Virus record (IMG/VR): IMGVR_UViG_3300036831_000148
Location: 82,269 to 146,268 of that record
DNA length: 64,000 bases
From: a virus
Reading direction: 5' to 3' (one strand)
In this document: positions 1-64,000 of the stretch, in pieces
How positions within the stretch are numbered: the stretch's first letter is position 1
How the letters are laid out: each line of letters begins with the position of its first letter
Program-made: the position numbers and the translations under genes
The notes under the pieces: generated by a model
Told to the model about the DNA's origin: nothing
Databases searched by the model: none
The model's input: the letters and a program-made list of their open reading frames with translations, nothing else

Positions 1-411
1 GGCCTCCTTGACGACCGCCAGGGCGGCCTCGGCCTGGCGGGCCGCCCGGCGGGCGGGGCTGCCCTGGGTGCGCGCCACCACCTCGCGGTCCCGGACGCTC
101 TCGTACTCCCGGCGCATCGCCTGGCCCGACGTCTTCACCAGGGCCGCGTCGTAGGCGTCGTCGGCCTCCTCGCCGCGCCTGGCGGCTACCCGGGCAGCCA
201 TGCGGCGCCGGCGGATCATCTCAGCCCGCAGCGGCTCGGCCAGGTCCAGCCGGGCGCGCACGTCCAGCAAGGCCGCGTGCACCGCCGTGGGGTCGGCGTC
301 GGCGGGGGGCAGGCCGACCGCGCGCAGCATGCCGATCTTCTCCACCAGCTCTCCGCACGAGGCGGCAACCGCCTCCTCGTGGCTGGTCAGGCCGTCGTCC
401 CCGGCAGTCAC
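1..411 (-). CDS. partial helical protein, runs off the window edge (possibly UvsY-like recombination mediator)
   Basis: Not in the ORF track. GTG at 411 overlaps the TGA of the next ORF; open frame MTAGDDGLTSHEEAV...YDAALVKTSGQAMRREYESVRDRE with GC3-rich codons. The family guess is weak. Confidence 0.6.
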   Translation of the reverse strand, partial: MTAGDDGLTSHEEAVAASCGELVEKIGMLRAVGLPPADADPTAVHAALLDVRARLDLAEPLRAEMIRRRRMAARVAARRGEEADDAYDAALVKTSGQAMRREYESVRDREVVARTQGSPARRAARQAEAALAVVKEA

Positions 412-722
412 TCCGGCGCCGGGGGCGGCGCGTACTTGGCGAGCACGAGGTCCCGCTCGGCGCGGTGCTCGCGGACCTTGATCATGTGGCCCTGGCGGGC
501 CGCGCTGTCCTCCGGCTCGCGCATTCCCCGGGAATGGTGCACGAAGGCCATTCCGTCGTTGTCCAGGGCCTTGTAGACATCCTGGGTGGTCATCCGGCTC
601 GCTACTGCCACCGGGTCTTCCACCCCGCGCTCCGCCAGCATGCGCAGCAGGTCAACCTCCTGCGCCGTGACGTCAAAGCGCACCTTGCCGTAGTCCTCAG
701 ACCAGCCGTTGTTAACTTCCAT
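408..722 (-). CDS. hypothetical protein
   Basis: 104-aa ORF, protein-like composition, packed directly downstream of the polymerase. Confidence 0.75.
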   Translation of the reverse strand: MEVNNGWSEDYGKVRFDVTAQEVDLLRMLAERGVEDPVAVASRMTTQDVYKALDNDGMAFVHHSRGMREPEDSAARQGHMIKVREHRAERDLVLAKYAPPPAPE

Positions 723-730
723 GCCCGTTA

Positions 731-3229
731 CTACACCGCAAGCCCGTCAAGCAGGCGCGCGGCGCCCTCCGCGTCCTGGTCCCAGCGGACCCGGGCCGGC
801 ATCCCGGCTGCCAGGGACGCCTGTCCCTCGTCCTGCGGGGTGAGCCCGCAGGTGAACCCGGCCTCGATCGAGCTGCCGTCCGGCATCCGGATCTCCACCG
901 GGTTCTCGCCTGGCAGCGACTTCAGGAACCCGGCGAGCTGCAGCACCTGCTCGCGCGCCGGCGAGGCAGGGAGGAAGATCACCACGCGGCGCGGCGGGCC
1001 TGCGTCCCACTTGCGGGCCGGGGGCTCCAGGACGGGCGGGGCAGGCTCCTGCAGCGGCGGCTCGGCCGGCTTCGGCTCAGGCTCGGGGAGGTCGGAGGTG
1101 AGGCAGATTTCCCCGTCTTCGAGCACCGTAATCTCCTTGACGCTCCCCCACGACCGGCCGATGTGCCAGTCCGCCACCATCGGGGGCCAGGGAACGCCCG
1201 GCCCCTTCACCTCGTAGACCACGGCAGGCGCCAGCGCGGCGATGACCTCCTGGGGCGTCACGTCGCCCCGCACCTCGAATTCAAGCGCGTCGTGCACGTT
1301 CATAATCAGCCGGACCCGGTCCGACAGCCCGGCCCTATCCAGCGCGCGCAGCGCCCGGACCATGGCCATCTTCACGTACTCGCCGGTAGCCGGGCCCTGG
1401 ATTACCGCGTTGCCCGCTGTCCGCTCACCAGCTGCCTGCACCCGGCGGGACGGGTTGTCAAACTCCCAGATCCGCACCTTGCGGCCGAACTTGGTAATGA
1501 CGTACCCGTCGCGGCGGGCCTGGCGGATGACCGAGCGGGAGTACGGCTTCAGTTGCGGGTAGGCGGCGTGGTAGGCGGTGAACAGCGCCTCCGCCGCCTC
1601 CACGGGGATGCCCAGTTGCTGGGCCATGCCGCCGGCGGTCTGGCCGTAAACGGTGGCGAAGTTCATCCGCTTTCCGGTGTCCTTGCGCTGCGCCTTCGTC
1701 ACCTGGGACATCGCGATGCCGAGCATCAGCGACGCGGTCAGCTTGTGCACGTCCTCGCCGCGGGCGAACGCCTCCACCAGCGCGGTCACGCCAGCCTCGG
1801 CGGCGGTCACCCTCAGTTCGATCTGGCTGTAGTCGAACCCGAGGATGTAGTACCCGTGCTGGTCAGGCTCCAGCGGGCCGGCGTACCCGGCTTCCTGCAG
1901 CACCAGCGCCCACCACGGGAGGGTGCCCGGCCCGGTGGCCACCAGGGCGTCACGGAAGTTGAAGTCAAACCGCTCGCCGCTGCGCAGCTCGTAGTGGTAC
2001 TCGCCGGGGGACTGCTGGTAGTTGGGGGCCTCGCAGGAGAACCGGCCCGCGATGGTGCCGTGCTGCAGCAGGGACGGGTGCGCGCGGCCATCGGCTGCCC
2101 AGGAGTACTTGCCCTCGTAGATGTCCAGGAACTTCAGCCGCAGGTCGTGCAGCCGCTTCCAGGACAGGTACTTCTTGACCTCCGGGTACTTGGCGGCCAA
2201 CTGGGGCAGCGCCCGCTTGGCGTCCACGCTGGGAGCGCCGGACTCGGTATGGTGCATCACCGGCATACCGCACTGGACGTAGAGCAGGTCAGCCAGTTGC
2301 TTGGAGGAGTTGAAGTTGAAACCGGACGCCAGCCGCGCCCCGGCGAGGGCCTCGAAGTCCTCGATCACCTCGGCGAGCAGCTTCTCGGCGAACTCGCGGA
2401 TCTCCGCCGACTTGGCCCGCAGCAGGTTCCAGTCGTAGCAGATGCCGGTGTCCGCCATCTCGCACACGATGGGCAGGACCTGCATCTCCAGCTTGTAGAT
2501 GAACGTGTTCCGCACTTTCGGCCAGCGGTACAGGTGGTGCCGCAGCGCCTCCACCGCGTCCTCGCACATGTAGGCGCAGACCTCGGGGTCAGCCGGGTCG
2601 AACACGTTGAACCGGACGGAGTTCATCTCCTTCTCCGTCGGCGGGCGGCCGATGACGACCGTCAGCAGGTCAGCGAGCGAGCGCATCTGGTAGCCGAAAT
2701 TCGCCAGCGTCGCCGCCTTCAGGCCGTGGCTCTTGTTCTCGCCCTCGGCGAACGACTCCAGCAGCGTGCAGGACCGCACCGGGAAGTAGCCGCGGGCGGC
2801 CACCACCGCTGCCCCGAGCAGCGGGTGGTCGTGCAGGTTGCGCAGGAAGAACCGCGACAGCCAGCGGAGCTCGGCGACCGCGCCGTGCGCCACTCCCAGC
2901 GGCAGCCCGTCGTCGTCAGTAGCGTGCAGCATCTGCCAGAACAAGGCGGCTGCCGCCTTGTTGTCCACGTTGGGGGCCGAGTCAAAGGCCAGCGGCACCG
3001 CGCGCGCCCAGTTGAGGCTGTTGGTGAACTGGAAACTGACCACCATGTTGGCCTCGGCCCGCAGCGACATGCCCTCGCGGGATTCCCCGTGGTAGCCGGT
3101 TTCCACGTCAAAGCCGAAGGGCTTCCTCTCGGCGATGACCGCCTTAACCCGGTCCTCAAGCTCGGCCAGGTCGGTGAGCAGCGCGCTGCTCGGCATCACC
3201 CGGGCCGGAGACTCCGCCACGGCGGTCAC
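731..3229 (-). CDS. polA: family A DNA polymerase (3'-5' exonuclease + polymerase) with C-terminal extension
   Basis: ExoI GFDVETG, ExoIII YMCEDA, motif A GFDYSQIELRV, motif B RKDTGKRMNFATVYG, motif C NVHDAL; GTG start at 3229 overlaps the upstream stop. Confidence 0.95.
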   Translation of the reverse strand: MTAVAESPARVMPSSALLTDLAELEDRVKAVIAERKPFGFDVETGYHGESREGMSLRAEANMVVSFQFTNSLNWARAVPLAFDSAPNVDNKAAAALFWQMLHATDDDGLPLGVAHGAVAELRWLSRFFLRNLHDHPLLGAAVVAARGYFPVRSCTLLESFAEGENKSHGLKAATLANFGYQMRSLADLLTVVIGRPPTEKEMNSVRFNVFDPADPEVCAYMCEDAVEALRHHLYRWPKVRNTFIYKLEMQVLPIVCEMADTGICYDWNLLRAKSAEIREFAEKLLAEVIEDFEALAGARLASGFNFNSSKQLADLLYVQCGMPVMHHTESGAPSVDAKRALPQLAAKYPEVKKYLSWKRLHDLRLKFLDIYEGKYSWAADGRAHPSLLQHGTIAGRFSCEAPNYQQSPGEYHYELRSGERFDFNFRDALVATGPGTLPWWALVLQEAGYAGPLEPDQHGYYILGFDYSQIELRVTAAEAGVTALVEAFARGEDVHKLTASLMLGIAMSQVTKAQRKDTGKRMNFATVYGQTAGGMAQQLGIPVEAAEALFTAYHAAYPQLKPYSRSVIRQARRDGYVITKFGRKVRIWEFDNPSRRVQAAGERTAGNAVIQGPATGEYVKMAMVRALRALDRAGLSDRVRLIMNVHDALEFEVRGDVTPQEVIAALAPAVVYEVKGPGVPWPPMVADWHIGRSWGSVKEITVLEDGEICLTSDLPEPEPKPAEPPLQEPAPPVLEPPARKWDAGPPRRVVIFLPASPAREQVLQLAGFLKSLPGENPVEIRMPDGSSIEAGFTCGLTPQDEGQASLAAGMPARVRWDQDAEGAARLLDGLAV

Positions 3230-3450
3230 AGCCCGGCCTCGCACAGCCTGCAGGTGGTCGCTGTCGCCATCTTCTCCTCCTCGAAAAGGCACCCGCACAA
3301 CTGGCACCACCAGGTACTGGCCCGGCGGGCCCGCTCCGCGCACTCGCGCCCGTACAGCAGGCCGCCTACCTCCGTGCACGCCGACCGGCGGCGCAGGTGG
3401 CGGCAGCCGAAGCAGCGGACCCAGACCGGCGGCAGCGCTCGCATCGTCAT
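3226..3450 (-). CDS. small Cys-rich Zn-binding protein
   Basis: Four CxxC motifs (CFGC, CREC, CQLC, CRLC); translationally coupled to the polymerase. Confidence 0.65.
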   Translation of the reverse strand: MTMRALPPVWVRCFGCRHLRRRSACTEVGGLLYGRECAERARRASTWWCQLCGCLFEEEKMATATTCRLCEAGL

Positions 3451-3454
3451 ACGG

Positions 3455-3643
3455 TCACTCCGGAAGGGCGATGTCCCGGTCGGCCAGGCGGCGGCGCACC
3501 TGGCCGAACTGCACAGGCGTGACTACGTCTAGCAGCGCGGCGACCACCTCCAGGAGGCCGTCCCGCTCGCGGGTCGCCTCGTCCAGTTCCATCTGGACGC
3601 TTCGCGCGTGCACCCGGATCGCCTCGCATTCCTCGCAGTCCAT
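3455..3643 (-). CDS. hypothetical protein
   Basis: 62-aa ORF MDCEEC..., coiled-coil-like, fills an operon gap. Confidence 0.6.
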   Translation of the reverse strand: MDCEECEAIRVHARSVQMELDEATRERDGLLEVVAALLDVVTPVQFGQVRRRLADRDIALPE

Positions 3644-3675
3644 GTCCCCAGGGGTTCCCGTATCCTGTTACGCCG

Positions 3676-4614
3676 CTACCACAGCGCCGCCAGGCTTTCG
3701 GCCACCCCGGCGGACGCCCCGGCCCGCCAGGCGGCGTCCGCGGCGGCGAGCAGGGCACGGCAGCGGCGCACCCGGTCGGGCCCGTAACGGGCCAGGTGCG
3801 GGATAACCCGGTTGGCGGCGAACCGCTCCGCCTTCAGCCAGGAGGCCGCCTCTCTGGGGGTCAGCCCCTGGCGCGTGCCGTCGGCGACCAGTTCGACCGC
3901 GGCCAGCCGGGACGACAGCAGGCCGATGACCATCCCCAGGTCGCCGCGAGCAAGCGCGCGGGCGGCAGCGGCGGCGCCCGCGCGGTCCCCGGCCATCAGC
4001 CGGTCGGTGAAGTCACCGCCCGGATCAGGCGGGCAGACGACCGCCAGCGAGGCGGGCTGCGGGTCCAGGCCGGCGAGGCGGGCCTGCTCGCACGCCAGCC
4101 AGGCCCCGCTCAGCCCGCCGCCGCGCGTCAGCACCTCGTAGGCGAGGTTCAGCGAGACCCCCGGCCACCAGGAGGCCACCAGGGCAGTCTGGTCCTCCAG
4201 GGACGACGGCGCGCAGCACCGGACAAGCTGCCCGGACCGCGACGACTGCAGCGCCGCCAGGTGCGGGGCAAGCTGCCCGTCGTCGCGCGCGAAGTCGTCG
4301 TCGCCGGAGACGAACGTCACGTAGGCGGTGTCCAGCTCTCCGGCCGTGGCGAGCAGCGTGACGTTCCCGGTGGCCTTCAGCCGCTCGGCCCCGTACACCG
4401 TCACCCGGCGCCCGCCCGGCGGCGGGACCGACAGCAGCAGGTTCCACACGTCCCGCTCGGGCACCTCTCCGGCGAACAAGGCCGAGCACTGGTCCGGCGG
4501 CGCGCCCGCCCGGTGCTCGGCCACCACCTCGCGGGCCAGGACGTGCTCGGCACCGCAGACCCACGTGAGCGGCCGGACAGTCTTCTTGCGGGACCACTGC
4601 AGGTAAGTTGCCAA
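3676..4614 (-). CDS. holA: DNA polymerase III delta (HolA)-like clamp-loader subunit
   Basis: N-terminal LTWVCGAEHVLAREVV resembles the delta YLLxGEExxL motif; about 310 aa with a helical C-terminus; next to a delta-prime-like gene. Confidence 0.6.
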   Translation of the reverse strand: MATYLQWSRKKTVRPLTWVCGAEHVLAREVVAEHRAGAPPDQCSALFAGEVPERDVWNLLLSVPPPGGRRVTVYGAERLKATGNVTLLATAGELDTAYVTFVSGDDDFARDDGQLAPHLAALQSSRSGQLVRCCAPSSLEDQTALVASWWPGVSLNLAYEVLTRGGGLSGAWLACEQARLAGLDPQPASLAVVCPPDPGGDFTDRLMAGDRAGAAAAARALARGDLGMVIGLLSSRLAAVELVADGTRQGLTPREAASWLKAERFAANRVIPHLARYGPDRVRRCRALLAAADAAWRAGASAGVAESLAALW

Positions 4615-4854
4615 GACGGGCCAGCCATTCCGCCACAGCCTCCACCAGGTCCGACGACGGGGGGACGGAGCCGCAGTCGCTCCACTTGACGAACCCCAGC
4701 CGGATCCTGGCTACCTGGGCGGTGCCGTTCAGCTTCACCACGGCCCAGCCGTTGTGCTCGCCGGCCTCCGTCCAGGCGGCTTCTTCCTCTGCCTCGGTAG
4801 CTCGTTCGTAAGAGACCGTCAGGCCGAGGGGGATGGTCGCGTTGTCCATGCCCT

Positions 4855-5331
4855 CTACTGCGTCCGGCGGATCGTTCCCGTCTGCCGGGCGAGGTCGCGG
4901 ATCATCGCCGGGGTGTACCGGCCGCCCTCGGCGAGCTGCATCAGCCGGGTCGCCGGGCCCGCCTGCGCGAGCTCGGCGGCGATCAGCCGCTCGAACCCCA
5001 GCCGGGTCATCACCGCCCACCGGGGCCCGTTCGGGCCGGTCGCCTGCGCGATGGCGTCAATCAGGTGGTTGATCCTGGAGTGCACCAGGTAGAACGGGTC
5101 GGGCGAGGCCCCCTGCGCGGCAAGCTCGGCGAACTTGGCCTGGTTCGCGGCCACCAAGTCCTCGAACTGCTGCCCGAGCACCTCCAGGGAGGGAGCCACC
5201 GCAGGCGGGGCCGAAGGACCCCGGCTAGGGGGCGGCGGCACGGCCTGGCGGGGACCCGGCGCAGGGGGCAGAGGGCCGTCGCCGTTGTGGACGCGGTGCG
5301 TCTTGCGGTGGTCGCCGTTTTCCTGGCTCAC
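4855..5331 (-). CDS. hypothetical protein
   Basis: 158-aa ORF with GAGGAG RBS, Pro-rich N-terminus and helical C-terminus. Confidence 0.7.
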   Translation of the reverse strand: MSQENGDHRKTHRVHNGDGPLPPAPGPRQAVPPPPSRGPSAPPAVAPSLEVLGQQFEDLVAANQAKFAELAAQGASPDPFYLVHSRINHLIDAIAQATGPNGPRWAVMTRLGFERLIAAELAQAGPATRLMQLAEGGRYTPAMIRDLARQTGTIRRTQ

Positions 5332-5403
5332 GAGGGCTCCTCACGTTCGGGAAGTTGCCCTCCTCCAATCGCCAGCCCGGATAATCTCCCCCCGGCAGCG
5401 CAA

Positions 5404-6063
5404 TCACCCCGCAGGGAAGGCCCGCTCCAGCGCCACCACCGGTGCCAGTTTCGCGCCCGGCCAGCGGCTCAGCCCCTCAAGCACGCGCAGGGCCTGCTCG
5501 GGGGTGACACCGGGCGCGAACCCGGGGGAGAAGTCCTCCCAGCGCCCGGAGGCTGCCTCCGCAGCCCAGGCGGTCAGCACCGTAACCTGGGCCGGGGTCC
5601 AGCCGCGGACCGCCTGCACGAGCAGCGCGGCGCTGCCCGACTGGGCAGCCTTCAGCGCGGTGGCCACGGCGGTCTTGTCCGCCGCGCCGGCGATCTCCGC
5701 CTCCTGGGCGGCGCCCAGTACCAGCAGGCGGCACCGGGACATGACGGTCGGCAACAGCGCCCGCTCGGCGGCGAGCACGAACCGGCAGCCCGGCGGAGGC
5801 TCCTCCAGGGTCTTCAGCAGCGTGTTCTGCACCTGCGCGCCCGCCTTAGCCATGTTCAGCGCGTAAACCCGCACCTGCCCGCCGGGAACCGTCCAGGCGC
5901 CGTCCCGGATCTCCCGGGCGGCTGCCGCGTTCAGTTCGTACCGGTACGTCCAGTTCAGGTCACCGCAGGCTTCCAGCAGAACGACGCCCGCTCCCCGGCC
6001 GAGCAGCAGCAGGGTGGGGGGCAGTTCGCGCGCGAGCGCCTCGCGCGCCTGCTCAGGCGTCAT
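5404..6063 (-). CDS. holB: DNA polymerase III delta-prime (HolB)-like clamp-loader subunit
   Basis: QNTLLKTLEEPP...LLPTVMSRC clamp-loader signature with SRC arginine finger; Walker A degenerate (LLLLGRGAG). Confidence 0.85.
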   Translation of the reverse strand: MTPEQAREALARELPPTLLLLGRGAGVVLLEACGDLNWTYRYELNAAAAREIRDGAWTVPGGQVRVYALNMAKAGAQVQNTLLKTLEEPPPGCRFVLAAERALLPTVMSRCRLLVLGAAQEAEIAGAADKTAVATALKAAQSGSAALLVQAVRGWTPAQVTVLTAWAAEAASGRWEDFSPGFAPGVTPEQALRVLEGLSRWPGAKLAPVVALERAFPAG

Positions 6064-6253
6064 CCTTCATCTCCTCGTCACGCACCGGCCAGAACTTCCA
6101 GTACCCGCCGCGCGTGCGCCCGGAGTGCCAGTCAGCGGCCGGGGTATCCCGCTTCCAGTGACCAGCATTGTCCTCGCACCGGGCAGTTGACCGCAGCGAC
6201 GGCTGCGCGCCGCACCTCGGCTGAGAGGGGCTGTTGTCCACGGCAAGTTTCAC
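6053..6253 (-). CDS. small hypothetical protein
   Basis: GTG at 6253 overlaps the upstream TGA; Cys/His/Trp-containing. Confidence 0.5.
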   Translation of the reverse strand: MKLAVDNSPSQPRCGAQPSLRSTARCEDNAGHWKRDTPAADWHSGRTRGGYWKFWPVRDEEMKDDA

Positions 6254-7335
6254 GGAGCCACCAGCAGGAACGCCGCCTCGCGGACCGCCTCCAGGTCGGC
6301 GGGGCTGACCCCGGGTAGTTTCGCCAGGCCACCCAGGGCCTCCTCGAACGCGCGCCACGGGCCGGTCTCCGTCAGGTCCGGCGGGGAGATGGGCTCGGCC
6401 TCCAGGCCGTCCAGCAACCGCTCCAGGCCGAAGATCAGGGCCGCCTTCACCTTGCCGAAGTGCCCGCCCTCGTAGTGGCCGCCCTTGGCCGCGCGGGTCT
6501 TCGGGTAGTCACGCATTACCTGCGCGGCGAAGTCCAGGTACCACTGCCTGCCCGCGGCGGCAAGCGGGTGCCCGGTGTCGGCGAAGGCGGGCAGTACCCG
6601 GTTGCCGCGCGAGTCGCGCAGTGCCTTCACCGCCTCGCGCACCTGCAGGGCGGTAAGCAGCATGCCGCCCAGCTCGAAGCACGCCGGGGGCGGCGCGGGC
6701 AGCGGCCTCGGAGCGGTTACCGCGCCGAGCAGGCCGCGGAGTTCCGCCATCCAGGCCTCGGCCGCTTCCGGGGTGACCTTGAACCTGGCCCGGACCGCCG
6801 CCGCGGTCACCGGCTTGCCGGCGCCGTAGCGGTCGGCGAGCGCGTCAAACAGCGGGAGCACCGGCGCGCGGCCGGGCGGCTCCGGCAGCCGGCGGGAGAT
6901 CGCGGCGCGCAGCCGCTCCAGGGCCTCGTCGTCGGCCAGCGACGGATACTGGTCGCTGACGGACGTCATCGCGTCAATAGCCGGGCTCAGGCCGTCCTGG
7001 CCCGCCCCCGCGTCAAGCAGCAGCGGCTCGCGCGCGCTCCGGGCGGCTACCTCGCGCAGCCCCCGGCAGTAGACCGGGACCTGGCCGAGGATGAACGCCT
7101 TGAACGAGACCGGCGCGCGCGTGTAGTCGCTGACGTGAGCCGGGTTGTACAGGGCGATGACGTCGCGCTTGATGAACTGGCCCAGGATGTACTGGACCCC
7201 GTCCTCCACGTCCTGGGGCCTGGCCCCGGGCCCTAGCCCGCGCCACACCACCCTCTTGATGTCCGGGTAGTAAACCCGGGCAAGCTCGTCGTAGTCGGCA
7301 GGGACAGCAGAGACAGCTGAACTCGGAGACGCCAC
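6250..7335 (-). CDS. sigma-70 region-2-like protein with C-terminal extension
   Basis: DYDELARVYYPDIKRVV...DVEDGVQYIL...SFKAFI resembles ECF sigma region 2; own promoter TTGACG-17-TAACCT upstream. Confidence 0.55.
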   Translation of the reverse strand: MASPSSAVSAVPADYDELARVYYPDIKRVVWRGLGPGARPQDVEDGVQYILGQFIKRDVIALYNPAHVSDYTRAPVSFKAFILGQVPVYCRGLREVAARSAREPLLLDAGAGQDGLSPAIDAMTSVSDQYPSLADDEALERLRAAISRRLPEPPGRAPVLPLFDALADRYGAGKPVTAAAVRARFKVTPEAAEAWMAELRGLLGAVTAPRPLPAPPPACFELGGMLLTALQVREAVKALRDSRGNRVLPAFADTGHPLAAAGRQWYLDFAAQVMRDYPKTRAAKGGHYEGGHFGKVKAALIFGLERLLDGLEAEPISPPDLTETGPWRAFEEALGGLAKLPGVSPADLEAVREAAFLLVAP

Positions 7336-7417
7336 ACAGAACTCCCCAACAGAACCTCACCAGTAGGTTGAGGTTAGCCCTGTGCTTTACTCCCGTCAAG
7401 TTAACCGGGAGTAAGGC

Positions 7418-7738
7418 CTACCAGACAGCCTGGTACTCGCGCCGGGCCCGCTCCACGGCCGGCTCGCCGACCGCGATGCGCGAGCCGGGGACATCCAGGG
7501 CGCCGTCCGCGCTGGTCTCCACCAGCACGACGCCGCGCCGGCCCAGGTTGGTGGACAGCAGCGACTTGTAGGCGCACCCGGCAGGCAGCTCGAACGCGCC
7601 GCGGGTGAACGTGACGACGGCGGGCACCACCTCGCCGCCCCTGAGACCGTCGGCGGCGGCGGTGCCGGTCAGTTCCTCGGCCACCCGCCACTTCCGCCCG
7701 CCGCCGAACAACTCGTCCCACGCGCGGGTGGTCGCCAT
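7418..7738 (-). CDS. hypothetical protein
   Basis: 106-aa ORF, coupled to the upstream stop. Confidence 0.65.
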   Translation of the reverse strand: MATTRAWDELFGGGRKWRVAEELTGTAAADGLRGGEVVPAVVTFTRGAFELPAGCAYKSLLSTNLGRRGVVLVETSADGALDVPGSRIAVGEPAVERARREYQAVW

Positions 7739-8007
7739 CAGTCCTCCAGGGGGTCGCGCACCGTGAAGCGGTCCTCCGATGCCTGCCTGCGGAACTGGGT
7801 ATCGGCGACCCGGCGCGCCAGGTCCTGCTGCCGCTCAGCCGGGCGCTCCTGCTCGCGCCAGCGCTCGTACTCGGCGGCGGCGTCCAGCGCGGAACCCGGG
7901 TCGGACCGGTACAGCGCGGCCCACTTCTCGCAGGCCAGCAAGTGAATGACCATGGCCGCCAGCTCGCCGGACTCCTGGCACCCGGCGCAGCGGCCCTGCG
8001 CCCTCAC
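7738..8007 (-). CDS. hypothetical Zn-finger-like protein
   Basis: CAGC...HLLAC motif; start uncertain. Confidence 0.55.
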   Translation of the reverse strand: MRAQGRCAGCQESGELAAMVIHLLACEKWAALYRSDPGSALDAAAEYERWREQERPAERQQDLARRVADTQFRRQASEDRFTVRDPLED

Positions 8008-8056
8008 GGGGCCTGGCCCGCGCGACAGTGCCCGCTGCTCTTGCTCACGTCTTTTC

Positions 8057-8260
8057 CTACGCCCGGCTGAGCAGCTCCGAGAGGAGCGCGGGCACTGACC
8101 GGCGGACCTTCTCCCGGTCGACGTGCTTGCACAGCCCGTCTGCACGTGCAGCGTGACGGCAGCCGGGGCAGGTGCACGACCAGCTCCCGTCCGGGTACCG
8201 GGAGACCCGGTACTCCAGGCCCGGCTCGCTGTCGGAGGGGACCATGACCTCGGCCACCAT
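8057..8260 (-). CDS. SWIM zinc-finger protein
   Basis: EYRVS...WSCTCPG...LCKHV matches CxC...CxH SWIM pattern. Confidence 0.75.
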   Translation of the reverse strand: MVAEVMVPSDSEPGLEYRVSRYPDGSWSCTCPGCRHAARADGLCKHVDREKVRRSVPALLSELLSRA

Positions 8261-8304
8261 GCCGGAGACACGGCGGCCGGGGGGCTCGGCGGAAACGGAA
8301 ACCC

Positions 8305-8592
8305 TCACGTGACGGGATCCGGCGCGGCCGGAAACGCCCCGGTCAGCATCGGGGACGGGCCAGTCGAGTAAGCCACCGGGCCGCCCGGCGTCCCGCTGAG
8401 GTGGCCGGGGACGCCGGGCATGACCACGGTGACGGAGGTCGGCCGGGCGGCCCGCTGCTCGGCGACCGCGTGCACCGCGTCCCGGGTCAGCCCGGCCATC
8501 TCCTGGTCCGGCCAGTGCTTGATCATCGCGGTAAACATCGGCGCGCGCGGGTCCAGGGGCCACGGCACGCTCTTGTCCAGGGGATCCACCAT
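8305..8592 (-). CDS. hypothetical protein
   Basis: 95-aa ORF within the operon. Confidence 0.55.
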   Translation of the reverse strand: MVDPLDKSVPWPLDPRAPMFTAMIKHWPDQEMAGLTRDAVHAVAEQRAARPTSVTVVMPGVPGHLSGTPGGPVAYSTGPSPMLTGAFPAAPDPVT

Positions 8593-8607
8593 GGAATCAC
8601 CCTACGG

Positions 8608-8994
8608 TCAGGCCTCGGCAGCCGGCGCGGGCTCCGCTTCCCGGGCCTCAGCCTCCTGCCGCTCCAGGTCCGCCATCAGGGCGGCCGTCTGGCCCTGGGG
8701 GATGTCCAGGCCGGTGTGCTCGCAGTACAGCAAGACCGACGGGCTCGCGCCGGCCGCGTCCGCTGCCTGGCGGCACTCCTCGCACTGCAGACGGCGCATC
8801 CGGGCCACCTCGATGTTCTGCACCACGTAGGCTGCGGGGCGCACACCCGACCCGGGGATCATGTGGATGCTAGCGAACTTCCACTCCTCCAGGGCCATCT
8901 GGAAGATGCGCTGCCGCGACACGCGCAGCAGCACCCCCGCCCGCGGCAGGCTGGACCATCCGAGCAGGACGGGAATCTGTTCCTTGGTCTTCAC
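8608..8994 (-). CDS. putative HTH DNA-binding protein
   Basis: SLPRAGVLLRVSRQRIFQMA is HTH-like; AAGGAG RBS; first gene after the palindrome at 9048. Confidence 0.6.
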   Translation of the reverse strand: MKTKEQIPVLLGWSSLPRAGVLLRVSRQRIFQMALEEWKFASIHMIPGSGVRPAAYVVQNIEVARMRRLQCEECRQAADAAGASPSVLLYCEHTGLDIPQGQTAALMADLERQEAEAREAEPAPAAEA

Positions 8995-9078
8995 GGTCTT
9001 CTCCTTATCCCGCCAGGGCGGGCCGTTTCCTGTTTCCCTCCTATAAGCTTAACCCGAGTCAAGTTTATTCCGCTAGTG

Positions 9079-9600
9079 TCAGAACGCCCGGCTCATGATC
9101 TTCTTGCACTTCTCCAGCCACAGGGTGCACTGCTCCTCCGTGCGTACCAGGCGCAGCAGGCCAAGCAGGAACGCCAGCCGGCGGGAAACCTGGTCGTCGT
9201 ACTGCCGGGTAGCCCAGTCCGGGCAGTTGGCCGCGCACCAGGTGCGCAGCGCGGCGGCCAGGTCGTCAAGCGCGGGCTCGGGCTCGCGGGCCGCCTGGTC
9301 CCACAGGTGGGCATAGCCCGGCGGCGCGTAGCCGACTTTCTTCAGCGCCCGGATGGCGGCCGACTCGCGGTCCATGTCCCAGACCTCGGCCAGCAGGGTG
9401 ACGGCGCTGAACCGCCTCCGCTCGGCGTAGCAGTACGCGTGCCCGTCGTAGACGCGCATCGCCCCGCCCTCGCCGCAGGCCGGGCACCGGGCACGCAGCC
9501 CGCGGTCGCGCGAGTCAGCGCCCAGCCCGGCCCACTGCGCGGCCCGGGAGAAGGGCACCCGCTCGTTGGCGATGGCGGCCAGTGGCCGCGGGCCGCCCAC
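9079..9600 (-). CDS. stand-alone primase-type Zn-finger domain protein
   Basis: CPACGEGGAMRVYDGHAYCY...LLAEVWDMDRESAAIRAL resembles the DnaG CHC2 Zn-binding domain; directly after dnaB. Confidence 0.6.
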   Translation of the reverse strand: MGGPRPLAAIANERVPFSRAAQWAGLGADSRDRGLRARCPACGEGGAMRVYDGHAYCYAERRRFSAVTLLAEVWDMDRESAAIRALKKVGYAPPGYAHLWDQAAREPEPALDDLAAALRTWCAANCPDWATRQYDDQVSRRLAFLLGLLRLVRTEEQCTLWLEKCKKIMSRAF

Positions 9601-9601
9601 G

Positions 9602-11047
9602 CTATCCGTCCAGGCCGAGGTAGTCCCCGCCCGCCTCGTCCCGGTCAGTGAAGCAACTGGTGGCGAAGTCGGCGGTCAGCGGGAACCGCTTGCCGCGCGG
9701 CCCGTCGCGGTTCTTCAGCACCGTCACCTCCAGGGGGGTGCGGCGCCCGAAAGAGCGGTCCTCGTCGGCATTGGACAGCGCCAGCACCACGCCCGGCGTC
9801 CGGCTGGCCTCGTCGGTGGCCGACAGGTCGTCCAGGGAGAAGCCGCCGCTCACCTTCATCTGCTTGCGTCCCTCCCGGCTGGACTGCCACGGGGTGATGA
9901 GGGGGACGCCGCGCCCGTCCATGAACGTCTGCGCCCAGCGGTGGGCCGCCTTGATGATCCCGGCGAGCGTCTCGTACTCGCGCGCGTCGCGCCCGGCCCG
10001 CTCCGGGCTGAACAACTGCAGGTAATCGACGACGACCAGGTCCGGCGGCACCGACCGGGCGATGGCGGCGGCGCGCGCGGCCATCACCGACACCGTGCAC
10101 CGCTGCGGCATCTGCACCACGTTGAGCTGCCCGTAAGGGCCGTTCTTCAGGTCGGCGAGCACGGCGACCAGGGCGCTCTCCTCGCCCTCGGTGAGCCGCC
10201 CGCCGCGGATGGCGGCGCTGTTGATGCCCTCGGGCAGGCCGAACTTCGGCAGCCTGGAGTGCCGGGCGGCGATCTTCACGCGCAGCGCGGAGCGGAGCTG
10301 CTCGGTGGTGAACACCAGGACGTTGCGGCCTTCCATCACCGCGTTATGCCAGGCGGTCTGCACGCACAGGGACGACTTGCCCGCCGTGGTGCCGGCCATG
10401 ACCACGGCCATCTCCCCGTCGCCCAGCCCGCCGTCCAGGTAGTCGTCCAGGGACTTGAGGCCGAACTGGATGCCGGGGACCTTGCCGGACACCCGCAGTT
10501 GCTTAGCCGCCACGTAGGCGGCCAGGATGTCGTCGCCCTCGCCGGTGACGTTGCCGCCGGGGCTGTCGGAGGCGCCGCCGGCCCGCTCGGCGTCGGCGAA
10601 GGACGCCAGCACGTACTCGCGCGCGTCGGCGTGCCCGGACAGCACCCGGCCGTCGTCCAGCCGGACCTCGTCGCGCATGATCTGCATCCCGGTAGCCAGC
10701 GCGTCCCCGGTCGCCCGGTCGGCGGCCAGGTCGCGGAGCTGGTCAACCGAGTGCCTGAACTCGTGCGGCTCAGGAGCCAGCGCGGCCATGGCGTCGTACG
10801 CCTCCCCGTACATCAGGGAGGTCCCCGGCCGCTTGCCGCGCAGCAGGTCGCTGAGCGCCTTGCGGCTCATGATCCCGCCGTACTGGTCCATGTACCAGAC
10901 AAGCAGCAGGAACAGCTTGCGCTGCACCGGGTCGGTGAAGTGCTCCTCCTCCAGGCGGGCTGACGCGTACTCCAGGGCCTTCACCGACCCGGTGCCCGCC
11001 ACCACGGCGGACAGGACGGTCCTCGCGTGCGCTACCGCGTCGGCCAT
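9602..11047 (-). CDS. dnaB: DnaB-like replicative helicase
   Basis: Walker A AGTTAGKS, FTTE, VVVDYLQL, VLKNRDGP; DnaB-type N-terminal domain. Confidence 0.93.
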   Translation of the reverse strand: MADAVAHARTVLSAVVAGTGSVKALEYASARLEEEHFTDPVQRKLFLLLVWYMDQYGGIMSRKALSDLLRGKRPGTSLMYGEAYDAMAALAPEPHEFRHSVDQLRDLAADRATGDALATGMQIMRDEVRLDDGRVLSGHADAREYVLASFADAERAGGASDSPGGNVTGEGDDILAAYVAAKQLRVSGKVPGIQFGLKSLDDYLDGGLGDGEMAVVMAGTTAGKSSLCVQTAWHNAVMEGRNVLVFTTEQLRSALRVKIAARHSRLPKFGLPEGINSAAIRGGRLTEGEESALVAVLADLKNGPYGQLNVVQMPQRCTVSVMAARAAAIARSVPPDLVVVDYLQLFSPERAGRDAREYETLAGIIKAAHRWAQTFMDGRGVPLITPWQSSREGRKQMKVSGGFSLDDLSATDEASRTPGVVLALSNADEDRSFGRRTPLEVTVLKNRDGPRGKRFPLTADFATSCFTDRDEAGGDYLGLDG

Positions 11048-12552
11048 CAGGCAGCCTCGTCCCGCTCGGCTGCCAGGCGGCTGAGGATGACGTGCATGCC
11101 GTAGAGCGCCTGCTGAGGGACCACCCCGTTGCCGAGCAGCTTCAGCTTCGCGCTGCGCGACAGGCGGGGCACGCCGGTGACGTGCCCCTCGGGCAGGCCC
11201 ATCATCCACTCCACGAACACCGGGGACAGGGTGCGGTTCCCGCTGCGGCCGACGGCCAGCGGGTACGGGGCCGCGCGGCCGAACACCCGCTGCCAGCGCC
11301 GCACCGCCGCCGCGTACTTCCCCCAGTCAACCTCCGGCTCGGCGGCGACCGAGATCGCCAGGCCGGGCAGCAGGAGCTCGCCGCCGCGCTCGCCGCCCCG
11401 GCTGTGGTGCCCGCCGACGCCGTCGGAGGCTGAGGGCGAGGGCAGCAGGTCGTCCACCACCCCGTCCAGCAGCGGCCCGGTCAGGCTCTCCCTGCGCCGG
11501 TGGGTGGCGTTCGGGGTGGGCAGCAGGTCTTCTTCCGGCAGGTTCTCCACCTCGTCGGCCAGGGTCGGCCCGTGCCCGCCGGCCCGGCGCTTGTCCGGGT
11601 GCTGGCTGCCGCCGTTCACCGCCAACTGGGCGGTGGGCGTCTTCAGCAGGGAGATCGCCTCCACCAGGGTCCCGCCTTCGCGGCCCTTGGCGTCAGTGAC
11701 CAGCCCGGCGTTACTGCCGAGGGTGGCCGACGGGGTGGGCAGCAGGCCAGCGACCGCGGCGGGCAGGTCATTGTCGCCCTCGGTGCGCTCGCGGCCGGAC
11801 GGGCGCGGCTCCCGGTCCCCGGGGTTCCCGTCGCCCTTGAAGTCGGTGGCGCCCGGAGTGGGCAGCAGCGCGCCCAGCAGGGTCGGGTTGCCGCGCACGT
11901 ACACGGTGCTGGCCCGGTCCCCGTCGGCGGCCACCGGCGTCGGCAGCAGGCCGGCGACCGCCGGGCCCAGGTCGTCGCCGTGCCTGCCGTTCAGGGTGGA
12001 CGGCGACGGGGCCGTGGTAGAGCTGCCGCCGCTCACCCGCGGGGTGGGCAGCAGTTCACGGGGAACCTGGCCGCTGGCGAGCTCCAGCGCCTGCTCCAGG
12101 CCGAGGCCGCTAGCCGCGCCGCGGGGGGTGCGTCCGTAGCGCTCGGCGTTGGCCCCGGTCAGCGCGGCGCGCGAGTTCCGGTTGCCGCCTCCGACCCGCG
12201 GCGTGGGCAGCAGCCCGTCTTCAGCGTCCTGCAGTGTCTGCGCGACCACGGCGAGACTGGAGATGGTGTAGCGCGGCCCGCCCGGCAGGGCGGCGCGCAT
12301 CGCCAGGTGCCCTTCCGGGCTCTTGCCGTCGTCATGCGCGCACGGCGTGGGCGGCAACTGGCCAGGCGAGGATGAAGACCCGCTCCCGCCGGTGGCACCC
12401 GCCGATGTCGGCTGCGGAAACAACTTGCCACTCCGCATCGAACCCGAGGTCGGAAAGGTCGCCGAGAACGGCACCAAGTGCCCGCAGAGGCCGAGCTGTG
12501 GAGTCTCCCACACACACCTCGCAGGGTTCCACACCGCTATGAGCCCTAGCAC
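11047..12552 (-). CDS. C5 DNA methyltransferase C-terminal chain (repetitive variable region + motifs IX/X)
   Basis: LSPVFVEWMMGLPEGHV...KLLGNGVVPQQA; nine LLPTP-type repeats; begins inside the N-terminal gene in another frame; start uncertain. Confidence 0.8.
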   Translation of the reverse strand: MLGLIAVWNPARCVWETPQLGLCGHLVPFSATFPTSGSMRSGKLFPQPTSAGATGGSGSSSSPGQLPPTPCAHDDGKSPEGHLAMRAALPGGPRYTISSLAVVAQTLQDAEDGLLPTPRVGGGNRNSRAALTGANAERYGRTPRGAASGLGLEQALELASGQVPRELLPTPRVSGGSSTTAPSPSTLNGRHGDDLGPAVAGLLPTPVAADGDRASTVYVRGNPTLLGALLPTPGATDFKGDGNPGDREPRPSGRERTEGDNDLPAAVAGLLPTPSATLGSNAGLVTDAKGREGGTLVEAISLLKTPTAQLAVNGGSQHPDKRRAGGHGPTLADEVENLPEEDLLPTPNATHRRRESLTGPLLDGVVDDLLPSPSASDGVGGHHSRGGERGGELLLPGLAISVAAEPEVDWGKYAAAVRRWQRVFGRAAPYPLAVGRSGNRTLSPVFVEWMMGLPEGHVTGVPRLSRSAKLKLLGNGVVPQQALYGMHVILSRLAAERDEAA

Positions 12553-12907
12553 TGAACAGACCCCTCACGTTCTCGATCACGACCAGGTCAGGATGCAGGA
12601 TGCCGATCGCCCTGGCCATGTGGTACCAGGCGCCGCTGCGGTTGCCCGGAAGCAGCCCGCCGCGCATCCCGGACACTGATACGTCCTGGCAGGGAAACCC
12701 GCCCGCCAGGATGCTGACCGGCGGGACCTGCGTCCAGTCCACCTTGCCGATGTCTCCCAGGTTGGGCACGCCCGGGTAGCGGGCGGCGAGCACGGCGGAG
12801 GCGTCCGGGTCGTTGTCGGCGACCCAGGCGACCTCGGCGCCGAACATCGCGCAGACCGCCGCGTCCAGGCCGCCGTAGCCGCTGCAGACGCTGCCAACGG
12901 TGGTCAC
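12332..12907 (-). CDS. C5 DNA cytosine methyltransferase N-terminal catalytic chain (motifs I-VIII)
   Basis: GSVCSGYGGLD, GGFPCQD, IENVRG, HRRERVFI. Confidence 0.92.
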   Translation of the reverse strand: MTTVGSVCSGYGGLDAAVCAMFGAEVAWVADNDPDASAVLAARYPGVPNLGDIGKVDWTQVPPVSILAGGFPCQDVSVSGMRGGLLPGNRSGAWYHMARAIGILHPDLVVIENVRGLFSARAHSGVEPCEVCVGDSTARPLRALGAVLGDLSDLGFDAEWQVVSAADIGGCHRRERVFILAWPVAAHAVRA

Positions 12908-12910
12908 CGG

Positions 12911-13447
12911 CTACTCCGGCAGGCGGAAGGCCCGGACGCGCGAGCCGGGGGAAAACGGGACCTGGTTGCCGGCCACGCCGGTAAGGATGACTCTCATGCC
13001 CGTTGCTACGTCCGGGACGCCGGCGACCGCCTCGCGGGCGGTCACCGTCTCCGGGGGGCAGGCCACCCGGCCGACGTCCACCACCATGTCGCCCGGCCTC
13101 ACGGCCTCTACCGGGCAGGTGGTCCAGGACCGCCCGTGGTGATCGATCGAGATGCGCGGGCGGCGGAACGGCGGCGGAATCACCCTGCGCGTGGCGGGCA
13201 TGCTCGGCAGGCTGTCTCCGCTGAACGTGGTCCGCCGGGCCGCCTCCGCCTTGCTGATGGGCACCAGGTCCTCGGCGTGCAGCGGCTGCGCGGCAACTGC
13301 GGTCTGCCGGTCCACCTGCTCCAGGGCCGCGTCCGACATGAACGCCTCCACCGGGGGCACGTCTTTCAGCTTCCCCTCCCGGTAGGCGTCTACGTCACGC
13401 CCGAGGCTGTCGGGTATCTCCAGCATGTGCGCCGGCCTGTCCGCCAT
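12911..13447 (-). CDS. hypothetical protein
   Basis: GGGAGG RBS before ATG at 13447; C-terminal beta-rich VRPGDMVV domain. Confidence 0.65.
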   Translation of the reverse strand: MADRPAHMLEIPDSLGRDVDAYREGKLKDVPPVEAFMSDAALEQVDRQTAVAAQPLHAEDLVPISKAEAARRTTFSGDSLPSMPATRRVIPPPFRRPRISIDHHGRSWTTCPVEAVRPGDMVVDVGRVACPPETVTAREAVAGVPDVATGMRVILTGVAGNQVPFSPGSRVRAFRLPE

Positions 13448-13811
13448 GAACCCTCCCGTGGTCGGGTCCACGATCGGTGGCGACGACGCAGCGGCCCCGC
13501 GCGGTGCGGACGACCAGCCCGCACCCGGAGCACACCCCTTTCTTCCAAATCCATGCGAACTGGCCGGCCGGCGAGACGAACTTACCGCCGGACGCCGGCT
13601 CCACGCGGACCTCCGGGCTGGGCTCGTACACCTCGCGCAGCGAGATCCCTACCGAGGCCCCGCCCGCGGCCCGGCACTCGTGCCGGACCACCCGCCAGAA
13701 CGGCAGCGCCAGCATGCCGGGCGGGTCCTGCTCGTTGAGCGCGTCCAGCGCCGCCTGCCGGGCGCCGCGGTACTGGCGCCCGGCCTGCCGCTCAGCAGGA
13801 GACAGCGGCAT
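13395..13811 (-). CDS. hypothetical protein
   Basis: 138-aa ORF with CSGC; coupled start. Confidence 0.55.
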   Translation of the reverse strand: MPLSPAERQAGRQYRGARQAALDALNEQDPPGMLALPFWRVVRHECRAAGGASVGISLREVYEPSPEVRVEPASGGKFVSPAGQFAWIWKKGVCSGCGLVVRTARGRCVVATDRGPDHGRVHGGQAGAHAGDTRQPRA

Positions 13812-14101
13812 CAGTTGAGGTAATCCCCGCTGCGCGGCTGCGGCCAGGTTGCGGCAAGCTGGTCAAACGGCCCCTCGTCCTCGCTGTCCGTCTCCCCGGA
13901 CAGCACCACCACCTGGGCGTCCGCGCCGGCCCCGTCCTCACAGTGCGGAGCGATCTCGGCCGCGACGTACTCCTCAGCCCCCGCCCGGTCCAGCCAGACC
14001 AGCGGCGAGCCGGGCCCGCCCTCGCTGTACCGGGTGGCCAGTTCGTACTTCAGCGGGCTAGCGTCAACCAGCACCTCTACCGCGTACAGGGTGTACCTCA
14101 T
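13811..14101 (-). CDS. hypothetical protein
   Basis: 96-aa acidic ORF overlapping the sigma stop. Confidence 0.65.
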   Translation of the reverse strand: MRYTLYAVEVLVDASPLKYELATRYSEGGPGSPLVWLDRAGAEEYVAAEIAPHCEDGAGADAQVVVLSGETDSEDEGPFDQLAATWPQPRSGDYLN

Positions 14102-14790
14102 GCGACCGCCTTCATCATCGCGCCGTGAATCTCCAGGATCGCCTCCCGGTGCAGCCGGGAGGCCTCGTCCTCTGTTACGCCCGCGAGGGCCGCCGCCTCC
14201 GGAAAGGGCAGGCCGTGGTAATAGCGGAGCGCCAGGATCACCCGGGACCGCTCCGGCAGCCGGGTCACCGTGCCCGACAGGGCCAGCAGCACCTCGCCGA
14301 CCACCGCCTGGCCCTCCACGTCGTCCTCGCCCGCCACGTCGTGCGGCTCGGCGTCAATCGACACCGGCCGCGCGGCCACCGCCGCGTTGGTCTCGCGCAC
14401 CTCGGCCAGCGTCATCCCGGTCGCCCTCGCCAGCTCGGCGTCAGACAGGCCGCGGTCCTGGCCGGCGTCCCGCAGCGCCTTCGCCCGGGTCCGGGCGCTG
14501 CGGGTTACCCAGTCCTGGGCGCGCAGGTGGTCCAGCATCGCGCCGCGCATCCGGCGCAGCGCGTACGCCCGGAAGTACTCGAACCGGGCCGGGTCGTGCC
14601 CTTTCTGCGCGCAGTACACCGGCCAGCGCGCGGCGGCGGCCGCCAGGCCGGACAGCGCCAGCGACTCCAGCTCGTCTATCTCCAGGGCGTGCGGCGCGCG
14701 CTGCCACACCCGGTACGCCTCCGGGCGGGCGGACGGCACGATCTCGGCGGTGAGCTCGGCGACCCGCGCCCGGACAGCAGCGTCATCCAT
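14098..14790 (-). CDS. WhiG/FliA (sigma-28)-like RNA polymerase sigma factor
   Basis: FRAYALRRMRGAMLDHLRAQDWVTRSAR (FliA/WhiG region 2.4 signature) and region 4 LPERSRVILALRYYHGLPFPEAAALAGVT. Confidence 0.88.
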   Translation of the reverse strand: MDDAAVRARVAELTAEIVPSARPEAYRVWQRAPHALEIDELESLALSGLAAAAARWPVYCAQKGHDPARFEYFRAYALRRMRGAMLDHLRAQDWVTRSARTRAKALRDAGQDRGLSDAELARATGMTLAEVRETNAAVAARPVSIDAEPHDVAGEDDVEGQAVVGEVLLALSGTVTRLPERSRVILALRYYHGLPFPEAAALAGVTEDEASRLHREAILEIHGAMMKAVA

Positions 14791-14947
14791 TGTCCTGCTC
14801 GACTTCCCGCCGGGCGGGGGCGATGACGGTGCCGATTTCGGCGCGGGGGATGCCGCAGTGGTCGGCGAGCTGCTCGTCTGTCCAGTCCCGGTGAACCCGG
14901 AGCGCCTTCTTGGCAGCCAGGAACCACTCAACTCGTGTAGAGGCCAT
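14783..14947 (-). CDS. small HTH-like protein
   Basis: WTDEQLADHCGIP; start uncertain. Confidence 0.5.
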   Translation of the reverse strand: MASTRVEWFLAAKKALRVHRDWTDEQLADHCGIPRAEIGTVIAPARREVEQDNG

Positions 14948-15063
14948 GCCGCGCGAATCGTCACGCACCACCAGACGCGGTAACAGCCCGGCGGTGACGG
15001 TCACAATCAGGGAACGGCCAGGCTATCCCTCACGCGAGGGAAAGACCGTCTCAGGCGCTACGG

Positions 15064-15807
15064 TCAGGCCCAGTACGTGTAGAGCACCGGGCGGAGCTGG
15101 CGCCACACCCCGGCGTGCGTGAACAGGCCCAGGTACTCGGCCACGTCACGGACCTCCAGGGGTACCCGCTGCACGACGCGGGCCTGCGCCTCGGCGTACG
15201 TCTTGTACGGGGTGAACAGGGGCGCGGCCTTGGTCAGCACCCGCTCGGCTTCCTCCGGGTCCGCCCCCTGGTCGGCCAGGCCGTTGCGCAGCCGGGCCCA
15301 CTGCACCGCCTGGTGCGGCAGGTTTTCCCCGGTCTCGGCGTCCATGTACACGCCGTTGTACGGGTGGATGCCGTTGCGCAGCGGCAGCACCCAGGCCCTG
15401 TCGCCCATCAAGGTACCGGTCATGTTGGTCTCGGCCGCGTAGTCGATGGAGTCGTCCGTGCGCGACCAGTCGGGCAGGGTGAACGGCCGGATGACCAGCA
15501 CCGTGGGCAGTCCGCCCTCGGTGTCGTAGGTCACCGACTCCCAGACTCCCTTGCCGCCGAGCCGGCCCAGGGTCGCGGGGTCGCGCAGCATCGCGTGGTC
15601 CAGCGAGAACCACTGCTCAAGGCCGGGCAGGCGCCGGTCGGCGACCCTCTTGGCCAGCCAGGGCAGGTACTCGCGGCCGGTGCGCCCGTCGTGCCCGAAC
15701 GGCTCGGCCTCCCAGTTGACGCGCGGGTCCGCGTGCCCCCAGCCGTCCTTGCCGGGCAGCAGGTCGGTGAGCGCCCAGCCAATTACCTTGTGCAGTCGGA
15801 GTCCCAT
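15064..15807 (-). CDS. hypothetical protein
   Basis: 247-aa ORF just downstream of the palindrome-promoter at 15827; probably leaderless. Confidence 0.8.
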   Translation of the reverse strand: MGLRLHKVIGWALTDLLPGKDGWGHADPRVNWEAEPFGHDGRTGREYLPWLAKRVADRRLPGLEQWFSLDHAMLRDPATLGRLGGKGVWESVTYDTEGGLPTVLVIRPFTLPDWSRTDDSIDYAAETNMTGTLMGDRAWVLPLRNGIHPYNGVYMDAETGENLPHQAVQWARLRNGLADQGADPEEAERVLTKAAPLFTPYKTYAEAQARVVQRVPLEVRDVAEYLGLFTHAGVWRQLRPVLYTYWA

Positions 15808-15837
15808 GAGGGCATCCTAGCATCCTCTTGACCAGAG

Positions 15838-17538
15838 TCAAGCGGCGATGCGCCCGTACGCCAGCATCCGCACCTGCTGCGCCGGGGACACCCCGGCGGT
15901 GAACAGCGCCTGCTCCTCGTCCCACACCGCCGCCGAGATCCCGGCCTCGCGGCGCAGCAGCGGCAGGTAGGCGTCCTCCTGGGTGCCGCGGGCCAGCGCG
16001 TGCAGGATGTAGACGGTCGGGAACGGGCTGCCCTGGCGGGCGACCCGGCCGATGAGCTGCTCCATCCGGGCCGGGTTCAAGATGGTGTCCACCGCCAGCA
16101 GGTAGCGCGCCGCCTGCAGGTTGAGCGAGGCCTCGATCGTGGTGGTGCCCACCAGCACCCGGCAACTGGGGTCGTAGCGGAACCGGTCCAGCCGGCGCGC
16201 CCGCTCTTTCTTGTCGGTCTCCGCCGACCACATGAGCGTGCCGCCGATGCCCGCCGCCTTCAGCCGGGCCGCCAGGGCGGCCACGTTCGGCTTGAAGTAG
16301 ACGAAGATGACCGCCTTCTCACCGGACAGGTCGCCGGTGAGCAGGTTCATCACCCAGTCCAGCTTCACCGACACGTCCGCGCCCGGTCCCTCGTCCACCG
16401 CCGCCAGGCCCGAGCAGATCTGCGAGCCGAGGGTGAACGCGGCGCCCGCCGCGGCCCGGCCGACCTCCTCGCCCTGCTTGAGCAGCCGGCGCACGGTGCC
16501 TGCCCGCAGCTCGTCGTACCGCTTGCGCTGGGCGGGCAGCAGGTCCATGAACACCGGGCTGTACTGGATGGCAGGCATGGTCACGTCGCCGCCCAGGTCC
16601 TCCGCCCGGCGGCGCAGCACCAGCGGCCGGATGGCGTCGCGGAACTCCCTCAGCAGCCGCGGGTCGGAGGTGATGCCGGAGTCCACCTGGACGACCTTGG
16701 ACACCCGGGTCCGGCCGGTCTTGTCCCAGGGCGCGGCGGCGACGATCTCCTTGCGCGTCTGGGTGACGTAGCGCGAGCGAACCCGCTCCAGGGAGCCGAG
16801 CCGGTCCCGGCCGCCGACCGGCTGCAGGAAGCCCCAGAGCTCAGTCAGCCGCTTCTGGACCGGGGTGGCGTGCAGCCCGATCACCCGCGAGCACTGGCCG
16901 GCGAGCCGGTTGACCGCGTAGGAGGCCTCGGTCTCCGGGTTGCGCAGCGGGTCGATGTCGTCGTACACCAGGATGCCGACCGGGAACTGCAGCAGTTCCT
17001 CCACGTCGCCCTCGCGCCGCCTCTTGCCCTTGCCCGCGCCGGACAGGGTGCGGTCGGAGATGACCGCGACCTCCCAGTTGCTCATGTAGCCGCGGGTGCG
17101 CTGGGCGGGCGTGCCGTCGGCCACGTAGACGTTCACCCCGCGCAGCAGGCGGCGCAGCTCGCCCGCCCACGGGTCGTGCACCGCCGGGGCCCGGCAGACG
17201 ATCACCGCCCGGTTGCCCAGGCCGAGCTCCCCGTGCTCCTTGCACATGGCCAGCACCGAGATCACCTGGGCGGTCTTGCCCGAGCCGGTCGCGTCCGACA
17301 GCAGGCCGGGCGGTCCCATGTACATCCACGCGGCGCCCACCCGCTGGTGGCGGCGCAGCACGATGCCGCAGTCGCGGCACAGCACCGGGCTCACCAGGTC
17401 CGGCGCGTGCCGCCGGCAGGGGCCGGAGTTGAAGTACTTCAGGTCCGGCCAGTCCAGGATGTCGGGCAGGGCGCGGATCTGGTCAGCCACCCGGCGTCGG
17501 GCGGCACGGCTCATGAGGGCAGCATCGGGAAGGGCCAC
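15838..17538 (-). CDS. SNF2-family helicase
   Basis: LRRHQ, DATGSGKT, variant Walker B VYDDID, ATPVQKRLTELW, SLNLQAA, NPARMEQLIGRVARQG. Confidence 0.9.
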   Translation of the reverse strand: MALPDAALMSRAARRRVADQIRALPDILDWPDLKYFNSGPCRRHAPDLVSPVLCRDCGIVLRRHQRVGAAWMYMGPPGLLSDATGSGKTAQVISVLAMCKEHGELGLGNRAVIVCRAPAVHDPWAGELRRLLRGVNVYVADGTPAQRTRGYMSNWEVAVISDRTLSGAGKGKRRREGDVEELLQFPVGILVYDDIDPLRNPETEASYAVNRLAGQCSRVIGLHATPVQKRLTELWGFLQPVGGRDRLGSLERVRSRYVTQTRKEIVAAAPWDKTGRTRVSKVVQVDSGITSDPRLLREFRDAIRPLVLRRRAEDLGGDVTMPAIQYSPVFMDLLPAQRKRYDELRAGTVRRLLKQGEEVGRAAAGAAFTLGSQICSGLAAVDEGPGADVSVKLDWVMNLLTGDLSGEKAVIFVYFKPNVAALAARLKAAGIGGTLMWSAETDKKERARRLDRFRYDPSCRVLVGTTTIEASLNLQAARYLLAVDTILNPARMEQLIGRVARQGSPFPTVYILHALARGTQEDAYLPLLRREAGISAAVWDEEQALFTAGVSPAQQVRMLAYGRIAA

Positions 17539-17546
17539 CCCCGTTA

Positions 17547-17864
17547 CTACGCCCGCCCGCGCGCCATGAACTCCCGGTGCAGCCGCTCGATCAGGTCCCG
17601 GTGCGGGCGCGCCCCGCGCAGGTCAGGGTGGTGGTGCCGGCACAGCCTGAACGTGCCCCCGGCTGCCGGGTAGCGGCCGTAGCGCAGGCAGCGCCACGAG
17701 TCATGGCAGGTGTGGGCCGCGTACCAGGCCAGGGCGGCCGCCAGGGCGGCCGACAGGAACGAGCCGGAAACCCCGCTCCAGAAGTCGTAGGGCACCCACC
17801 TGCCGTACGGGGCGCCGTAGTCGGCCCCAAAGAAGTGCACCAGCCAGTGCCAGAGGATCAACAC
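17547..17864 (-). CDS. small membrane protein
   Basis: Hydrophobic segment followed by CH...C...CxxHHP. Confidence 0.65.
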   Translation of the reverse strand: MLILWHWLVHFFGADYGAPYGRWVPYDFWSGVSGSFLSAALAAALAWYAAHTCHDSWRCLRYGRYPAAGGTFRLCRHHHPDLRGARPHRDLIERLHREFMARGRA

Positions 17865-17877
17865 GCCCGTGCGATCG

Positions 17878-18306
17878 TCACCCGGTGAGGAGGCCGGCGC
17901 CGATGCACAGCCCGGCCGCGGCGACGGTGATGCCGTAGGACAGCGCCCAGGCCTGCCAGCCGGGCGTCTCCCTTATCACAGCAACGACAGAGCACAGGGC
18001 GAGGGTGGCCAGGCCACTCGCAAGGAGAGCAGCGCGTCCTGACGCAACTGCGAACGGAAGCGCCACAAGGACTGATCCCGCGGTGGTGGCGAGTCCGCAA
18101 ACCGCGGCCCCGCTGACACCGTCGCCAGGATCGGACTGGTAGCGGCCCGAAGCCATGCCCGGAAACGCGGCCAGGCCCCCGGACAGCCCCGCCAGCCACA
18201 CGGCCAGGTGAGGCTGGTGCGCGATGTACAGGGCCAGGGAAAGGCCGATGCCGGTGGTGGTGCCGTCGGCGAGGCCCATGATGGCAGCTGCACGCGGAAT
18301 CCTCAC
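17878..18306 (-). CDS. VIT1/CCC1-family membrane protein (minimal)
   Basis: AAIMGLADG (VIT1 GxxDG motif), GMASGRY, five hydrophobic helices. Confidence 0.7.
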   Translation of the reverse strand: MRIPRAAAIMGLADGTTTGIGLSLALYIAHQPHLAVWLAGLSGGLAAFPGMASGRYQSDPGDGVSGAAVCGLATTAGSVLVALPFAVASGRAALLASGLATLALCSVVAVIRETPGWQAWALSYGITVAAAGLCIGAGLLTG

Positions 18307-18581
18307 ACCGAGGTCTTGAACTTGCCCTCTACCCAGGCCAGCAGCTTGGCCAGCTCGGCGTCCACGTCGGCGACCACCTCCGGGCCGTACTTCTCCGCCA
18401 GGGCGGCCATCTCGGCGCGGTAGTTCCCCAGCGTGGTCACCAGGGCGGACTCGGCTACCTTGGCGTCGGCGAGCAGCTTGCGGGCCTCGGCGAGGGCCGC
18501 GGCGTCAAGCTCGCCCGCCCTGGCCTCCGCCTCGCGGAAGACCTTCTCAGCTGCCTGCTCCAGGTCGTTGATCAGGGACAT
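18303..18581 (-). CDS. helical hypothetical protein
   Basis: GAGGAGG RBS, amphipathic 92-aa ORF. Confidence 0.75.
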   Translation of the reverse strand: MSLINDLEQAAEKVFREAEARAGELDAAALAEARKLLADAKVAESALVTTLGNYRAEMAALAEKYGPEVVADVDAELAKLLAWVEGKFKTSV

Positions 18582-18614
18582 GACGCCGCCTCCTCAGTTC
18601 AGGTGGGATATCGG

Positions 18615-19337
18615 CTAGGCGGCGTCGCTGTCCCATACCTGGACGCCGGCGCCCCAGTCGCCGGCGGCGGCCACCTCGGCGGCGGCGCCGGCGTCGGTGA
18701 AGCCCTCCCCGGCCCGCACGTGGTTGACCGGGCGGGTGAACCGCCCCGCGGCGGCGGGCGCCGACACCGCGCGGAGGCCGGGCGCGGCGAACCGGCACGC
18801 GCCGGTTCCGCACGCGGTCCGGGCCGAGCACGTGAACATGCCCTGCGCGGCCCCGCAGGCGGCCACCGCGCGCCCCACGGCGGCGCGGACGGACGACCGG
18901 ACCCCGGCGGCGTACGCCCGCTCACGCAGGCTCACCGCGTCCCGGGCGATGGCGGCGGCGTACCTCTCGTCCTCGCCGAACGCGCCGAGGGCGTCCTCCA
19001 GGTCCTGCGCCCGGGCGACCGCAAGCGCGAGGGCGACCGCGTGCAGGAACGCGTCCTTGGTGAGGTGCCGCCCGGCGGCGCCGGCCCGGCCGGTCTTGGG
19101 CATGGCCCTGGCGGCCGCCATGTACGGCGCGGCGGCGGCGAAGTAATCACACCCGGCCAGGGGATTACCCGCGGCGCGCAGCACCGGCATGATGGCCGAC
19201 GTCCGGCTGGCCGCCAGCACCTGGGCGGCGCGCAGCGCCTCGGCGTAGGCGACCGCCAGCCCGCCGACGGTGACCGGGCGGGACGCGAGGGAGGGCCAGG
19301 GCCTGGCCAGATTGGCAAGGAGGTGATCGTAAGGCAC
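18615..19337 (-). CDS. hypothetical protein
   Basis: 240-aa Ala-rich ORF, GC3-rich frame. Confidence 0.65.
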   Translation of the reverse strand: MPYDHLLANLARPWPSLASRPVTVGGLAVAYAEALRAAQVLAASRTSAIMPVLRAAGNPLAGCDYFAAAAPYMAAARAMPKTGRAGAAGRHLTKDAFLHAVALALAVARAQDLEDALGAFGEDERYAAAIARDAVSLRERAYAAGVRSSVRAAVGRAVAACGAAQGMFTCSARTACGTGACRFAAPGLRAVSAPAAAGRFTRPVNHVRAGEGFTDAGAAAEVAAAGDWGAGVQVWDSDAA

Positions 19338-19679
19338 ACTGGACTCGCATGCAGTAAACGGCGCGCCGGGTGCGGTGGCGCTTGCGCTGACATGATAGGG
19401 ACCCTGCCCGTTCCCCGGCCAGCCTCACCAGTCGGCCACGCCGGGCAGGGTCCCTTTCCGTCTCACCCGGGCCCCGGTCCGGCGCGGCGGGAAAACGCCG
19501 CGAGGCCAGCCTGCGCCCGGCGTGAACGGGGACGGCTGACCTCACGTGTGCCTCCTCAGTGAGAGGCACGGGCCGAGGGGCCTGTCCCTCCCGCCGGCGT
19601 GCCGGGTGCGGAACTGGGGCCTCTCGGGCTCTGCCGTGAGGTTAGGCCCAACCTCTGGTGATCGTCAATATCACTGCGG

Positions 19680-20282
19680 TCACGCGGCGCGGCGGCGCGC
19701 CCGGCTGCGGCCCGGGCGGGCGGCGCGGCGGCGCGCCCGGCTGCGGGCGCTCCTGGGGTGCTCGAACCGCCCGCGGGCGCGCGGCGGCACAGGGGAGCGG
19801 CCAGGTGCGCGGTCACGCTGCGGCCCGGACGGGCGCTCGCGGCTCGCCCGGCGCGGGCGCGGCAACCGCTCCCAGCCGCCGCGCGACCGGCTCCACGTCC
19901 ACCGGCCGGCGGCCCGGCCGATGCCGCGCGCCACCGCGATGTTCCGGCTGCGCCGCGCGTGCAGCCTTACCCGGTGCAGCACGTGGGCGCGGAGCTCGCG
20001 GGCGAGCTGCCGCTGCACGTGCAGGGACCTGGCCTCGCGCAGCCGGCGCAGCAGGTCCATGCCCTCCGGCCCGAGCCGCACCCGCTGCCCGAGCGTGGCC
20101 CGGCTGCGGTCGGGGTGCTCGTGGCCGGGGAACAGCGCCGCGTGCAGCGTGTCCACCTGCGCCAGCAGCACCGAGGCCCGGTGGTAGCTGGGCCGGCGGT
20201 GCAGCATGGTGCGCACCACGTGCCGGGCCTCGCGCGGCAGCCGCCCGTAGGCGGGAAGGCCGTCCCTCCCGAAGGTCGCCAT
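19680..20282 (-). CDS. very basic Arg-rich protein
   Basis: GAGGAGAG RBS before ATG; C-terminal Arg repeats encoded by a tandem duplication. Confidence 0.6.
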   Translation of the reverse strand: MATFGRDGLPAYGRLPREARHVVRTMLHRRPSYHRASVLLAQVDTLHAALFPGHEHPDRSRATLGQRVRLGPEGMDLLRRLREARSLHVQRQLARELRAHVLHRVRLHARRSRNIAVARGIGRAAGRWTWSRSRGGWERLPRPRRASRERPSGPQRDRAPGRSPVPPRARGRFEHPRSARSRARRRAARPGRSRARRRAA

Positions 20283-20297
20283 GTTTCTCTCCTCTGC

Positions 20298-21998
20298 TCA
20301 GCTTTCCCGGGCCGCGATGACGACCGGGCTGTAGTCGGCGCGGTTCCAGACCATGCGGGTGACGACCTCGACCGACTTGCGGTTGCGCTGCACCAGCAGC
20401 ACGTGCCCGTCGGGCAGCATCCGGATGCGGTCGGTGGAGAAGGTCTTCTCCGGCGCCCACACCTTGCGGGAGCCCTCGCGCCGCCAGGACTCGTACTCGC
20501 CGCACATCCTGGAGAACCGCTCCAGGTCGGCGTCCTCGGTGAACCCGCCGCCGATGACCTTGGTGGTGAACATGGTGAGGATCACCGGCGCGGCCTTCTC
20601 GCCCCAGCAGTCGGGCACCTGCGCGGCCGACTGCAAGCCCACCATGGCGGTTATGTTGTACCCGGCGGTAACCGCCAGCCAGCGCTTCAGGTTGATCCGG
20701 GCGGTGGTGGCCGCCTCGTCCAGGGCCAGGGTCATCGGGATGCGCAGCCGCCCGCCGCTGACCTCGGCGAGGTGCCGGGCCTGCTCCAGGTACTCCTCGG
20801 CGAACGCGGAGAAGTACGGGGTGAGCGAGCCGTGCGGGCGCTCGGACCCGATCAGGTACACGGTGCCGGTGCCGGCCCGCAGGAAGTCCGCGATGTCCAG
20901 GCCGTGCTCGCCCCGGTCCGGGTCCGGGCAGGCGACCGCCGCCAGGTCGGGGTCGTCCAGCCAGGCGAGGGCCGACTCGGCGGAGGTGACCGCCGACATG
21001 ACCGACTCCTCGTCCTGGGTGAGCAGGTCCTCCAGGGCCGCCGCCCAGTCGGGGGCCGCGCGGGCGCGGCGCAGGCCCTTGGCGAACTGCTCGTCGTCCG
21101 GGCGGCGGCACCAGGCGCGCACGTCCAGGACGTTGCCGTCCTGCAGGGCGGCGGCGTGCAGCGCCTTCGCCAGCAGTTGCATGCCGCGCTGCTCGTGCCA
21201 GGCGTCCTTGCCGCTCTCGTCGCGCGGCGCGGCGTGCATCAGCGCGCCCGCCCGGCGCAGGGCGATCCTGGGGCTCTCGCAGTCCGCCACCGGGTCCCAG
21301 CGGAAGTTAGTGCCCGGCCCGTAGCCGTCGGCGTCCAGCACCAGCACCTCGCCCAGCTTCTCGCGGGCGGAGGCCGTGTGCCGGTACTGGTCAGCGCGGG
21401 AGCTGGTGGCCAGCGCGGCCCCCGGCGCGTCCTGCAGCCAGGAGGAGATCAGGCCGGTCTTCACCGTCTGCGGTGGGGCGAAGACGCAGACGGTCTCGCC
21501 GCGCCCCACCGCCACCGCCTGGCGCGGCCGGTGCGCGGTGACGCCGACCTGGACGTACGCCTGCGCGGGCGGCAGGTCGGGGGCGAGCCGGCGCATCTTC
21601 TTCTGCGCGGCCTGCGGCGACAGGGTGACCCGCACCTCCCACGGGGTGGCCTCGCCCTGGTACTTGCGGCGCCTGCGGCGCGCGGCGGCGCCGCCCCGGA
21701 AGTGCCACGTCCAGCCCTCGGCGACCCGGCTGGCACCGTGCATCGCGCACGCGCCCGCCGGGAACAGCAGCAGGGACTGCGGCAGGCCCAGCGCCAGCAG
21801 GGCGAGGGCGAGCACCGCCAGCACCGCGCCGTACGCGCCCCCGCAGCGCACGGCGGCGGCGCTGAAGTCGGCCAGCCAGTTCTGCAGGGCCGGGTTGCGG
21901 ACGGCGGGCTGCCGCCGGGCCGGCCCCTGCTCCGCCAGGTCGCCGTCGTCCTCCAGGCCGGAGACCGCGGTCATCCGGCGGACCAGGCTGCCGCTCAC
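20298..21998 (-). CDS. VirD4/TraG-TraD-like type IV coupling protein
   Basis: N-terminal TM helices, FAPPQTVKT...DAPGAALATSSRAD, FRWDPV, LALDEAA, VGLQSAAQ. Confidence 0.85.
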   Translation of the reverse strand: MSGSLVRRMTAVSGLEDDGDLAEQGPARRQPAVRNPALQNWLADFSAAAVRCGGAYGAVLAVLALALLALGLPQSLLLFPAGACAMHGASRVAEGWTWHFRGGAAARRRRRKYQGEATPWEVRVTLSPQAAQKKMRRLAPDLPPAQAYVQVGVTAHRPRQAVAVGRGETVCVFAPPQTVKTGLISSWLQDAPGAALATSSRADQYRHTASAREKLGEVLVLDADGYGPGTNFRWDPVADCESPRIALRRAGALMHAAPRDESGKDAWHEQRGMQLLAKALHAAALQDGNVLDVRAWCRRPDDEQFAKGLRRARAAPDWAAALEDLLTQDEESVMSAVTSAESALAWLDDPDLAAVACPDPDRGEHGLDIADFLRAGTGTVYLIGSERPHGSLTPYFSAFAEEYLEQARHLAEVSGGRLRIPMTLALDEAATTARINLKRWLAVTAGYNITAMVGLQSAAQVPDCWGEKAAPVILTMFTTKVIGGGFTEDADLERFSRMCGEYESWRREGSRKVWAPEKTFSTDRIRMLPDGHVLLVQRNRKSVEVVTRMVWNRADYSPVVIAARES

Positions 21999-22150
21999 CG
22001 GGCCCTGCCCGCCCGGGACCGGCGGTGCCGCTGGTCCCCGTCCCACCGCTCGGCGCGGGCGCGGCGGCGCTGGCGCAGGAGCCGCTGCTGGCGGTCCCTG
22101 TCGCCGGCGGCGCGCTGCTGCCCGTCGCGGTTGCCTGCCCGGTTGTCCAT
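21995..22150 (-). CDS. small Arg-rich peptide
   Basis: MDNRAGNRDG... behind palindromes 22181/22205; TGA overlaps the VirD4 GTG. Confidence 0.45.
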   Translation of the reverse strand: MDNRAGNRDGQQRAAGDRDRQQRLLRQRRRARAERWDGDQRHRRSRAGRAR

Positions 22151-22215
22151 GACTGCGCCCCTCTGCTGACTCGGTTGCCTCTTAACCCGAGTCTAGAGAG
22201 GTTGCTTGACTCTTG

Positions 22216-22662
22216 TCAAGTCGTGGCGAGCGAGGTTACCTCACGACCGAACACGGCCCACCATGACTCCATCTCCGCCTGCTGCGGGTGGCCGGGCACC
22301 GCCGGGTACAGGCGCGCCCACTCCAGGGCCCCGTCGCACTCCCCGGCGACCAGCAGGGCGTGCTCACCGCCGGGAGAGGACTCCGGGTGGTACTCGGCCA
22401 GGCCCACCGGGTCGCCGTACTGCCGGCGGAGCCGCCGCCACAAGCCGGGGGCGCCGGCGGTCGCCCAGTCCGGGCCACCTCGCCGGGTGACGGCGGCGAA
22501 GAACCCGTCCTCCGCCGCCCAGGCCCGCAGCCGTACCTCGCCGGACTCGCACCCGGGGGCGGTCACCGGGCGGTCGCAGTGGTCCAGCACCAGGTCGCCG
22601 AGCGCGGGCAGCCACAGCCGCCGGCCCAGCGGCGCGCGGCGCGGCAGGGGATCACCGGTCAC
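22216..22662 (-). CDS. hypothetical protein
   Basis: 148-aa ORF whose stop lies in the palindrome at 22205. Confidence 0.6.
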   Translation of the reverse strand: MTGDPLPRRAPLGRRLWLPALGDLVLDHCDRPVTAPGCESGEVRLRAWAAEDGFFAAVTRRGGPDWATAGAPGLWRRLRRQYGDPVGLAEYHPESSPGGEHALLVAGECDGALEWARLYPAVPGHPQQAEMESWWAVFGREVTSLATT

Positions 22663-22984
22663 GGGCGGCGCCCCGGCGCAGCTCGTAGTGGTACACCTTG
22701 CCGTTCTCCGCCCACTGCCCGTACTGGGCGTAGGCGTCGGCGGCGCAGTAGTGCCAGTCCACCACCCGGGAGATCCCGCGCCGGACGCGGACCGTCGCCG
22801 GCTCCCCGCAGGCCTTCATCGCCTGGGCGGCGCGCAGCCGGCAGGTGCGCGGCTCGGCGCCCGGCTCCGGGTCAGGTACCACGCTCCACTGGGAGTCGCT
22901 CTCCACTGCCGCCCAGTGCTGGCCAGCAGGGGCCTCTCCCGCTGGCGCCGGCCGGGTGAACGTGCCCGCGGCCTCGTTGCTCAC
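22652..22984 (-). CDS. hypothetical protein
   Basis: AGGAGG RBS; Cys/Trp-containing. Confidence 0.65.
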   Translation of the reverse strand: MSNEAAGTFTRPAPAGEAPAGQHWAAVESDSQWSVVPDPEPGAEPRTCRLRAAQAMKACGEPATVRVRRGISRVVDWHYCAADAYAQYGQWAENGKVYHYELRRGAARDR

Positions 22985-23034
22985 ATGTGCCTCCTGTTGC
23001 TTAACTGAAGTCTAGGAACAGCGGCTACCCTGCG

Positions 23035-23361
23035 TCAAGCCGCGCGGTGCCGCTCCACCTCCGCCAGTTTCACCCGGTCCAGCGGCTTCTCGCACCGCGG
23101 GCAGCGCAGCGCCCCCCGGGAGTCGTCCCACCACAGCCCGCACGTCCCGCAGTGCAGCAGGACGTAGACGACCCGGGCCGCCTCGCGGCGGCGGACCGCC
23201 TCGGCCTCGGCGCAGAGGTAGGCGGCGCGGGTCACGGCATGGCTGTGGGCGCAGGCCCAGGTGACCGCGCCCTTCTCGCTCTTGCGCAGCACCCCGGCGA
23301 ACGCGGCCGTGCCCGGCTTCAGGCGCCGGTAGCCGACGTAGTACTCCCCGACAGCGGCCAT
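23035..23361 (-). CDS. Zn-ribbon protein
   Basis: CAHSH, CGTC, CPRC motifs. Confidence 0.65.
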   Translation of the reverse strand: MAAVGEYYVGYRRLKPGTAAFAGVLRKSEKGAVTWACAHSHAVTRAAYLCAEAEAVRRREAARVVYVLLHCGTCGLWWDDSRGALRCPRCEKPLDRVKLAEVERHRAA

Positions 23362-23690
23362 CAGTTCATCCTTGCCGGGTCCACCGCAGCCTGGAAGCCG
23401 CGGTCAGCCGGCGTCAACCCGGTCATCCTGGCCTGCCGGCTGACCACGCCACCACGCGCCCAGAAGCCGTCGCGGTCGCTGCCCTGCCGGTCGCCGCCGG
23501 TATGGTCAACACGAACCAGCATGGTCCCCGGGCCGGGCAGCGCCGAGCCCTCCGGCCAGGTGACCGGCACCCGCCGCCACTCGTACAGGCCCTGGAAGTC
23601 GCTGTAGGCGTACTCGCCGGCAGGCAAGCGAGCGTACACCTTGCCGGTTCCGCAGGGGTCCTCGAACCGCAGGAACATGCCGTCAGGCAC
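23361..23690 (-). CDS. hypothetical protein
   Basis: Coupled ORF, 109 aa. Confidence 0.6.
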   Translation of the reverse strand: MPDGMFLRFEDPCGTGKVYARLPAGEYAYSDFQGLYEWRRVPVTWPEGSALPGPGTMLVRVDHTGGDRQGSDRDGFWARGGVVSRQARMTGLTPADRGFQAAVDPARMN

Positions 23691-24006
23691 GGCCGCCGCC
23701 CTCCAGGAACGCCGCGAACTGCTCGCGCAACCCGGGCTCCAGGTCCAGTACGTCTTCCAGCAGGCTCTTGCCGCCGGCTCCCGGCAGCTTCACCGACATC
23801 ATCAGGCCCAGCCACGCCGACCAGGCCCTGGCCAGGGACTTGCGGCTCTCCAGCGAAGCCTCCTGGCGGCCCAGCCGGTGCGCCTCCGCCGCCAGTTCCC
23901 TCGCGCGGGCGGCAGCGCGGTCGCGCGAGGGGCCGGCCGGGGCGCCGGCGATGACCAGGCGCTCCAGGTCCCCGGCCACCGACGCCAGGGTGCGCGGCGC
24001 GGTCAC
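23683..24006 (-). CDS. hypothetical protein
   Basis: Coupled helical ORF. Confidence 0.6.
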   Translation of the reverse strand: MTAPRTLASVAGDLERLVIAGAPAGPSRDRAAARARELAAEAHRLGRQEASLESRKSLARAWSAWLGLMMSVKLPGAGGKSLLEDVLDLEPGLREQFAAFLEGGGRA

Positions 24007-24629
24007 CGGCGGTTCAGCCGGTAAGCCCGGCCGGGCAGGTTCAGCCGGGCCCCGGCGGTGTCGCTGGCGAGCAGCACCTTGTCCTGCCGCGCCACCTTGC
24101 GGGCGGCGGCCGCGGCGAGGTCACAGGCCGGGCACCAGCCCAGGTCCGCCGTGCCCTTCTCGTACCACGTCCCGCAGCGCGCGCAGGGCACGAAGGCCGA
24201 CCCCGGGATCCGCGCCCGGATCTCCTGCGAGCGCGCGGCGAGCAGGCAGGGCCCGCACGCGCACCGCCCGCCGGGGCCGGTGACAAGGACGTGCACCGCG
24301 TGCCCGGACTGCGGGTCCAGTTCCTCCGTCAGGTGAGGGGCGGGGAGCGTGACGGGCGGGGCCAGGGGCACGCGGCCGACCCGTCCGGACACCCGGAACT
24401 CGAAACTGACAGCGCCGCGCGGCGCCCTCACGGCGCGCTCCGCCCGCCGGGCCGCCGTCACCTGCTCCTGGCGGCGCCGGAGCACCCCGAGCAGGTGACG
24501 GCGCTGGCCTGCGGACAGGAACGGCAGCAGCACGAGCAGGTGAGCCTCGCGCAGCCGGGCGCGGAACACCCAGGGCGGGCACAGCCAGAGCAGGACGAAC
24601 ACGGCGACCAGCCAGAGCAGCGCCAGCAC
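24003..24629 (-). CDS. membrane-anchored Zn-binding protein
   Basis: N-terminal TM segment; CACGPC, CARC, CPAC. Confidence 0.6.
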   Translation of the reverse strand: MLALLWLVAVFVLLWLCPPWVFRARLREAHLLVLLPFLSAGQRRHLLGVLRRRQEQVTAARRAERAVRAPRGAVSFEFRVSGRVGRVPLAPPVTLPAPHLTEELDPQSGHAVHVLVTGPGGRCACGPCLLAARSQEIRARIPGSAFVPCARCGTWYEKGTADLGWCPACDLAAAAARKVARQDKVLLASDTAGARLNLPGRAYRLNRR

Positions 24630-24631
24630 GG

Positions 24632-24901
24632 CTACCAGTCCTCCAGGCCGGCGAGCAGCGCGATGACCCGCTCCAGGGCCTCGGCGTCCTCGTGCCCCCG
24701 GTCGGTGCCGTCTTCCTTGAGGCTGACCAGGAAGTCCCGGGCCGCCTCGGCCGGGGACCGCGCGGGCGGCGCCGCGCCAGGCGGGCCGTTCAGCAGGTCA
24801 CCGATCGTCTTCGCCGTGAATCCCCGGCGCGGCCGGAAGTCCGGGTCGCCGTAGCGCCGCTCCGGCTGGCGCCGGCCCTTCGGCCCCATGTGGTCCATCA
24901 T
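24632..24901 (-). CDS. hypothetical protein
   Basis: Start follows the conserved GCGAGAGGCAGGCA leader at 24904. Confidence 0.6.
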   Translation of the reverse strand: MMDHMGPKGRRQPERRYGDPDFRPRRGFTAKTIGDLLNGPPGAAPPARSPAEAARDFLVSLKEDGTDRGHEDAEALERVIALLAGLEDW

Positions 24902-24995
24902 CGTGCCTGCCTCTCGCAAAGACTCCCGGGGAAAAGCTACTGCCCCGCTCCTGCCTCCAGGGTAGCGGGGTAGTTGACTTGAGTCAAGTAAAGGA

Positions 24996-25232
24996 TCAGG
25001 AAGGCGCGGGGGCGCACGCCTGGTAGGCGGCGGCGGTCACCAGGTCGGGGTCGCCCCCGGCGGCCCGCAGCTCCTCCGCCAGCCGAGCGGCGAGGGCGAC
25101 CGCCCCGGCGAAGGAGAAGCCGGGCATCTCCGCGCCCATCGCCAGCACCTCGTCGTCAAGGCCGCCGCGGTAGGCGGTCAGCCCGGCCAGGGCGGCCAGC
25201 AGCCCGTCGGCCGGGGTGGGGGGTGGCGTCAC
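24996..25232 (-). CDS. hypothetical protein
   Basis: AGGAGG RBS, 78 aa. Confidence 0.55.
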   Translation of the reverse strand: MTPPPTPADGLLAALAGLTAYRGGLDDEVLAMGAEMPGFSFAGAVALAARLAEELRAAGGDPDLVTAAAYQACAPAPS

Positions 25233-25374
25233 GTGGTCCCTCCTGCCGTCTCCCCGCCCGGATTCACTTTACCGAAGTAGCCGGGAGTCCCTGACGTGCG
25301 GTTTCCCGGAGATTCACCCCTGCGCAAAGACAAGCACTTCATACGCCTGAGCCAGAATTGGTCTAGACCGGGCC

Positions 25375-25656
25375 TCACGCGGGCCCCTCCCCTCGCAGGA
25401 TCTGGTCCCACGCGGTGCCGGGCACCTCGCTGCCGGGGACCAGCACGAAGCCCGCGTCGATCTTGGCAAGGGTGCCCATGAGCTGGCGGACGACCGCCTC
25501 ACGGCCCGCTGAACTGGGGGAACCCCCGGAGGAGAGCTTCTCGGCGACCGCCTCGCGCAGCCACTCGGCCATGGAGAGGCCCGCCGACTCGGCTGCCTTG
25601 CGCACCTCGTCGCGCACTCCCGGCCCCAGCCTCAGCAGGACCTCGCTCCCCTCCAT
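25375..25656 (-). CDS. Arc/ribbon-helix-helix DNA-binding protein
   Basis: VLLRLGPGVRDEVRKAAESAGLSMAEWLREAVAEKL. Confidence 0.8.
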   Translation of the reverse strand: MEGSEVLLRLGPGVRDEVRKAAESAGLSMAEWLREAVAEKLSSGGSPSSAGREAVVRQLMGTLAKIDAGFVLVPGSEVPGTAWDQILRGEGPA

Positions 25657-25663
25657 GAGGGGA

Positions 25664-25727
25664 TGATAGCACTAATGATAGCTATCACAAGTGATATCTG
25701 ATATCGCCAAACGATATCACTATAGCT
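25664..25727. promoter_or_regulatory. AT-rich TGATA/TATCA repeat cluster, putative RHH autoregulatory operator
   Basis: tgatagcactaatgatagctatcacaagtgatatctgatatc...gatatcactatagc immediately upstream of the RHH gene. Confidence 0.6.
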
Positions 25728-25838
25728 CTGTGTCACCGGGCGACCACGAAGCGGGGTCAGTCCAGGGCCACCAGGACCCGTCAGCGTCCCCTCCGGGCTC
25801 CAGGCCGGCGAGCAGCCCTCCCGGGTCCTGCGGCGTAA

Positions 25839-26264
25839 TCACCCCTCCCCCGGTCCTGAGCCGGGCTCCGGGGGCAGGCCGACGATCCCGTAAAGCTCCC
25901 GGAACCAGGCCTCCACGGCCGAAGGGTCAAGATCCGCGCCCGACCGCGCGATTCCCGCGAGCGCCTCGTAATCAGCCTGGCCGTACGGCCCGGCGCCGGC
26001 AGGGGCACCGTGATGCGGGTAGGACGGGGTCATCACCGCCGGCTCGTGCCCGGTCGCGCACGCGAACGGCCCCCGGCGGGCCGGAGAGGGGCTGTAGAGC
26101 GACCCGCAGGCCGGGCACTGGTAAGTGACCGGCTCGTTCCGGGTGAAGTCGCGGCAGGCCCCGCAGTACCCGTCCAGCGCGTCGTCCGGGTGGTGCGAGG
26201 TGCGCCCGCAGCGCGGGCAGGTGAAGTACGGGGCGGCGAACTCGGCGGGCCCGGGGATTCTCAC
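25839..26264 (-). CDS. Zn-ribbon protein
   Basis: CPRC...YCGAC, CPAC. Confidence 0.65.
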   Translation of the reverse strand: MRIPGPAEFAAPYFTCPRCGRTSHHPDDALDGYCGACRDFTRNEPVTYQCPACGSLYSPSPARRGPFACATGHEPAVMTPSYPHHGAPAGAGPYGQADYEALAGIARSGADLDPSAVEAWFRELYGIVGLPPEPGSGPGEG

Positions 26265-26450
26265 GGCTCAAGGCTAGGCGCCGGCCTGGCGGGCGTTCGC
26301 GGGCTGCCAGGCCGGCGCCCCCTACCCTGTCCGGCTGGCCGCCCGCGGCAAGGGAGGCGTAGCGCCGCCTCCCCCGGCAGGCGGCCAGCCGGGCGCTCCC
26401 GGGCGGGCGCCACTGCGAGATGCCACCCGCCCGGTCACTGCGGCACGAGG

Positions 26451-26825
26451 CTAGCCGGCCTCCGGGCGGGACCGCAGGTACTCGGCCGCACCGGGCGGGG
26501 GAAGCGCCCGGATCCGGTAGTAGCGCAGCCCCTCCGCCGAGGTGGCCGCCTCGTACCTGACCCCGGAGGCGTCCGCCGAGAAAAAGCCGGCCTCGTCGTA
26601 GAGCACCGGGAACGCCGGGCCGGGCAGTTCCGCGCCGTCGCGGCACGGGGCGCAGCGGAAGTCCTCGCCGTCCGCCTGGCGCAGGCAGGGCACCCCGCCG
26701 CAGCGGCACTGGCAGGCGAGCCGGGGGTCCGTCGCGAAGGTCCCGCCGCAGGCCGGGTCCGAGTGAGTGAAGCAGCACACCCGCCATATTCTGCCCGCCC
26801 GGGCGGGAAAACGGGCGTTTTTCAC
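26451..26825 (-). CDS. Cys-rich hypothetical protein
   Basis: Several Cys clusters. Confidence 0.5.
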   Translation of the reverse strand: MKNARFPARAGRIWRVCCFTHSDPACGGTFATDPRLACQCRCGGVPCLRQADGEDFRCAPCRDGAELPGPAFPVLYDEAGFFSADASGVRYEAATSAEGLRYYRIRALPPPGAAEYLRSRPEAG

Positions 26826-26863
26826 GGAGAGTAGCTGTGCTGGTTTACCCGGCGGGTGGCGAG

Positions 26864-27274
26864 TTATACAGAGAGTCGCGAATAGGGCCAGTGCGGGCCC
26901 TTACGCCGGTTGCAGCGCCAGCAGGCCGGCCGCTGGTTTGACGGCCAGTTAGCGCCTCCGCGCGCCAGCGGCTTCACGTGATCAAACAAATTAGCAGCTC
27001 CGCTGCACATCCAGCACCGGCCGCCGTAGTACGCCCAGCGCGCAGCCAGTTGCGACGCCGTGGCACTGCCTGCCGCCCTGGCTACCTTCTCGCGCCGGTT
27101 CCGGTCCAGTTCTTTCCACGTCAGCCGCGTTCGGGGAACCTTAGCAGGAGGCAGACGGCACGCAGGGCACAGTTTCCGGAGCGAGAGGGGCAACGCTGTG
27201 CCGCACTCCCAGCACAGCCCGCTGGCGATGCGCCCGGCCAGGACGTCGACCGGCACGTGGCTGAATGTCCGCAT
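26864..27274 (-). CDS. HNH endonuclease
   Basis: CWMC...DHVKPLARGG.NWPSN..PACWRCNRRKG; AGGAG RBS before ATG at 27274. Confidence 0.9.
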   Translation of the reverse strand: MRTFSHVPVDVLAGRIASGLCWECGTALPLSLRKLCPACRLPPAKVPRTRLTWKELDRNRREKVARAAGSATASQLAARWAYYGGRCWMCSGAANLFDHVKPLARGGANWPSNQRPACWRCNRRKGPHWPYSRLSV

Positions 27275-27482
27275 ACTCCTGCTACGCCCGAGGAACGGGA
27301 CTCCGAAGTTATATTCTGCCTGGGCAGTGACGGGACCCGGGATATATTTTTCCGGCAACGGGGCGGGCACGCACTAAGCCGGCGCGGAGGCGAGCCTCTG
27401 AGCTACCCGGATGGGACCCGGACGACGCAACCCCCTTCGACCCGAAACGGACAGCATGTCCTTTCGGGCCTTGGGGCTTCTC

Positions 27483-27608
27483 TCAGTCTTCCTCGGACTC
27501 GCTCGCGCCGAACACGGCGGGCAGCACGCAGGACAGCAGGGTGACAGTCCCGAACGCCCATGCCGGCCACCACAGTCGCGCGGCCTCAATTACGTATGCG
27601 AAGAACAT
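27483..27608 (-). CDS. 41-aa membrane peptide
   Basis: Not in the ORF track. MFFAYVIEAARLWWPAWAFGTVTLLSCVLPAVFGASESEED behind the palindrome at 27657 and a full conserved leader. Confidence 0.65.
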   Translation of the reverse strand: MFFAYVIEAARLWWPAWAFGTVTLLSCVLPAVFGASESEED

Positions 27609-27693
27609 CTCTGCCTGCCTCTCGGTTGGTTGCCTAGGGCAAGCCTACTGGCATGGCTTGACCAGAGTCAAGCACTAACCGTAGACTGGCCTT

Positions 27694-27948
27694 ATGGCAA
27701 CCATGAGTGCAGGGCGCAAGCGGGCACTAGCCGCGCGGTCCTACCGGCTGACCGACTCGCAAGCAGACTAGATAGCGGACATCCTGCGGCTAGCCGCTGA
27801 CCCTGAGAGCGGCGTCATTGACACCACGTCTGGCGGGGGGTGGCGCGGCGAGGCCGCTGCCGAACTGCGCGCGTTCCTCCGCCGGACCGCAGGCTCAGTT
27901 ACCGCGCAACGTGAGGGCGGCCCGGCCGTGCTGGCCGAAGGGCCCTAG
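27694..27948 (+). pseudogene. leaderless ORF interrupted by an in-frame TAG at 27769
   Basis: TTGACC-18-TAGACT promoter, ATG 6 nt later; reads MATMSAGRKR...LTDSQAD*IADILRLAADPESG... Confidence 0.45.
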
Positions 27949-27982
27949 CCGCAGCTGCCCGCCAGCTCTTGCCAGAGCTGGC

Positions 27983-28016
27983 AATAGCCCGCCAGGTCGC
28001 GACCTGGCGGGCTATT
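27983..28016. terminator. bidirectional terminator-like perfect inverted repeat
   Basis: aatagcccgccaggtcgcgacctggcgggctatt between convergent ORFs; same stem core near 30120 and 34315. Confidence 0.75.
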
Positions 28017-28025
28017 GGTGCTGGC

Positions 28026-28289
28026 CTAGCGCGAGCTCCTGCCGCGGCGAGGCCTCGCCGCGCGCTGGGGTGCCACGTAGGGGCGCTCACGGCGCCGCTG
28101 GGCGACCGTGGGACGCGACGCCATGGCGTCAAGCATCTGCGCCGTGCGGGCCTCGCTACGGCCGCCGTTCAGCCGTGAGCGGTGCCATACAGCCTCGCGC
28201 CGCATCTCGTCCGGGGTCATGCGCAAAGCCGTGCCGTACGCCACTGCGGCGCGCCGGCCCGCGTCCCTCTGCTGCCTGGTGAGTGCCAT
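28026..28289 (-). CDS. basic hypothetical protein (cassette gene)
   Basis: Leader at 28293, palindromes 28310/28334. Confidence 0.7.
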   Translation of the reverse strand: MALTRQQRDAGRRAAVAYGTALRMTPDEMRREAVWHRSRLNGGRSEARTAQMLDAMASRPTVAQRRRERPYVAPQRAARPRRGRSSR

Positions 28290-28393
28290 GGGTGCCTGCC
28301 TCTCGTTTGCTTGACTCCAGTCTAGCTCATTGGCTTGACCACAGACAAGCAACTAGCCCGGAACCTTGGGTTCCGGGCTAGCGGGGGAGAGGC

Positions 28394-28819
28394 CTAGCGG
28401 CCGGTGAACCCCTCCGCGATGCGCTTGTCCGTCAGGACAAAGCGCACGATGTCAGCATGAGGGCCGAACATGCGGGCAAGCGTGCCGCAGTCCCCCTGCT
28501 CGTCAATGACCTCCCAGAGAACTTGCTGGGTCTTGACACGGTCAGCCTCGCTGAACTCGCGGGTGTCCGGCGCGCGCCCGGTAGCAGCTTCAAGATCGGC
28601 GCTCTCGCGCATGGGGTCTACCTCGTAAGCCGAGATCTTAAGGTCTGCGGCCGCAATGAGGCCCAGAGGGTTAATGATGCCCTCCGCCACGCGCGCCGCG
28701 CTTTCCTTGCTGAGAATGCCCTGGACACGGGAGTCTAGGTAAAAGGTGGGGACACTGCGGCTACCGTCAAAACCGCCATCGTGCGTAATGACCTGAGTGT
28801 GAATCGCGTACGTGGTCAC
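28394..28819 (-). CDS. hypothetical protein (cassette gene)
   Basis: Leader 28824, palindrome 28869, downstream hairpin about 28353-28381. Confidence 0.75.
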   Translation of the reverse strand: MTTYAIHTQVITHDGGFDGSRSVPTFYLDSRVQGILSKESAARVAEGIINPLGLIAAADLKISAYEVDPMRESADLEAATGRAPDTREFSEADRVKTQQVLWEVIDEQGDCGTLARMFGPHADIVRFVLTDKRIAEGFTGR

Positions 28820-28938
28820 TGAGTGCCTGCCTCTCGGTTGGTTGCCTGGGGCAAGCTTACCCGTAAGGCTTGACTAGAGTCAAGACTACTAGCCCGGGAA
28901 CCTTCCTGCCGTTCCCGGGCTAGCGCGCGAGGCCGCGC

Positions 28939-29436
28939 CTAGTAGCGGCGTCCCCTGTTTTTCAGGTTAAGCAGCACCGTGAGCGCACCGCGCAGAGAGT
29001 GAGTCTCAGCGTAGATACCGCCGGTCAGCCGGTAAACCTCATACGGCTTGGCGTCCTCGTCTTCCGGCATGACATCGGAGGCCGGCCTGTTGTCGGCGCG
29101 CGCGTCGGTCACGTAGCCGAGAGGCTTGCGCGCGCGGGGGGTAGACAGCGTGTCCTCCCGGGTAACCGGGTAGACAGACCAGTCTGCCATAGCGGGCATT
29201 GAGACCTCCCCGTACGGGACTGCCTCAGCGTAGTCGCCGCGCGCGCCGCCGTAGACAGTGGTCACGAGGTAGCCGGCGGGCCGCCAGTAGACACGTGCCC
29301 TGGGCGCGGTCACCATGCCCTCTTGAACGGCTCTCTCCAGCCATTCAGCGGCAGCGTTCACCGTGTAAGAGTGCTGGCCTGTCAGCAGTTCCATAGCGCC
29401 GCCCCGGTCAAGCAGCGGCGTAGCGGTGGGAGTCAT
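28939..29436 (-). CDS. hypothetical protein (cassette gene)
   Basis: Leader 29441, downstream hairpin about 28889-28923. Confidence 0.7.
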   Translation of the reverse strand: MTPTATPLLDRGGAMELLTGQHSYTVNAAAEWLERAVQEGMVTAPRARVYWRPAGYLVTTVYGGARGDYAEAVPYGEVSMPAMADWSVYPVTREDTLSTPRARKPLGYVTDARADNRPASDVMPEDEDAKPYEVYRLTGGIYAETHSLRGALTVLLNLKNRGRRY

Positions 29437-29451
29437 CGGGTGCCTGCCTTT

Positions 29452-29622
29452 TCAGAAGTTGTCGGTGGCGAGGAACAAGCCGGATCCCGCGTCCCACCAG
29501 ATCAGGCACACGGTGCCGTCCCGGTCGGTGGCTTGCATGCTGTCCGCGTCGCCGGCGCGCATCTCGTCAAGGTCAGCCTGCGCAAGCCCGGGGAACGCTT
29601 CCCGCATCTCGTCTGAGGTCAT
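29452..29622 (-). CDS. acidic 56-aa peptide, leaderless
   Basis: Not in the ORF track. MTSDEMREAFPGLAQADLDEM...; ATG 6 nt after the TACAGT -10 of palindrome 29643. Confidence 0.6.
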   Translation of the reverse strand: MTSDEMREAFPGLAQADLDEMRAGDADSMQATDRDGTVCLIWWDAGSGLFLATDNF

Positions 29623-29708
29623 GCCCTCACTGTACAGATGTACTTGACTAGAGTCAAGGCTAGAGATTATCCTGCAGGTACATCAAACCGGAAGGCAGGC
29701 AAGCCAGG

Positions 29709-30098
29709 ATGAACAAGCCGCTGGTCAGGACTAACGGGGCATACGCGCGGGTCACCCGCGCCGGCGCAGTACAGCTAAACCCCCCTAACGCCTACTGGGA
29801 GCCGGGCAGTGAGAGCCTGCTCGCTGAGTCGCACGGCGCGGCCTCCGTTATTACCCACCTCGTCATGGCGGGCCGCCTCACCGTGAACGAGCTAGCCGGC
29901 GAGTTCCTGCGGCTAGTGGAGGCTGACGTTGCGGCCGGCTACGTGGGGTGGGACATGCCTGACCTGCAGTACCTGTGCGACAACACCGACGCCAACAGTT
30001 ACGGGCTGGAGATACTCGGCTGTGACATGTCGGACGAGGGCATGGAACTTTGGAACAACGTTTACGAGCGTGTTGACGAGCTCCTGACAGGCCGCTAG
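29709..30098 (+). CDS. acidic hypothetical protein (inverted cassette)
   Basis: Plus-strand leader CGGAAGGCAGGCA at 29689; terminator hairpin about 30111-30158. Confidence 0.8.
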   Translation: MNKPLVRTNGAYARVTRAGAVQLNPPNAYWEPGSESLLAESHGAASVITHLVMAGRLTVNELAGEFLRLVEADVAAGYVGWDMPDLQYLCDNTDANSYGLEILGCDMSDEGMELWNNVYERVDELLTGR

Positions 30099-30326
30099 CT
30101 CGCGTTTCCGCACGCCTGCTAGCCCGCCAGGTCTCGACCTGGCGGGCTAGCAGGCGTGCCGCGGCAGCCCTCGCGGGAGAGCTGGCGGCCAGCTGAGGGA
30201 GAGTTCCCAGTACGGATCTTCCCGGCCTGGGGCATCACCGGGCAGGCTCATTACCGCTACCGGCGCTTACGCGCGCTGGCCCCCCTGGAGGCTGCCTCCA
30301 GGGGGGCGCAGTGCCGGCGAGGCCGG

Positions 30327-30659
30327 CTAGCTCGCGTAAACCCACCTGACCACTAGGTCAGAGTCACGGTCCGCCGCGTACGCGTCATCGGCGATCTTCT
30401 GGGCGGGGGCGCTGCGGGTGAACAGGTGAAGGGCCTTGCCCGCCGCGTAGTCGCTGGCCTTAGCCTGCGGGACGTAGCGGAACACGCCGTACAGGCCGGT
30501 TTCCGTGTAGAACGTCCCTCCGCAGTAGGCGCAGCGCTTGCGCTTCGGCCGGCCCTCGCCGCTGGTGTGGCTTCCGCTGACGCTGAGGCTTGACGCGCAG
30601 TAGTACCGCGTCGCGCGGCCGGCGGGGACCTTAGCCGGGCTGGTCTGCTGACTGGTCAT
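30327..30659 (-). CDS. hypothetical protein
   Basis: CAYC motif, 110 aa. Confidence 0.65.
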   Translation of the reverse strand: MTSQQTSPAKVPAGRATRYYCASSLSVSGSHTSGEGRPKRKRCAYCGGTFYTETGLYGVFRYVPQAKASDYAAGKALHLFTRSAPAQKIADDAYAADRDSDLVVRWVYAS

Positions 30660-30668
30660 GGGGTGCCC

Positions 30669-31259
30669 TCACATCCTGGTAACGGTGAAGCCGGGGACCA
30701 TGGTCACGTCCGCCGGCTTGCGGGTGTAGGTACCCGGGACGCGGTAAGAGCGGCCGGCGGCGGGCATCTCGCGCAGGCACCCGACAGGCCGCGCGCTGGC
30801 CGCGCTGGTGTACAGGTAGAACAGTTCGGCGCCGGCGCCGCACACGGAACGCGTGACCGCAACGGCCGTGATGTCATGGGCGGGCACGGCCTCGCGCGGC
30901 GCGCTGCACTCGGATTCGCTGCAGCCCGCGTGCGGGTGCCAGTCTCCCGGGCCGGCGCCGCACGGGTCATCGCGCGTGCTGCGGCAGTAGTAGTAGCCGA
31001 CGCGGGCCTGGGAGCAGTGGTTGGCGCGGACGCGGTCCCTCTCGGCCTCGCTGCGGTCATTCAGTTCAGTGAAACGGACGCCGGCCTCCGCGCAGCGCTC
31101 GCGGTAGGCGTAGGCCTCAGCCTCGCTGAGCACGCGCTCAGCCTCGCGGCGGTAAGCGCTGGTCTCCCGCCATGCGGCCCCGTGCCGGTCACGGTCAAGC
31201 GCCGCGCGGCCGGCCGCCATCATCTCAGGGTCAAACTCGGGATAGTAAGCGTCAGTCAC
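30669..31259 (-). CDS. Cys-rich hypothetical protein
   Basis: 196-aa ORF in the cassette operon. Confidence 0.65.
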   Translation of the reverse strand: MTDAYYPEFDPEMMAAGRAALDRDRHGAAWRETSAYRREAERVLSEAEAYAYRERCAEAGVRFTELNDRSEAERDRVRANHCSQARVGYYYCRSTRDDPCGAGPGDWHPHAGCSESECSAPREAVPAHDITAVAVTRSVCGAGAELFYLYTSAASARPVGCLREMPAAGRSYRVPGTYTRKPADVTMVPGFTVTRM

Positions 31260-31270
31260 GGCCGGGCCTC

Positions 31271-31486
31271 TCAGAATCCCATGAGCGCGTCAAGTACCGC
31301 GCTGTCCAGGGCAGGGGCCTCGATACCGCCGCGCGCGTAGGCTGCCGCGGCAGCCCGCACGTGCGGGAAGCGGTCCAGCATGTGGGCCGCCATCTGCGCC
31401 GTCTCGTCGTAGCCGAATTCGGCAGGGTCCCCCTTGACGCGGTCTATGGCGTCTGCCGTGTGCGCTAGCTGTATCGAGTCGTACAT
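31271..31486 (-). CDS. hypothetical protein (cassette gene)
   Basis: Leader 31489, palindrome 31534. Confidence 0.7.
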   Translation of the reverse strand: MYDSIQLAHTADAIDRVKGDPAEFGYDETAQMAAHMLDRFPHVRAAAAAYARGGIEAPALDSAVLDALMGF

Positions 31487-31497
31487 GGTGCCTGCCC

Positions 31498-32532
31498 CTC
31501 TCGGTTGCCTGTGGCCCTACTGTACAGGGTCAGCTTGACTAGAGTCAAGAGGCTAGGCAGGAGAGGGGACAGAAAAACCGGGCGCGTTCATCTTTCATCA
31601 AACGCGCCCGGTCTCCCGGTATCCAGTTGTCACAGCATAGCTAGGCAGGGGGCAGGCCGGCCAGGGCCTCGCTCACCTGCCACGCGGGCAAGCGCAGGCC
31701 GCCAGCGTCGGCGAGCGCCGTAGCCGTCTCGCGGTCGGGCGCGTACACGGCCGCCGTGTCAAACAGCCAGCACCGCAGCCCGGCCGCGCCGCCGTAGCCG
31801 GGCAGGCAGCCCGGCGCGCGGAAGCGGAACACGGCGCGGCCGGGCTCGCGAAAGTCCACGTCCACTAGAACCCCAGGGCGGTACCGTAAGCGCGGTCAGC
31901 CTCGCTGACCAGGCGTGCCGCGTGGTCAATGGCGCGGGCAAGGCCCCGCGCCGCTAGCCGCAGGTCGGTACGGACCGTGTAGAAGTCCACCAGCCTGCGC
32001 GGGTACTGCTCAGGCTCAGCAGTGAAGGGGAGGCCGCTGCCGCCGGGAACGTCCATGCCGGCCGCGCGCAGCCGCGCGTAAAAGTTCTTTGACTCGTCAT
32101 GCGTGCGGGTCACGTAGTGGATTTCGTGCCCCATGATGACGTGCCCGGTCGCAATGCGGTCAAGCAGCATGGACACGCCGGCCGGGCAGCCCTCGCCGCG
32201 CGCCATCTCCCGCAGCGTCTCGCGGGTCCCGTAGGGAACGAACTGGGCGGGCTGGTCACTGTGGGGAACCGCCCACTTGCACGCTTCGGTAATGCACTGG
32301 TGGCCGGCGCCACGGTGCCCCATGAGGCAAAGGTGGTAGCCCTCTTCGCACACGTAGACCTCATGGCCGGCGTAGGTGACGCCGGCCAGCTCCCACGGCG
32401 CGCCGCACGGGTCAAGCTGGGGGGTGACCGCGGCGCTGGTCCGCTGGTCAAGGATGATGATCGTCACTTGCTGCCTGCCTCTCGGTTGCCTGTGGCCCTA
32501 CTGTACAGGGTCAGCTTGACTAGAGTCAAGAG
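31498..32532. repeat. identical 54-bp promoter-leader direct repeat (31498-31551 and 32479-32532)
   Basis: ctctcggttgcctgtggccctactgtacagggtcagcttgactagagtcaagag in both copies; a related copy at about 32803-32852. Confidence 0.9.
31865..32467 (-). CDS. hypothetical protein (cassette gene)
   Basis: Leader 32472; Cys/His-rich; followed by coupled ORF 31641-31865. Confidence 0.7.
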   Translation of the reverse strand: MTIIILDQRTSAAVTPQLDPCGAPWELAGVTYAGHEVYVCEEGYHLCLMGHRGAGHQCITEACKWAVPHSDQPAQFVPYGTRETLREMARGEGCPAGVSMLLDRIATGHVIMGHEIHYVTRTHDESKNFYARLRAAGMDVPGGSGLPFTAEPEQYPRRLVDFYTVRTDLRLAARGLARAIDHAARLVSEADRAYGTALGF

Positions 32533-32533
32533 A

Positions 32534-32785
32534 CTAGCAGGCGCTCGCGTGCTCGCACCGCGTGCCGCCGTGCCCCAGGTCAGCCGCGTACCAGCGGACC
32601 AGCGGCCAGCCCTCCGGGTGTACCAGCACGTCCGTCCGGTAAGTCGCGAACGAGAAACCCTGCTCGCGCGCGGCGGCATCCAGCCTGTCCGCGTAACCGG
32701 GTACCTCGGTGTCCGGAATGGTGAGCTCTGCCTGCTCTATGGCGCCAGGGCTCTCTGTCGTCCATGCGTACGTCCGGAGTTTCAC
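32534..32785 (-). CDS. hypothetical protein (cassette gene)
   Basis: Leader 32790. Confidence 0.7.
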   Translation of the reverse strand: MKLRTYAWTTESPGAIEQAELTIPDTEVPGYADRLDAAAREQGFSFATYRTDVLVHPEGWPLVRWYAADLGHGGTRCEHASAC

Positions 32786-32903
32786 GGGGTGCCTGCCTCT
32801 CGCTCGGTTGCCTGCCCCTACAGTACAGGGTCAGCTTGACTAGAGTCAAGAGTACAGCGCCGCTCGCGCCGGCGGGGAGGCTAGCGCGAGCGGCGCTGCA
32901 TTA

Positions 32904-34241
32904 TCACACGCGCGGTACTCCGAGCCTGGCGAGGTAATCCGGTACGGGAACAGGGTCGCCAGGAACGCCGGCCCGTACCCCGGCGGGAGCCGGGGCAGGA
33001 TCCGGGGCACTCGGGCGCGCGGTGCCCGGCCTGACCCCGTAAACCCGGTCTGAGCCGTCAGGGTGGGCGTAGCGGGCTACGTGCACGGCTTCCCGGTCGG
33101 GAAGGGCTCGCCAGGTCAGCACCGCGCCGGCGTCCGCTGCGGCAGCGGCGCGTGCATCCTCGCGCGTGGCGAACTCCCCGGGAAGGTAGATGTTCGCGTC
33201 CGGGCAGCGGTCACGGCGTACCAGGCAGAGAACCGCGAACGGCCCGGGGTCGCTGTCGGCCGGCGGGGCGGCCGTGCCCGCGGTCAGGGCGAGCACGGGC
33301 CGCGAGCGCTGCAGTTCCGCCGTGCCGGCGAGCTCAGCGGCCGCAATGCGGGCGCTGCGGGCGCTGGCCGAAGCCACGAACTCAGCGTGGGCAGCCACCC
33401 CCAGGCCCGTTATGACGTACCGCTGAGGTTCCGCGCCGCTGCCGTTGGCCTTTTCCTGCAGGATGACCCGTACCCGCTCGTCTTCCGGGCTGAGGTCAAC
33501 GCGCAGCACCACGCGCAGCGAGTCAAGCACCGCCGGCGAGCCGGCCACCTTCCCGTCCTTGGTGAAGTGGTGCAAGATCACGAACGCGATGTCAGCGGCT
33601 CGCGCGAACTCGGCCAGCTCGACCATGACGCGCCTGGCCCGCTGCCGGTAGTCAATCGAGTAGCCGTCAGACAGCAGCGCGGACAGCGAGTCAGCTACCA
33701 CCATGCCGACGCGCGGGGTTCCCTGCTCGTCGGCCTCGCGGTTCATCATGCTGACAACCTGGGCGATGCGCGGGCAGTCAGCTGGGATGGTGACCAGCCC
33801 GCCGTCTAGCCAGCGCGAGAGGTTATGGACGAGGTGAATAGCGCCGTCCGGGCCTTCGCCAGCCAGCTCAGGCTCTAGGCCGAACTCGGCTACCGCGCGC
33901 GCGATGGCGGCGCGCAGCCGCGGCGCCAGGTCCTCGTAGGCGTCATCCTCGCCAGGGCCGGTGATCCACAGCACGCGGACGGGCTCGCGCCGCTCCTCCT
34001 GGTCGTCGCCGGGGAACGGGAGGCCGAGAACCAGCCGCGCGGCCACGGCCGCCGTGAGGAAGCCCTTGCCCGTGCCGCCTTTCGCGGCGATGACAACGGG
34101 TGACCCTACCGGGATGTAGCCGCGCCACCACCAGCGCCGCTCAATAACCGGGTAGCTCCCGAAACCAGGGGCGACGCGCCCGGATCCGGGAACTGGGCTA
34201 GGTGCGGGCTGCACCTCAGCCAGCACGTCAGTTAGCGACAT
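32904..34241 (-). CDS. RecA-like AAA ATPase (AAA_25/RepA-type SF4 helicase domain)
   Basis: WWWRGYIP, AAKGGTGKG, VVADSL, ILHHFTK, EKAN; leader at 34246. Confidence 0.8.
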   Translation of the reverse strand: MSLTDVLAEVQPAPSPVPGSGRVAPGFGSYPVIERRWWWRGYIPVGSPVVIAAKGGTGKGFLTAAVAARLVLGLPFPGDDQEERREPVRVLWITGPGEDDAYEDLAPRLRAAIARAVAEFGLEPELAGEGPDGAIHLVHNLSRWLDGGLVTIPADCPRIAQVVSMMNREADEQGTPRVGMVVADSLSALLSDGYSIDYRQRARRVMVELAEFARAADIAFVILHHFTKDGKVAGSPAVLDSLRVVLRVDLSPEDERVRVILQEKANGSGAEPQRYVITGLGVAAHAEFVASASARSARIAAAELAGTAELQRSRPVLALTAGTAAPPADSDPGPFAVLCLVRRDRCPDANIYLPGEFATREDARAAAAADAGAVLTWRALPDREAVHVARYAHPDGSDRVYGVRPGTARPSAPDPAPAPAGVRAGVPGDPVPVPDYLARLGVPRV

Positions 34242-34358
34242 AAGCGCCTGCCTTTCATCGGTTGCTCTACCTGCGATGATATAGCAGGGCTTGACTTGAG
34301 TCAAGACAAGCAGCAGCCCGCCAGGCCACCCGGGGGGCCTGGCGGGCTGGTCAGGGGG

Positions 34359-34826
34359 TTAGCGGGGCTGAGCCTCGCGCATGCGCCAGTAGTCGAATAC
34401 CACGCGGTCGCGGACGTTCGGGTTAAGCGTGTGCACCGTGCGAACGCCGTACGCGCCGTCCTGGGTGACCAGCGCCAGCGTGTACTGAGCGTTACTCATG
34501 GCCGCGGTCATCAGGACCGGCTGCAGCGCGTAGAACCCGCCCGGCCCCATCCCGTCGCGCGGGTCACCGCTCAGGAACTCGCCGTGCGACTCGGCGGCGT
34601 ACCCGTACAGGACCCGCGTCGTACCCCACGTGCCCGCGTCCGGAAGGTCGTTCTCCAGGGTCAGGCCGCGCTCCGTCATCCAGCGGTCAAGGCCGGCCCG
34701 CGTCTCGAACGCGGTGTGGGACATTGACCCGTTGCTGACTATGAACCAGTAAGGGCCGTGCCGCTCGTGCTGCTCGGCCGTCAGCGAGGTAACTTGCAGC
34801 TTGTCAAAAACCTGCCGGTAAACCAT
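34359..34826 (-). CDS. hypothetical protein (cassette gene)
   Basis: Leader 34830, palindrome 34875. Confidence 0.8.
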   Translation of the reverse strand: MVYRQVFDKLQVTSLTAEQHERHGPYWFIVSNGSMSHTAFETRAGLDRWMTERGLTLENDLPDAGTWGTTRVLYGYAAESHGEFLSGDPRDGMGPGGFYALQPVLMTAAMSNAQYTLALVTQDGAYGVRTVHTLNPNVRDRVVFDYWRMREAQPR

Positions 34827-34893
34827 GGGTGCCTGCCCTTCGGTTGGTTGCCTGGGGCCAGTTTACCGGCAGATCTTGACTAGAGTCAAGAGA

Positions 34894-35238
34894 TTACCTG
34901 GCGGGCCTGGTGAACTCCCCGCAGGTCTGGCACCACCCGGCCTGGTACTTGGCGCACAACTCACAGGCCGCGCTGCCGCACCCGTCCGAGCTGTGGTAAA
35001 CGTGCGAGTCGAACGTCTCGGTTACCGGGTCAAAGTCGCCGAATGTAGAAGTGCTGAGGATGTTGAAGCACACCGGGCAGGAGGTTTCCGCCATGCGCTG
35101 GCAGTCACCGCACCCGGGGAACCGGGCGAAGTTCTCCGCGCAGTGCATCACGTTGACCGTTGCCGAGTGCCGGCCGTCCGCTGTCGGCTTGTCCGCAGCG
35201 CGCGGGAGCCGGTAGGCGTAGCTCCTGGGCCCGCTCAT
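34894..35238 (-). CDS. Cys-rich hypothetical protein
   Basis: Several CxxC; coupled to leader-bearing ORF 35235-35468. Confidence 0.65.
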   Translation of the reverse strand: MSGPRSYAYRLPRAADKPTADGRHSATVNVMHCAENFARFPGCGDCQRMAETSCPVCFNILSTSTFGDFDPVTETFDSHVYHSSDGCGSAACELCAKYQAGWCQTCGEFTRPAR

Positions 35239-36082
35239 GCCCCCGCCGCCTGCCCGGCCGCAACCGCCTCGTAACGCTCGGTATCGTGGTCAAAGGTCAG
35301 CAGGTGACCGGGCGCGGCCAGGTCCGGCCCCTTGGTCATGTGCACCGCGCCGACGTCACGAGCCCAGCTCATGAGCCTGCGCGCGCGGGTGTTGGAGACC
35401 AGCGTGCCCGCGGGCGACTGGCCGGAGGTGAGCCAGCTAAACGCCTGGTCGTGAGTCATCGGGTCCATGTGCCTGCCCCTCGTTGGTTGCCTGCGCCCAT
35501 CTTACCGGCAAGGCTTGACTAGAGTCAAGGTACAGGCTCTAGCGCACCGCCACAGACAGCCGGGGGAGGCCACTAATCCAGTTCTCTAGCGCCTGGTCGC
35601 GGCGCCGCTGCTGCGCTGCCGTCAGCCTGGAGGCCGGGTCGTACCAGATGCCGCGCCCGGCCGTGTAGCGCGTCTCCAGGCTGCTCGCGGCGAGGGTGAC
35701 GGTACCGTCGTCGTTTACCGCCACGTCGGCCCACAGGGGCACGAACCTGCGCCACCACTCAGCGGGGCGCGGGAAGGCGGGCGCGTCGATCTTGCCCTGG
35801 TCAATGACGATCATGATTCCTCGCTGCCGGTAAACCGGAAGTCCACGCCGGCGCACAGGCCGGACGCCGCGCTGTTGTCGGCGAAGGTGACGGAGTAGCG
35901 GGTCCACGGATTCGAGCCGTGCGACTCGACTCTGGTCACGACGCCTTTAAGGCCCGCAGGGATCGGGAGAAGGTACCTGGCGTAGTCAGGATCCCCCCAG
36001 CCGGGGAAGTCAGCGGACCGGCGGCGGTGCCGCGCGCCGAGCGCAGACACCGGCCGCCCCTTGTCGCCGTCGTGAACGTTGC

Positions 36083-36565
36083 TCACGCGGTAGCCTCGCC
36101 GCGCTCGTGGTCAGGCCAGATCCAGTTATAGCCGCCGCTGCCGAACTCCGGGCCACCGAACGGCGTGCCGTTGCGGTCAAGCCGGGGAGGCAGGTAGCGG
36201 CGCGTGCCGCCCGCCAGGGCGAACAGCCAGCCGGACATGTCGTACGGGTAGCTGTCCACCACGCCGACGCGCGCGGCTATGGCCGCGGTCAGGTGCGGCT
36301 CGGGGCAGTGGCACCCGTTGATGACGTGGCAGAAACTCGCGTGGCTGCCGGTGATGCTGGCCGCCGCCTGCTCGCGCGAGGTGAAGCCGCTGCCCCACTC
36401 GCCGCACAGCAGGCACTCGGCGCAGTACGCCATGTCAGGGTGCCTGCTGTGCCAGGTGCGGTAGCGCGCGGTGCGCTGCTCGCGGAGGGCCCTGTCAAAC
36501 TTCACGAACCCGGGCACGTACGCCAGGCGCACGGGCCGGGCCGCGGCGGTCGGGGTGATGGTCAT
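36083..36565 (-). CDS. hypothetical protein, first of operon with 35811-36086 and 35539-35814
   Basis: Leader 36569 is a perfect 14-nt complement of the ncRNA loop. Confidence 0.7.
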   Translation of the reverse strand: MTITPTAAARPVRLAYVPGFVKFDRALREQRTARYRTWHSRHPDMAYCAECLLCGEWGSGFTSREQAAASITGSHASFCHVINGCHCPEPHLTAAIAARVGVVDSYPYDMSGWLFALAGGTRRYLPPRLDRNGTPFGGPEFGSGGYNWIWPDHERGEATA

Positions 36566-36900
36566 GGCTGCCTGCCTTTCGCGGTCAGGCGGGGGGCCTT
36601 ACGGCCACCCCGCGTGACTCCACTATAAGGCTTGTCTTGACTTGAGTCAAGATGATGACGACAGCACTTCCCGGCCCGCTCCGGTCAGCTCAAGCGCGTA
36701 CGGCCCGGCAACAGTCCCCGGGCTCACCAGCCCGGCCGCGATGGCACGGTCAACCGAACGGTAACCGAACTGCAGGCCGCACTGCAGGCCTGTCTCCGGG
36801 TGCGGCGCCACGTGGCGGGCCGGCCCGATCTTCGCGCACCCCGGGTTAGCCGCCACGTAGGCGAGCACCTCGCGCATCCGGGGGCCGACGCGGGGCGCTC

Positions 36901-37404
36901 TCATGACACAGCCTGAAGGGTAGCCGCGAGCTCGACCCAGCGCAGTTGGTAGCCCGTGCGCCAGTGCCGCGAGCGGCGCCGGGAGATCATGTCATCGCTG
37001 GTGGTCAGTTCGCCGGCCACCCAGTCCGCATCGCACTGCGCGATGCCGGCGGCGGCCTGCTCGGCCTCGGCCTGCGTGCCCGGGGTACGGCGGCCGAGGT
37101 TGAACGTAGGCGTGCTGAACGGCGCGAGGGCGGGCCGGAAGCTGCCGCAGCCGGCGCAGCCGGGCGCGAGGCAGGTACCGCCCTCGCCGTGGTCCACGCC
37201 GCGGTGCGCGCACGCGCACAGCATCCGCAGCCGGATCACCGCGAAGCGGATGCGCCCGAACTCCTCCGGGCGAGCCGGGCGGACGCACCCGCCGAGCAGT
37301 TCGGCCAGGTTCTCGTCTGTCGGCTGCTGGCCGTCGCGCGCGTCCACGATGAACTTAACCCCGTAGCGCTCCCAGCGCCGGGCGAGTGCTTTCTCTGATG
37401 CCAC
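36901..37404 (-). CDS. hypothetical Zn-binding protein, followed by 36647-36904
   Basis: CACAH...H...C...C..C; leader 37410. Confidence 0.65.
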   Translation of the reverse strand: MASEKALARRWERYGVKFIVDARDGQQPTDENLAELLGGCVRPARPEEFGRIRFAVIRLRMLCACAHRGVDHGEGGTCLAPGCAGCGSFRPALAPFSTPTFNLGRRTPGTQAEAEQAAAGIAQCDADWVAGELTTSDDMISRRRSRHWRTGYQLRWVELAATLQAVS

Positions 37405-37516
37405 GGTGTCCTGCCTTCCGGTCGGCTGCCTGTCCCCTGATCATATGCTCTGACTTGACTAGAGTCAAGATAAACGCCAAGGCCCCCGGGGTGACCCCGG
37501 GGGCCTTGCGCTGCGG

Positions 37517-37696
37517 CTAGAACGCGTAGGCACGCAGGCCCTGGCGGCTGCCACGGCGCTCGCGGCGGGTGTAGCTCACCTTGACCAGGCCGCGCCGTCC
37601 GTGGTTCCAGCGGTGCGCCCTGTGGAGCCGGCTGAACGCCTCTACCTCGGTGGCGGTCTTGCAGGGGCGGTTGTGCATCTTCTCAACATCGTTCAC
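37517..37696 (-). CDS. basic 59-aa protein
   Basis: Not in the ORF track. MNDVEKMHNRPCK...; leader 37698, palindrome 37746, hairpin about 37478-37508. Confidence 0.65.
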   Translation of the reverse strand: MNDVEKMHNRPCKTATEVEAFSRLHRAHRWNHGRRGLVKVSYTRRERRGSRQGLRAYAF

Positions 37697-37810
37697 GGGT
37701 TGCCTGCCCTTCGCTGTGGTGTTGTACCTTCATCGTAGTGCAGAGCTTGACTGGAGTCAAGACATAGGACAGCCCCCGGAAGATCTTCCGGGGGCTGTCC
37801 TGCCGGGGGG

Positions 37811-38218
37811 TCAGAGGCCGGCTACGAGGTACTCGGCGAGGTCGGCCAGGGTGACCGGCTCAAGGTTCCGCCGGACGATCCGCCAGTAGCGCCCTTCGTC
37901 CCCGCCCAAGTCAGCGGCGTTGACCTTGTCGCCCTTGTCCGCGAGCACGACCAGGATCTTGCCGGCCATCCTGCCGACCTTGGGGCGGACGAACTCACCG
38001 GGGGAGTAGTAGCGGTACGTCTCCGGCGCGGGCTGGGCCTGCGCGGTGCCCCCGCCAGCCTCGCCGGTGACCGGGAGCACGAACTCCTTGGCCGCCTTCA
38101 GTTGCCGCCCGTTCTGCTCCAGGCCGTAAGAGACCCTGTTGACCTTGGCCACGGTCCACGTGCCCGGCCATTTGTCGCTGTCCACCCGGACCTTGTCGCC
38201 TACCTTGAACTCTTCCAT
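37811..38218 (-). CDS. tandem KOW/SH3-like domain protein
   Basis: FKVGDKVRV...PG and PGEFVRPKVGRMAGK. Confidence 0.7.
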   Translation of the reverse strand: MEEFKVGDKVRVDSDKWPGTWTVAKVNRVSYGLEQNGRQLKAAKEFVLPVTGEAGGGTAQAQPAPETYRYYSPGEFVRPKVGRMAGKILVVLADKGDKVNAADLGGDEGRYWRIVRRNLEPVTLADLAEYLVAGL

Positions 38219-38323
38219 CTTCCTGCCTCTCGCTTGACTGCCTGTAGCCCTACTGTAGTGCAAGGCTTGACTAGAGTCAAGACACGAAACGGGCCACCTG
38301 CGCAGGTGGCCCGTTTCTGGCGG

Positions 38324-38902
38324 CTAGCTGGTGCGCCTGAGCATCTCAGCGGTAAGCGCGTCCTGCATGTGCTGCAGGTCCGCCGTCGCGCGCTCGTTCC
38401 CCTGCGCCCCCGCCAGGCGAAGCTGCTGGTCGGCCAGGTCCTGACGGCGCCGGATCTCGGCCGTGCTCAGCGTCTTGAACAGTTCGGCTGCCTCGCGGCC
38501 TGTCTCGCCTGTCCAGTGCTGCCCGCCGACGAACGCGGACCCGTCGCGGATGACCTTGAACCGCTCGGTAAGGACGCGCTCCAGTTGCGCGAACCCGCGG
38601 GCCACGTCAGTGGCCTTGTGGCCGTGGAACTCGTTAACCCGGCCGAACACGCCGGGGTCCAGGCGCGTGCCGTCCTCAACCCCGTGCCAGCTCAGCAGGT
38701 AGGTGTCCGGCGCGACCAGGCCAGCGTCGAATTTCACGGTCAGCTTCAGCCCGTGCGGGCCAGCCAGGTCAACCGACGTGCACCGGGTACCCGGCTCCTC
38801 CAGTTTGTGCGAGGCGGTCAGCCCGTACCAGGTAGCCAGGGCGGCCACCCGGGCGGCCATGGCCGCCCGGTCAGCCTTGCGCCGCGCGCTCAGCTCAGGC
38901 AT
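38324..38902 (-). CDS. hypothetical protein
   Basis: 192-aa ORF; hairpin about 38286-38318 downstream. Confidence 0.7.
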   Translation of the reverse strand: MPELSARRKADRAAMAARVAALATWYGLTASHKLEEPGTRCTSVDLAGPHGLKLTVKFDAGLVAPDTYLLSWHGVEDGTRLDPGVFGRVNEFHGHKATDVARGFAQLERVLTERFKVIRDGSAFVGGQHWTGETGREAAELFKTLSTAEIRRRQDLADQQLRLAGAQGNERATADLQHMQDALTAEMLRRTS

Positions 38903-39563
38903 CCCCGTAGCTCCGGGCCGTCACGAGGCCGAGCAGGTAGGGCCCGGCCGGCTCCTCGACCGGCTCGACCCACTTGCCGGATGCCCCCGGCTCGTAATGC
39001 CCCTTCTCCAGCACCTTGACCACCTCGGCCTGAATGGTGGCAGTCACGTGGCCGGTAGCCGCGCTCCGGCGGAACAGCACCCGGACGGAGCCGAAGCGGT
39101 GGCCCTCCGGCAGCCGCTCGCCGGCCAAGTCTGACAGCCATTCGAGTTCTTCCGCCTTGATGCCGGCGTGCCCGCCGTCAGCCAGGGCGAACATGGCCCA
39201 CAACTGGCCGTTGTCGTCACGGTCGAACATCGGGCACCCGGCGACCCGCGCCCGGATGCCGAGGTCCCCGCCGGCCTGGCGGGCCATGAAGTCCGCGAGG
39301 TTGGGGATAACCGGCTCGCCGTTGTTGTCCCCCCTGGCGCGGCGGACGCCGGCGTTGTCCGCCTCGTACGCGCCGGGCTCGTCGGCCGGGAGGTTGTAGG
39401 AGGCCAGCAGGGCCGCCACGCGGCTCGCGCGGACCGCCCAGTAGCGGTTCGTCGCCCACCACTCGCCCTCGAACTTGTTGACGGCGAGCGGCGCGGGGCC
39501 GTGCTTGAGGGAGAACCGGCCGGTAACCATCTTCCTGGCCGCGGTCGCGGGGTTGGGTGCCAT
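38895..39563 (-). CDS. hypothetical protein (cassette gene)
   Basis: Leader 39569, palindrome 39616. Confidence 0.75.
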   Translation of the reverse strand: MAPNPATAARKMVTGRFSLKHGPAPLAVNKFEGEWWATNRYWAVRASRVAALLASYNLPADEPGAYEADNAGVRRARGDNNGEPVIPNLADFMARQAGGDLGIRARVAGCPMFDRDDNGQLWAMFALADGGHAGIKAEELEWLSDLAGERLPEGHRFGSVRVLFRRSAATGHVTATIQAEVVKVLEKGHYEPGASGKWVEPVEEPAGPYLLGLVTARSYGDA

Positions 39564-39868
39564 CTGGGTGCCTGCCCTTCGGTTGACTGCTTGCAAGCCC
39601 TACTCTAATGCAGAGCTTGACTAGAGTCAAGCGCGAGGGCGGGACGGCTGCATGTTCAGCACCGTGTCCGCCGTCTGGTGACCAGCTGCGCCGAGCAACT
39701 GCAGGGACACGTTCAGCACGGCCGCCAGGCAGGTACGGCAGATGTTGCGGACCCGCATCGACCCGTCCGGGGTGAACAGCGGGACCGGCAGCGAGGGGGC
39801 GTCCCCGTCGCCGCACAGCGCGCACGCGGTCTCCACCAGCGGGAGAACCTGCGTGTCGCCGCCCCTGC

Positions 39869-40180
39869 TCACGGCCATCCCCCCCAGCTAGTCTCGATGC
39901 CGAGCGCCGCAGCGCCCGCCAGCAGGATGTCAGACCTGGCGCGGCTGCGCGCGGGAAGGTCCAGGTAGGCGAACAGGCGGCCGATCGCCGCCAGCAGGCG
40001 CACCAGGCCGGACAAGTGCACCGCGTCGCGCTCGGGCTGGTCGGACATCACCCAGTCGGCCACGCTGGTACGCGACGCGCGGCGCAGCAGCACGGCGAAC
40101 GCTATCCGGTCCTCAGTCTGCCGGTAATGCTCGGGCCGCGCGCGCCGCAGCTCGCCGAGCAGGTCATCGTTGGCTGTCAC
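39869..40180 (-). CDS. hypothetical protein, followed by CxxC ORF 39627-39878
   Basis: Coupled ORFs. Confidence 0.55.
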   Translation of the reverse strand: MTANDDLLGELRRARPEHYRQTEDRIAFAVLLRRASRTSVADWVMSDQPERDAVHLSGLVRLLAAIGRLFAYLDLPARSRARSDILLAGAAALGIETSWGGWP

Positions 40181-40281
40181 GATCCTTGTCTCCCGCTTTG
40201 AAACCGGTAAAGAGCGGGGGCAGTTACTGCCCCCGCTCTTTACTACTACGTCCGGCGGTCACCGCACAGGCGCTCCGGCCA

Positions 40282-41361
40282 TCACCCCGCATCATCCTGA
40301 GCAGGGACAACCCAGTGGCCGGCGCTGTAGGTCACGCCAGCCTCCGCCGGGCCGCCGTCGTGCACCCGCTTGACGATGTTCGCCGCGCGCATGCGGCTGT
40401 AGCCACGGGCTGCAAGCCATTCCACGGCCTCGCGCCGGTCAAGCTGGCCGCGCGCGCGGCGGGCCTCGGCCGGGTGACGGCGCGCGTCGCGGTCGGCTTC
40501 GGCCTCAGCCTCGGCCGCGACGCGGTGCGCGGTGGCCAGTTCCTCGGCCAGTCCGGGCGCGCTGACCGCGACGCGCGCCGTCACCCGGCCGTGGAACGTG
40601 GTGAGCTCAAGCACCACGGTCAGCGAGGCGTCCACCGCGACCCAGAGCCTGGGGCCGACCTGACAGCGGTAGACATCGGCTGCGATGCGCTCCGACAAGT
40701 CAGGCTCCGTAGCCTCCGGGCCGGCGCCCAGCGCGTCGCCCAGCGCGGTCAGGGCCTCCGCTACCTTCAGGTCGCCGGCGGCGCGCGGGTACCTGAGAGC
40801 AAGGCGCTCGCGCGCCTGCCGGAGGCAGAGCCGGGCCTGTCCGCTGGCGAGCCCGGCCTCGCGCCGGTCAAGCTCAGCCTGCGCGCAGGCTGTAGCGGAC
40901 TGCGGCCCGGGGTGCGCGTGCGAGCAGGACCAGGAGAATTTCTGGCCGCCCGCGAACCGGTACCAGGCGGGCTCGTCGGAGATGATCCCGATGTAACTGC
41001 AGTCCCCGGAGGGGGACAGTGCCCATGTCGCGTGCCCGGTTACCGGGCCCGCCTGCGTCGTGTCCTCGGTCACCGGGTCCGGGGTTACCTCGGTCACCAG
41101 GGACGCGGGCCCGGCTGCGCCGGCTACCAGTTCCTCGCCGGCGCCGAGGAACTGGTAGCCGGTAAAGATCCGGTTCGGGTAACTGTCCAGCCGGATGTAC
41201 CAGCCGTCAGCGTGCTCCTCAGTGTAGAGAATGACGCCAGTGTGCTCCGCTGTCAGCTCGCGCTCGCCTGTCGTGGGCGCGATGTAGCGCCGCACCGTCA
41301 CCCGGTCCCCGGGGCGGGGCACGTAGGCCCCGCTCCCGGCCTGCTCCTGCGTACTGGTCAC
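40282..41361 (-). CDS. multi-domain hypothetical protein
   Basis: 359-aa ORF coupled to leader-bearing 41358-41594. Confidence 0.7.
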   Translation of the reverse strand: MTSTQEQAGSGAYVPRPGDRVTVRRYIAPTTGERELTAEHTGVILYTEEHADGWYIRLDSYPNRIFTGYQFLGAGEELVAGAAGPASLVTEVTPDPVTEDTTQAGPVTGHATWALSPSGDCSYIGIISDEPAWYRFAGGQKFSWSCSHAHPGPQSATACAQAELDRREAGLASGQARLCLRQARERLALRYPRAAGDLKVAEALTALGDALGAGPEATEPDLSERIAADVYRCQVGPRLWVAVDASLTVVLELTTFHGRVTARVAVSAPGLAEELATAHRVAAEAEAEADRDARRHPAEARRARGQLDRREAVEWLAARGYSRMRAANIVKRVHDGGPAEAGVTYSAGHWVVPAQDDAG

Positions 41362-41651
41362 CGCTTTGCCTGCACCTTCGCCAGGATGTCCTCGGCCAGC
41401 ATCTCGGCCGTGGCCAAGTCAAAGGTAATGCGCTCGTTCGGCCACTTGGTGGCATCGACCACCAGGGTCAGTTCGTTGTCGTAGTCGTTCTCCACGCCGA
41501 CCTTGAGGCCGGTCTGCCCGTCCTCGCCCAGGAAGTCCGCCATGTCTGACAGGCGGGTGCCGCCCTCGGTGGTCATGCTCTCGGTTACCCGCATCGGGTG
41601 CCTGCCCTTCGCTCGGCTGCTTTATACTGCCAGCGTAGTGTATGGCTTGAC

Positions 41652-41846
41652 TCAAGTCAAGGTAAGAACCGGCCTCTTCCACAGGACTACGTCTACCGGC
41701 CAGAGGGCGACGTGGAACCAGCAGAGGTCGTTGTTGAAGTTGGCGCACCACCAGTACCCGAATGGCCGGTGCCGGTCGATCGAGAACGCGAACTGCCCAA
41801 CCTCAACCTCAACCGCGAACACCGCCCCCATCCACTTAAACCTCAT
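41652..41846 (-). CDS. Trp-rich small protein
   Basis: Leader 41848; stop lies inside palindrome 41646. Confidence 0.6.
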   Translation of the reverse strand: MRFKWMGAVFAVEVEVGQFAFSIDRHRPFGYWWCANFNNDLCWFHVALWPVDVVLWKRPVLTLT

Positions 41847-41960
41847 GTGCCTGCCCTTCGCTCGGTTGCTGATAGCTCTACTGTAGTGCATGGCTTGACT
41901 AGAGTCAAGACATACGGCAGCCCCGCGCCGGGGAATCGGGCGCGGGGCTGGCTGAGGGGG

Positions 41961-42410
41961 CTAGGCGAACGTGACGGTCATCGTGTAGCGGCCGGCGGCC
42001 CGGTCGTAGCGGACCACGCCGGTGATGCCGTGGAGGGCCTCGAACTCGGCGAACTCGCTGCTCCCGAACTGGGCGAGCACCGCGTTGGACTCCCGGGGGG
42101 TCATCCCGACGCGCGGACCCCGCAGGAAGGAGAGAACGTCAATGCGGGTGAGGTCGGGGAAAGTCTCCTCAGCCGGGGACGGGCGGTTCCAGCCGCCGAC
42201 GCGCTCCATGAACTCGGCGATGTGCTTGCAGATGGTGACAGCGGGGACGCCGTCGACCGTGATCACCCAGCCCTTGCGGTTGATGAAGTCGGGGCATTCG
42301 CAGGACGGGAGCGTGACCTGGTAGGCGCGCGCGCCGTCCCTGGCGCTGCGCACCAGGCCCGCGGTCGGGTAGACGGTCATGTCGTAGGTCTTGGCGGTGC
42401 TGGAAGGCAT
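41961..42410 (-). CDS. SWIM zinc-finger protein
   Basis: YQVTLPSCECPDF...ICKHI; leader 42412. Confidence 0.8.
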   Translation of the reverse strand: MPSSTAKTYDMTVYPTAGLVRSARDGARAYQVTLPSCECPDFINRKGWVITVDGVPAVTICKHIAEFMERVGGWNRPSPAEETFPDLTRIDVLSFLRGPRVGMTPRESNAVLAQFGSSEFAEFEALHGITGVVRYDRAAGRYTMTVTFA

Positions 42411-42597
42411 GTGCCTGCCTCTCGGTTGGCTGCTGTACCTCCATTGTAGTGCACTGCTTGACTACAGTCAAGACATCTGCCCAGGGAAAGAACAAGGGAC
42501 CGGAGCACGGGGGCTACTCCGGTCCCTTGAGGGGGATGACCAGCCGGCGATCTTGGGGAGGTCACGTCGGCGCTTCACGTCTATTATCACACCGCTG

Positions 42598-42915
42598 TCA
42601 AGCGGGCGGCCCCGGGCCAGAGCTCCCGCCGGGCGGGGCGGACGGCCCGGCGTCATCCCTGACGCGGTGGCGGCCCGCCGGGCGGCCGCTCGCCCGGGGG
42701 GGCTCCCCGTGCACCGGCACCTCGTTCACCCGGACCGCGACCTTCACCGCCTCAGCGGGGTCTACCACGACCACCAGCACGTCGCCGTAGGTGTAGACGT
42801 ACACCCGGGAGCCGCCCAGCTCCACGTACGGGTGCGGCTCGCCGTCGGCGGGGTGGAACACCGCTGACCGGGACGCCGTGCGGTCATCCTCGCTGAGCTG
42901 CTCTAGAACCGGCAT
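42598..42915 (-). CDS. hypothetical protein
   Basis: Behind palindrome 42985. Confidence 0.6.
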   Translation of the reverse strand: MPVLEQLSEDDRTASRSAVFHPADGEPHPYVELGGSRVYVYTYGDVLVVVVDPAEAVKVAVRVNEVPVHGEPPRASGRPAGRHRVRDDAGPSAPPGGSSGPGPPA

Positions 42916-43003
42916 GCGCGCGCCCTTCGCTCTGGGTCTGACGGAACTTGTTCGGACTTGTTGCCGAACACCATAGTGAAGCGTCTTGACGCTAGTCAAG
43001 ATC

Positions 43004-43466
43004 CTAGTACTGGCCGAAGAGGTAGGTCTCTCCCCGGACCGTACCGTCCGGCCGCGTGCGGTTCGCGTTGGCGATGATGTGCCCGTGCTCGGCCCACCAG
43101 GCGGCCAGCCGCACGTGCTCCTGCACGTCCCACGCGCGCATCGAGGCGACAGCCCGCCGGACATCGGCCGGGAGCCGGTCCGGGGCCGGCGGGACCTGCT
43201 CGCGCTTCCACTGCCGGATCCGGGCCGCGCCCACCACGAGCGGCTCGCCGCGGTGATGAACGATGCTGCGGGAACCGGTGTAGGAGGGCGCGCCGGGGGC
43301 AGCGCCGACCCCACTCCACCCGGTCCGCCAGGTAGGTGCACGGCGCGCCCCTGGCTGCCTGGCAGCGCGGGCACCTGACCTCCCGCGCGTCGGCGCCGGA
43401 GACCGGGCCGCTTGCGCGGTCGTATGTCAGCGGTGGCCCGACCGGGCCGGTCCTGGTCACCCTCAC
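43004..43466 (-). pseudogene. Zn-finger gene with apparent single-base frameshift at the G4 run 43309-43312
   Basis: CPRCQAARGAPCTYLADRVEW joins VGAAPGAPSY...RIRQWKREQV if one G is removed. Confidence 0.5.
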
Positions 43467-44282
43467 CGCGTCTCCAGCCAGCAGGCAGGCCACCAGCTCT
43501 CGTAGCCGTCGTCCAGCAGCACGTGCACGCTCGCGCCGTCGGTGCTGATGAACCAGGGCACCAGGTCGCCGTCCGGCAACCAGCACGCGTGGCGCTCCGG
43601 CACGCCCGGCGTGACGATGCCGTGCTGGCCGAGCCGCCAGTGAACCGGCGTGCCGAGCCACACCGGCGCGCCGGGCGGGAACTTCGCCTCCAGGCCCGGC
43701 AGCAGGTCGCGGGTGAACGCGTCATCGATGCCAAGCTCCGCCGGCAGGGTGACGTGCGCCATCTCCGCGGCGCCGGCCTCGCCGTACCCGCCTGACGTGT
43801 GCTCGCGGCCCCCGATCAGGGTGATGACCGCCCATGTCCCGCCGTTCATCAGGGCTCCTCCGCAGGGATCGGGTCGCAGACCTCGCACGAGCGCGACGGG
43901 CACCAGTCCGCAGACCTGGTGCAGTCCAGGCAGCCGTCCGGGTAGCGCTCGCGGTGCGCGGCCTCGCCTGCGGCCCGCCAGTCATCCCCGGCTGCCAGGT
44001 CGGGGCGCGCCTCCGTCCAGAGGGCGTGCGCCTCTTCCACGTCGGTGCGGAACCAGGTGATCCCGAACATTGCGACATGACTCACCCAGCCGGCCCGCAC
44101 GCTCTGGTAAGCGGAGTCACTGTGGTCGTACCCGAGGGACGAGATGTCAGCCGGGTCCACCCCGGCCGAGGTGCACACCGCCGCGCGGAGGTCTGCTACC
44201 GAGGTCTCAAAGTTGGCCCGCTCTACCGGGTCATCCGGACGGGCGCAGCCGGCGAGCGCGATGAACGTGACGCTGGCCGCGC

Positions 44283-44633
44283 TCACTTCGCCGGCTTCCC
44301 GTCATCCAGCACGCACGTGGCCTCGTAGTCGTCCCACCGGCTCAGGAGCTCGGCCACGGGCACGGGGCCGTCCTCAGACTCGCGCTGCACGTAGGCGAAG
44401 AACGCCCCGCCGATCTGGGCGAGCGAGGCGGCCAGCGCGGTCAGCGCCGGCATGACGTCGTACGCGCCGTCCTCACCCTGGCTCAGGTGAGGGGACACCC
44501 GCTCCAGGTAAGGCAGCAGGACGTCTGCCGCCGAGCCGGCGGGCCCTTCGGCCTCGGAGAACTCGATTGCCTGGCGCACCAGCGCCATCGCGGCGAGCAG
44601 GGCCTCGTCCTGCGCCGGGTTTTGACCGTTCAT
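44283..44633 (-). CDS. hypothetical protein, first of operon with 43849-44286 and 43463-43849
   Basis: Leader 44638, palindrome 44681. Confidence 0.75.
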   Translation of the reverse strand: MNGQNPAQDEALLAAMALVRQAIEFSEAEGPAGSAADVLLPYLERVSPHLSQGEDGAYDVMPALTALAASLAQIGGAFFAYVQRESEDGPVPVAELLSRWDDYEATCVLDDGKPAK

Positions 44634-44696
44634 GCTTTGCCTGCCTCTCGGTTGCCTGTGCGCCCAGCCTACCGGCTTCGCTTGACTTGTGTCAAG

Positions 44697-44755
44697 AAAA
44701 AGGTGAGGCCCCCCGTGTGCGAAAGGCAGGCAACCAATCCACGGGGGGCCTCGCC
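44697..44755 (-). terminator. intrinsic terminator with an unusually large 22-nt loop
   Basis: GGCGAGGCCCCCCGUG-[GAUUGGUUGCCUGCCUUUCGCA]-CACGGGGGGCCUCACC-UUUUU. Confidence 0.8.
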
Positions 44756-45506
44756 GCAGAGGGGACGCGCTCCGCGCCGGGCTACTCGGCTAAGTGGGCA
44801 GATCTGGCGCGCCGGGAGACGCCTCGCCCGGCGGGTTCCCCTCGCCGGCGCAGCAGGCCCGAAGGCCTGCCACGATCTTCAGTTGTCCCTGCAGCCCGCC
44901 TAAGCGGGGTAAGACGGGCTGCAGAGCCTTGCGCCCGGGTGCCTGGCCCGGGGAGCCTGTTCAGTTTTCGCAGCGGCCGGGCGCAGGACCAGTCCGGGGC
45001 CGGAACCGCCCGGCCGCCACTTCGACCCATCTGAGGGTGCACCTCGGTAGCCCGGGGTCGCGGCGGGCTACCACTCAGCTAGTCCCCGGGCCAGGTGTTT
45101 CGCTGGTCCGTAGCGGTGTCGGCGCGCCGGCCGTATTTGGTCTCAGCGCCCCTCACGCGTTCGCCAGGTACTTGACCTGGCCCGGGAAGCTAGAGGACAA
45201 CGGCCATCGGTTTCCAACCCCGGCCCGCGGAGACGCCAGGCGGCGAGCCTGACGCGGCGGAAGGCCCTGGCCTAGCAGGGTCCCGCTGCCCTCAAGTCAC
45301 TGTTCAGTTACCCGCCAGGGGCGGTATCGCTAGCGAGTCCGGCAAGCCGGGTTCTGCCGCGCTGTACCCCTCCCTGACGGGAGTCTTAGTGAGCGAGGCC
45401 CTGGGCGGAGGGGGCTGCGGCCTGCTCTGTGGCCGGTGTGCTGCCTTTCGGGCGCTCCTGGCCGGTCCCTCTCTTGCCTGCTCGCTGGCCTTCCGGCCTC
45501 GCTCAC
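44697..45506 (-). ncRNA. candidate long structured ncRNA (about 810 nt) with a 3' anti-leader loop
   Basis: No credible ORF; promoter TTGACA-18-TAGCCT; predicted +1 at 45506 opens a 12-bp stem (45495-45506 with 45389-45400); many hairpins including a cUUCGg loop near 44852-44869; ends in a GC hairpin plus U5. Confidence 0.8.
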
Positions 45507-45512
45507 AACTAC

Positions 45513-45543
45513 AGGCTAAAGGCTGGCCTTTACTCCTGTCAAG
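45513..45543 (-). promoter_or_regulatory. ncRNA promoter overlapping a palindrome variant
   Basis: -35 TTGACA (45542-45537), 18-bp spacer, -10 TAGCCT (45518-45513). Confidence 0.75.
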
Positions 45544-45547
45544 AGAA

Positions 45548-46108
45548 TCAGCGGGGATTCTTCCGGTCCGCCAGCAGCCGCAGCGCGGGCACCGGCCCGG
45601 TCACCCTCTCCTGGGTTCCCCGCTCGCGCTGCCATGCCTGCGCAAGGCCGATGCGGGCGCGCCAGGCGAGCTGGGAGACGGCGGCCGGGCTCAGGCCCCA
45701 CTCAGTTGCCAGGCTGGTCACCGGGAAGCCCTCGACCTCCGTCAGCCACAGTACCTGGCGCCAGCGCGGGGACAGCGTGCCGAACGCCCGGCCCACCATC
45801 TCCCGCTCCTCGGCGAGTACCGCCAGGTCGCCAGCTGCCGGGGCGTGGCGGCGCGGGGCCGGGTCGGCCGCGGGCACGGTGCGCCGCCGCTCGGCCAGCC
45901 AGTCACGGGCGATGTTGCGCACCGCCGCCAGTAGGTAGGGCCGGAACGCGCCGGCCGGCCCCCCGCCTGCCCGCATCGCGGCCAGGACCCTGGTAAAGGC
46001 CTCGGCCACGATGTCGTCGGCCGCGTCCGGCGGGACCAGGGACAGCGCGGTGCGCCTCGCCGCCGTCAGGTGCTCGGTGTACAGCGACGCGTAACCGAGC
46101 TCGGGCAT
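45548..46108 (-). CDS. ECF sigma-70 factor
   Basis: AADDIVAEAF...FRPYLLAAVRNIARD and region 4 LSPRWRQVLWLTEVEG...RAR. Confidence 0.9.
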   Translation of the reverse strand: MPELGYASLYTEHLTAARRTALSLVPPDAADDIVAEAFTRVLAAMRAGGGPAGAFRPYLLAAVRNIARDWLAERRRTVPAADPAPRRHAPAAGDLAVLAEEREMVGRAFGTLSPRWRQVLWLTEVEGFPVTSLATEWGLSPAAVSQLAWRARIGLAQAWQRERGTQERVTGPVPALRLLADRKNPR

Positions 46109-46161
46109 GGCGGCATGCTAACGGCCCCGGAGGTGACTCCGGGGCCGTGTCGCGAGACTCG

Positions 46162-46473
46162 CTAGCGGGCTGCGCCGTTCAGCCGCTGGCCCCACCGGGC
46201 GAGCGCGGCGCGCGCCTCCCGGTCCCCGAGCTCGGTAAGCCGGTAGTACCGGCGCGGCGGGCGCCCCTCGGCCGGCGGGTAGATGTCCTCCCAGCGCGAC
46301 GTCGTCCAGCCCTTCTCCTCCAGCCGCCCCAGGATCGGGTACAGCGTCCCGCTGCAGATCCCGGTCGCGGCCCGGACCTGCAGCCCGTACACCTCCCGGC
46401 CGGGCTCAGCGAGCAGCTCGCGCAGCACCAGCAGCGTGGTCAGCGTCATCCGGGGGTTGCGCGGCGCGCTCAT
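46162..46473 (-). CDS. PadR-family transcriptional regulator
   Basis: YGLQV...SGTLYPILGRLEEKGW...RRYYRLT. Confidence 0.9.
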   Translation of the reverse strand: MSAPRNPRMTLTTLLVLRELLAEPGREVYGLQVRAATGICSGTLYPILGRLEEKGWTTSRWEDIYPPAEGRPPRRYYRLTELGDREARAALARWGQRLNGAAR

Positions 46474-46793
46474 GCCGTATCGCCGGTCAGCCGCAGGGCC
46501 ATCGCGCGGTCGGCCTTCCTGCGGGCCGGGTGGGGCAGTGCCCAGACGCACCCGTCGTCAAAGTTCACGCAGAAGTAGTTGCCGTTGTAGATGACCGTAC
46601 TGCCGCAAGACGGGCAGTTCTCCAGCGTCACCCGGCCGCCGTTGCCCCCGTTCACGTCCCGCGCGGTGCTCCAGTTGCAGTTCCGGGTTTCGCAGCGCCA
46701 GTTGCCGAACCGGTAGGTAACCGGGCCGCCGTCACGCGGGCAGGCGTCCCCGGCGACCTGGCCGAAGGACGCACCCGGCTCGCGCCAGTTCAC
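46470..46793 (-). CDS. double Zn-ribbon protein
   Basis: CPRD...C....C and CPSC...C. Confidence 0.65.
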   Translation of the reverse strand: MNWREPGASFGQVAGDACPRDGGPVTYRFGNWRCETRNCNWSTARDVNGGNGGRVTLENCPSCGSTVIYNGNYFCVNFDDGCVWALPHPARRKADRAMALRLTGDTA

Positions 46794-47251
46794 TGGTCGA
46801 TCGAGACCCGGCCGCCGTCGCGGTAGGCCTCGCGCAGCGTCTGGTTCCCGGCTACGTGCAGGAACGGCAGCATGATGTCATCCAGCCCGGCCTGCTGCGC
46901 CGCGATGAGCGCGAGGTTGGCCTCCAGCCAGTCCTTGACCACCCTCCACGCGACGTTGGCGGCGTGCTCGCGGCTCTCGTAGGAGGTACGGCGCCCGCCG
47001 TCGCTGCGCAGCTTCCCGGCCCGGCTGGCGGCGGACAGGACCCGCTGCATCGCGTCGGTGTCCACCGGCAGGGTGAATGCCTGCTCACCGTGGCCCTCGG
47101 TCTTCAGGATGAACGACATCCCGACCGGCGCGCCGTCAGAGAAGTGCAGCGCCACCGAGTCGGCGCCCGCAGCGGCGAGGATCGCCTGGCACTCGGCCAC
47201 GGTCTTAGCCGCCGGGATGGCAGTGGTGTAGTTAAGGGGCTTACCGGGCAT
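46790..47251 (-). CDS. phage-type hypothetical protein
   Basis: LNYTT...KTVAECQAIL...VAWRVVKDWLEA, a pattern recalled from phage proteins. Confidence 0.75.
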   Translation of the reverse strand: MPGKPLNYTTAIPAAKTVAECQAILAAAGADSVALHFSDGAPVGMSFILKTEGHGEQAFTLPVDTDAMQRVLSAASRAGKLRSDGGRRTSYESREHAANVAWRVVKDWLEANLALIAAQQAGLDDIMLPFLHVAGNQTLREAYRDGGRVSIDQ

Positions 47252-48398
47252 TGCATTCTCTCTTCTTAGCGAGCTCGCCGCGCATGATCTCCGCCAGGCG
47301 GACGACTTCAGGGATGACAGGCGGCTCCCGCCAGCTCCCGCACGCGCTGTAGCGGTAGGCGCTGGTCGCCCAGACGTAGCAGTAGGCCTCGTACACGTCC
47401 TGGCCGACGTTCCCGTAGTGGTACCAGCGCTCAACCTGCTCCAGGGTCATGTTCAAGAGCGTGCGGGCACAGCAGTCCCGGCAACTGCTCATGAAGTGCC
47501 GGCGGCCGCCGTTCAGCACGTGGCCGGGCGCGAACTCCTCGGCCTGGTAGCAGGCGGTGCACACCCACTCCTCCGGCTGGTCGCGGCCCGGTCCGGAGTA
47601 CCAGTAGAAGGCCCTGCGCCCGCAGTCACGGGCGCACGGGCCGTCGTAGAAGGCGCTCACCTGGGGTCGATGTAGTCGGAGATGCTGATCTCTACCCAGA
47701 CCAGCGGAAACTGCCTGACCTCCACCTCAAAGGGGGCTAGCGGCGCAACGGCTCCCCGGGCAATCCTCTGGTCCGTGTTGCACTGGGGCCGTCCCAGGAA
47801 ACCGTGACGGCGCCGGCCGGAGGATCGCATCGGGTTGTAGAAGACCAGGCCGGACCCGGGCCGGACCAGCCACCAGTAGTCCGCGTAGCGCTGAAAGTAG
47901 GTGCCCTTGGGCGGCGCCGCCGCCTCTTCTGCGGGCAGGAACAGGTAGTCTTCCGGCTTCAGCTCAGCGAGCACGTCACAGCCCTTTCATCAGCAGGTCG
48001 TAGCGGCAGAACACCCGGCGGCCCTGCATGATGGTCGGCCAGAACCGCGCGGTGACCTCGTCTTGCCGCTCGTCGGTGTACGTGCCGAGCCCGAGCACCC
48101 CGACGGTGACCTGGTCGCCGTCCGCCGAGACGACGAACAGTTCGCTGTACGGCCCGCCGGGGTAACTGCGGTGCGCGCACCGCGTGTTCGGCTGGACCGT
48201 GACCGCGGCCTCGCGCTTGCGCTCCTTGTCCTGGCACGTCTTGCAGAGGATGTACACCCCGGACGTGTTGTTGGCGTACTCCAGCTCCTCAGCGGTCCAG
48301 CCCTTGTCCAGGTCCAGGTACATAGTGCCGGTGCACCCGTCGCAACTGTGGATCATCAGGGCGGGAAGCTCACTCAGCGGGGGCAGCGGGTCACTCAC
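47241..48398 (-). CDS. three coupled hypothetical proteins (47241-47660, 47657-47974, 47976-48398)
   Basis: Overlapping or adjacent start and stop codons, GC3-rich frames. Confidence 0.65.
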
Positions 48399-48726
48399 CG
48401 GCGTGCATCCTGTTCAGCCGGTCGATCTCGGCAGCGGCCAGCGCGGCGGCCCGGCGCAGCCCGTCTTCGTCACTGCCGAGATCGGCAGTACCCTGACGGT
48501 GGCCGAGGATCACCCGGTCAAGGCGCCGGCGGGCCATGACGGCCAGCGTGCCAGTAACCATGCCGTCATCCAGCGCCGGGGTCCAGCCGATCTGCTCTAC
48601 CTGACGGCGGCGCTCGCGGATGACCTCGGCCACCCCGGCCAGCGCGCCCGCCAGGTCCAGGAACACGAGGTTGTCCCAGACTTCTTTAAGCTCCCGGACC
48701 TCGTCCGGGCTGGGTACCTCACCCAT
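48391..48726 (-). CDS. phage-type hypothetical protein
   Basis: ERRRQV..GWTP..DD...AAALAAAEIDRL, a motif recalled from phage proteins. Confidence 0.7.
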   Translation of the reverse strand: MGEVPSPDEVRELKEVWDNLVFLDLAGALAGVAEVIRERRRQVEQIGWTPALDDGMVTGTLAVMARRRLDRVILGHRQGTADLGSDEDGLRRAAALAAAEIDRLNRMHAGE

Positions 48727-48727
48727 C

Positions 48728-49726
48728 TCAGCTCCCCTTCAGGGCCTTGCGCAGGCCGGCAAGCTGCCCGGCCAGGTCGTCAATGTCGGCGATCACCGTC
48801 TCGCGGCAGGCCCCGCCGGCGACATGGCGCCAGATCATCCCCGCCTGGCAGTGCAGGGCCGCGAACACGGCAGCGGCCTCCACGCTCTCGTCGGGCGTCA
48901 GGCGCTCGCCGCTCACCGGGCGCACACCGGGTTCCCGTCGTGGATGCCGATCACCCGCTGCCCGGCCGGGCAGAACACCGACGGGACGGGCGCGGGGGTG
49001 AAGATAGAGGGAACCGAAGACGGGCCGGGGCGGGTGGCAACGGCGTGCACGCCGATCGCCGCGAACACGACCAGGGCGCCCAGCAGCACGCCGACGAGCA
49101 GCCCGAGCAGCACCTCGCGCACGGTTTCGCTCACCGCAGGTCACCCCGCTCAAGCTCCTCCGGGGTGACAGTGGACGCGTCCAGCACCCGCTCCGCCTCC
49201 GCGTCGTCCACCGGGTAGTCGCTGACGACCCACGTGTAGTTGTCCGAGCCGTCGTCCGCCTCGCGCAGGTGCACGCGCCCGCCGGAGACCTCAGTCACGA
49301 ACGCGGCGATCCGCGCCATGTCCGGCTGCTCCTGCCAGTCCCAGGAGAACGCCTTCGCACGCGGCGGGCTGAAAAAATCCGGGCTCATGGTCACGACCCG
49401 GTCAGCGCCGGGGAACCGCACGTACAGGGCGTACTCTCCGACCTTGACCAGGGTGACCGCCACGGTCGGCCGGTCCAGGAACCGCCGGACCAGCGTCTTG
49501 CCCACGTACGCGCGGGCCTCCTCCAGCAGCATCAGAACGGGCCGGTCTCTTCAGAGCCGTGGCGCGGGATGCGCGGCTCGGCAGCCGAGCCGCTGATGAC
49601 GCCGGTCGCCGTCATCCGCTCGCCCGGCCGCAGCACCTCGTTCTTCAGGAGCCAGCTGGTCGCCTCTTCCGGGGTGTTCACGCCGTCCTTGACCAGGCGC
49701 TTCATGAATTCCAGCCGGTTGTTCAC
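48728..49726 (-). CDS. four small coupled ORFs (48728-48916, 48913-49134 membrane, 49131-49532, 49532-49726)
   Basis: Operon behind palindrome 49776. Confidence 0.6.
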
Positions 49727-49815
49727 TAACTGCCCCTCTCGGTTGCCTGCTTATGCTACCTAGCCTACTAGTCCTCTTGACCAGAGTCAAGGGATAGGGC
49801 ACCAGGAAGCGCCCG

Positions 49816-52589
49816 TTACCGGGACCAGTCAAGGCCGGCCGAGTTCTTGCAGGCCGTGATGCCCGCCCGCGGCCAGTGCAGGTGGTGAAGGCGGCCACCC
49901 CGGAACTGGTACATCCAGCAGACGTAGCCGCCGCGCTGCCGGTAGCGAACTGCGGCCGCCGCGAAGCCGACAAGCCCCAGGCCGAGGGCAAGGCCGAGCA
50001 GCGCCACCCCGGTCAGCAGGGGAGCGCTCACGTGGTAGCCCTCACCAAGGATCACCAGCAGGGTGCCGCTGGTGAGGGAGCCGGCGGACAGCACGGACAC
50101 TACGGCGACCCGGCGGGCACCGGGGTCATCAGGCCTCTCGGGAACGGTCACCGCTCGAACACCCACCATCCGTCGTAGTCGGCAGGCACCGCCGGGTAGG
50201 CCGCCAGCATCGGCACCAGGATGCTCATATAATGCCCGCGCTCGTCCTCGTCGGACAGGCACCAGAGGTTGGCACCGTCCCAGCGGGCCCGGCACTTCCC
50301 GCCGTAGGAGCCGTTGATATACGCCGCGAGGAACTCCCCGGCGGAGCGCCGGAGCGGGGACTGGTAGTCGGTCAGCAGGCCGGCGCACGCCATGGTCCGG
50401 ATCGGCCCGGTACGGTTCACGCGGTGACGGCGGAACCACACCGCGTCCACCTCGCCGCGCCCGTCTACCTCAGCAAGGCGGTACGTGCTCAGGTCCACCG
50501 CGTAATGCGCGCGGGAGGTCATGAAATTCTCCGCCTTAATCACAGCGCAGGCACCCCCTCAAGTACGGCCGCGCGGGCGATCCCGCGCGCCTCCAGTTCA
50601 CCCAGCAGTTCCGTCAGCTCGCCGATGGACACCTCGCCGCTAGCCAGTTGGCAGGCGAAGGCGCGCCGCTGCGCCTCGGCGGCGTACTCCAGTTCCGGAG
50701 ACCACTGCATGGCGTCGCCGTAGGCCGGCGAGTCCCAGAGGGACTCCCACGCGTCAGCCTCGTAATCCGGCCACGTCACCGGGTTAGACGGCTGAACCGC
50801 CACCTCGGCCCCGTACCAGCGCAGCAGGCTCGCCCGGCCGTAGGCGCCCGACGACGACAGGAACGCCCGCTCGCGCGGCCAGCGGAACTGGCGGCGGCGC
50901 AGTTCGCGGCGCTCCGCCCTGCTCAGCGTCTTCAGGAAATCCGGGGAGCTCCAGCACGCGGGCCACCAGCCGGGGGAGAACGACCCCTCCGGGTAGATGA
51001 CCGACAACTGGTAGACCCGCTGCACCCGGCTCATTCCGACCCCTCCGACCCGAACCGCTGCAGCAGGGCGGCAAGCTCGCGCATCTGCTGAACGGACATG
51101 TCGTTCCTGGCGCGGGACGGGTTGAAGCCCCACGGGCGCAGCACCGCAGTCAGGCTCTCCCGCTCCTGCCGCTCGGCGAAGCCCTCTACCGACTCGATGC
51201 GGAAGTCCTGGGTGCCGGTGACGTGCAGGCCGGTCTCCCGGAGGAACCTCATGCCGGCCACGGTCAGCCACTTGTGCCCGGCCGCCTGCACCTGCTCGCG
51301 GCGCGGGGAGCCGGGGATCCCGATGTAGTAGACGGTGTCCCCGCGCTCCACGGCGGAGAGGTCGTTAGCGCGCACCCGGCGCTCCCTTCAGCCGGGCCGC
51401 GCGGGCGAGCCACCCGGCCTCGAACGACGCGGCCTCGCCGGCGCACTCGTGGGCCCGGTCGGCCCGGTACCAGGAGGCGTAGTCAGCGGCCAGGGCGGAC
51501 GGCTCGTCTTCCCGCGCCAGCCCGGTCACTGCGGCGATCCACTCGGCGGCGACCTCCTCCGCGCTCGCCTGCAGCGCGTCCATGTCGTCGTCCTTCCACT
51601 CCTGGCCCGCGTAGCCGGGCAGGTCGCAGCGCATCAGCCAGTTCGGGTCCTCGCGGCGCGTCTTCCAGTTGATGCTGAACAGGCGGATCCCGCCGGCCGT
51701 GCCCGTGTGGGTGCTGTACTGGCCCTGGGCCCACGTCAGCAGGCCGCTCATGACGCGCCTCCGGCCTGCAGCGCGGCGCGCACCGCGTCCCCCGGGCTCA
51801 TGCCGAGGGCCTTGCGGGCCTCGTCCATCTGCGCGAGCAGTTCCCCCACGCGCGCCTCGGCCAGGACCATGTCATCCCGGGCCACCTCCAGCGCCAGCCC
51901 CGTGGTCACGTACTCCGACAGCCCCGCCCGCTCCTCGAACTCGGCCAGGGCCGCGCGGCCGTAGTCCAGCAAGGTGTAGCGGGTGACGGTGAACTGCGTG
52001 CGGCCGGCGATGAAGCCGTGCGCCCGCAGCGCCCGCGCGGCCCGGCCGAGCGCCGAGAGGTTCTCGGGACTCGGGTCCGGTACCAGGCCCTCAGCGGCCA
52101 GTTCGGCGAGGGAGAACCACCGCCGGTACCCGTCGGGGGCCAGCGTGGTCGGCTGGCGGCGGCGGAGCGCCGCCAGCCGCAGCATGGACAGGACCGTGAC
52201 CCTGTCCGCGTTCAGGTACCGGGTCATGACTCCCCCGGCTCCGGGGCCGTGGCCGCTGCGGCCATGGCCTCAAGGCGGCGGGTGCTCAGGTTGCACCGGT
52301 GGGTAACGTCCACCCCGGCCGCGCGCAGGGCCGCCTCGGCCGAACCTCGCCGGCGCGCCTCCTCAGCCTCCTCCAGGGTCCGGAAGTACTGGTGGCCGTA
52401 GCTGTCGTTGGTCCGGCCCTCCTGGCGGCGGAACACGGTCACGCCGTGGGGGTAGTCAATCGTGACCAGCTTCGGTCCGGCCTTGACGACCGTGCCCTCC
52501 CAGCCGCCCGCCGGCTGGCCGACCCGGTCGCCGTTCACGTCGAAGACGCGGACCTGGTCGCCTGGCTTCACGTCCCGGTAGTTCTTCAC
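49816..52589 (-). CDS. operon of seven small ORFs (49816-50151, 50148-50543, 50540-51034, 51031-51375, 51365-51751, 51748-52227, 52224-52589)
   Basis: Overlapping start/stop coupling throughout; leader 52594, palindrome 52637. Confidence 0.7.
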
Positions 52590-52647
52590 AGGGTGCCTGC
52601 CCTTCGTCGGTTACTTACCAGCAGGCTATCAGTAGTCTTGACTGGAG

Positions 52648-54641
52648 TCAAGAGACATGGGCATCCCGGATAGCCGCCTTCTCGGCCGCCGTCAGCGGCC
52701 AGGACGCGCGGCCCGGCCTGCCGCCGTCCGCGTGCGACCAGCCCTGGCACGGCCCCTCATGGTCGGTGTCGTGGCCGGGCGCGGCATCGCACTGCCACAT
52801 GTGCAGCGGGTCGGGCCGGTAGAACTCGCCGCACCGGCGCGGGACACCCGGCCAGCCCTGCGCCAGCCAGGAAGCCAGCCACGAGTGCAGCCAGGCGGCC
52901 ATCGGCCGCTCCAGCAGGATGGACCGCGGGTGGCCGGTGGTCCGGTGGCCGACTGACAGCAGCACGACGTCCTCCCGGGCCGGGCGCGAGCGTGGCCGGG
53001 CCTGCAGGTAGCTGGTGCCGAACACAATCTCGGCGCCGGCGGGGCCGGCCTCCAGTTGCGGGTAGCCGTGGCCCCACGGGTTGGAAGTCATCGGCACGGT
53101 GCCCGAGCTCTCGGCGTCGCGGACCTGGCGGCGCAGCTCGCCGTTCTCGATGAGCAGCTTCATGTAGCGGTCGGTCAGTGCGGCCACCTCGGCGTTCAGG
53201 GAGGCATAGCACCGAGGGCACGCGCCGTCCCCTTCCCAGTCGGGGTGCTCCGGGTTGAGGCAGCGGTCGTCAGCAGTGGGGGCAGTCATTGGCGTCTCCT
53301 GTCGCGAGGAAGCGGGCGGTAGACCGCTCGCGCTGCCAGGCGGGGTAGCCCTCCAGGTCCAGCCCCGCCTCGAACCGCTCGGCGTACGCCTTCGCCGACT
53401 CGGCCAGCGCGGTCAGTTCCGGCGCGCCTCCCGGGCGGCCCGGCCCGCGGCCGAGCGGGAAAACGATCACGCTCTCCGCCGACTCGCGGGCGGTACGCGC
53501 CGTCAGGCCCCGCGCGCCGGTGGCGACCAGGAACCGGGCCAGCCGGACCTCCCGCTCACCAGTAAGGACCAGGTAGCCGTGCTCGGCGCCGTAGGCGAAC
53601 TGGACGCGCTCGACTTTAATCCAGTCCATCAGCCCTCCCCGCCGAGCAGCTCGCGCAGCCGGGCCTCGGTGCCGGCCTCGGTGCCCGTCCACGCGTGCTC
53701 GCGCAGCCGGGCGACCGCGTCGCCGGCGCGCGGGTCCAGCATGTCGGACAGGCCCGGGTCGGCAACCGCCTCCACCACCGCAGCCAGGTCGCGGACCGGG
53801 TCGTAGGCCAGGTCCGCGTCGGCGGCCCGGCGGGAGGCCCTGACGGGGTCGTCGTCAAGCAGGGTCACCCAGGCGGCGATGTCCAGCAGGTTGTACGCCA
53901 TGGAGCCGTCCCTGCGGACCGATCCGTCAAACTCGGGGGCGGCGCCCGCGTGCCCGGCCCGGCGCAGCGAGGCGCGGGCCCGTCCGAAGATCGTAATGGG
54001 GTTCGCTTCCGAGCGGCCCCCTGGCTGGCGGATACAGACCGCCACCTCCGGGAAGCGCGGCGCGTCAACCGCGCCGCACTGCTGCAGCAGCGCCAGCACC
54101 GCGCCGGGGGTAGCCGGGAAGGCCGACTGCGGCAGCCCGCAGGGGGACATCGCCGGGCGGGCGGTCAGGATCAGGGCGTGCATCGCGAAGATCACGGCCG
54201 GGGTCCGGGGGAGCTGGTCGGCGTACCGCGCGTAGACCGGCTCGGTCTCCTGCAGGAACATGTCGTAGTCGGTGGTGTGCTCCAGGATGTCGGCGACCTC
54301 CGCGCCGACCATCCTCGGCCACCGGTCGGCGACGTAATCCAGCACGGCGCGCTGCTGCTCGGCGGTCAGCCCGTGAGCGACCGCCAGGAGCGCGGCGTCC
54401 CGCTCCTCTTCCTGCGGGTCCCGGCTCATGCGACGGGAACCAGGACGGCGGGCAGCACGGCCAGGGCGCGGATGGACGCGTTCCGGAACTCCGGCTTCGC
54501 CGCCTCGATCGACTCGCGGTAACGGGCTACGACCTCCGCCGTCGGCTCGCCCGGCCGGATGAAGAAGGTGTCGGTCCACGTGCCCTCGTAGTGTGACAGC
54601 CCGCAGTCCCTCGCCAGGGTGAGGAAGATCGTGAAGTCCAT
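52648..54641 (-). CDS. operon of four ORFs (52648-53289, 53270-53629, 53629-54429, 54426-54641)
   Basis: Leader 54644, palindrome 54686; coupled frames. Confidence 0.7.
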
Positions 54642-54758
54642 GCTGCCTGCCTCTCAGTCGGTTACAGGACCAGCGTAGTACACGACTTGACTCCGGTCAA
54701 GAAAAGAGCCAGCCTCCGGCGGGGGTGGTGCCGGAAGCTGGCTCGCTCAGGGGGGGGG

Positions 54759-55007
54759 CTAGCTGCGGTAGGAGGCCAGGACGACAACGCCCTTCTCCAT
54801 CGGGAACAGCGCCCGCGCCTTCCCGGCCTCCTCTTCCGAGGCCTCGCCGATGGCGCAGACCTTGACCGCCGGGTTGTACCAGACATCGCCCTCGTAGCCC
54901 GCCTTAGCGGCCACCTCGCGGGCATCCGGCTCCGTGTCCGCGATGATGACCAGCGCCTCGATCTCGTCGTAGTCCGCGCCCTTGCGCTCCAGGGACCAGA
55001 TGTACAT
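54759..55007 (-). CDS. acidic small protein (cassette gene)
   Basis: Leader variant 55010, palindrome 55054, hairpin downstream. Confidence 0.75.
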   Translation of the reverse strand: MYIWSLERKGADYDEIEALVIIADTEPDAREVAAKAGYEGDVWYNPAVKVCAIGEASEEEAGKARALFPMEKGVVVLASYRS

Positions 55008-55226
55008 GGTGCCCGCCTTCCGGTTAGTTGCCTGGTACCAGTCTAAGGGCTGACTTGACTGGAGTCAAGACTCTGCGCGGGCCTGTTCCGCGCCGCCTCA
55101 AGCTCCCACTCGGGCGCATGCAGCCTCCAGACGTGGTGGCAGTTGGCGAAGAACCGGCAGCGCTCGTCAAGGTCGCACAGCGACGGCTCGCACGAGGTAC
55201 CCGTGAAGGCGGCCGCCGGGCGCGGG

Positions 55227-56330
55227 TCAGAAGGGGGGGATGTCATCCGGGTCGTCCCTGCTGGCCGCCGGCTGCGGGACTACCTCGGAGGCCACCGAGT
55301 TGCCCGGCCGGGCCGCGTGCGGCACGCGCCGGTTGCACCGGCAGTCCTTGTCGCGGCAGTCGGGGCAGTCGCCGTCCAGGCACTCGGGGCAGATGGCCGG
55401 CCAGAACGTGCGGCTCGGCTGGTAGGGCCGGGCCCTGGGGCGCGCGGCCGGCTCAGGGGCCGGAGGGGAAGCCGGCTCGGGCGGGGGCTCGAACCCGGGG
55501 ACGGGCCACGCAGGAGCCGGGGAGCCGACCGGGCGGGGGCGCGGCGCCGGGCGTCGGGCGGCGGGCCTGCGCTGAGCGGGCTTGCGGGCGGGGGTACTGC
55601 GCGGTTCGGCAGCGGGCTGGTGGCCGTCCCCGCCGAACCGCTGGCGGGTCAGCGGCCACAGCAGCGCGGTGCCGTGCCCGGTGCAGAGGTCCTCCAGGAT
55701 GTGCAGCGCCATGCCCAGCGCCACCAGCCACCACAGGTCGGCCCGGATGTAGAAGACCGCCAGCGCGGCGACGCCGCAGCCGGCAACCGCCCGGTCCAGC
55801 CCGCCGTGGTAGCGGTGGCCGCGCCGCCCCCGGCCTGCGGCACCGTGGCGCATGAAGCCGGTCGCCTTCATGCCGGCCACCACGCAGATCGCCAGGAAGG
55901 CGGCGAAGAAGCCGAGCGCCCAGCGGTTCGGCCACCACAGCGTGCAGGCGGCGGTGGCGAGGCTGGTCACGATCACGCCGAACACCGAGTGCATCCCCTG
56001 GCGGTGGCCGCCGAACATCACGGCCACGAGGTGGCTGATGCCGTGGCTGAGCGCGCCGGCCGAGTGGGCGAACGTCGCGTCCGGGTGGTCGGCGTCCGGC
56101 AGCAGGGACATGCCCGCCGCCACCAGTCCGAACAGGGCATCCTGGCCGAGCGCCTCCGCTACCTGCTGGTGCGGGACGCCGACGTGCGCGAACAGCCCGA
56201 TGCCGATCCCGGCCAGGAAGCCGGTTACCGCGTGCGTGGTGCCTTCCATGTCGCCCCTGTGCTCTCCGGCCGCGGACCTCTTCGAAACGGTGTAGGAGGT
56301 CCGGTAGCCCGGTACTGCGGTGGTTGCCAT
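55227..56330 (-). CDS. YdjM-like membrane-bound metal-dependent hydrolase
   Basis: TH, LLPDADHP, HRQGMHS, LHILEDLCT..G..LLWP; Pro-rich tail ending DDIPPF. Confidence 0.85.
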   Translation of the reverse strand: MATTAVPGYRTSYTVSKRSAAGEHRGDMEGTTHAVTGFLAGIGIGLFAHVGVPHQQVAEALGQDALFGLVAAGMSLLPDADHPDATFAHSAGALSHGISHLVAVMFGGHRQGMHSVFGVIVTSLATAACTLWWPNRWALGFFAAFLAICVVAGMKATGFMRHGAAGRGRRGHRYHGGLDRAVAGCGVAALAVFYIRADLWWLVALGMALHILEDLCTGHGTALLWPLTRQRFGGDGHQPAAEPRSTPARKPAQRRPAARRPAPRPRPVGSPAPAWPVPGFEPPPEPASPPAPEPAARPRARPYQPSRTFWPAICPECLDGDCPDCRDKDCRCNRRVPHAARPGNSVASEVVPQPAASRDDPDDIPPF

Positions 56331-56374
56331 TTCCCTAGTCTACCTCTCCCCTTGACTTGAGTAAAGTAAAATAG

Positions 56375-57935
56375 CTAGCGTTTCCGGCGGCGGGCTCGCG
56401 GTGCCCTGTCCCGCTCGCGGCTCCCGGCCGAGCGGGCCGGGAGAGCTGGCTGCGGCGCCGCGGGCGCCTTCCAGGGGCCTTGCCGCGCGTGCTCGGCGTA
56501 GGCCCGGTAGACAGCGCGCCCGCGCGGGGTCATCCGCCAGATCAGGTAGTCGATCACCCCTGCCCCCTCTCCCGGTCGCGCTCGCGGCGGTACAGCCGGA
56601 ACGACGTGACGGCGAGCCGGGCGAAGCCGGCCGCGCCGCACAGGCCGAGCGCGCCGGCCCGCCACTGCCCCTGCGCCAGGCCCCCGGCCGAGAGCACGGC
56701 GAGCGGCGCCGCCGTCACCGACAGCAGCACCGCCCAGGTCGCGTAGAAGGCCCGCATGCCAGTTACTACGCCTAGAACCGCTTGGAGATGCGGGTGCCGA
56801 ACGGGCCGGGGATAGACGCCCAGACCGACAGGCCGTGGCGGCGGCGCTTGCGGTAGTGGTGGCCGTGGAAGGCCGCGTAGAAAACGAGCGCGATGACGAG
56901 CGCGAGCAGAACCATGGCAGTTACCCCTTTGAGGCGGCGCGGTGCCTGCGGCCCGCGCGGAAGGTGAGGAACGCCGTCGCCACCTCGGCGGCGGCGGTAA
57001 CGCAGAAGGCGGCGAGCGGGGCGATGCCCCACAGCGCCGCCAGGAAGGCCGTCCCGGAGAACAGTGCGGCGGTGAGCAGCACGCGGTCCCGGAACGACCA
57101 GGACCGCTCCCACCGCTCGTGGGCGGTAGGGCCCGGGTCGGGCTGCCCGGCGCGGCGGGCGAGCGCGCGCCTGGCCCAGCCGTGCGGGCCCGCGTAGTGC
57201 CAGCCGAGCAGCAGCCCGGCGGCGATCATCTCGGCCGCGCCCCCGGCAACCAGTGCGCCGGTCACGGCAGGGCCGGCCGGTCAAAGTCGGCCCACACCGG
57301 GTCCGCCTCGCCGTCGCCGGCCGGCCGGTCAAGCTCCGGGTCGAACCCGCCGGGCCGGCCGGCCTCCAGGCCGTCAGCCGGCTGGAAGTCGGCGCACTCG
57401 GCGCACAGCAGCCGGCCGGCTGACTGGATCTCGGCAGGCCGGGCCTCGCACTCCTCGCACCGGCCGGCCGGCGGCACGGGGGCGAACTGGCGGGACACCT
57501 GGCCGGCCAGTTCGGCTGACCTGGCCCGGGTGCTGGCCGGCCGGCCGCGGCGGCGCCTGGACAGCAGCAGGCCGGCCGCCACGGCCAGGCAGCCGGCCAC
57601 CGCCAGGGCGGCGAGGATGATGATGAAGGCCTGGCGCAGCCCGGCCCGGTGGGCGCAGGCGAGCAGCACCAGCGCCACGGCGGCGGCTCCCCCGAGGGGG
57701 ACCGCCATGCAGTTCGCCTGCGAGCAGGCCCGGCACGACAGCCGGATGTACCACTTCGTCACGATGACCTCCTGGAACGGGAGCGGCGCCGCTCCCTGTC
57801 GCGCGCGGCGACCTCGCGCCCTGCCGCGGTGGCCAGGACCGGGTCGCTGCGGAGGACCAGGCGGCGCACGGCGAGCCGGTTGCGCGCGGCGCGCAGCGCG
57901 TCCGCGGGCACCCGCGGCCCCAGCCTGTCCGGCAC
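56375..57935 (-). CDS. cluster of small, mostly membrane proteins (56375-56557, 56554-56757, 56772-56915, 56921-57265, 57262-57762, 57759-57935)
   Basis: Hydrophobic segments, coupled starts, behind palindrome 57976. Confidence 0.6.
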
Positions 57936-57986
57936 GGCGGCCTCCTCTCTCTCTTGACCCCAGCCTAGCGGTTTACTTGACCAGAG

Positions 57987-58406
57987 TCAAGAGACAGCCT
58001 GGTCACGCTTGTAGTGGTTGCCCTTGTTGTAGGACGCCACCTTGCGCGCCAGGTCCGCCGTGGTCCCCGCCGCGTTGCACTCGGGCTGGTAGAAGTTGAT
58101 CAGCGCCAGCTCCACGATGCTGGCCTCCGCCTCGCCGCGGACCGGGATGACGTACTTGTACGCCCGGGTGAACCGCGCCTTCCAGCGGTAGTAGTGGTCG
58201 CGCCAGCGGGACCACAGGCTGCCGGTCTGCCCGACGTACCAGACCGGGCCGGCCGCGCCGTCGGCGGCCCGGTCGGCGAAGGCGTACACCCAGTGCCCGT
58301 CGAAGTCAGGGGCCAGCCGCGCGCCGTACGCCTGCAGCAGTCCGCCCGGCTGCGCGGCGGAGCTGGGGGCCGGAGGGGCTGGGCGGCGGGGACCACGGCG
58401 GAACAT
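57987..58406 (-). CDS. GIY-YIG nuclease-domain protein
   Basis: WVYAF...WYVGQT...RWRDH...E..LI...QPECN; AGGAGG RBS. Confidence 0.8.
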   Translation of the reverse strand: MFRRGPRRPAPPAPSSAAQPGGLLQAYGARLAPDFDGHWVYAFADRAADGAAGPVWYVGQTGSLWSRWRDHYYRWKARFTRAYKYVIPVRGEAEASIVELALINFYQPECNAAGTTADLARKVASYNKGNHYKRDQAVS

Positions 58407-58637
58407 GACGGTACCTCCTGAAGATCCTTCGGCCCAGGCCCGGGAGCAGCCCGCATTTTCTTCGGCATCATCACCATGTCACCGAACATCCTGCTGTCAG
58501 GGTGACGGTGCGTGCCCGTGACCTGCGCTGACGCGCGCTGCGCGCCGCTGACGAGGCGGGGTAATGAAAATCTTCCTGCGCGGGGGCGCGATGACCGGAG
58601 AGAATTTCCTGCATCACCCGGGTATCACCGGGAAGAT

Positions 58638-58799
58638 TTACCGTCCGAGGCGGTCCAGTGCGATGACCAGCACCGCGGCCGCAACGCAGAACAGCCCGCC
58701 GAGCACGTACGCGAGGGGGGTTCCGGCCCAGGAGGCGAGGGCGACCGCCGCAATCCCGGCGAGCAGCGCCCTCAAGCGGAGAAGACGGGCTGCGGACAC
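58638..58799 (-). CDS. small two-TM membrane protein
   Basis: Not in the ORF track. MSAARLLRLRALLAGIAAVALASWAG...VLVIALDRLGR. Confidence 0.55.
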   Translation of the reverse strand: MSAARLLRLRALLAGIAAVALASWAGTPLAYVLGGLFCVAAAVLVIALDRLGR

Positions 58800-59102
58800 T
58801 GCAATCACCCCGGGAGGCCGTTCGGCCCGGCAGGGGGCCGCTCAGGCCCAGGATATCCTGCGGGAAACGGGGCTGCGCGGCGCAGATCCTGCGGCCCGCA
58901 CAGCCTCCCTGCCGGGTCAGGGAGAGCCTCAGTGGCTCAGCGCCAGCCAGAGGCCGTGTTCGGCCCTCACAGGGCCTCACGCAGGCCCTGTGAGGCCCTG
59001 TGAGGGCGCCTGGTGCCCCCCTGAGTGTGCGTGTCAGCGTCACATTGTTACTCTCTGTGTTTGGCCTTCGGCATTTTTCTACGGATTTGTAGATTTTCCG
59101 GG

Positions 59103-59793
59103 TTAGCCGGAGCCTGGCGGGGTCCTGACGCCGTCAAACGGGCGCCGCGGCCTCCACTCCCGCCCGCAGTTGCCGCACCCGATCCGGGTAAGCCGGGGCT
59201 GGACCTCCCCGGGGGAGAAGTAACCGCGCCCGGCTGCCTCCAGGTGCCCCTGCCCGTTGACGAACAGCCCCTCGTCGCCGTACTCCGCGTGCTCGTGCCT
59301 TGTCTCGCGCAGCACCAGGTCAGCGGACCCGCAGTGCGGGCAGGTAAGGCGGCGGGGGGGCTTAGCCACCGCTACGCTTCCTCGTGCGGGATGCCGAGCA
59401 GGTCCAGGGCCTGCCGCAGCAGGTCGTACGGGTGCATGCGGAACACCTCTACGCCGTCGTCCCCGTCCGTGTAGAGGAACGCCTCGTCGTTGTCCAGGGT
59501 CATGGTGCCGGACACCTCGCCGGAGTCCACGGCCTGCTTCAGGTCCGCCAGGGTCTGGTACATCAGCCTTCCTCCCTCTCCCCCAGCGCCCACTTGGGCT
59601 CGGGGTGCATCGCCACCTTGCGGACCAGGCGGGTGTCCTCCAGGTCCTGCATGACCGCTATTACGCGCGACGGGGTGTTCACCAGGACCTGGACGGCCCG
59701 GTCGGCCCGGATCTGGGAGAGGGTGACGTAGCCGCCGCCTTCTCCCAGCCTGGTCATCACCGCCATCATCGCGGCGGGCGCCGCCTGCCGCAC
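59103..59793 (-). CDS. three small ORFs downstream of the TraB-like gene (59103-59369 Zn-ribbon, 59372-59563, 59563-59793)
   Basis: CPHC/CGNC motifs; coupled frames. Confidence 0.6.
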
Positions 59794-61814
59794 TACGCCT
59801 CCCCGGTCTCGCGCTGGCGCCGCGGCGGGACGATCCGCCACAGCCTCCGGTTGCCCTCCACCGGGACGGTACGGCCGAACGCCTCCATCCCCTCCAGCGC
59901 CTTGTACAGCCACGGGCGGGAGCGGCCGATGGCGGCGAACTCTGGCCTGGTCATGATCTCCGGCGCGCCGGCGACCTCGGTGCCCTCGGCGTACATCTTC
60001 ATCAGCAGCGACCACAGCGCCGCCTCCGCGCCGACCGCGGCGGTGTCCTGCGGGTAGGCGGCCCTGGCCGGCCGGGGGCTCGCCCACGGGCCGGCCACCA
60101 CCGTGCCGTCGTCCTCCGGCGGGGCGGCCGGCCGGGGGCGGGGCTGCTGCCCGGAGCCGGGCACCTGGCCGCCGTAGCCGGAGGCGGAGCTGGCCGGCCG
60201 GCCGGGGACGTTGGCGAGCGCCTCGGCGGACACGTCGTCCAGCGGGCGCTGCTCAGCCGGCCACTGCGCGGCGTAGTCGGCCATCAGCCGGCCGTCCGGG
60301 CCCCAGTAGAAGAACCGCAGCGGCACGCTGAAGGTGTTCTCCTCCATCCCCGGGTGGTCGGCGTAGGCGGTGCCCGGCTGGCCGTCCTGCCACAGGGTGG
60401 GCCGGCAGCCGGCCTTCGCCTGCCGCTCCGACAGCGCGGGGGCCACGTCGTTGGCGTCCACCAGCCCGAAGGTGAGCGGGTAGAACGACCCGCGCCCGTC
60501 GGTGGGGAAGCTGGTGTGCTTGCCGCTCTGGTTGGAGGTGTTCCAGGACATGCCCGCCGAGCGGGCGGCGCGCACGTTGGTCAGCCAGGTGGCGATGTCG
60601 AACGCCCGGCCGCCCGGCCCCTTCGCCTCCGCCTTCAGCAGCGCCAGGATCTCCCCGAGCTCCTCCATCGAGATGTCGAAGTAGGACAGCCCGCAGTCCT
60701 CGCTCCACTCGGTGATGTGGTGCCCGGCCATCCAGTCCATCCGGGCCACCCGGACCCGCTCCAGGCCCGCCATCAGGGACAGCGCGCCGTCCGGGTCCAC
60801 CGCCGCGCCGTGCAGCGCGGCCTTCATCGGGCCCAGGAACTGCCAGCGCTTGGTCAGGTCCACCGCGAACGCGGCGTAGCCCTGGCGGGTAACGCCCTCG
60901 GCGAGCCGGTTGTACAGGTAGCTCATGGTCTTGCCGGAGCCGGTCATCCCGGTGGTCCGGGTGTGCCGGACCGGCACCATCCGCATCGTGAACCAGGCGC
61001 CGTCCTGGCGCACCGCCAGCCGGAACGGCGCGCTCATGGTGGCGCCCGGCGCCGACGGGCCCGGCCAGGGGAACGACTCCACCAGCGCGTCCGGGTCGGT
61101 GAGCTGGAAGTCGGCCACCGACCCGTCCCGCGCGTTGGGCACCAGCGACGCCGCGCCCGGCGGCCAGTGGTGCGCGCCCTCCAGCGCGGCGGCCCGCTGG
61201 GCGGCCTCGTCGGGGGTCACCTCGCCGGGCGGCAGGTGCACGGTGCCGGTGATGCGCCGCCCCGGGCGGGCGGGCCGGGCGGCGCCGGGCGCCGGCTTGC
61301 CGCCCGCCACCTCGCGCGGCCTGCGGCCGGCCACGAGCTGCGCCTGGCCCAGGCCGGACTTCTCCGCGTTGGCGGCGAAGCCGATGGTCAGGTCGTGGCT
61401 GGCCGCGTGGTGCAGCCAGGCGTCCCAGGTCATGCAGCCCGCCAGCCCGCCGAACGCCCACACCAGCACCAGCGGCACGCTGTAGCCGGCGAGCAGGAAC
61501 GTGGCGGTCATCGCCGTGCCCGCGCCGATGGAGACCGGGCCGATGTTGCGGCCCATCAGGGTCATCCGGTGGCGGCGCAGGTGCCGGTCCAGGCCCGCCG
61601 TGCCGATGCCGGCGAGCAGCACCAGCGCGGCGGTCAGCCCGATGTACTGGCCGTGGTCGATCACCTTGCCCAGCGCGATGTACAGGGCGTTGCCCATGAT
61701 GGTGATGGCGGCGAAGATCGCCCACGGCACGCCGAAGTAGACCAGGCGGGTCAGCAGGTCCGCGCGCGCGTGGCCCGCCTGGGTGGTGATCCGGACCGGC
61801 TTGTCGCTAGGCAA
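59793..61814 (-). CDS. TraB-like FtsK/SpoIIIE conjugative DNA translocase
   Basis: N-terminal TM helices, DP..L...PWPGPS, Walker A TGMTGSGKT, C-terminal winged-helix-like region; Streptomyces plasmid Tra architecture. Confidence 0.8.
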   Translation of the reverse strand: MPSDKPVRITTQAGHARADLLTRLVYFGVPWAIFAAITIMGNALYIALGKVIDHGQYIGLTAALVLLAGIGTAGLDRHLRRHRMTLMGRNIGPVSIGAGTAMTATFLLAGYSVPLVLVWAFGGLAGCMTWDAWLHHAASHDLTIGFAANAEKSGLGQAQLVAGRRPREVAGGKPAPGAARPARPGRRITGTVHLPPGEVTPDEAAQRAAALEGAHHWPPGAASLVPNARDGSVADFQLTDPDALVESFPWPGPSAPGATMSAPFRLAVRQDGAWFTMRMVPVRHTRTTGMTGSGKTMSYLYNRLAEGVTRQGYAAFAVDLTKRWQFLGPMKAALHGAAVDPDGALSLMAGLERVRVARMDWMAGHHITEWSEDCGLSYFDISMEELGEILALLKAEAKGPGGRAFDIATWLTNVRAARSAGMSWNTSNQSGKHTSFPTDGRGSFYPLTFGLVDANDVAPALSERQAKAGCRPTLWQDGQPGTAYADHPGMEENTFSVPLRFFYWGPDGRLMADYAAQWPAEQRPLDDVSAEALANVPGRPASSASGYGGQVPGSGQQPRPRPAAPPEDDGTVVAGPWASPRPARAAYPQDTAAVGAEAALWSLLMKMYAEGTEVAGAPEIMTRPEFAAIGRSRPWLYKALEGMEAFGRTVPVEGNRRLWRIVPPRRQRETGEA

Positions 61815-62736
61815 CGTCCTCGCCTGCTTCCTCTTCCGCTCCCAGCGTGCCGCTGGCGAGCCGGGACTTGAGCTGGCCGGCCTTGTACCGGCTGACCTCG
61901 TACTTCTTGGCGATCTCGTTCTGGCTGAGGGACGCCACCGCCTCGCGCAGCTCCGCCGGGTCCTCCGGCAGCGGCAGCCGGGCGGCAGCCGGGGCGGAGG
62001 GCACCGCGCGCGGCCGGGACTGAACCGGCCCCATCACCGGCACCGGCAGCGGGAACCGGGAGACGGCGGGAGCCGGCTCAGGCCGGGGAAGGCCCGCGAG
62101 GCTCACCAGGCCCCACGGGGCCCCCGCCGGGGCCGGGCCGATGCCCAGCGCCCGGGACAGGTCACGGCAGGCCGTGACCTGCGGCTCCGGCCCGGGTGCG
62201 GCGGGCTCAGGTGCCTGCAGGGAAAGCTCGGGGAGCTGCGCCAGCAGCGTGGCGACCGCCCCGGAGGTCCGGGCCGCCACCGGGTAAGCCAGCTGGCGGG
62301 GCCGGCGGAGGACGGTGCCCTTCGCCTGCGAGCGGCGGTACCGCAGCCACATCTCGAACAGGAACGTGGAGCAGGCGAACGCCTGGGCCGGGACCGTGGA
62401 CCAGCCCGCGGCGAGCAGCCCGTGCACGATGCCGGACTCCCAGTTGGCGAACAGGGACTCCAGCAGGCCGGGCGCGAAGCCGATCAGGCCCAGCCACCGG
62501 CGGTTGTCCTTGACCTCCATCAGGATGACCGAGCCGATGGCGATCTGGCCGTCCACCGCCAGCGGCATCAGGTGCGCGGTCTTCCAGGAGCCGTGCAGGA
62601 TGATGGTCAGCGCGCTGATGTGGGTGTAGGAGATGAACCCGGTGGCCGAGGCGACCACCGCCAGGGACACGCCGACCACCAGGGCGGACGCGCGCTCGCG
62701 CAGCCCTGTAATCACAGAACCGACCGACGCCGTCAT
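61807..62736 (-). CDS. DUF2637/Spd-like membrane protein with C-terminal HTH
   Basis: ISYTHISAL...LMPLAVDG pattern; SQNEIAKKYEVSRYKA HTH. Confidence 0.75.
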   Translation of the reverse strand: MTASVGSVITGLRERASALVVGVSLAVVASATGFISYTHISALTIILHGSWKTAHLMPLAVDGQIAIGSVILMEVKDNRRWLGLIGFAPGLLESLFANWESGIVHGLLAAGWSTVPAQAFACSTFLFEMWLRYRRSQAKGTVLRRPRQLAYPVAARTSGAVATLLAQLPELSLQAPEPAAPGPEPQVTACRDLSRALGIGPAPAGAPWGLVSLAGLPRPEPAPAVSRFPLPVPVMGPVQSRPRAVPSAPAAARLPLPEDPAELREAVASLSQNEIAKKYEVSRYKAGQLKSRLASGTLGAEEEAGEDVA

Positions 62737-63017
62737 GCCGCCGCCTCCCCGTCGCCGGTCAGGCCGCGGTCGGCGAACCACTGGCGGCCGATCACCGCGA
62801 CGTCGGCGGCCTTCCTCGGCCGCACCGCGCCCATCACCGCGTCCACCCAGGACTCGAAGGTCATGTTCAGCCCCGGCGTGCGGACCTGCGGCATGAACCC
62901 GGCCGCGTGCCAGTCGTCCAGGACGTCGCCGGACACGCCGAGCACGCGGGAGGCCAGCGTGCAGCGGATCAGCTTGTCCTTGCGCCGCAGGGCGGTTGCC
63001 CCGGCAGTCTCGGCCAT
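62733..63017 (-). CDS. Xis/MerR-like HTH protein
   Basis: ASRVLGVSGDVLDDWHAAG..P..RTPG. Confidence 0.6.
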   Translation of the reverse strand: MAETAGATALRRKDKLIRCTLASRVLGVSGDVLDDWHAAGFMPQVRTPGLNMTFESWVDAVMGAVRPRKAADVAVIGRQWFADRGLTGDGEAAA

Positions 63018-63165
63018 CTCCTCACGCTCCCGTTGTCTCCGGCGGAATCACCTCGTTCCGCTCACTGTACGGTGAACGGTACAGGTACGCAATATGTTCC
63101 CCTGAGCCGGGCCTTTACCGAAGTAAAATCGGAGCGTACCCGTACCGACCGAATAACAGGAGGCC

Positions 63166-63915
63166 ATGGTGCCACTAGCCCAGCGGCAGCAGCCGCTCTG
63201 GCAGCAGATCGTCACCTACTTCCGGCAGCGGATCGCCAGCGGGGAACTGCCCCAGGGCGCCGTGCTGCCGTCCGTCCGGGCCATCGCCGCCGAGTGGGGC
63301 GTGTCCCCGCACGTCGCCCAGCAGGCGGTCAGCCACCTGCACCTGGCCGAGAGGCTCGTGCGGACCGACGCCACCGGCACCTACGTGGACGCGCCGCGGG
63401 CGACCGTCTCCCCCCAGCAGCGGATGCGGCTGACCGCCGACCCGGCCTCGCTGCGGGTCAGCGTCACCTCCGCCGGGCTGGTCGACGCGCCGGCCTACGT
63501 CGTGCCGATGCTCGGCCTGCCCGAGCACGGGGCTACCGTCATCCGCCGCGAGGAGGTCACCCGGCTGGCCGACGGCACCGCGCACATGCTCAGCGTCACC
63601 TGGGTCTCGCCGCGGTACTTCACGCTGGTGCCGGAGCTGACCCGGGAGGAGCCGCTGCCCGACCCCCGCGGCGCCGCCTACATGGTCGCCGAGCGGCTCG
63701 GCATCGACCCGGGCACCCTCACCGGGGGCATCGCGTTCGAGTGCCGGCCCGCCAAAGACGACAGCCGCGAGCGGCCGGCGCTGGACCTGGGCGACGCCGA
63801 GCCGGCGTACGTGCTAGCCGGGGTGAACGGCTGGCGGCACGGGGACGACCTACTCGCCTACACCGAGTTCATCCTGCCGCCCGGCCAGGTGGTGGAGGCC
63901 GACATCGAGCCGTAA
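63166..63915 (+). CDS. GntR (HutC/UTRA) regulator, KorSA/TraR-like
   Basis: PLWQQI...IASGELPQGAVLPSVRAIAAEWGVS plus UTRA-like C-terminus; divergent from the transfer operon. Confidence 0.9.
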   Translation: MVPLAQRQQPLWQQIVTYFRQRIASGELPQGAVLPSVRAIAAEWGVSPHVAQQAVSHLHLAERLVRTDATGTYVDAPRATVSPQQRMRLTADPASLRVSVTSAGLVDAPAYVVPMLGLPEHGATVIRREEVTRLADGTAHMLSVTWVSPRYFTLVPELTREEPLPDPRGAAYMVAERLGIDPGTLTGGIAFECRPAKDDSRERPALDLGDAEPAYVLAGVNGWRHGDDLLAYTEFILPPGQVVEADIEP

Positions 63916-63941
63916 GCTGGCAGTGCCTCGTCTTGGGGACG

Positions 63942-63979
63942 AAGAGAGCCCGCGCCTCCTAGGAGGCGCGGGCTCTTTT
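63942..63979 (+). terminator. intrinsic terminator
   Basis: agagcccgcgcctcc-ta-ggaggcgcgggctct followed by a T-rich run. Confidence 0.8.
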
Positions 63980-64000
63980 ATTCTTCCCCGGGACGGGTTA

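Follow-up and report, generated by a model that had tools for sequence, protein, structure and literature searches.

Cluster K mycobacteriophages have been known since 2011 to carry short start-associated sequences (SAS) (PMC3203893), and the function of these sequences was still called unknown in 2024-2025 (Adephagia 2024, PMC11373665; 2025 survey, PMC12699233). Together with the ESAS, they are the closest known system to the common short leader described here, which precedes the start codons of about 25 early genes in an uncultivated high-GC phage with a genome of 146 kb. We analysed a window of 64,000 nucleotides of this genome (positions 82,269 to 146,268 of IMG/VR record IMGVR_UViG_3300036831_000148); no close relatives of the phage were found in GenBank. 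In both systems a short asymmetric motif is repeated (11-19 copies of SAS, about 25 in the window), in a single orientation and restricted to the non-structural region, shortly 5′ of start codons (3-9 nt for SAS, 0-8 nt for the present motif) with a preference for ATG. Both motifs overlap the Shine-Dalgarno (SD) position, yet their conserved bases include some with no pairing partner in 16S rRNA. In both systems a promoter-containing inverted repeat lies about 50 nt upstream (the ESAS in Cluster K), and one copy alone is inverted and unlinked to any gene start. In the phage Anaya, a hairpin with a 10-nt loop is predicted within an ORF-free gap, and this loop contains the reverse copy; hairpins of this type are conserved with covarying stems in six K1-type phages. 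Among Cluster K phages, Keshu lacks the antisense loop and both Amgine and Ekdilam have a degenerate one, although Amgine retains its SAS copies.

The first-pass annotation of the window had likened the motif to the Cluster K sequences, an analogy that stands for the architecture but not for the sequence. The 13-bp SAS consensus GGGATAGGAGCCC is absent from the window: with up to two departures allowed, one match (with two mismatches) was found against 2.6 expected, whereas Anaya, the positive control, gave 17 matches against 0.7 expected. Moreover, SAS contains an uninterrupted AGGAG whereas the window motif is an SD split by a C, and the ESAS has imperfect 17-bp arms around a spacer whereas the window has one tight 16-bp palindrome holding the -35. 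The host and phage family of Cluster K are also not those of the present phage.

Other described systems share parts of this arrangement. T4 likewise marks a class of early mRNAs at the SD, and phage factors read the mark and end early expression; the readers are proteins, namely the GGAG-specific endoribonuclease RegB and the translational repressor RegA (PMC1702504, PMC3014915), whereas the candidate reader in the window is an RNA loop. The likeness to lytic phages with repeated early promoters is in the many near-identical promoters for host RNA polymerase, the short early cassettes and the hairpins between them; in the window, however, the -35 lies within a perfect palindrome and the whole 5′UTR is as conserved as the -35. 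Phage antisense RNAs that mask ribosome-binding sites include the c4 RNA of P1 and P7 acting on icd-ant, sar of P22 and OOP of lambda, each of which acts on one transcript or operon. Like the window RNA, they present in a structured loop a sequence complementary to the ribosome-binding site of a phage mRNA. The window loop, in contrast, matches a leader common to about 25 separate transcripts and is located at the 3′ end of a conserved structured RNA of 400-1100 nt.

Start-proximal motif and its gene class

The start-associated leader motif of the early genes was confirmed. RGGCAGGCA matched 27 times in the window against 2.88 expected, a number reached by none of 100 shuffled sequences. On the gene strand lay 24 of the 27 matches, and the other 82 kb of the genome held just two more. 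Twenty exact copies are found 1-7 nt 5′ of an ATG or GTG whose ORF has coding-type GC3. Three one-mismatch copies (34245, 38220 and 55010) and two looser ones (37409 and 49740) are likewise directly 5′ of start codons, which agrees with the first-pass count of about 24 genes. The motif-led genes are minus-strand genes and nearly all come first after an intergenic gap, as had been claimed: within the early region the motif precedes 24 of the 43 genes behind a gap of at least 45 nt versus 1 of the 33 internal genes, both classes resting on our own gene calls made with a crude codon-usage caller. ATG starts 62% of the motif genes and 41% of the rest of the phage (same gene calls, loose motif class). 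The ordinary SDs quoted for 8994, 18581, 20282, 27274 and 58406 are present. In candidate host genomes the combination of motif and start codon is not equally common, with 27-32 occurrences per 8-Mb Streptosporangiaceae-like genome versus about 20 in 36 kb of phage.

The palindrome is kept in eight more metagenomic phages of about 150 kb, and six of these keep the exact core (L007/L027, L008, L009/L033, L011, L026 and L028/L034). The AAA_25 protein, measured for three of the core-keeping phages, is 45-74% identical. In two more distant relatives the interrupter alone has changed, the leader reading AGGG-AC-AGGCAC (L029/L031) or AGGG-A-AGGCAC (L030/L032). Across 125 non-redundant copies from 10 loci, the spacing from motif to start codon is 0-8 nt with a mode of 4. 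The palindrome is 43-110 nt away (45-57 nt in most copies), and 10% of the copies lack one, such as the one at 29441 in the window. Therefore, the motif tracks the start codon rather than the promoter. The C that follows GGCAGGCA is kept in 81% of copies and pairs with neither 16S rRNA nor the loop described below; some other constraint exists.

Promoter and leader module

RGGCAGGCA is the 3′ box of a repeated module of about 70 nt that begins with a palindromic -35 and whose remaining parts had been missed in the first pass. The module comprises a sigma70-type promoter with its -35 inside a 16-bp palindrome and a TAnnnT -10, followed by a 5′UTR of 24-30 nt with the layout cAGGCAACC ... CGARR-GGCAGGCA-C. 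The GGCAACC box, already described in the first pass, is exact or one-off in most copies. The genome contains 30 TTGAC-N4-GTCAA palindromes, of which the window accounts for 27. A consensus scan of 27.0-46.9 kb detected 17 sigma70-like promoters, coinciding with palindromes, against 0.7 expected; they have the TTGACA-like -35, the 16-18 nt spacer and the TAnnnT -10 of sigma70/HrdB-type promoters. From copy to copy in the window, the spacer and the -10 flanks vary, whereas the palindrome and GGCAGGCA are almost unchanged.

All modules but one are on the minus strand. Standard modules (motif and start codon in brackets) are located at 27606-27672 (27612-27620, ATG 27608), 28817-28884 (28824-28832, GTG 28819), 31484-31549 (31489-31497, ATG 31486), 32465-32530 (32472-32480, GTG 32467), 34824-34890 (34830-34838, ATG 34826), 35466-35529 (35470-35478, ATG 35468), 37694-37761 (37701-37709, GTG 37696), 39561-39631 (39569-39577, ATG 39563), 41592-41661 (41599-41607, ATG 41594), 41844-41909 (41848-41856, ATG 41846), 42408-42472 (42412-42420, ATG 42410) and 54639-54701 (54644-54652, ATG 54641). 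The standard module at 32783-32850 (GTG 32785) has the motif twice, at 32809-32817, where it is fused to AACC, and at 32790-32798. Another, at 44631-44696 (44638-44646, ATG 44633), is just 3′ of the anti-leader hairpin, and that at 52587-52652 (52594-52602, GTG 52589) precedes a Phage_ProQ_C_like gene. One-mismatch motifs belong to the modules at 34239-34305, before the AAA_25 gene (AGGCAGGCG, 34245-34253, ATG 34241), 38216-38281 (AGGCAGGAA, 38220-38228, ATG 38218) and 55005-55069 (AGGCGGGCA, 55010-55018, ATG 55007). The module at 37402-37469 (GTG 37404) has a two-mismatch motif, AGGCAGGAC, and at 49724-49791 (GTG 49726) the start-proximal box is degenerate (GAGAGGGGCAG). The palindrome is degenerate, with two mismatches, at 28287-28349 (28293-28301, ATG 28289). 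Long leaders of about 73 nt are found at 24899-24988, where a hairpin is inserted between palindrome and -10 on one side and AGGCAGGCA (24904-24912, ATG 24901) on the other, and at 36563-36651, also with a hairpin (36569-36577, ATG 36565). A motif without promoter follows the TGA of the upstream gene at 29434-29449 (29441-29449, ATG 29436).

The sole plus-strand module, 29643-29711 (29693-29701, ATG 29709), serves a divergent gene and is back to back with a leaderless minus-strand copy of the palindromic promoter (29620-29658, ATG 29622). A second leaderless copy is at 15805-15842 on the minus strand. In both, the ATG comes 6 nt after the -10, which places the transcription start probably about 7 nt after the -10. 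Box 1 (cAGGCAACC) would thus be at the extreme 5′ end of the mRNA, and box 2 (CGARR-GGCAGGCA-C) ends 1-5 nt 5′ of the start codon. RGGCAGGCA is the start-proximal box of a standard 24-30 nt 5′UTR, which is joined to about 23 copies of the same early promoter. This promoter is sigma70/HrdB-like (TTGACT, 17-18 nt, TAnnnT), and its -35 is embedded in a palindrome, CTTGACT-nn-AGTCAAG, resembling an operator for a dimeric phage regulator.

Probable split Shine-Dalgarno sequence and anti-leader hairpin

The motif had been thought to replace the SD. On the contrary, its sequence is that of an interrupted and extended SD, with AGG-C-AGG or GGG-C-AGG as core. RNAduplex predicts 6 bp, a bulged C and 3 bp between GARRGG-C-AGG and the canonical 16S tail of actinobacteria, CCUCCUUUC. 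GARRGG ends 8-12 nt and AGG 3-7 nt from the start codon, and together they cover all of CCUCCUUUC only if the C is bulged out; in L008-type leaders just (A)AGGG-C-AGG remains. The pairing has a median of -11.7 kcal/mol, compared with -7.2 for other phage genes and -5.2 for random sequence, and is stronger than that of about 90% of the remaining phage genes. The canonical tail is present in three of four genomes of the Streptosporangiaceae-like lineage, a tentatively assigned host lineage, and the fourth gave no match. The motif very probably acts in translation initiation, and we infer that it is used as an SD with the C bulged out. Box 2 would then be an RNA-level ribosome-binding site in which the whole 16S tail is paired around that one bulged C.

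The window contains an ORF-free structured region on the minus strand (44697-45542), a candidate non-coding RNA that follows the gene of an ECF-type sigma factor (Sigma70_r2 and r4_2; 45548-46108, minus strand). Its predicted own promoter has the -35 at 45542-45537 and the -10 at 45518-45513, with a start near 45506. The RNA matched no Rfam family. It has homologs in eight relatives, forming a conserved structured RNA of 400-1100 nt, and the ECF sigma gene is syntenic with it in all of them. In six phages and the window, a hairpin forms the 3′ end of the RNA, and its loop of 20-27 nt retains UUGCCUGCC, the antisense of the leader. The window hairpin (44705-44752, minus strand) has a perfect 13-bp stem and a 22-nt loop (44739-44718) and is followed by a U-run, found otherwise only in L027; the loops of the other strong hairpins that precede promoters in the window are 3-9 nt long. 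This loop holds GGUUGCCUGCCUUUCG, antisense to both leader boxes, and GGUUGCCUGCC followed by U or C is perfectly antisense to box 2 and box 1. The reverse copy reads GGCAGGCA-ACC and the leaders GGCAGGCA-C, so it is not a copy of a single site but fits both RNA boxes.

The first pass had proposed a candidate cognate RNA, and conservation strengthens this proposal. The seven loci comprise six distinct hairpins with five stem sequences, all fully paired over 13-16 bp, with double changes at 10 of 13 positions. UUGCCUGCC is among just three invariant words of at least 8 nt in the seven RNAs. Loop and leaders share 13-17 contiguous pairs; their duplex has a median of -28.0 kcal/mol, compared with -16.1 for non-motif genes and -14.8 for shuffled loops. 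In the RNAs of the window, L008 and L033, no other site pairs with the leader as well as the loop does. As far as sequence goes, it offers what an antisense RNA should, an exposed stretch complementary to the ribosome-binding sites of its targets. The loop base after UGCCUGCC is U where the leader base before the core mixes A and G (window and L033), and C where the leaders have nearly all G. This covariation would also fit a DNA site copied in reverse. All loop-bearing phages have the same core, so the core itself shows no clean compensatory change. The two distant relatives (L029/L031 and L030/L032) also have the homologous ORF-free RNA, and no anti-leader site was found in these phages. The leader therefore functions without the loop.

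Candidate readers of the leader

The positions that 16S rRNA cannot read (the C, then GCA) may be kept because a phage factor reads them. A trans factor that reads the motif probably exists, and quite possibly it is an RNA loop. The best candidate is the loop, 20-27 nt long, of the 3′-terminal hairpin in the ORF-free RNA downstream of the ECF sigma gene. As one loop is complementary to the common leader, one RNA could control the whole gene class. By pairing, it would mask the SDs of all cassette-leading mRNAs simultaneously, and the outcome would be class-wide post-transcriptional control of early genes, most simply their shut-off. Regulation by the loop, formation and pairing of the RNA in vivo and the direction of the effect are inferences. 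The whole explanation, in which box 2 is the ribosome-binding site of a common early 5′UTR read by an RNA loop, has in our judgement an even chance of being right.

We find it unlikely that the leader is a strong ribosome-binding site only, with a bipartite purine-rich box, AGGG-x-AGG plus CAC, initiating best on host ribosomes for stand-alone first genes and the reverse copy in the loop serving otherwise or having no function. Its predicted pairing to the canonical 16S tail is strong and its spacing suits an SD, but an uninterrupted GAAAGGAGG would pair better, and yet more than 120 copies in seven phages retain the interruption. Distant relatives keep both G-rich halves and vary the interrupter (C, AC, A), with no anti-leader loop found, and internal genes, often translationally coupled, would not need a strong SD. 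However, the positions that cannot pair with 16S rRNA (C, GCA, C) are among the most conserved, and the antisense 9-mer is invariant in a loop with covarying stems.

The antisense copy kept in a hairpin loop would also be left unexplained if the motif were instead read by a phage endoribonuclease or RNA-binding protein as a class-specific ribosome-binding site, as with T4 RegA/RegB. Such a reader has a precedent in the cleavage of GGAG in early SDs by RegB (PMC1702504, PMC3014915), and AGGCAC is conserved in every clade, including those without a detected anti-leader loop. RNA pairing, for its part, does not account for the conservation of the C behind the core. Among the early gene products are two Phage_ProQ_C_like proteins, one at 51031-51375 (a candidate RNA-related factor judging from its domain) and a module-led one at 52224-52589, both on the minus strand, and many proteins of unknown function. 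A general Pfam scan of about 30 window proteins, however, identified no RegA/RegB-like or other known RNA-binding fold, and we regard this possibility as distinctly unlikely.

Still less probable is a role of the motif as an operator in double-stranded DNA, at +15 to +27 of the early promoters, bound by a regulator as roadblock or activator, with the reverse copy upstream of the promoter at 44682 as an extra operator that lies between terminator arms by chance. The motif is asymmetric and strictly co-oriented with genes, its spacing to the start codon is tight and that to the promoter loose, and the reverse copy, GGCAGGCA-ACC, fits both RNA boxes; a 20-27 nt loop closed by covarying stems is an RNA-type feature. 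These points outweigh for us the promoter module that 90% of the motifs belong to, the A or G that precedes the core according to lineage and is mirrored in the reverse copy, as for a co-evolving DNA site, and the regulators encoded beside that copy, the ECF sigma factor and a PadR-like protein (46162-46473, minus strand) that is a candidate binder of the palindrome. Common descent alone, with modules as recent duplicates homogenised by recombination, is scarcely credible: some neighbouring modules (31535, 32516, 32836) are near-identical end to end, but in most copies the spacer and -10 flanks differ freely while palindrome and core do not, and the core is common to phages with 45-74% protein identity, a conservation that already contradicts this reading.

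The first-pass annotation inferred that the motif defines a separately controlled mRNA class. As far as sequence can tell, this is supported: a single promoter family with an operator-like palindromic -35 precedes the motif genes, which come first behind it, internal genes have ordinary SDs, the motif is invariant among phages whose proteins are only 45-74% identical, and a candidate RNA loop with covarying stems is conserved in seven loci. We tentatively suggest, as a possibility, that the structured phage RNA is an "address reader" whose loop pairs with the leader and split SD of about 25 separate early mRNAs, switching the translation or stability of a temporal class, with the interrupting C making the address orthogonal to ordinary SDs.

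The leader is an independent second start-associated case, in an unrelated uncultivated family of soil actinophages of about 150 kb. Both cases combine an inverted-repeat promoter about 50 nt upstream with a conserved box overlapping the SD, and here the box has a concrete, testable candidate partner, one antisense RNA hairpin loop conserved in seven loci. Since the reverse SAS copy of K1 phages is also in a hairpin loop, the same principle may explain start-associated sequences, and existing tools for engineering phages make the idea accessible to testing in Mycobacterium smegmatis. If the idea is correct, early phage translation would have an RNA-guided switch for a whole gene class, and the split SD would be a natural addressable, semi-orthogonal ribosome-binding site.

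The motif at early-gene start codons and its promoter module

The full virus record, of which the window is positions 82269-146268, comprises 146,268 bp with 72% G+C and an estimated completeness of 97%. Its two ends (positions 1-150 and 146119-146268, about 150 bases) repeat each other with one mismatch, a sign that the assembly is either terminally redundant or circularly permuted. Nearly all genes in the window lie on the minus strand, with replication genes (family A DNA polymerase, DnaB-like helicase and SNF2 helicase) at 1-22 kb and many small genes in short cassettes at 22-58 kb. Between these two groups, a 566-aa protein (20298-21998, minus strand) carries TraG-D_C/TrwB-type coupling-protein domains, which is unusual in a phage. 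Neither a megablast search of GenBank phages with 20 kb of early-region sequence nor a tblastn search with a 673-aa protein returned a match, and the best identity of the DNA polymerase was only 33%, to Microbacterium phage Magritte. The phage has no cultured close relative among GenBank phages.

The motif RGGCAGGCA occurs 27 times in the window against 2.9 expected, and only two further copies were found in the remaining 82 kb of the genome. Twenty exact copies and about five with one or two departures sit 1-7 nt before an ATG or GTG, and the ORFs opened by these codons show third-position G+C of the coding type. The first-pass annotation had noticed this position, had assigned the motif mostly to the first genes of cassettes, and had stated that other genes use ordinary SD sequences; all three observations were borne out. 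In the early region, the motif precedes 24 of the 43 genes with an upstream gap of 45 nt or more and only 1 of the 33 internal genes (counts based on our own codon-usage gene calls). Internal genes and genes outside the region either carry GGAGG-like sequences or overlap with the preceding stop codon. The association is thus real and strongly non-random. Three copies lie on the plus strand, at 29693 (in a divergent module), at 31800 (within a coding sequence) and at 44724-44732 (in a hairpin loop).

The motif forms the final segment of a repeat unit about 70 nt in length. The palindrome CTTGACT-nn-AGTCAAG, which includes the -35 hexamer TTGACT, is separated by 17-18 variable nt from a TAnnnT -10. 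About 7 further variable nt lead to box 1 (cAGGCAACC), and a short linker joins this to box 2, of which the motif is the core (CGARR-GGCAGGCA, usually then C), 1-5 nt from the start codon. The palindrome and GGCAGGCA have the highest information content; that of the spacer and the -10 surroundings is low. Between 27.0 and 46.9 kb, a consensus scan detected 17 sigma70-type promoters against 0.7 expected, nearly all at palindromes. The scan also called a plus-strand promoter (27658-27687; TTGACC-18-TAGACT) on the palindrome at 27658, which faces an apparently gene-poor stretch and could yield a divergent or antisense transcript. A long perfect hairpin precedes 12-14 of the 27 promoters; a strict scan for U-tract terminators gave 8 hits versus 6.6 by chance, that is, not above chance. 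An alternative reading, in which GGCAACC and GGCAGGCA form an ECF-type -35/-10 pair, was set aside in view of their spacing of only 5-10 nt.

Two palindromic promoters on the minus strand are leaderless, at 15805-15842 (15828) and 29620-29658 (29644); the ATG of each lies 6 nt past its -10. Divergent genes on the two strands share the palindrome at 29644. From these two copies we put the start of transcription 7 nt downstream of the -10, which predicts a 5'UTR of 24-30 nt with box 1 at its extreme 5' end.

Among 125 non-redundant start-proximal copies, taken from nine related loci as well as the window, the distance from core to start codon was 0-8 nt with a mode of 4. The palindrome was located 43-110 nt upstream of the core and was absent in 10% of the copies. 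In the window, for instance, the motif at 29441 directly follows the stop codon of the previous gene without a palindrome. Conversely, the palindromic promoter also occurs without a leader, or with an ordinary SD (57977). The motif therefore tracks the start codon and not the promoter, which suggests that it acts in the mRNA, when translation is initiated, and not as a DNA element.

Predicted pairing with the 16S rRNA tail and conservation in relatives

The first-pass annotation had described the motif as an SD interrupted by a C, which fits the sequence, and had proposed that it replaces the SD, which the predicted pairing contradicts. According to RNAduplex, GARRGG-C-AGG and the usual actinobacterial 16S tail CCUCCUUUC form 6 bp, a bulged C and 3 bp at about -12 kcal/mol; box 2 is thus predicted to pair with the canonical tail. 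The median pairing energy with the tail was -7.2 kcal/mol for other genes of the phage and -5.2 kcal/mol for random 22-mers.

The phage sigma factor has its nearest cellular relatives (about 50% identity) in soil-assembled genomes of Streptosporangiaceae, a weak hint at this family as a candidate host lineage. No module accompanies the sigma matches L013-L025 and L035-L113, which are cellular ECF sigma genes and served only as this hint and as a source of control genomes. Two observations that would have counted against the first-pass annotation, a host 16S tail matching AGGCAGG and a motif equally common upstream of host genes, were not made in this putative host lineage. The canonical tail is present in three of the four Streptosporangiaceae genomes searched, and these genomes contain 27-32 occurrences of motif plus start codon per 8 Mb (11-20 for the reversed control), versus about 20 motif copies in 36 kb of the phage. 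A scan of 185,579 species genomes with the module pattern gave 0 matches and thus no prophage or host clue. A scan of IMG/VR for the exact 17-nt palindrome gave two single matches, probably by chance, and no related locus was found with the DNA polymerase as query.

Searches with the AAA_25 protein (32904-34241) and the ECF sigma factor (45548-46108, minus strand) recovered related phage contigs of about 150 kb from metagenomes. Six phages (L007/L027, L008, L009/L033, L011/L012, L026 and L028/L034; paired loci belong to one phage) retain the palindrome together with the exact core, mostly as A-GGGCAGGCA-C and with 5 to 28 copies per locus of 14-21 kb. The AAA protein is 45-74% identical in the three phages reached through it, and the sigma factor is 66-70% identical in the two reached through sigma (L011/L012 and L026). 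The core in L008 is often preceded by bases that are not purine-rich; the invariant part is therefore (A)GGGCAGGCA(C) and not the UUUC-pairing extension. The C after the core is well conserved (81%) and pairs with neither the 16S tail nor the hairpin loop. Two more distant phages differ exactly at the interrupter, with AGGG-AC-AGGCAC in L029/L031 and AGGG-A-AGGCAC in L030/L032. In the latter the palindrome is modified in one arm (CTTGACA-CGA-GTCAGG). The sigma gene of L030/L032 is also much longer, at 435-458 aa, and in L032 it includes a zf-HC2 anti-sigma-like part. Since spacers vary freely both within and between phages, the comparison argues that the motif is maintained by selection rather than by recent duplication.

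A candidate ORF-free RNA with an anti-leader loop

Downstream of the phage ECF sigma gene and the gene for a PadR-like regulator (46162-46473, minus strand) lies an ORF-free stretch of about 810 nt (44697-45506, minus strand) with its own predicted promoter. It ends in a hairpin (44705-44752, minus strand) with a perfect 13-bp stem and a 22-nt loop, directly upstream of the next promoter; the reverse motif at 44724-44732 lies in the loop. A U-run follows this hairpin; only two of the conserved hairpins have one downstream. The ORF-free region is homologous in L008, L011, L026, L027, L031, L032, L033 and L034, where it spans 400-1100 nt and contains two invariant core words, CCTGGCGAACGC and CGGACCAG. 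Searched against Rfam, the region had no match at gathering thresholds and, with E raised to 5, matches that were only noise. It is a candidate for a large structured phage RNA of a new kind.

The arrangement of sigma gene, ORF-free RNA and hairpin is repeated in L008, L011/L012, L026, L027, L033 and L034. The stems have five different sequences, each fully paired over 13-16 bp, with double changes at 10 of 13 positions counted from the loop outwards. This register-from-the-loop count, which assumes positional homology, replaced RNAalifold on a MAFFT alignment, where the stems were misaligned. The loops are 20-27 nt long and always include UUGCCUGCC, mostly as GGUUGCCUGCC; the loop 9-mer is one of only three words of at least 8 nt common to all seven RNAs. 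Both leader boxes are matched by antisense sequence in the loop, box 1 through GGUUGCC. The candidate cognate RNA suggested in the first-pass annotation is thus supported by an antisense loop conserved in seven RNAs and by the double changes in their stems.

The comparison of pairing energies that it had proposed gave a more stable predicted duplex with the loop than with the 16S tail. The predicted duplex of leader and loop had a median of -28.0 kcal/mol versus -11.7 kcal/mol for the leader with the 16S tail; controls gave -16.1 (non-motif genes with the loop) and -14.8 kcal/mol (shuffled loops). In the RNAs of the window, L008 and L033, no other site scores as well for the leader as the loop. 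After UGCCUGCC, the loop has U in the window and L033, where the core of the leaders is preceded by A in some and by G in others, and C in phages whose leaders nearly all have G at this position. The loops of the window and L033 additionally match lineage-specific bases further 5' in the leader. Further matches to the reversed motif in relatives (L008 14341, L028 14949, L009 16484, L027 927 and 4693) were unconvincing as a second conserved anti-leader hairpin.

No anti-leader site was found in the homologous ORF-free RNAs of L031 and L032. The leader would therefore work without the loop, which may be an added layer in one clade. In these two loci, the ORF-free RNA has no hairpin at its end and continues directly into the next gene.

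Start-associated sequences and a possible class of early mRNAs

The closest known system, by analogy, is that of the start-associated sequences (SAS/ESAS) in Cluster K mycobacteriophages. The SAS is a 13-bp motif that precedes 13-19 start codons of the non-structural half of the genome at a distance of 3-9 nt; it overlaps the SD yet is conserved beyond it, about half of its copies have a promoter-containing inverted-repeat element about 50 bp upstream, and its role is still called unknown (PMC3203893, PMC11373665, PMC12699233). The analogy with Cluster K drawn in the first-pass annotation holds for the architecture and not for the sequence, which differs, as that annotation had said.

One reverse-oriented SAS per K1 phage was left unexplained in the 2011 paper (PMC3203893). 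In Anaya it lies in the ORF-free gap between gp96 and gp97 (39825-39930 of locus L116; about 59824-59929 of the record) and forms, on the transcribed strand, the 10-nt loop CCUCCUAUCC of a predicted two-tier hairpin. This hairpin is conserved in Angelica, CrimD, Validus, Niklas and Amelie, giving six K1-type phages with Anaya; 92% of cells in the alignment pair versus 40-49% in slid controls, with double changes in five pairs. Some records annotate a hypothetical CDS over the hairpin. The loop has drifted and is degenerate in Amgine and Ekdilam, of which Amgine still has 13-14 SAS copies, and such a loop is absent from Keshu. Together with L031 and L032, these cases indicate that in both families the antisense copy in a hairpin loop is present in some lineages only.

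In the proposed mechanism, about 25 short early cassettes would be transcribed by the host RNA polymerase from near-identical promoters, whose palindromic -35 probably doubles as a putative operator, with the PadR-like protein as a candidate binder. Each cassette transcript would then begin with the same short UTR, on which box 2 would recruit the ribosome through the split SD, and the bases unreadable by 16S would be the address of the mRNA class. In the clade of the window, the predicted pairing would allow the loop of the ORF-free RNA to read this address and cover the SD. The simplest outcome would be a shut-off of early translation, with activation or protection as alternatives. Two Phage_ProQ_C_like proteins of the early region (51031-51375 and 52224-52589, both on the minus strand) might be tied to this mechanism, as a lead only. 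Functional precedents for such control are T4 RegB and RegA, which exert class-specific control via the RBS of early mRNAs (PMC1702504, PMC3014915).

By analogy, the motif belongs with the start-associated sequences, here in a new phage family. The candidate mRNA class under separate control that was put forward in the first-pass annotation has gained comparative support from the conserved antisense loop, and it is plausible that the motif marks such a class in this phage.

Follow-up and report, generated by a model that had tools for sequence, protein, structure and literature searches.

In the window, the 64,000-nt stretch of phage DNA analysed here, a predicted non-coding transcript of 810 nt (44697..45506, minus strand) directly adjoins its upstream neighbour, a phage ECF sigma gene, and precedes the next cassette (44631..44695, minus strand), composed of a promoter (TTGACACAAGTCAAG), a 5'UTR (CAGGCAACCGAGAGGCAGGCAAAGC) and an AUG at 44633-44631. 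The ends of the transcript are those implied by its putative promoter and terminator. The promoter (45513..45542, minus strand; -35 box TTGACA at 45542-45537, 18-nt spacer, -10 box TAGCCT at 45518-45513) begins 6 nt past the stop codon of the sigma gene and is of the same class as ~30 cassette promoters whose -35 region is palindromic (TTGACnnnnGTCAA), suggesting that the RNA is transcribed from a cassette-type promoter of its own; a generic sigma-70 scanner made no call of it, and all homologues of the RNA have the identical arrangement. The intrinsic terminator (44697..44752, minus strand) has the G+C-rich stem (44752-44740 with 44719-44705, 13-16 bp) and the U tract (UUUUU) of rho-independent terminators, and was not listed by a generic scanner because its 20-nt loop (GAUUGGUUGCCUGCCUUUCG, 44739-44720, carrying UUGCCUGCC) is above the maximum of 8 that this scanner allows.

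The region 44697-45506 is non-coding, folded and read from the minus strand. Codon-position G+C bias is absent over 44620-45540 and present in both flanks, and frame statistics rule out a coding sequence. The z-score of the minimum free energy of the 810-nt RNA is -4.4 relative to shuffles (-3.45 for the other strand), and the G+C content of its body (70%) equals that of coding DNA. A structured minus-strand RNA had been proposed by the first-pass annotation, and is borne out by core covariation, by G-U pairs in the core and in module D3 (both described below) and by the strand asymmetry of a hexamer, ACAACU, which occurs in the RNA family 21 times in sense orientation (1.1 expected) and 0 times in antisense. 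A search of Rfam 15—including GOLLD, ROOL, OLE, 6S, Ms1, tmRNA, group I/II introns and ribozymes—gave no match at the gathering threshold in the window or in 14 homologue loci, and chance-level matches only (11-20 bits) over 44300-45800 with E-values up to 10; ARAGORN found no tRNA or tmRNA, and blastn with a 911-nt region gave no match in phage and plasmid collections. The RNA, a single-copy element in its own genome, belongs to a family absent from Rfam.

At least 16 related soil phage contigs of ~150 kb have a homologue, 340-1160 nt long, in this location, with the same order of sigma gene, promoter, gene-free gap, terminator and next cassette. Members of the family are spread widely through soil metagenomes, and sigma relatives form ~65 clusters; in more distant sigma relatives (L013-L017, ~50% identity) neither the promoter type nor the core was found. 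The exact pattern CTGGCGAACGCNTGAG has at least 120 matches in genome contigs, taken as chance because none among the matches listed passed the second-motif filter, though further matches may include prophage copies, and the exact pattern ACACNGCTNCGGACCAG retrieved no further family member from viral contigs. In four contigs whose sigma proteins are identical, the RNAs measure 520, 520, 727 and 901 nt and differ by whole blocks bordered by ACAACUSAAGAYCGUGG repeats.

The modules of the RNA are each closed by a helix of their own and are gained or lost independently. From comparison of the homologues, they appear to have been gained, lost and swapped at or beside short linkers, even among phages with identical sigma proteins, which would give rise to the span of RNA lengths. 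The 5'-most module of the window RNA, D1 (45389..45506, minus strand, as are all modules), is closed by a 12-bp helix (GUGAGCGAGGCC/GGCCUCGCUCAC), shares a consensus fold with L001 and L010, and contains two leader-like sites as well as an internal duplication of GGCCAnnGAGCAGGC. It is followed by D2 (45311..45388), which begins with UAAGACUCCC and has a homologue, in L047, for its first part only, and by D3 (45193..45293), a long irregular hairpin common to L002 and L227, with compensatory changes at 5 pairs and many G-U pairs. Downstream of the core (D4), D5 (44969..45084) is common to L001, L002 and L228, one of its pairs appearing as AU, CG, GC and UA across four sequences, while D6 (44888..44956) is specific to this phage, with no homologue found; its opening 15 nt (GCUCCCCGGGCCAGG) are a second copy of the P1 5' strand of the core, so that the P1 3' strand gains a 13-bp alternative partner. 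Hairpin Ha (44850..44873; GUGGCAGGCC-UUCG-GGCCUGCUGC) carries the cUUCGg tetraloop (44863-44860) on a 10-bp stem (44873-44850), at the position and on the strand first reported; the loop itself is a cap found in the window only, and it is the helix that is conserved, in structure and not in sequence. Read by eye, its position holds a helix in L001, L220/L222, L224 and L226, with a conserved base (GUGG.../...CCGC) and interior sequences that are unrelated yet always paired. The rest of the 3' domain (44753..44849) is closed by GAGGGGA/UCCCCUC, the local version of a family-wide GCGAGGGG/CCCCUCGC helix beside the terminator (GAGGAC/GUCCUC in L223). This closed 3' domain, the 100-nt core and the terminator hairpin are kept nearly everywhere. 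The 5' module of L008 carries a T-arm-like GGUUCGAGUCC, at which ARAGORN calls no tRNA.

The core, D4 (45085..45186, minus strand), comprises helices P1 (CCCGGGCCAGGU/ACCUGGCCCGGG), P2 (CUGG/CCAG) and P3 (GCGUG/CA(C)CGC), with invariant internal loops (CGAAC/UACGGA and AG/CAA) and a variable apical hairpin. A covariance model (R1) has 17 matches of 62-105 bits, all on the strand of the sigma gene, and scores the window core at 97 bits (E 2e-15). In the core alignment, which was fitted to the model, 97% of cells are paired and 6 pairs covary, values equalled by 0/500 shuffles, and slid controls of the same alignment are 22-52% paired. The third pair of P3 is GC in 9 sequences, CG in 5 and AU in 1. 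The core can be defined as CCUGGCGAACGYNUGAG ... CAACAYN'GCUNCGGACCWG together with P1-P3, a definition to which the window conforms; the core is missing in homologue L226, and the 3' strand of P1 in L221. An alternative core fold, in which CCAGGU would pair with the adjacent ACCUGG, was rejected as the conserved one: L002 is unable to form it, and the joint change of both P2 strands in L228, from CCUGG/CCAG to CCAGG/CCUGG, counts against it. The core helices are supported by covariation.

Three linkers, predicted to be mostly unpaired, are found in the window RNA on the minus strand: linker 1 (45294..45310, UAACUGAACAGUGACUU, predicted probability of being unpaired 0.67), linker 2 (44957..44968, AAAACUGAACAG, 0.80, unpaired also in the consensus) and linker 3 (44875..44887, GACAACUGAAGAU, 0.90), the last being the conserved junction ACAAYUSAAGAYCGUGG that precedes the 3' domain. 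They coincide with AACUGAA repeats pointed out earlier, namely an exact 10-nt repeat (AACUGAACAG, at 45309-45300 and 44966-44957) and AACUGAAG (44884-44877), all located correctly. These repeats are best read as the local form of a 12-nt family linker, ACAACUSMANAG, often followed by AGACUU, whose composition over 30 instances in 14 RNAs is A28/30-C21-A30-A30-C26-U30-S-M-A-N-A25-G. There are 2-9 copies per RNA, and copy number follows RNA length. Elsewhere in the genome ACAACU shows no enrichment (14 sense, 17 antisense). The mean predicted probability of being unpaired is 0.69 for linkers vs 0.34 overall, and linkers are unpaired in the consensus folds. In the 64-kb window the pattern AACTGAASAK, picked post hoc, has 3 copies, all on the minus strand and within the RNA (0.07 expected from shuffles; 0/100 shuffles gave 3). 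The motif is thus conserved and predicted to be single-stranded, as would be expected of the protein-binding site initially suggested or of a processing site, and linkers may have some such function. CAAC is common to the linker, a core loop (CAACAC) and the cassette 5'UTR (GGCAACC). Two other roles were considered and rejected: a CU-NNA-NA mimic of the anticodon loop, where the equivalent of tRNA position 37 is a pyrimidine in 21/30 instances, and pairing with an internal AGUUGU, which is not conserved, being found at the 5' end of the window RNA and of L219-L222 only.

The single long-range feature that appears universal in the family is the terminator loop. A CGGUUGCCUGCC-type loop centred on GCCUGCC is present in 16/16 homologues, with a length of 20-25 nt in the family vs 3-12 nt for the loops of other cassette terminators, and it is the sole antisense copy of the cassette leader in the 146-kb genome. 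This leader reads CAGGCAACCGAG-A-GGCAGGCA, followed after 1-6 nt by AUG, and GGC[AG]GGC lies 1-9 nt ahead of a start codon at 28 places in the window, mostly after CGARR. Complementarity of the loop to the 5'UTR/RBS leader extends over 8-16 nt and concerns ~25 phage genes, up to 14 bp being possible with the leader of the next cassette. The cores of loop and leader are both invariant; their flanks could extend the pairing to 14-16 bp in the window, and give 8-10 bp only in L009 and L224, a weak agreement. A supposed second anti-leader near 29700 turned out to be the ordinary leader of a plus-strand gene.

Taken together, these features point to a modular phage RNA encoded behind an ECF sigma gene, whose linker-joined modules end in a terminator loop that would act as a master antisense resembling that of RNAIII, a reading to which we assign a probability of roughly 0.55. 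The RNA would be a string of independently folded modules joined by the single-stranded A-rich linker; its loop, predicted to be exposed and complementary to the RBS of several mRNAs as in multi-target antisense RNAs, would pair in trans with the shared 5'UTR/RBS of ~25 cassette genes and repress them by blocking 30S binding, while its modular body would make it stable and add further binding functions. C-rich hairpin loops in the 3' domain of RNAIII of Staphylococcus aureus pair with the Shine-Dalgarno sequences of several mRNAs and block ribosome binding (PMC2837412). To judge from its sequence, the phage RNA is likewise large and multi-hairpin, and it too would be one RNA regulating a gene set. 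In contrast with RNAIII, to which it has no sequence or Rfam relationship, it is phage-encoded and actinobacterial, its predicted targets share one engineered-looking leader, its seed sits in an oversized terminator loop, and its body consists of exchangeable modules and a repeated linker.

The cassette leaders also recall the start-associated sequences (SAS/ESAS) of Cluster K mycobacteriophages, for which a partner encoded by the phage, either RNA or protein, was left open by the authors, and of which each K1 genome has a single copy in reverse orientation (PMC3203893). Both are conserved and asymmetric, occur in one orientation a few nt upstream of the starts of many non-structural genes, and overlap the RBS. 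The sequences differ, however: the 13-nt SAS (GGGATAGGAGCCC, 3-7 nt before starts) is replaced here by CGARRGGCAGGCA at the same placement, and here a large structured RNA carries the reverse copy in its loop, whereas SAS have no described partner RNA. If the antisense reading holds, one phage RNA would control ~25 phage genes at their ribosome-binding sites, and the long-unexplained start-associated leaders of actinophages would have a concrete partner.

The antisense role accounts for just ~20 nt of 810, leaving over the core, the linkers and the modules; the earlier remark that some 800 nt go far beyond the need of an antisense loop is well founded. A wider reading, which we regard as possible but tentative, is a class of large regulatory phage RNAs of the "beads on a string" kind, in which the linker would be both the joint for module exchange and a site of processing or protein loading at the RNA level, and one transcript would give an anti-leader hairpin plus a variable complement of accessory modules acting, for example, as sensors, decoys or sponges. 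Large structured RNAs usually keep a fixed order of domains, and module swap at a defined linker would here show, as is rarely possible, how RNAs of this size evolve, with the conserved core and linker as precise, testable handles.

The linkers might also mark a polycistronic precursor, cut there by a host endoribonuclease (e.g., an actinobacterial RNase E) into stable module RNAs including a 3' hairpin RNA, which seems to us unlikely. Actinobacterial RNase E cuts single-stranded RN|CNU (PMC10641625). AGACUU fits this site exactly and ACAA|CU fits its first four positions; the linkers are the sole A/U-rich, predicted single-stranded stretches of a 70% G+C RNA, and the modules, each helix-closed, are present or absent independently. 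Nevertheless, conservation over 12 nt of linker far exceeds the weak context preference of RNase E.

Equally unlikely is a protein sponge or scaffold, whose linkers would bind a phage or host protein specific for single-stranded RNA and titrate or deliver it. The motif is repeated, strand-specific, predicted single-stranded and conserved at 12 positions, its copy number tracks RNA length, and the sharing of CAAC by linker, core loop and 5'UTR element means that linker and cassette 5'UTR could compete for one factor. Against this, a domain search of the phage genome detects no CsrA, cold-shock (CSD), RNase III or TROVE domain, and ACAACU is not enriched in the rest of the genome. The GGA motifs of CsrB/RsmZ bind CsrA, and these RNAs resemble the present one in having many short single-stranded motif copies spread between hairpins; the motif here is ACAACU instead of GGA, the phage genome has no CsrA domain, and CsrA is not known from Actinomycetota.

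The first-pass annotation had favoured an auto-inhibited switch or head-to-tail oligomers, in which leader-like sites in the 5' domain would pair with the RNA's own 3' loop, either within one molecule or from one molecule to another, a conformational change then freeing the loop; we consider this quite unlikely. Its two sites are located correctly on the minus strand: site 1 (GCAGGCAA, 45474..45481) is part of a D1 internal loop that is mostly unpaired, and site 2 (CGAAAGGCAG, 45441..45450) makes up, in the predicted fold, half of a local hairpin (GCGCC-CGAAA-GGC(A)GC), namely its loop and 3' strand. A third leader-like site (GGCAGGCC, 44871-44864) provides the 5' strand of hairpin Ha, where it is predicted to be fully paired. 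Site 2 is a perfect 10-nt complement of the loop, a Watson-Crick match that dinucleotide shuffling of the RNA body attains in ~2% of 300 cases (p ~0.02), and site 1 a complement of 8 nt; since both use CUGC of the loop, they cannot bind it simultaneously. Self-pairing gains further support from L219-L222, which have an exact leader copy in the core apical hairpin (duplex energy -37 kcal/mol, p 0.01-0.05), from GGCAGGC/GCCUGCC helices recurring within several RNAs, and from the 13-bp alternative partner that the window has for core helix P1. The best loop-body duplex in the window is nonetheless of ordinary energy (p ~0.5), because an RNA of 70% G+C has many equally stable partners.

The complementarity to the 3' loop is present but not a family trait, 6/16 homologues (L009, L223-L226, L228) having no self-complementary site that outdoes those of shuffles. 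Sites 1 and 2 are kept only in the D1-bearing subgroup (the window, L001, L010 and part of L227), with site 1 identical in all four, and site 2 is sequestered in its local hairpin. There is no covariation between site 2 and the loop, since the loop flank of L001 has changed from CCUUUCG to CCCUGCC and its site 2 is still GAAAGGUAG. An auto-inhibited switch requires conserved pairing of site and loop, which is not what is seen. For a multimer the same pairing is missing as a conserved element, and the variation of module content, order and number in near-identical phages (520 to 901 nt) argues against a fixed quaternary assembly and fits a defined oligomer poorly. For a self-assembling RNA of the phi29 pRNA or ROOL/GOLLD type, conserved intermolecular complementary elements would be expected, which the present family lacks. 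GOLLD, ROOL and OLE form homo-oligomers (PMC12286853), and, like the phage RNA, measure several hundred nt, contain numerous conserved helices, are in part phage-borne and have no known function; they differ in their fixed domain order, as opposed to a three-fold range of length and module variation here, in the lack of any Rfam match and in that the proposed intermolecular pairing is not conserved. Self-pairing may nevertheless be a lineage-specific trait of the D1 subgroup, in which the sites are conserved and site 1 is accessible.

An RNA of 6S or Ms1 type, whose core would bind RNA polymerase or sigma, e.g., sequestering the host holoenzyme in favour of the phage sigma, is very improbable. 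Although the RNA gene lies behind a sigma gene in 16/16 loci, with its promoter abutting the sigma stop codon, and the internal loops of the core, a long irregular hairpin, are invariant, these loops are small, with no large bubble resembling an open promoter, the core is absent from L226, Rfam gives no 6S or Ms1 match, and the anti-leader loop is left unaccounted for. Least credible by far is that the region is no RNA gene at all but decayed coding sequence or a DNA-level element (origin, packaging site, protein-binding repeats), to which the coding-like G+C and the better-than-shuffle folding of both strands would be congenial, given that helices are maintained by compensatory base changes, G-U pairs and the 21:0 ACAACU asymmetry indicate RNA from one strand, no frame signal exists, and promoter and terminator bracket the region in every homologue.

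Returning to the antisense reading, the 5' end of the RNA hints at the source of its gene. Save for a 2-nt gap, site 1 plus GAGAGG agrees with the 5' element (CAGGCAACCGAGAGG) of the standard cassette 5'UTR, and thus looks like a mimic of this 5'UTR, the putative source of the RNA gene, or like a remnant of it. At the equivalent position, ahead of the RNA, L002 has an intact leader and a 46-aa ORF, a further likeness to RNAIII, which encodes a small peptide.

The window is the final 64 kb of an IMG/VR virus record of 146,268 bp (71% G+C, CheckV completeness estimate 97%), and nearly all of its genes lie on the minus strand, as does the predicted 810-nt non-coding transcript (45506-44697). Upstream of the RNA lie genes for a PadR-like protein (46162-46551) and an ECF-type sigma factor (45548-46108; Pfam Sigma70_r2 and r4_2, PHROG 1740). 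Downstream begins an array of short cassettes, each of which has one to three small ORFs behind a promoter with a palindromic -35 element (TTGACnnnnGTCAA) and a 5'UTR of 25-30 nt. Codon-position G+C bias is absent in 44620-45540 and present in both flanks, and folding against shuffles gives z -4.4 for the RNA strand and -3.45 for the opposite one. Neither an Rfam family nor a tRNA or tmRNA is recognised in the RNA region, and it has no blastn relatives in phage or plasmid collections. Homologous RNAs were located through relatives of the sigma factor, which form about 65 protein clusters (58-69% identity) and derive for the most part from contigs of soil metagenomes, several of them about 150 kb long. 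Every fetched locus shows the same order of sigma gene, same promoter type, gene-free gap, terminator and next cassette, and the resulting set comprises 16 complete RNAs (340-1160 nt) and two that are truncated.

Nearly all of these RNAs contain a core segment, CCUGGCGAACGYNUGAG ... CAACAYN'GCUNCGGACCWG, which was modelled as R1 with three helices (P1-P3) and matches each locus once, in every case on the strand of the sigma gene, with 62-105 bits (45191-45073, minus strand, in the window). The R1 alignment, which was fitted to the model, has 97% of cells paired and six pairs with double changes, a level reached by 0 of 500 shuffles, and a control with slid partners gives 22-52% pairing. Covariation is clearest at the third pair of P3 (GC in 9, CG in 5, AU in 1), flanked by invariant anchors; a U-A pair of P2 becomes A-U in one homologous locus (L228), P1 occurs in G-C, G-U and A-U states, and compensatory changes are also seen in modules D3 and D5 (three or four sequences). 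These compensatory changes, together with the G-U pairs, establish that a structured RNA is encoded on the minus strand. It represents a family that Rfam lacks and whose modularity is unusual. A perfect 13-bp alternative partner of the P1 3' strand (45095-45083 with 44954-44942) is specific to the window phage and would enclose D5 in place of the core; its source is a duplicated 15-mer (45190-45176 and 44956-44942), the second copy of which lies at the start of D6, a module with no homologue among the related RNAs compared.

In 16/16 homologues the terminator hairpin carries a loop of 20-25 nt centred on (C)GGUUGCCUGCC (44739-44720 in the window), as compared with 3-12 nt in other cassette terminators. 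The loop is antisense to the common cassette leader. One element of this 5'UTR, CAGGCAACC(A/G)A..., occupies its 5' end, and a related one, CGARRGGCAGGCA, stands 1-6 nt upstream of the start codon. The duplex potential is up to 14-16 bp in the window and just 8-10 bp in some relatives. As both cores are invariant, this pairing is beyond the reach of covariation. The best-supported reading is that of a putative master antisense RNA occluding the RBS of leader-bearing genes, i.e., the terminator loop would pair with the leader of the phage cassette genes and mask their RBS. Such a mechanism would be similar to that of RNAIII, whose C-rich loops bind Shine-Dalgarno regions and prevent 30S binding (PMC2837412). 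The loop is the sole antisense leader copy in the genome, a situation comparable to that of the Cluster K mycobacteriophages, where each K1 genome has exactly one reverse-oriented copy of the start-associated sequences (SAS) (PMC3203893); the phage RNA, whose loop holds the reverse copy of the cassette leader, would be a partner of the sort whose existence Pope et al. left open in the case of SAS (PMC3203893). A second antisense leader at ~29700 was rejected, being the ordinary leader of a plus-strand gene (29680-30060), one of few such genes. It bears GGAAGGCAGGCAAGCCAGG-ATG on its own strand, and the leader therefore tracks mRNA and not DNA orientation. In one cassette 5'UTR (32849-32790) the leader is present in tandem, as GGGGCAGGCAACCGAGCGAGAGGCAGGCA, which is complementary over all 14 nt to the CUCGGUUGCCUGCC loops in related phages.

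Roles in processing, as a sponge or in RNA polymerase binding are rivals to the antisense reading. The first-pass annotation had proposed that a repeated AACUGAA motif might bind protein. The repetition is real: AACTGAASAK, a pattern picked post hoc, occurs three times in 64 kb versus 0.07 by shuffles, always in the RNA and on the minus strand, and AACUGAACAG is repeated exactly (direct repeat D5 of the repeat search). It also generalises, ACAACU being the most over-represented hexamer in 14 non-redundant RNAs (21 versus 1.1 expected; 0 in antisense). The consensus of 30 instances is A-C-A-A-C-U-S-M-A-N-A-G; AGACUU often comes next, with a G+C-rich helix after it, and a variant, ACAAYUSAAGAYCGUGG, precedes the 3' domain. 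The motif lies outside consensus helices, always between helix-closed modules, and its predicted probability of being unpaired is 0.69 on average versus 0.34 overall (0.67, 0.80 and 0.90 for the window copies). Enrichment, consensus, predicted unpairedness and placement thus identify AACUGAA as the version, in the window, of a linker found throughout the family, and it marks the joints of a modular RNA. The linker fits what mycobacterial RNase E prefers, single-stranded RN|CNU (PMC10641625), or may be a protein site; no CsrA, CSD, RNase III or TROVE domain was found in the phage genome. Four metagenome contigs (L219-L222) encode an identical sigma protein, yet their RNAs measure 520, 520, 727 and 901 nt and differ by whole modules. 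Read by eye, L222 (RNA locus e.g. L222:666-1540, plus strand) has an extra block of ~200 nt between two ACAACUSAAGAYCGUGG repeats where L220 has one repeat, and the L221 deletion ends instead within the 3' strand of core P1, which is lost. The first module differs between L220 and L221, and a module within the core apical hairpin of L001 is found elsewhere in L002.

An auto-inhibited switch or a multimer, as proposed earlier from two sites complementary to the terminator loop (site 1, 45481-45474; site 2, 45450-45441), finds no support in the homologue comparison. All listed motifs do occur at their minus-strand positions, and the 10-nt complement of site 2 to the loop (I9) was recovered independently by repeat search; a match of this length is reached in ~2% of dinucleotide shuffles, and the best loop-body duplex energy is unremarkable. 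Both sites belong to module D1 (45506-45389, minus strand), present only in the window, L001, L010 and, in part, L227. The consensus fold of D1 places site 2 in a local hairpin, GCGCC-CGAAA-GGC(A)GC, of which it makes up the loop and the 3' strand. In L001 the site reads GAAAGGUAG and retains this hairpin through a G-U pair, and CCUUUCG in the flank of the terminator loop has become CCCUGCC. Covariation between site 2 and the terminator loop is therefore absent. Site 1 lies in a mostly unpaired internal loop of D1 and, with the following GAGAGG, reads CAGGCAA--GAGAGG, i.e., the 5' element of cassette 5'UTRs (CAGGCAACCGAGAGG) minus two bases. Read most simply, the RNA gene would be a cassette with a remnant 5'UTR. 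In L002 (L002:6634-6774), an intact leader with a 46-aa ORF (MYAGEYYADGDNYY...) takes the position of site 1 behind the RNA's promoter, the structured RNA being the 3' part; this transcript is possibly dual-function. An internal direct repeat of D1, GGCCAnnGAGCAGGC (45434-45420 and 45490-45476), yields a second, weaker leader-like element (GAGCAGGCCG). Body-loop complements longer than in shuffles occur only in the window, L002 (a true leader) and L219-L222 (whose core hairpin contains a copy of the leader), and none beats shuffles in L009, L223-L226 or L228; self-pairing is therefore possible in some lineages but is not a feature that the family conserves.

The cUUCGg tetraloop had been taken as specific to the minus strand. 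The helix just 3' of the last linker is also present in L001, L220/L222, L224 and L226, starting with GUGG... and ending with ...CCGC, and its interior is wholly different in each RNA yet always complementary. UUCG itself is no more than the cap seen in the window. At the base of the helix, a conserved U-G pair would become an A-C mismatch if read from the opposite strand.

The 5' module of L008 (L008:3595-3720) contains a perfect T-arm-like GCGGGUUCGAGUCCCGC beside acceptor-like and D-arm-like stretches in permuted order, and neither ARAGORN nor Rfam calls anything in it. Outside the window, ~32.9 and 33.9 kb ahead of its position 1, there are tRNA-like sequences in minus sense (GGUUCGAAUCC T-arms), so tRNA genes are probably present in the phage. 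A direct repeat, at least 56 nt long, is located 44 nt from each contig end.
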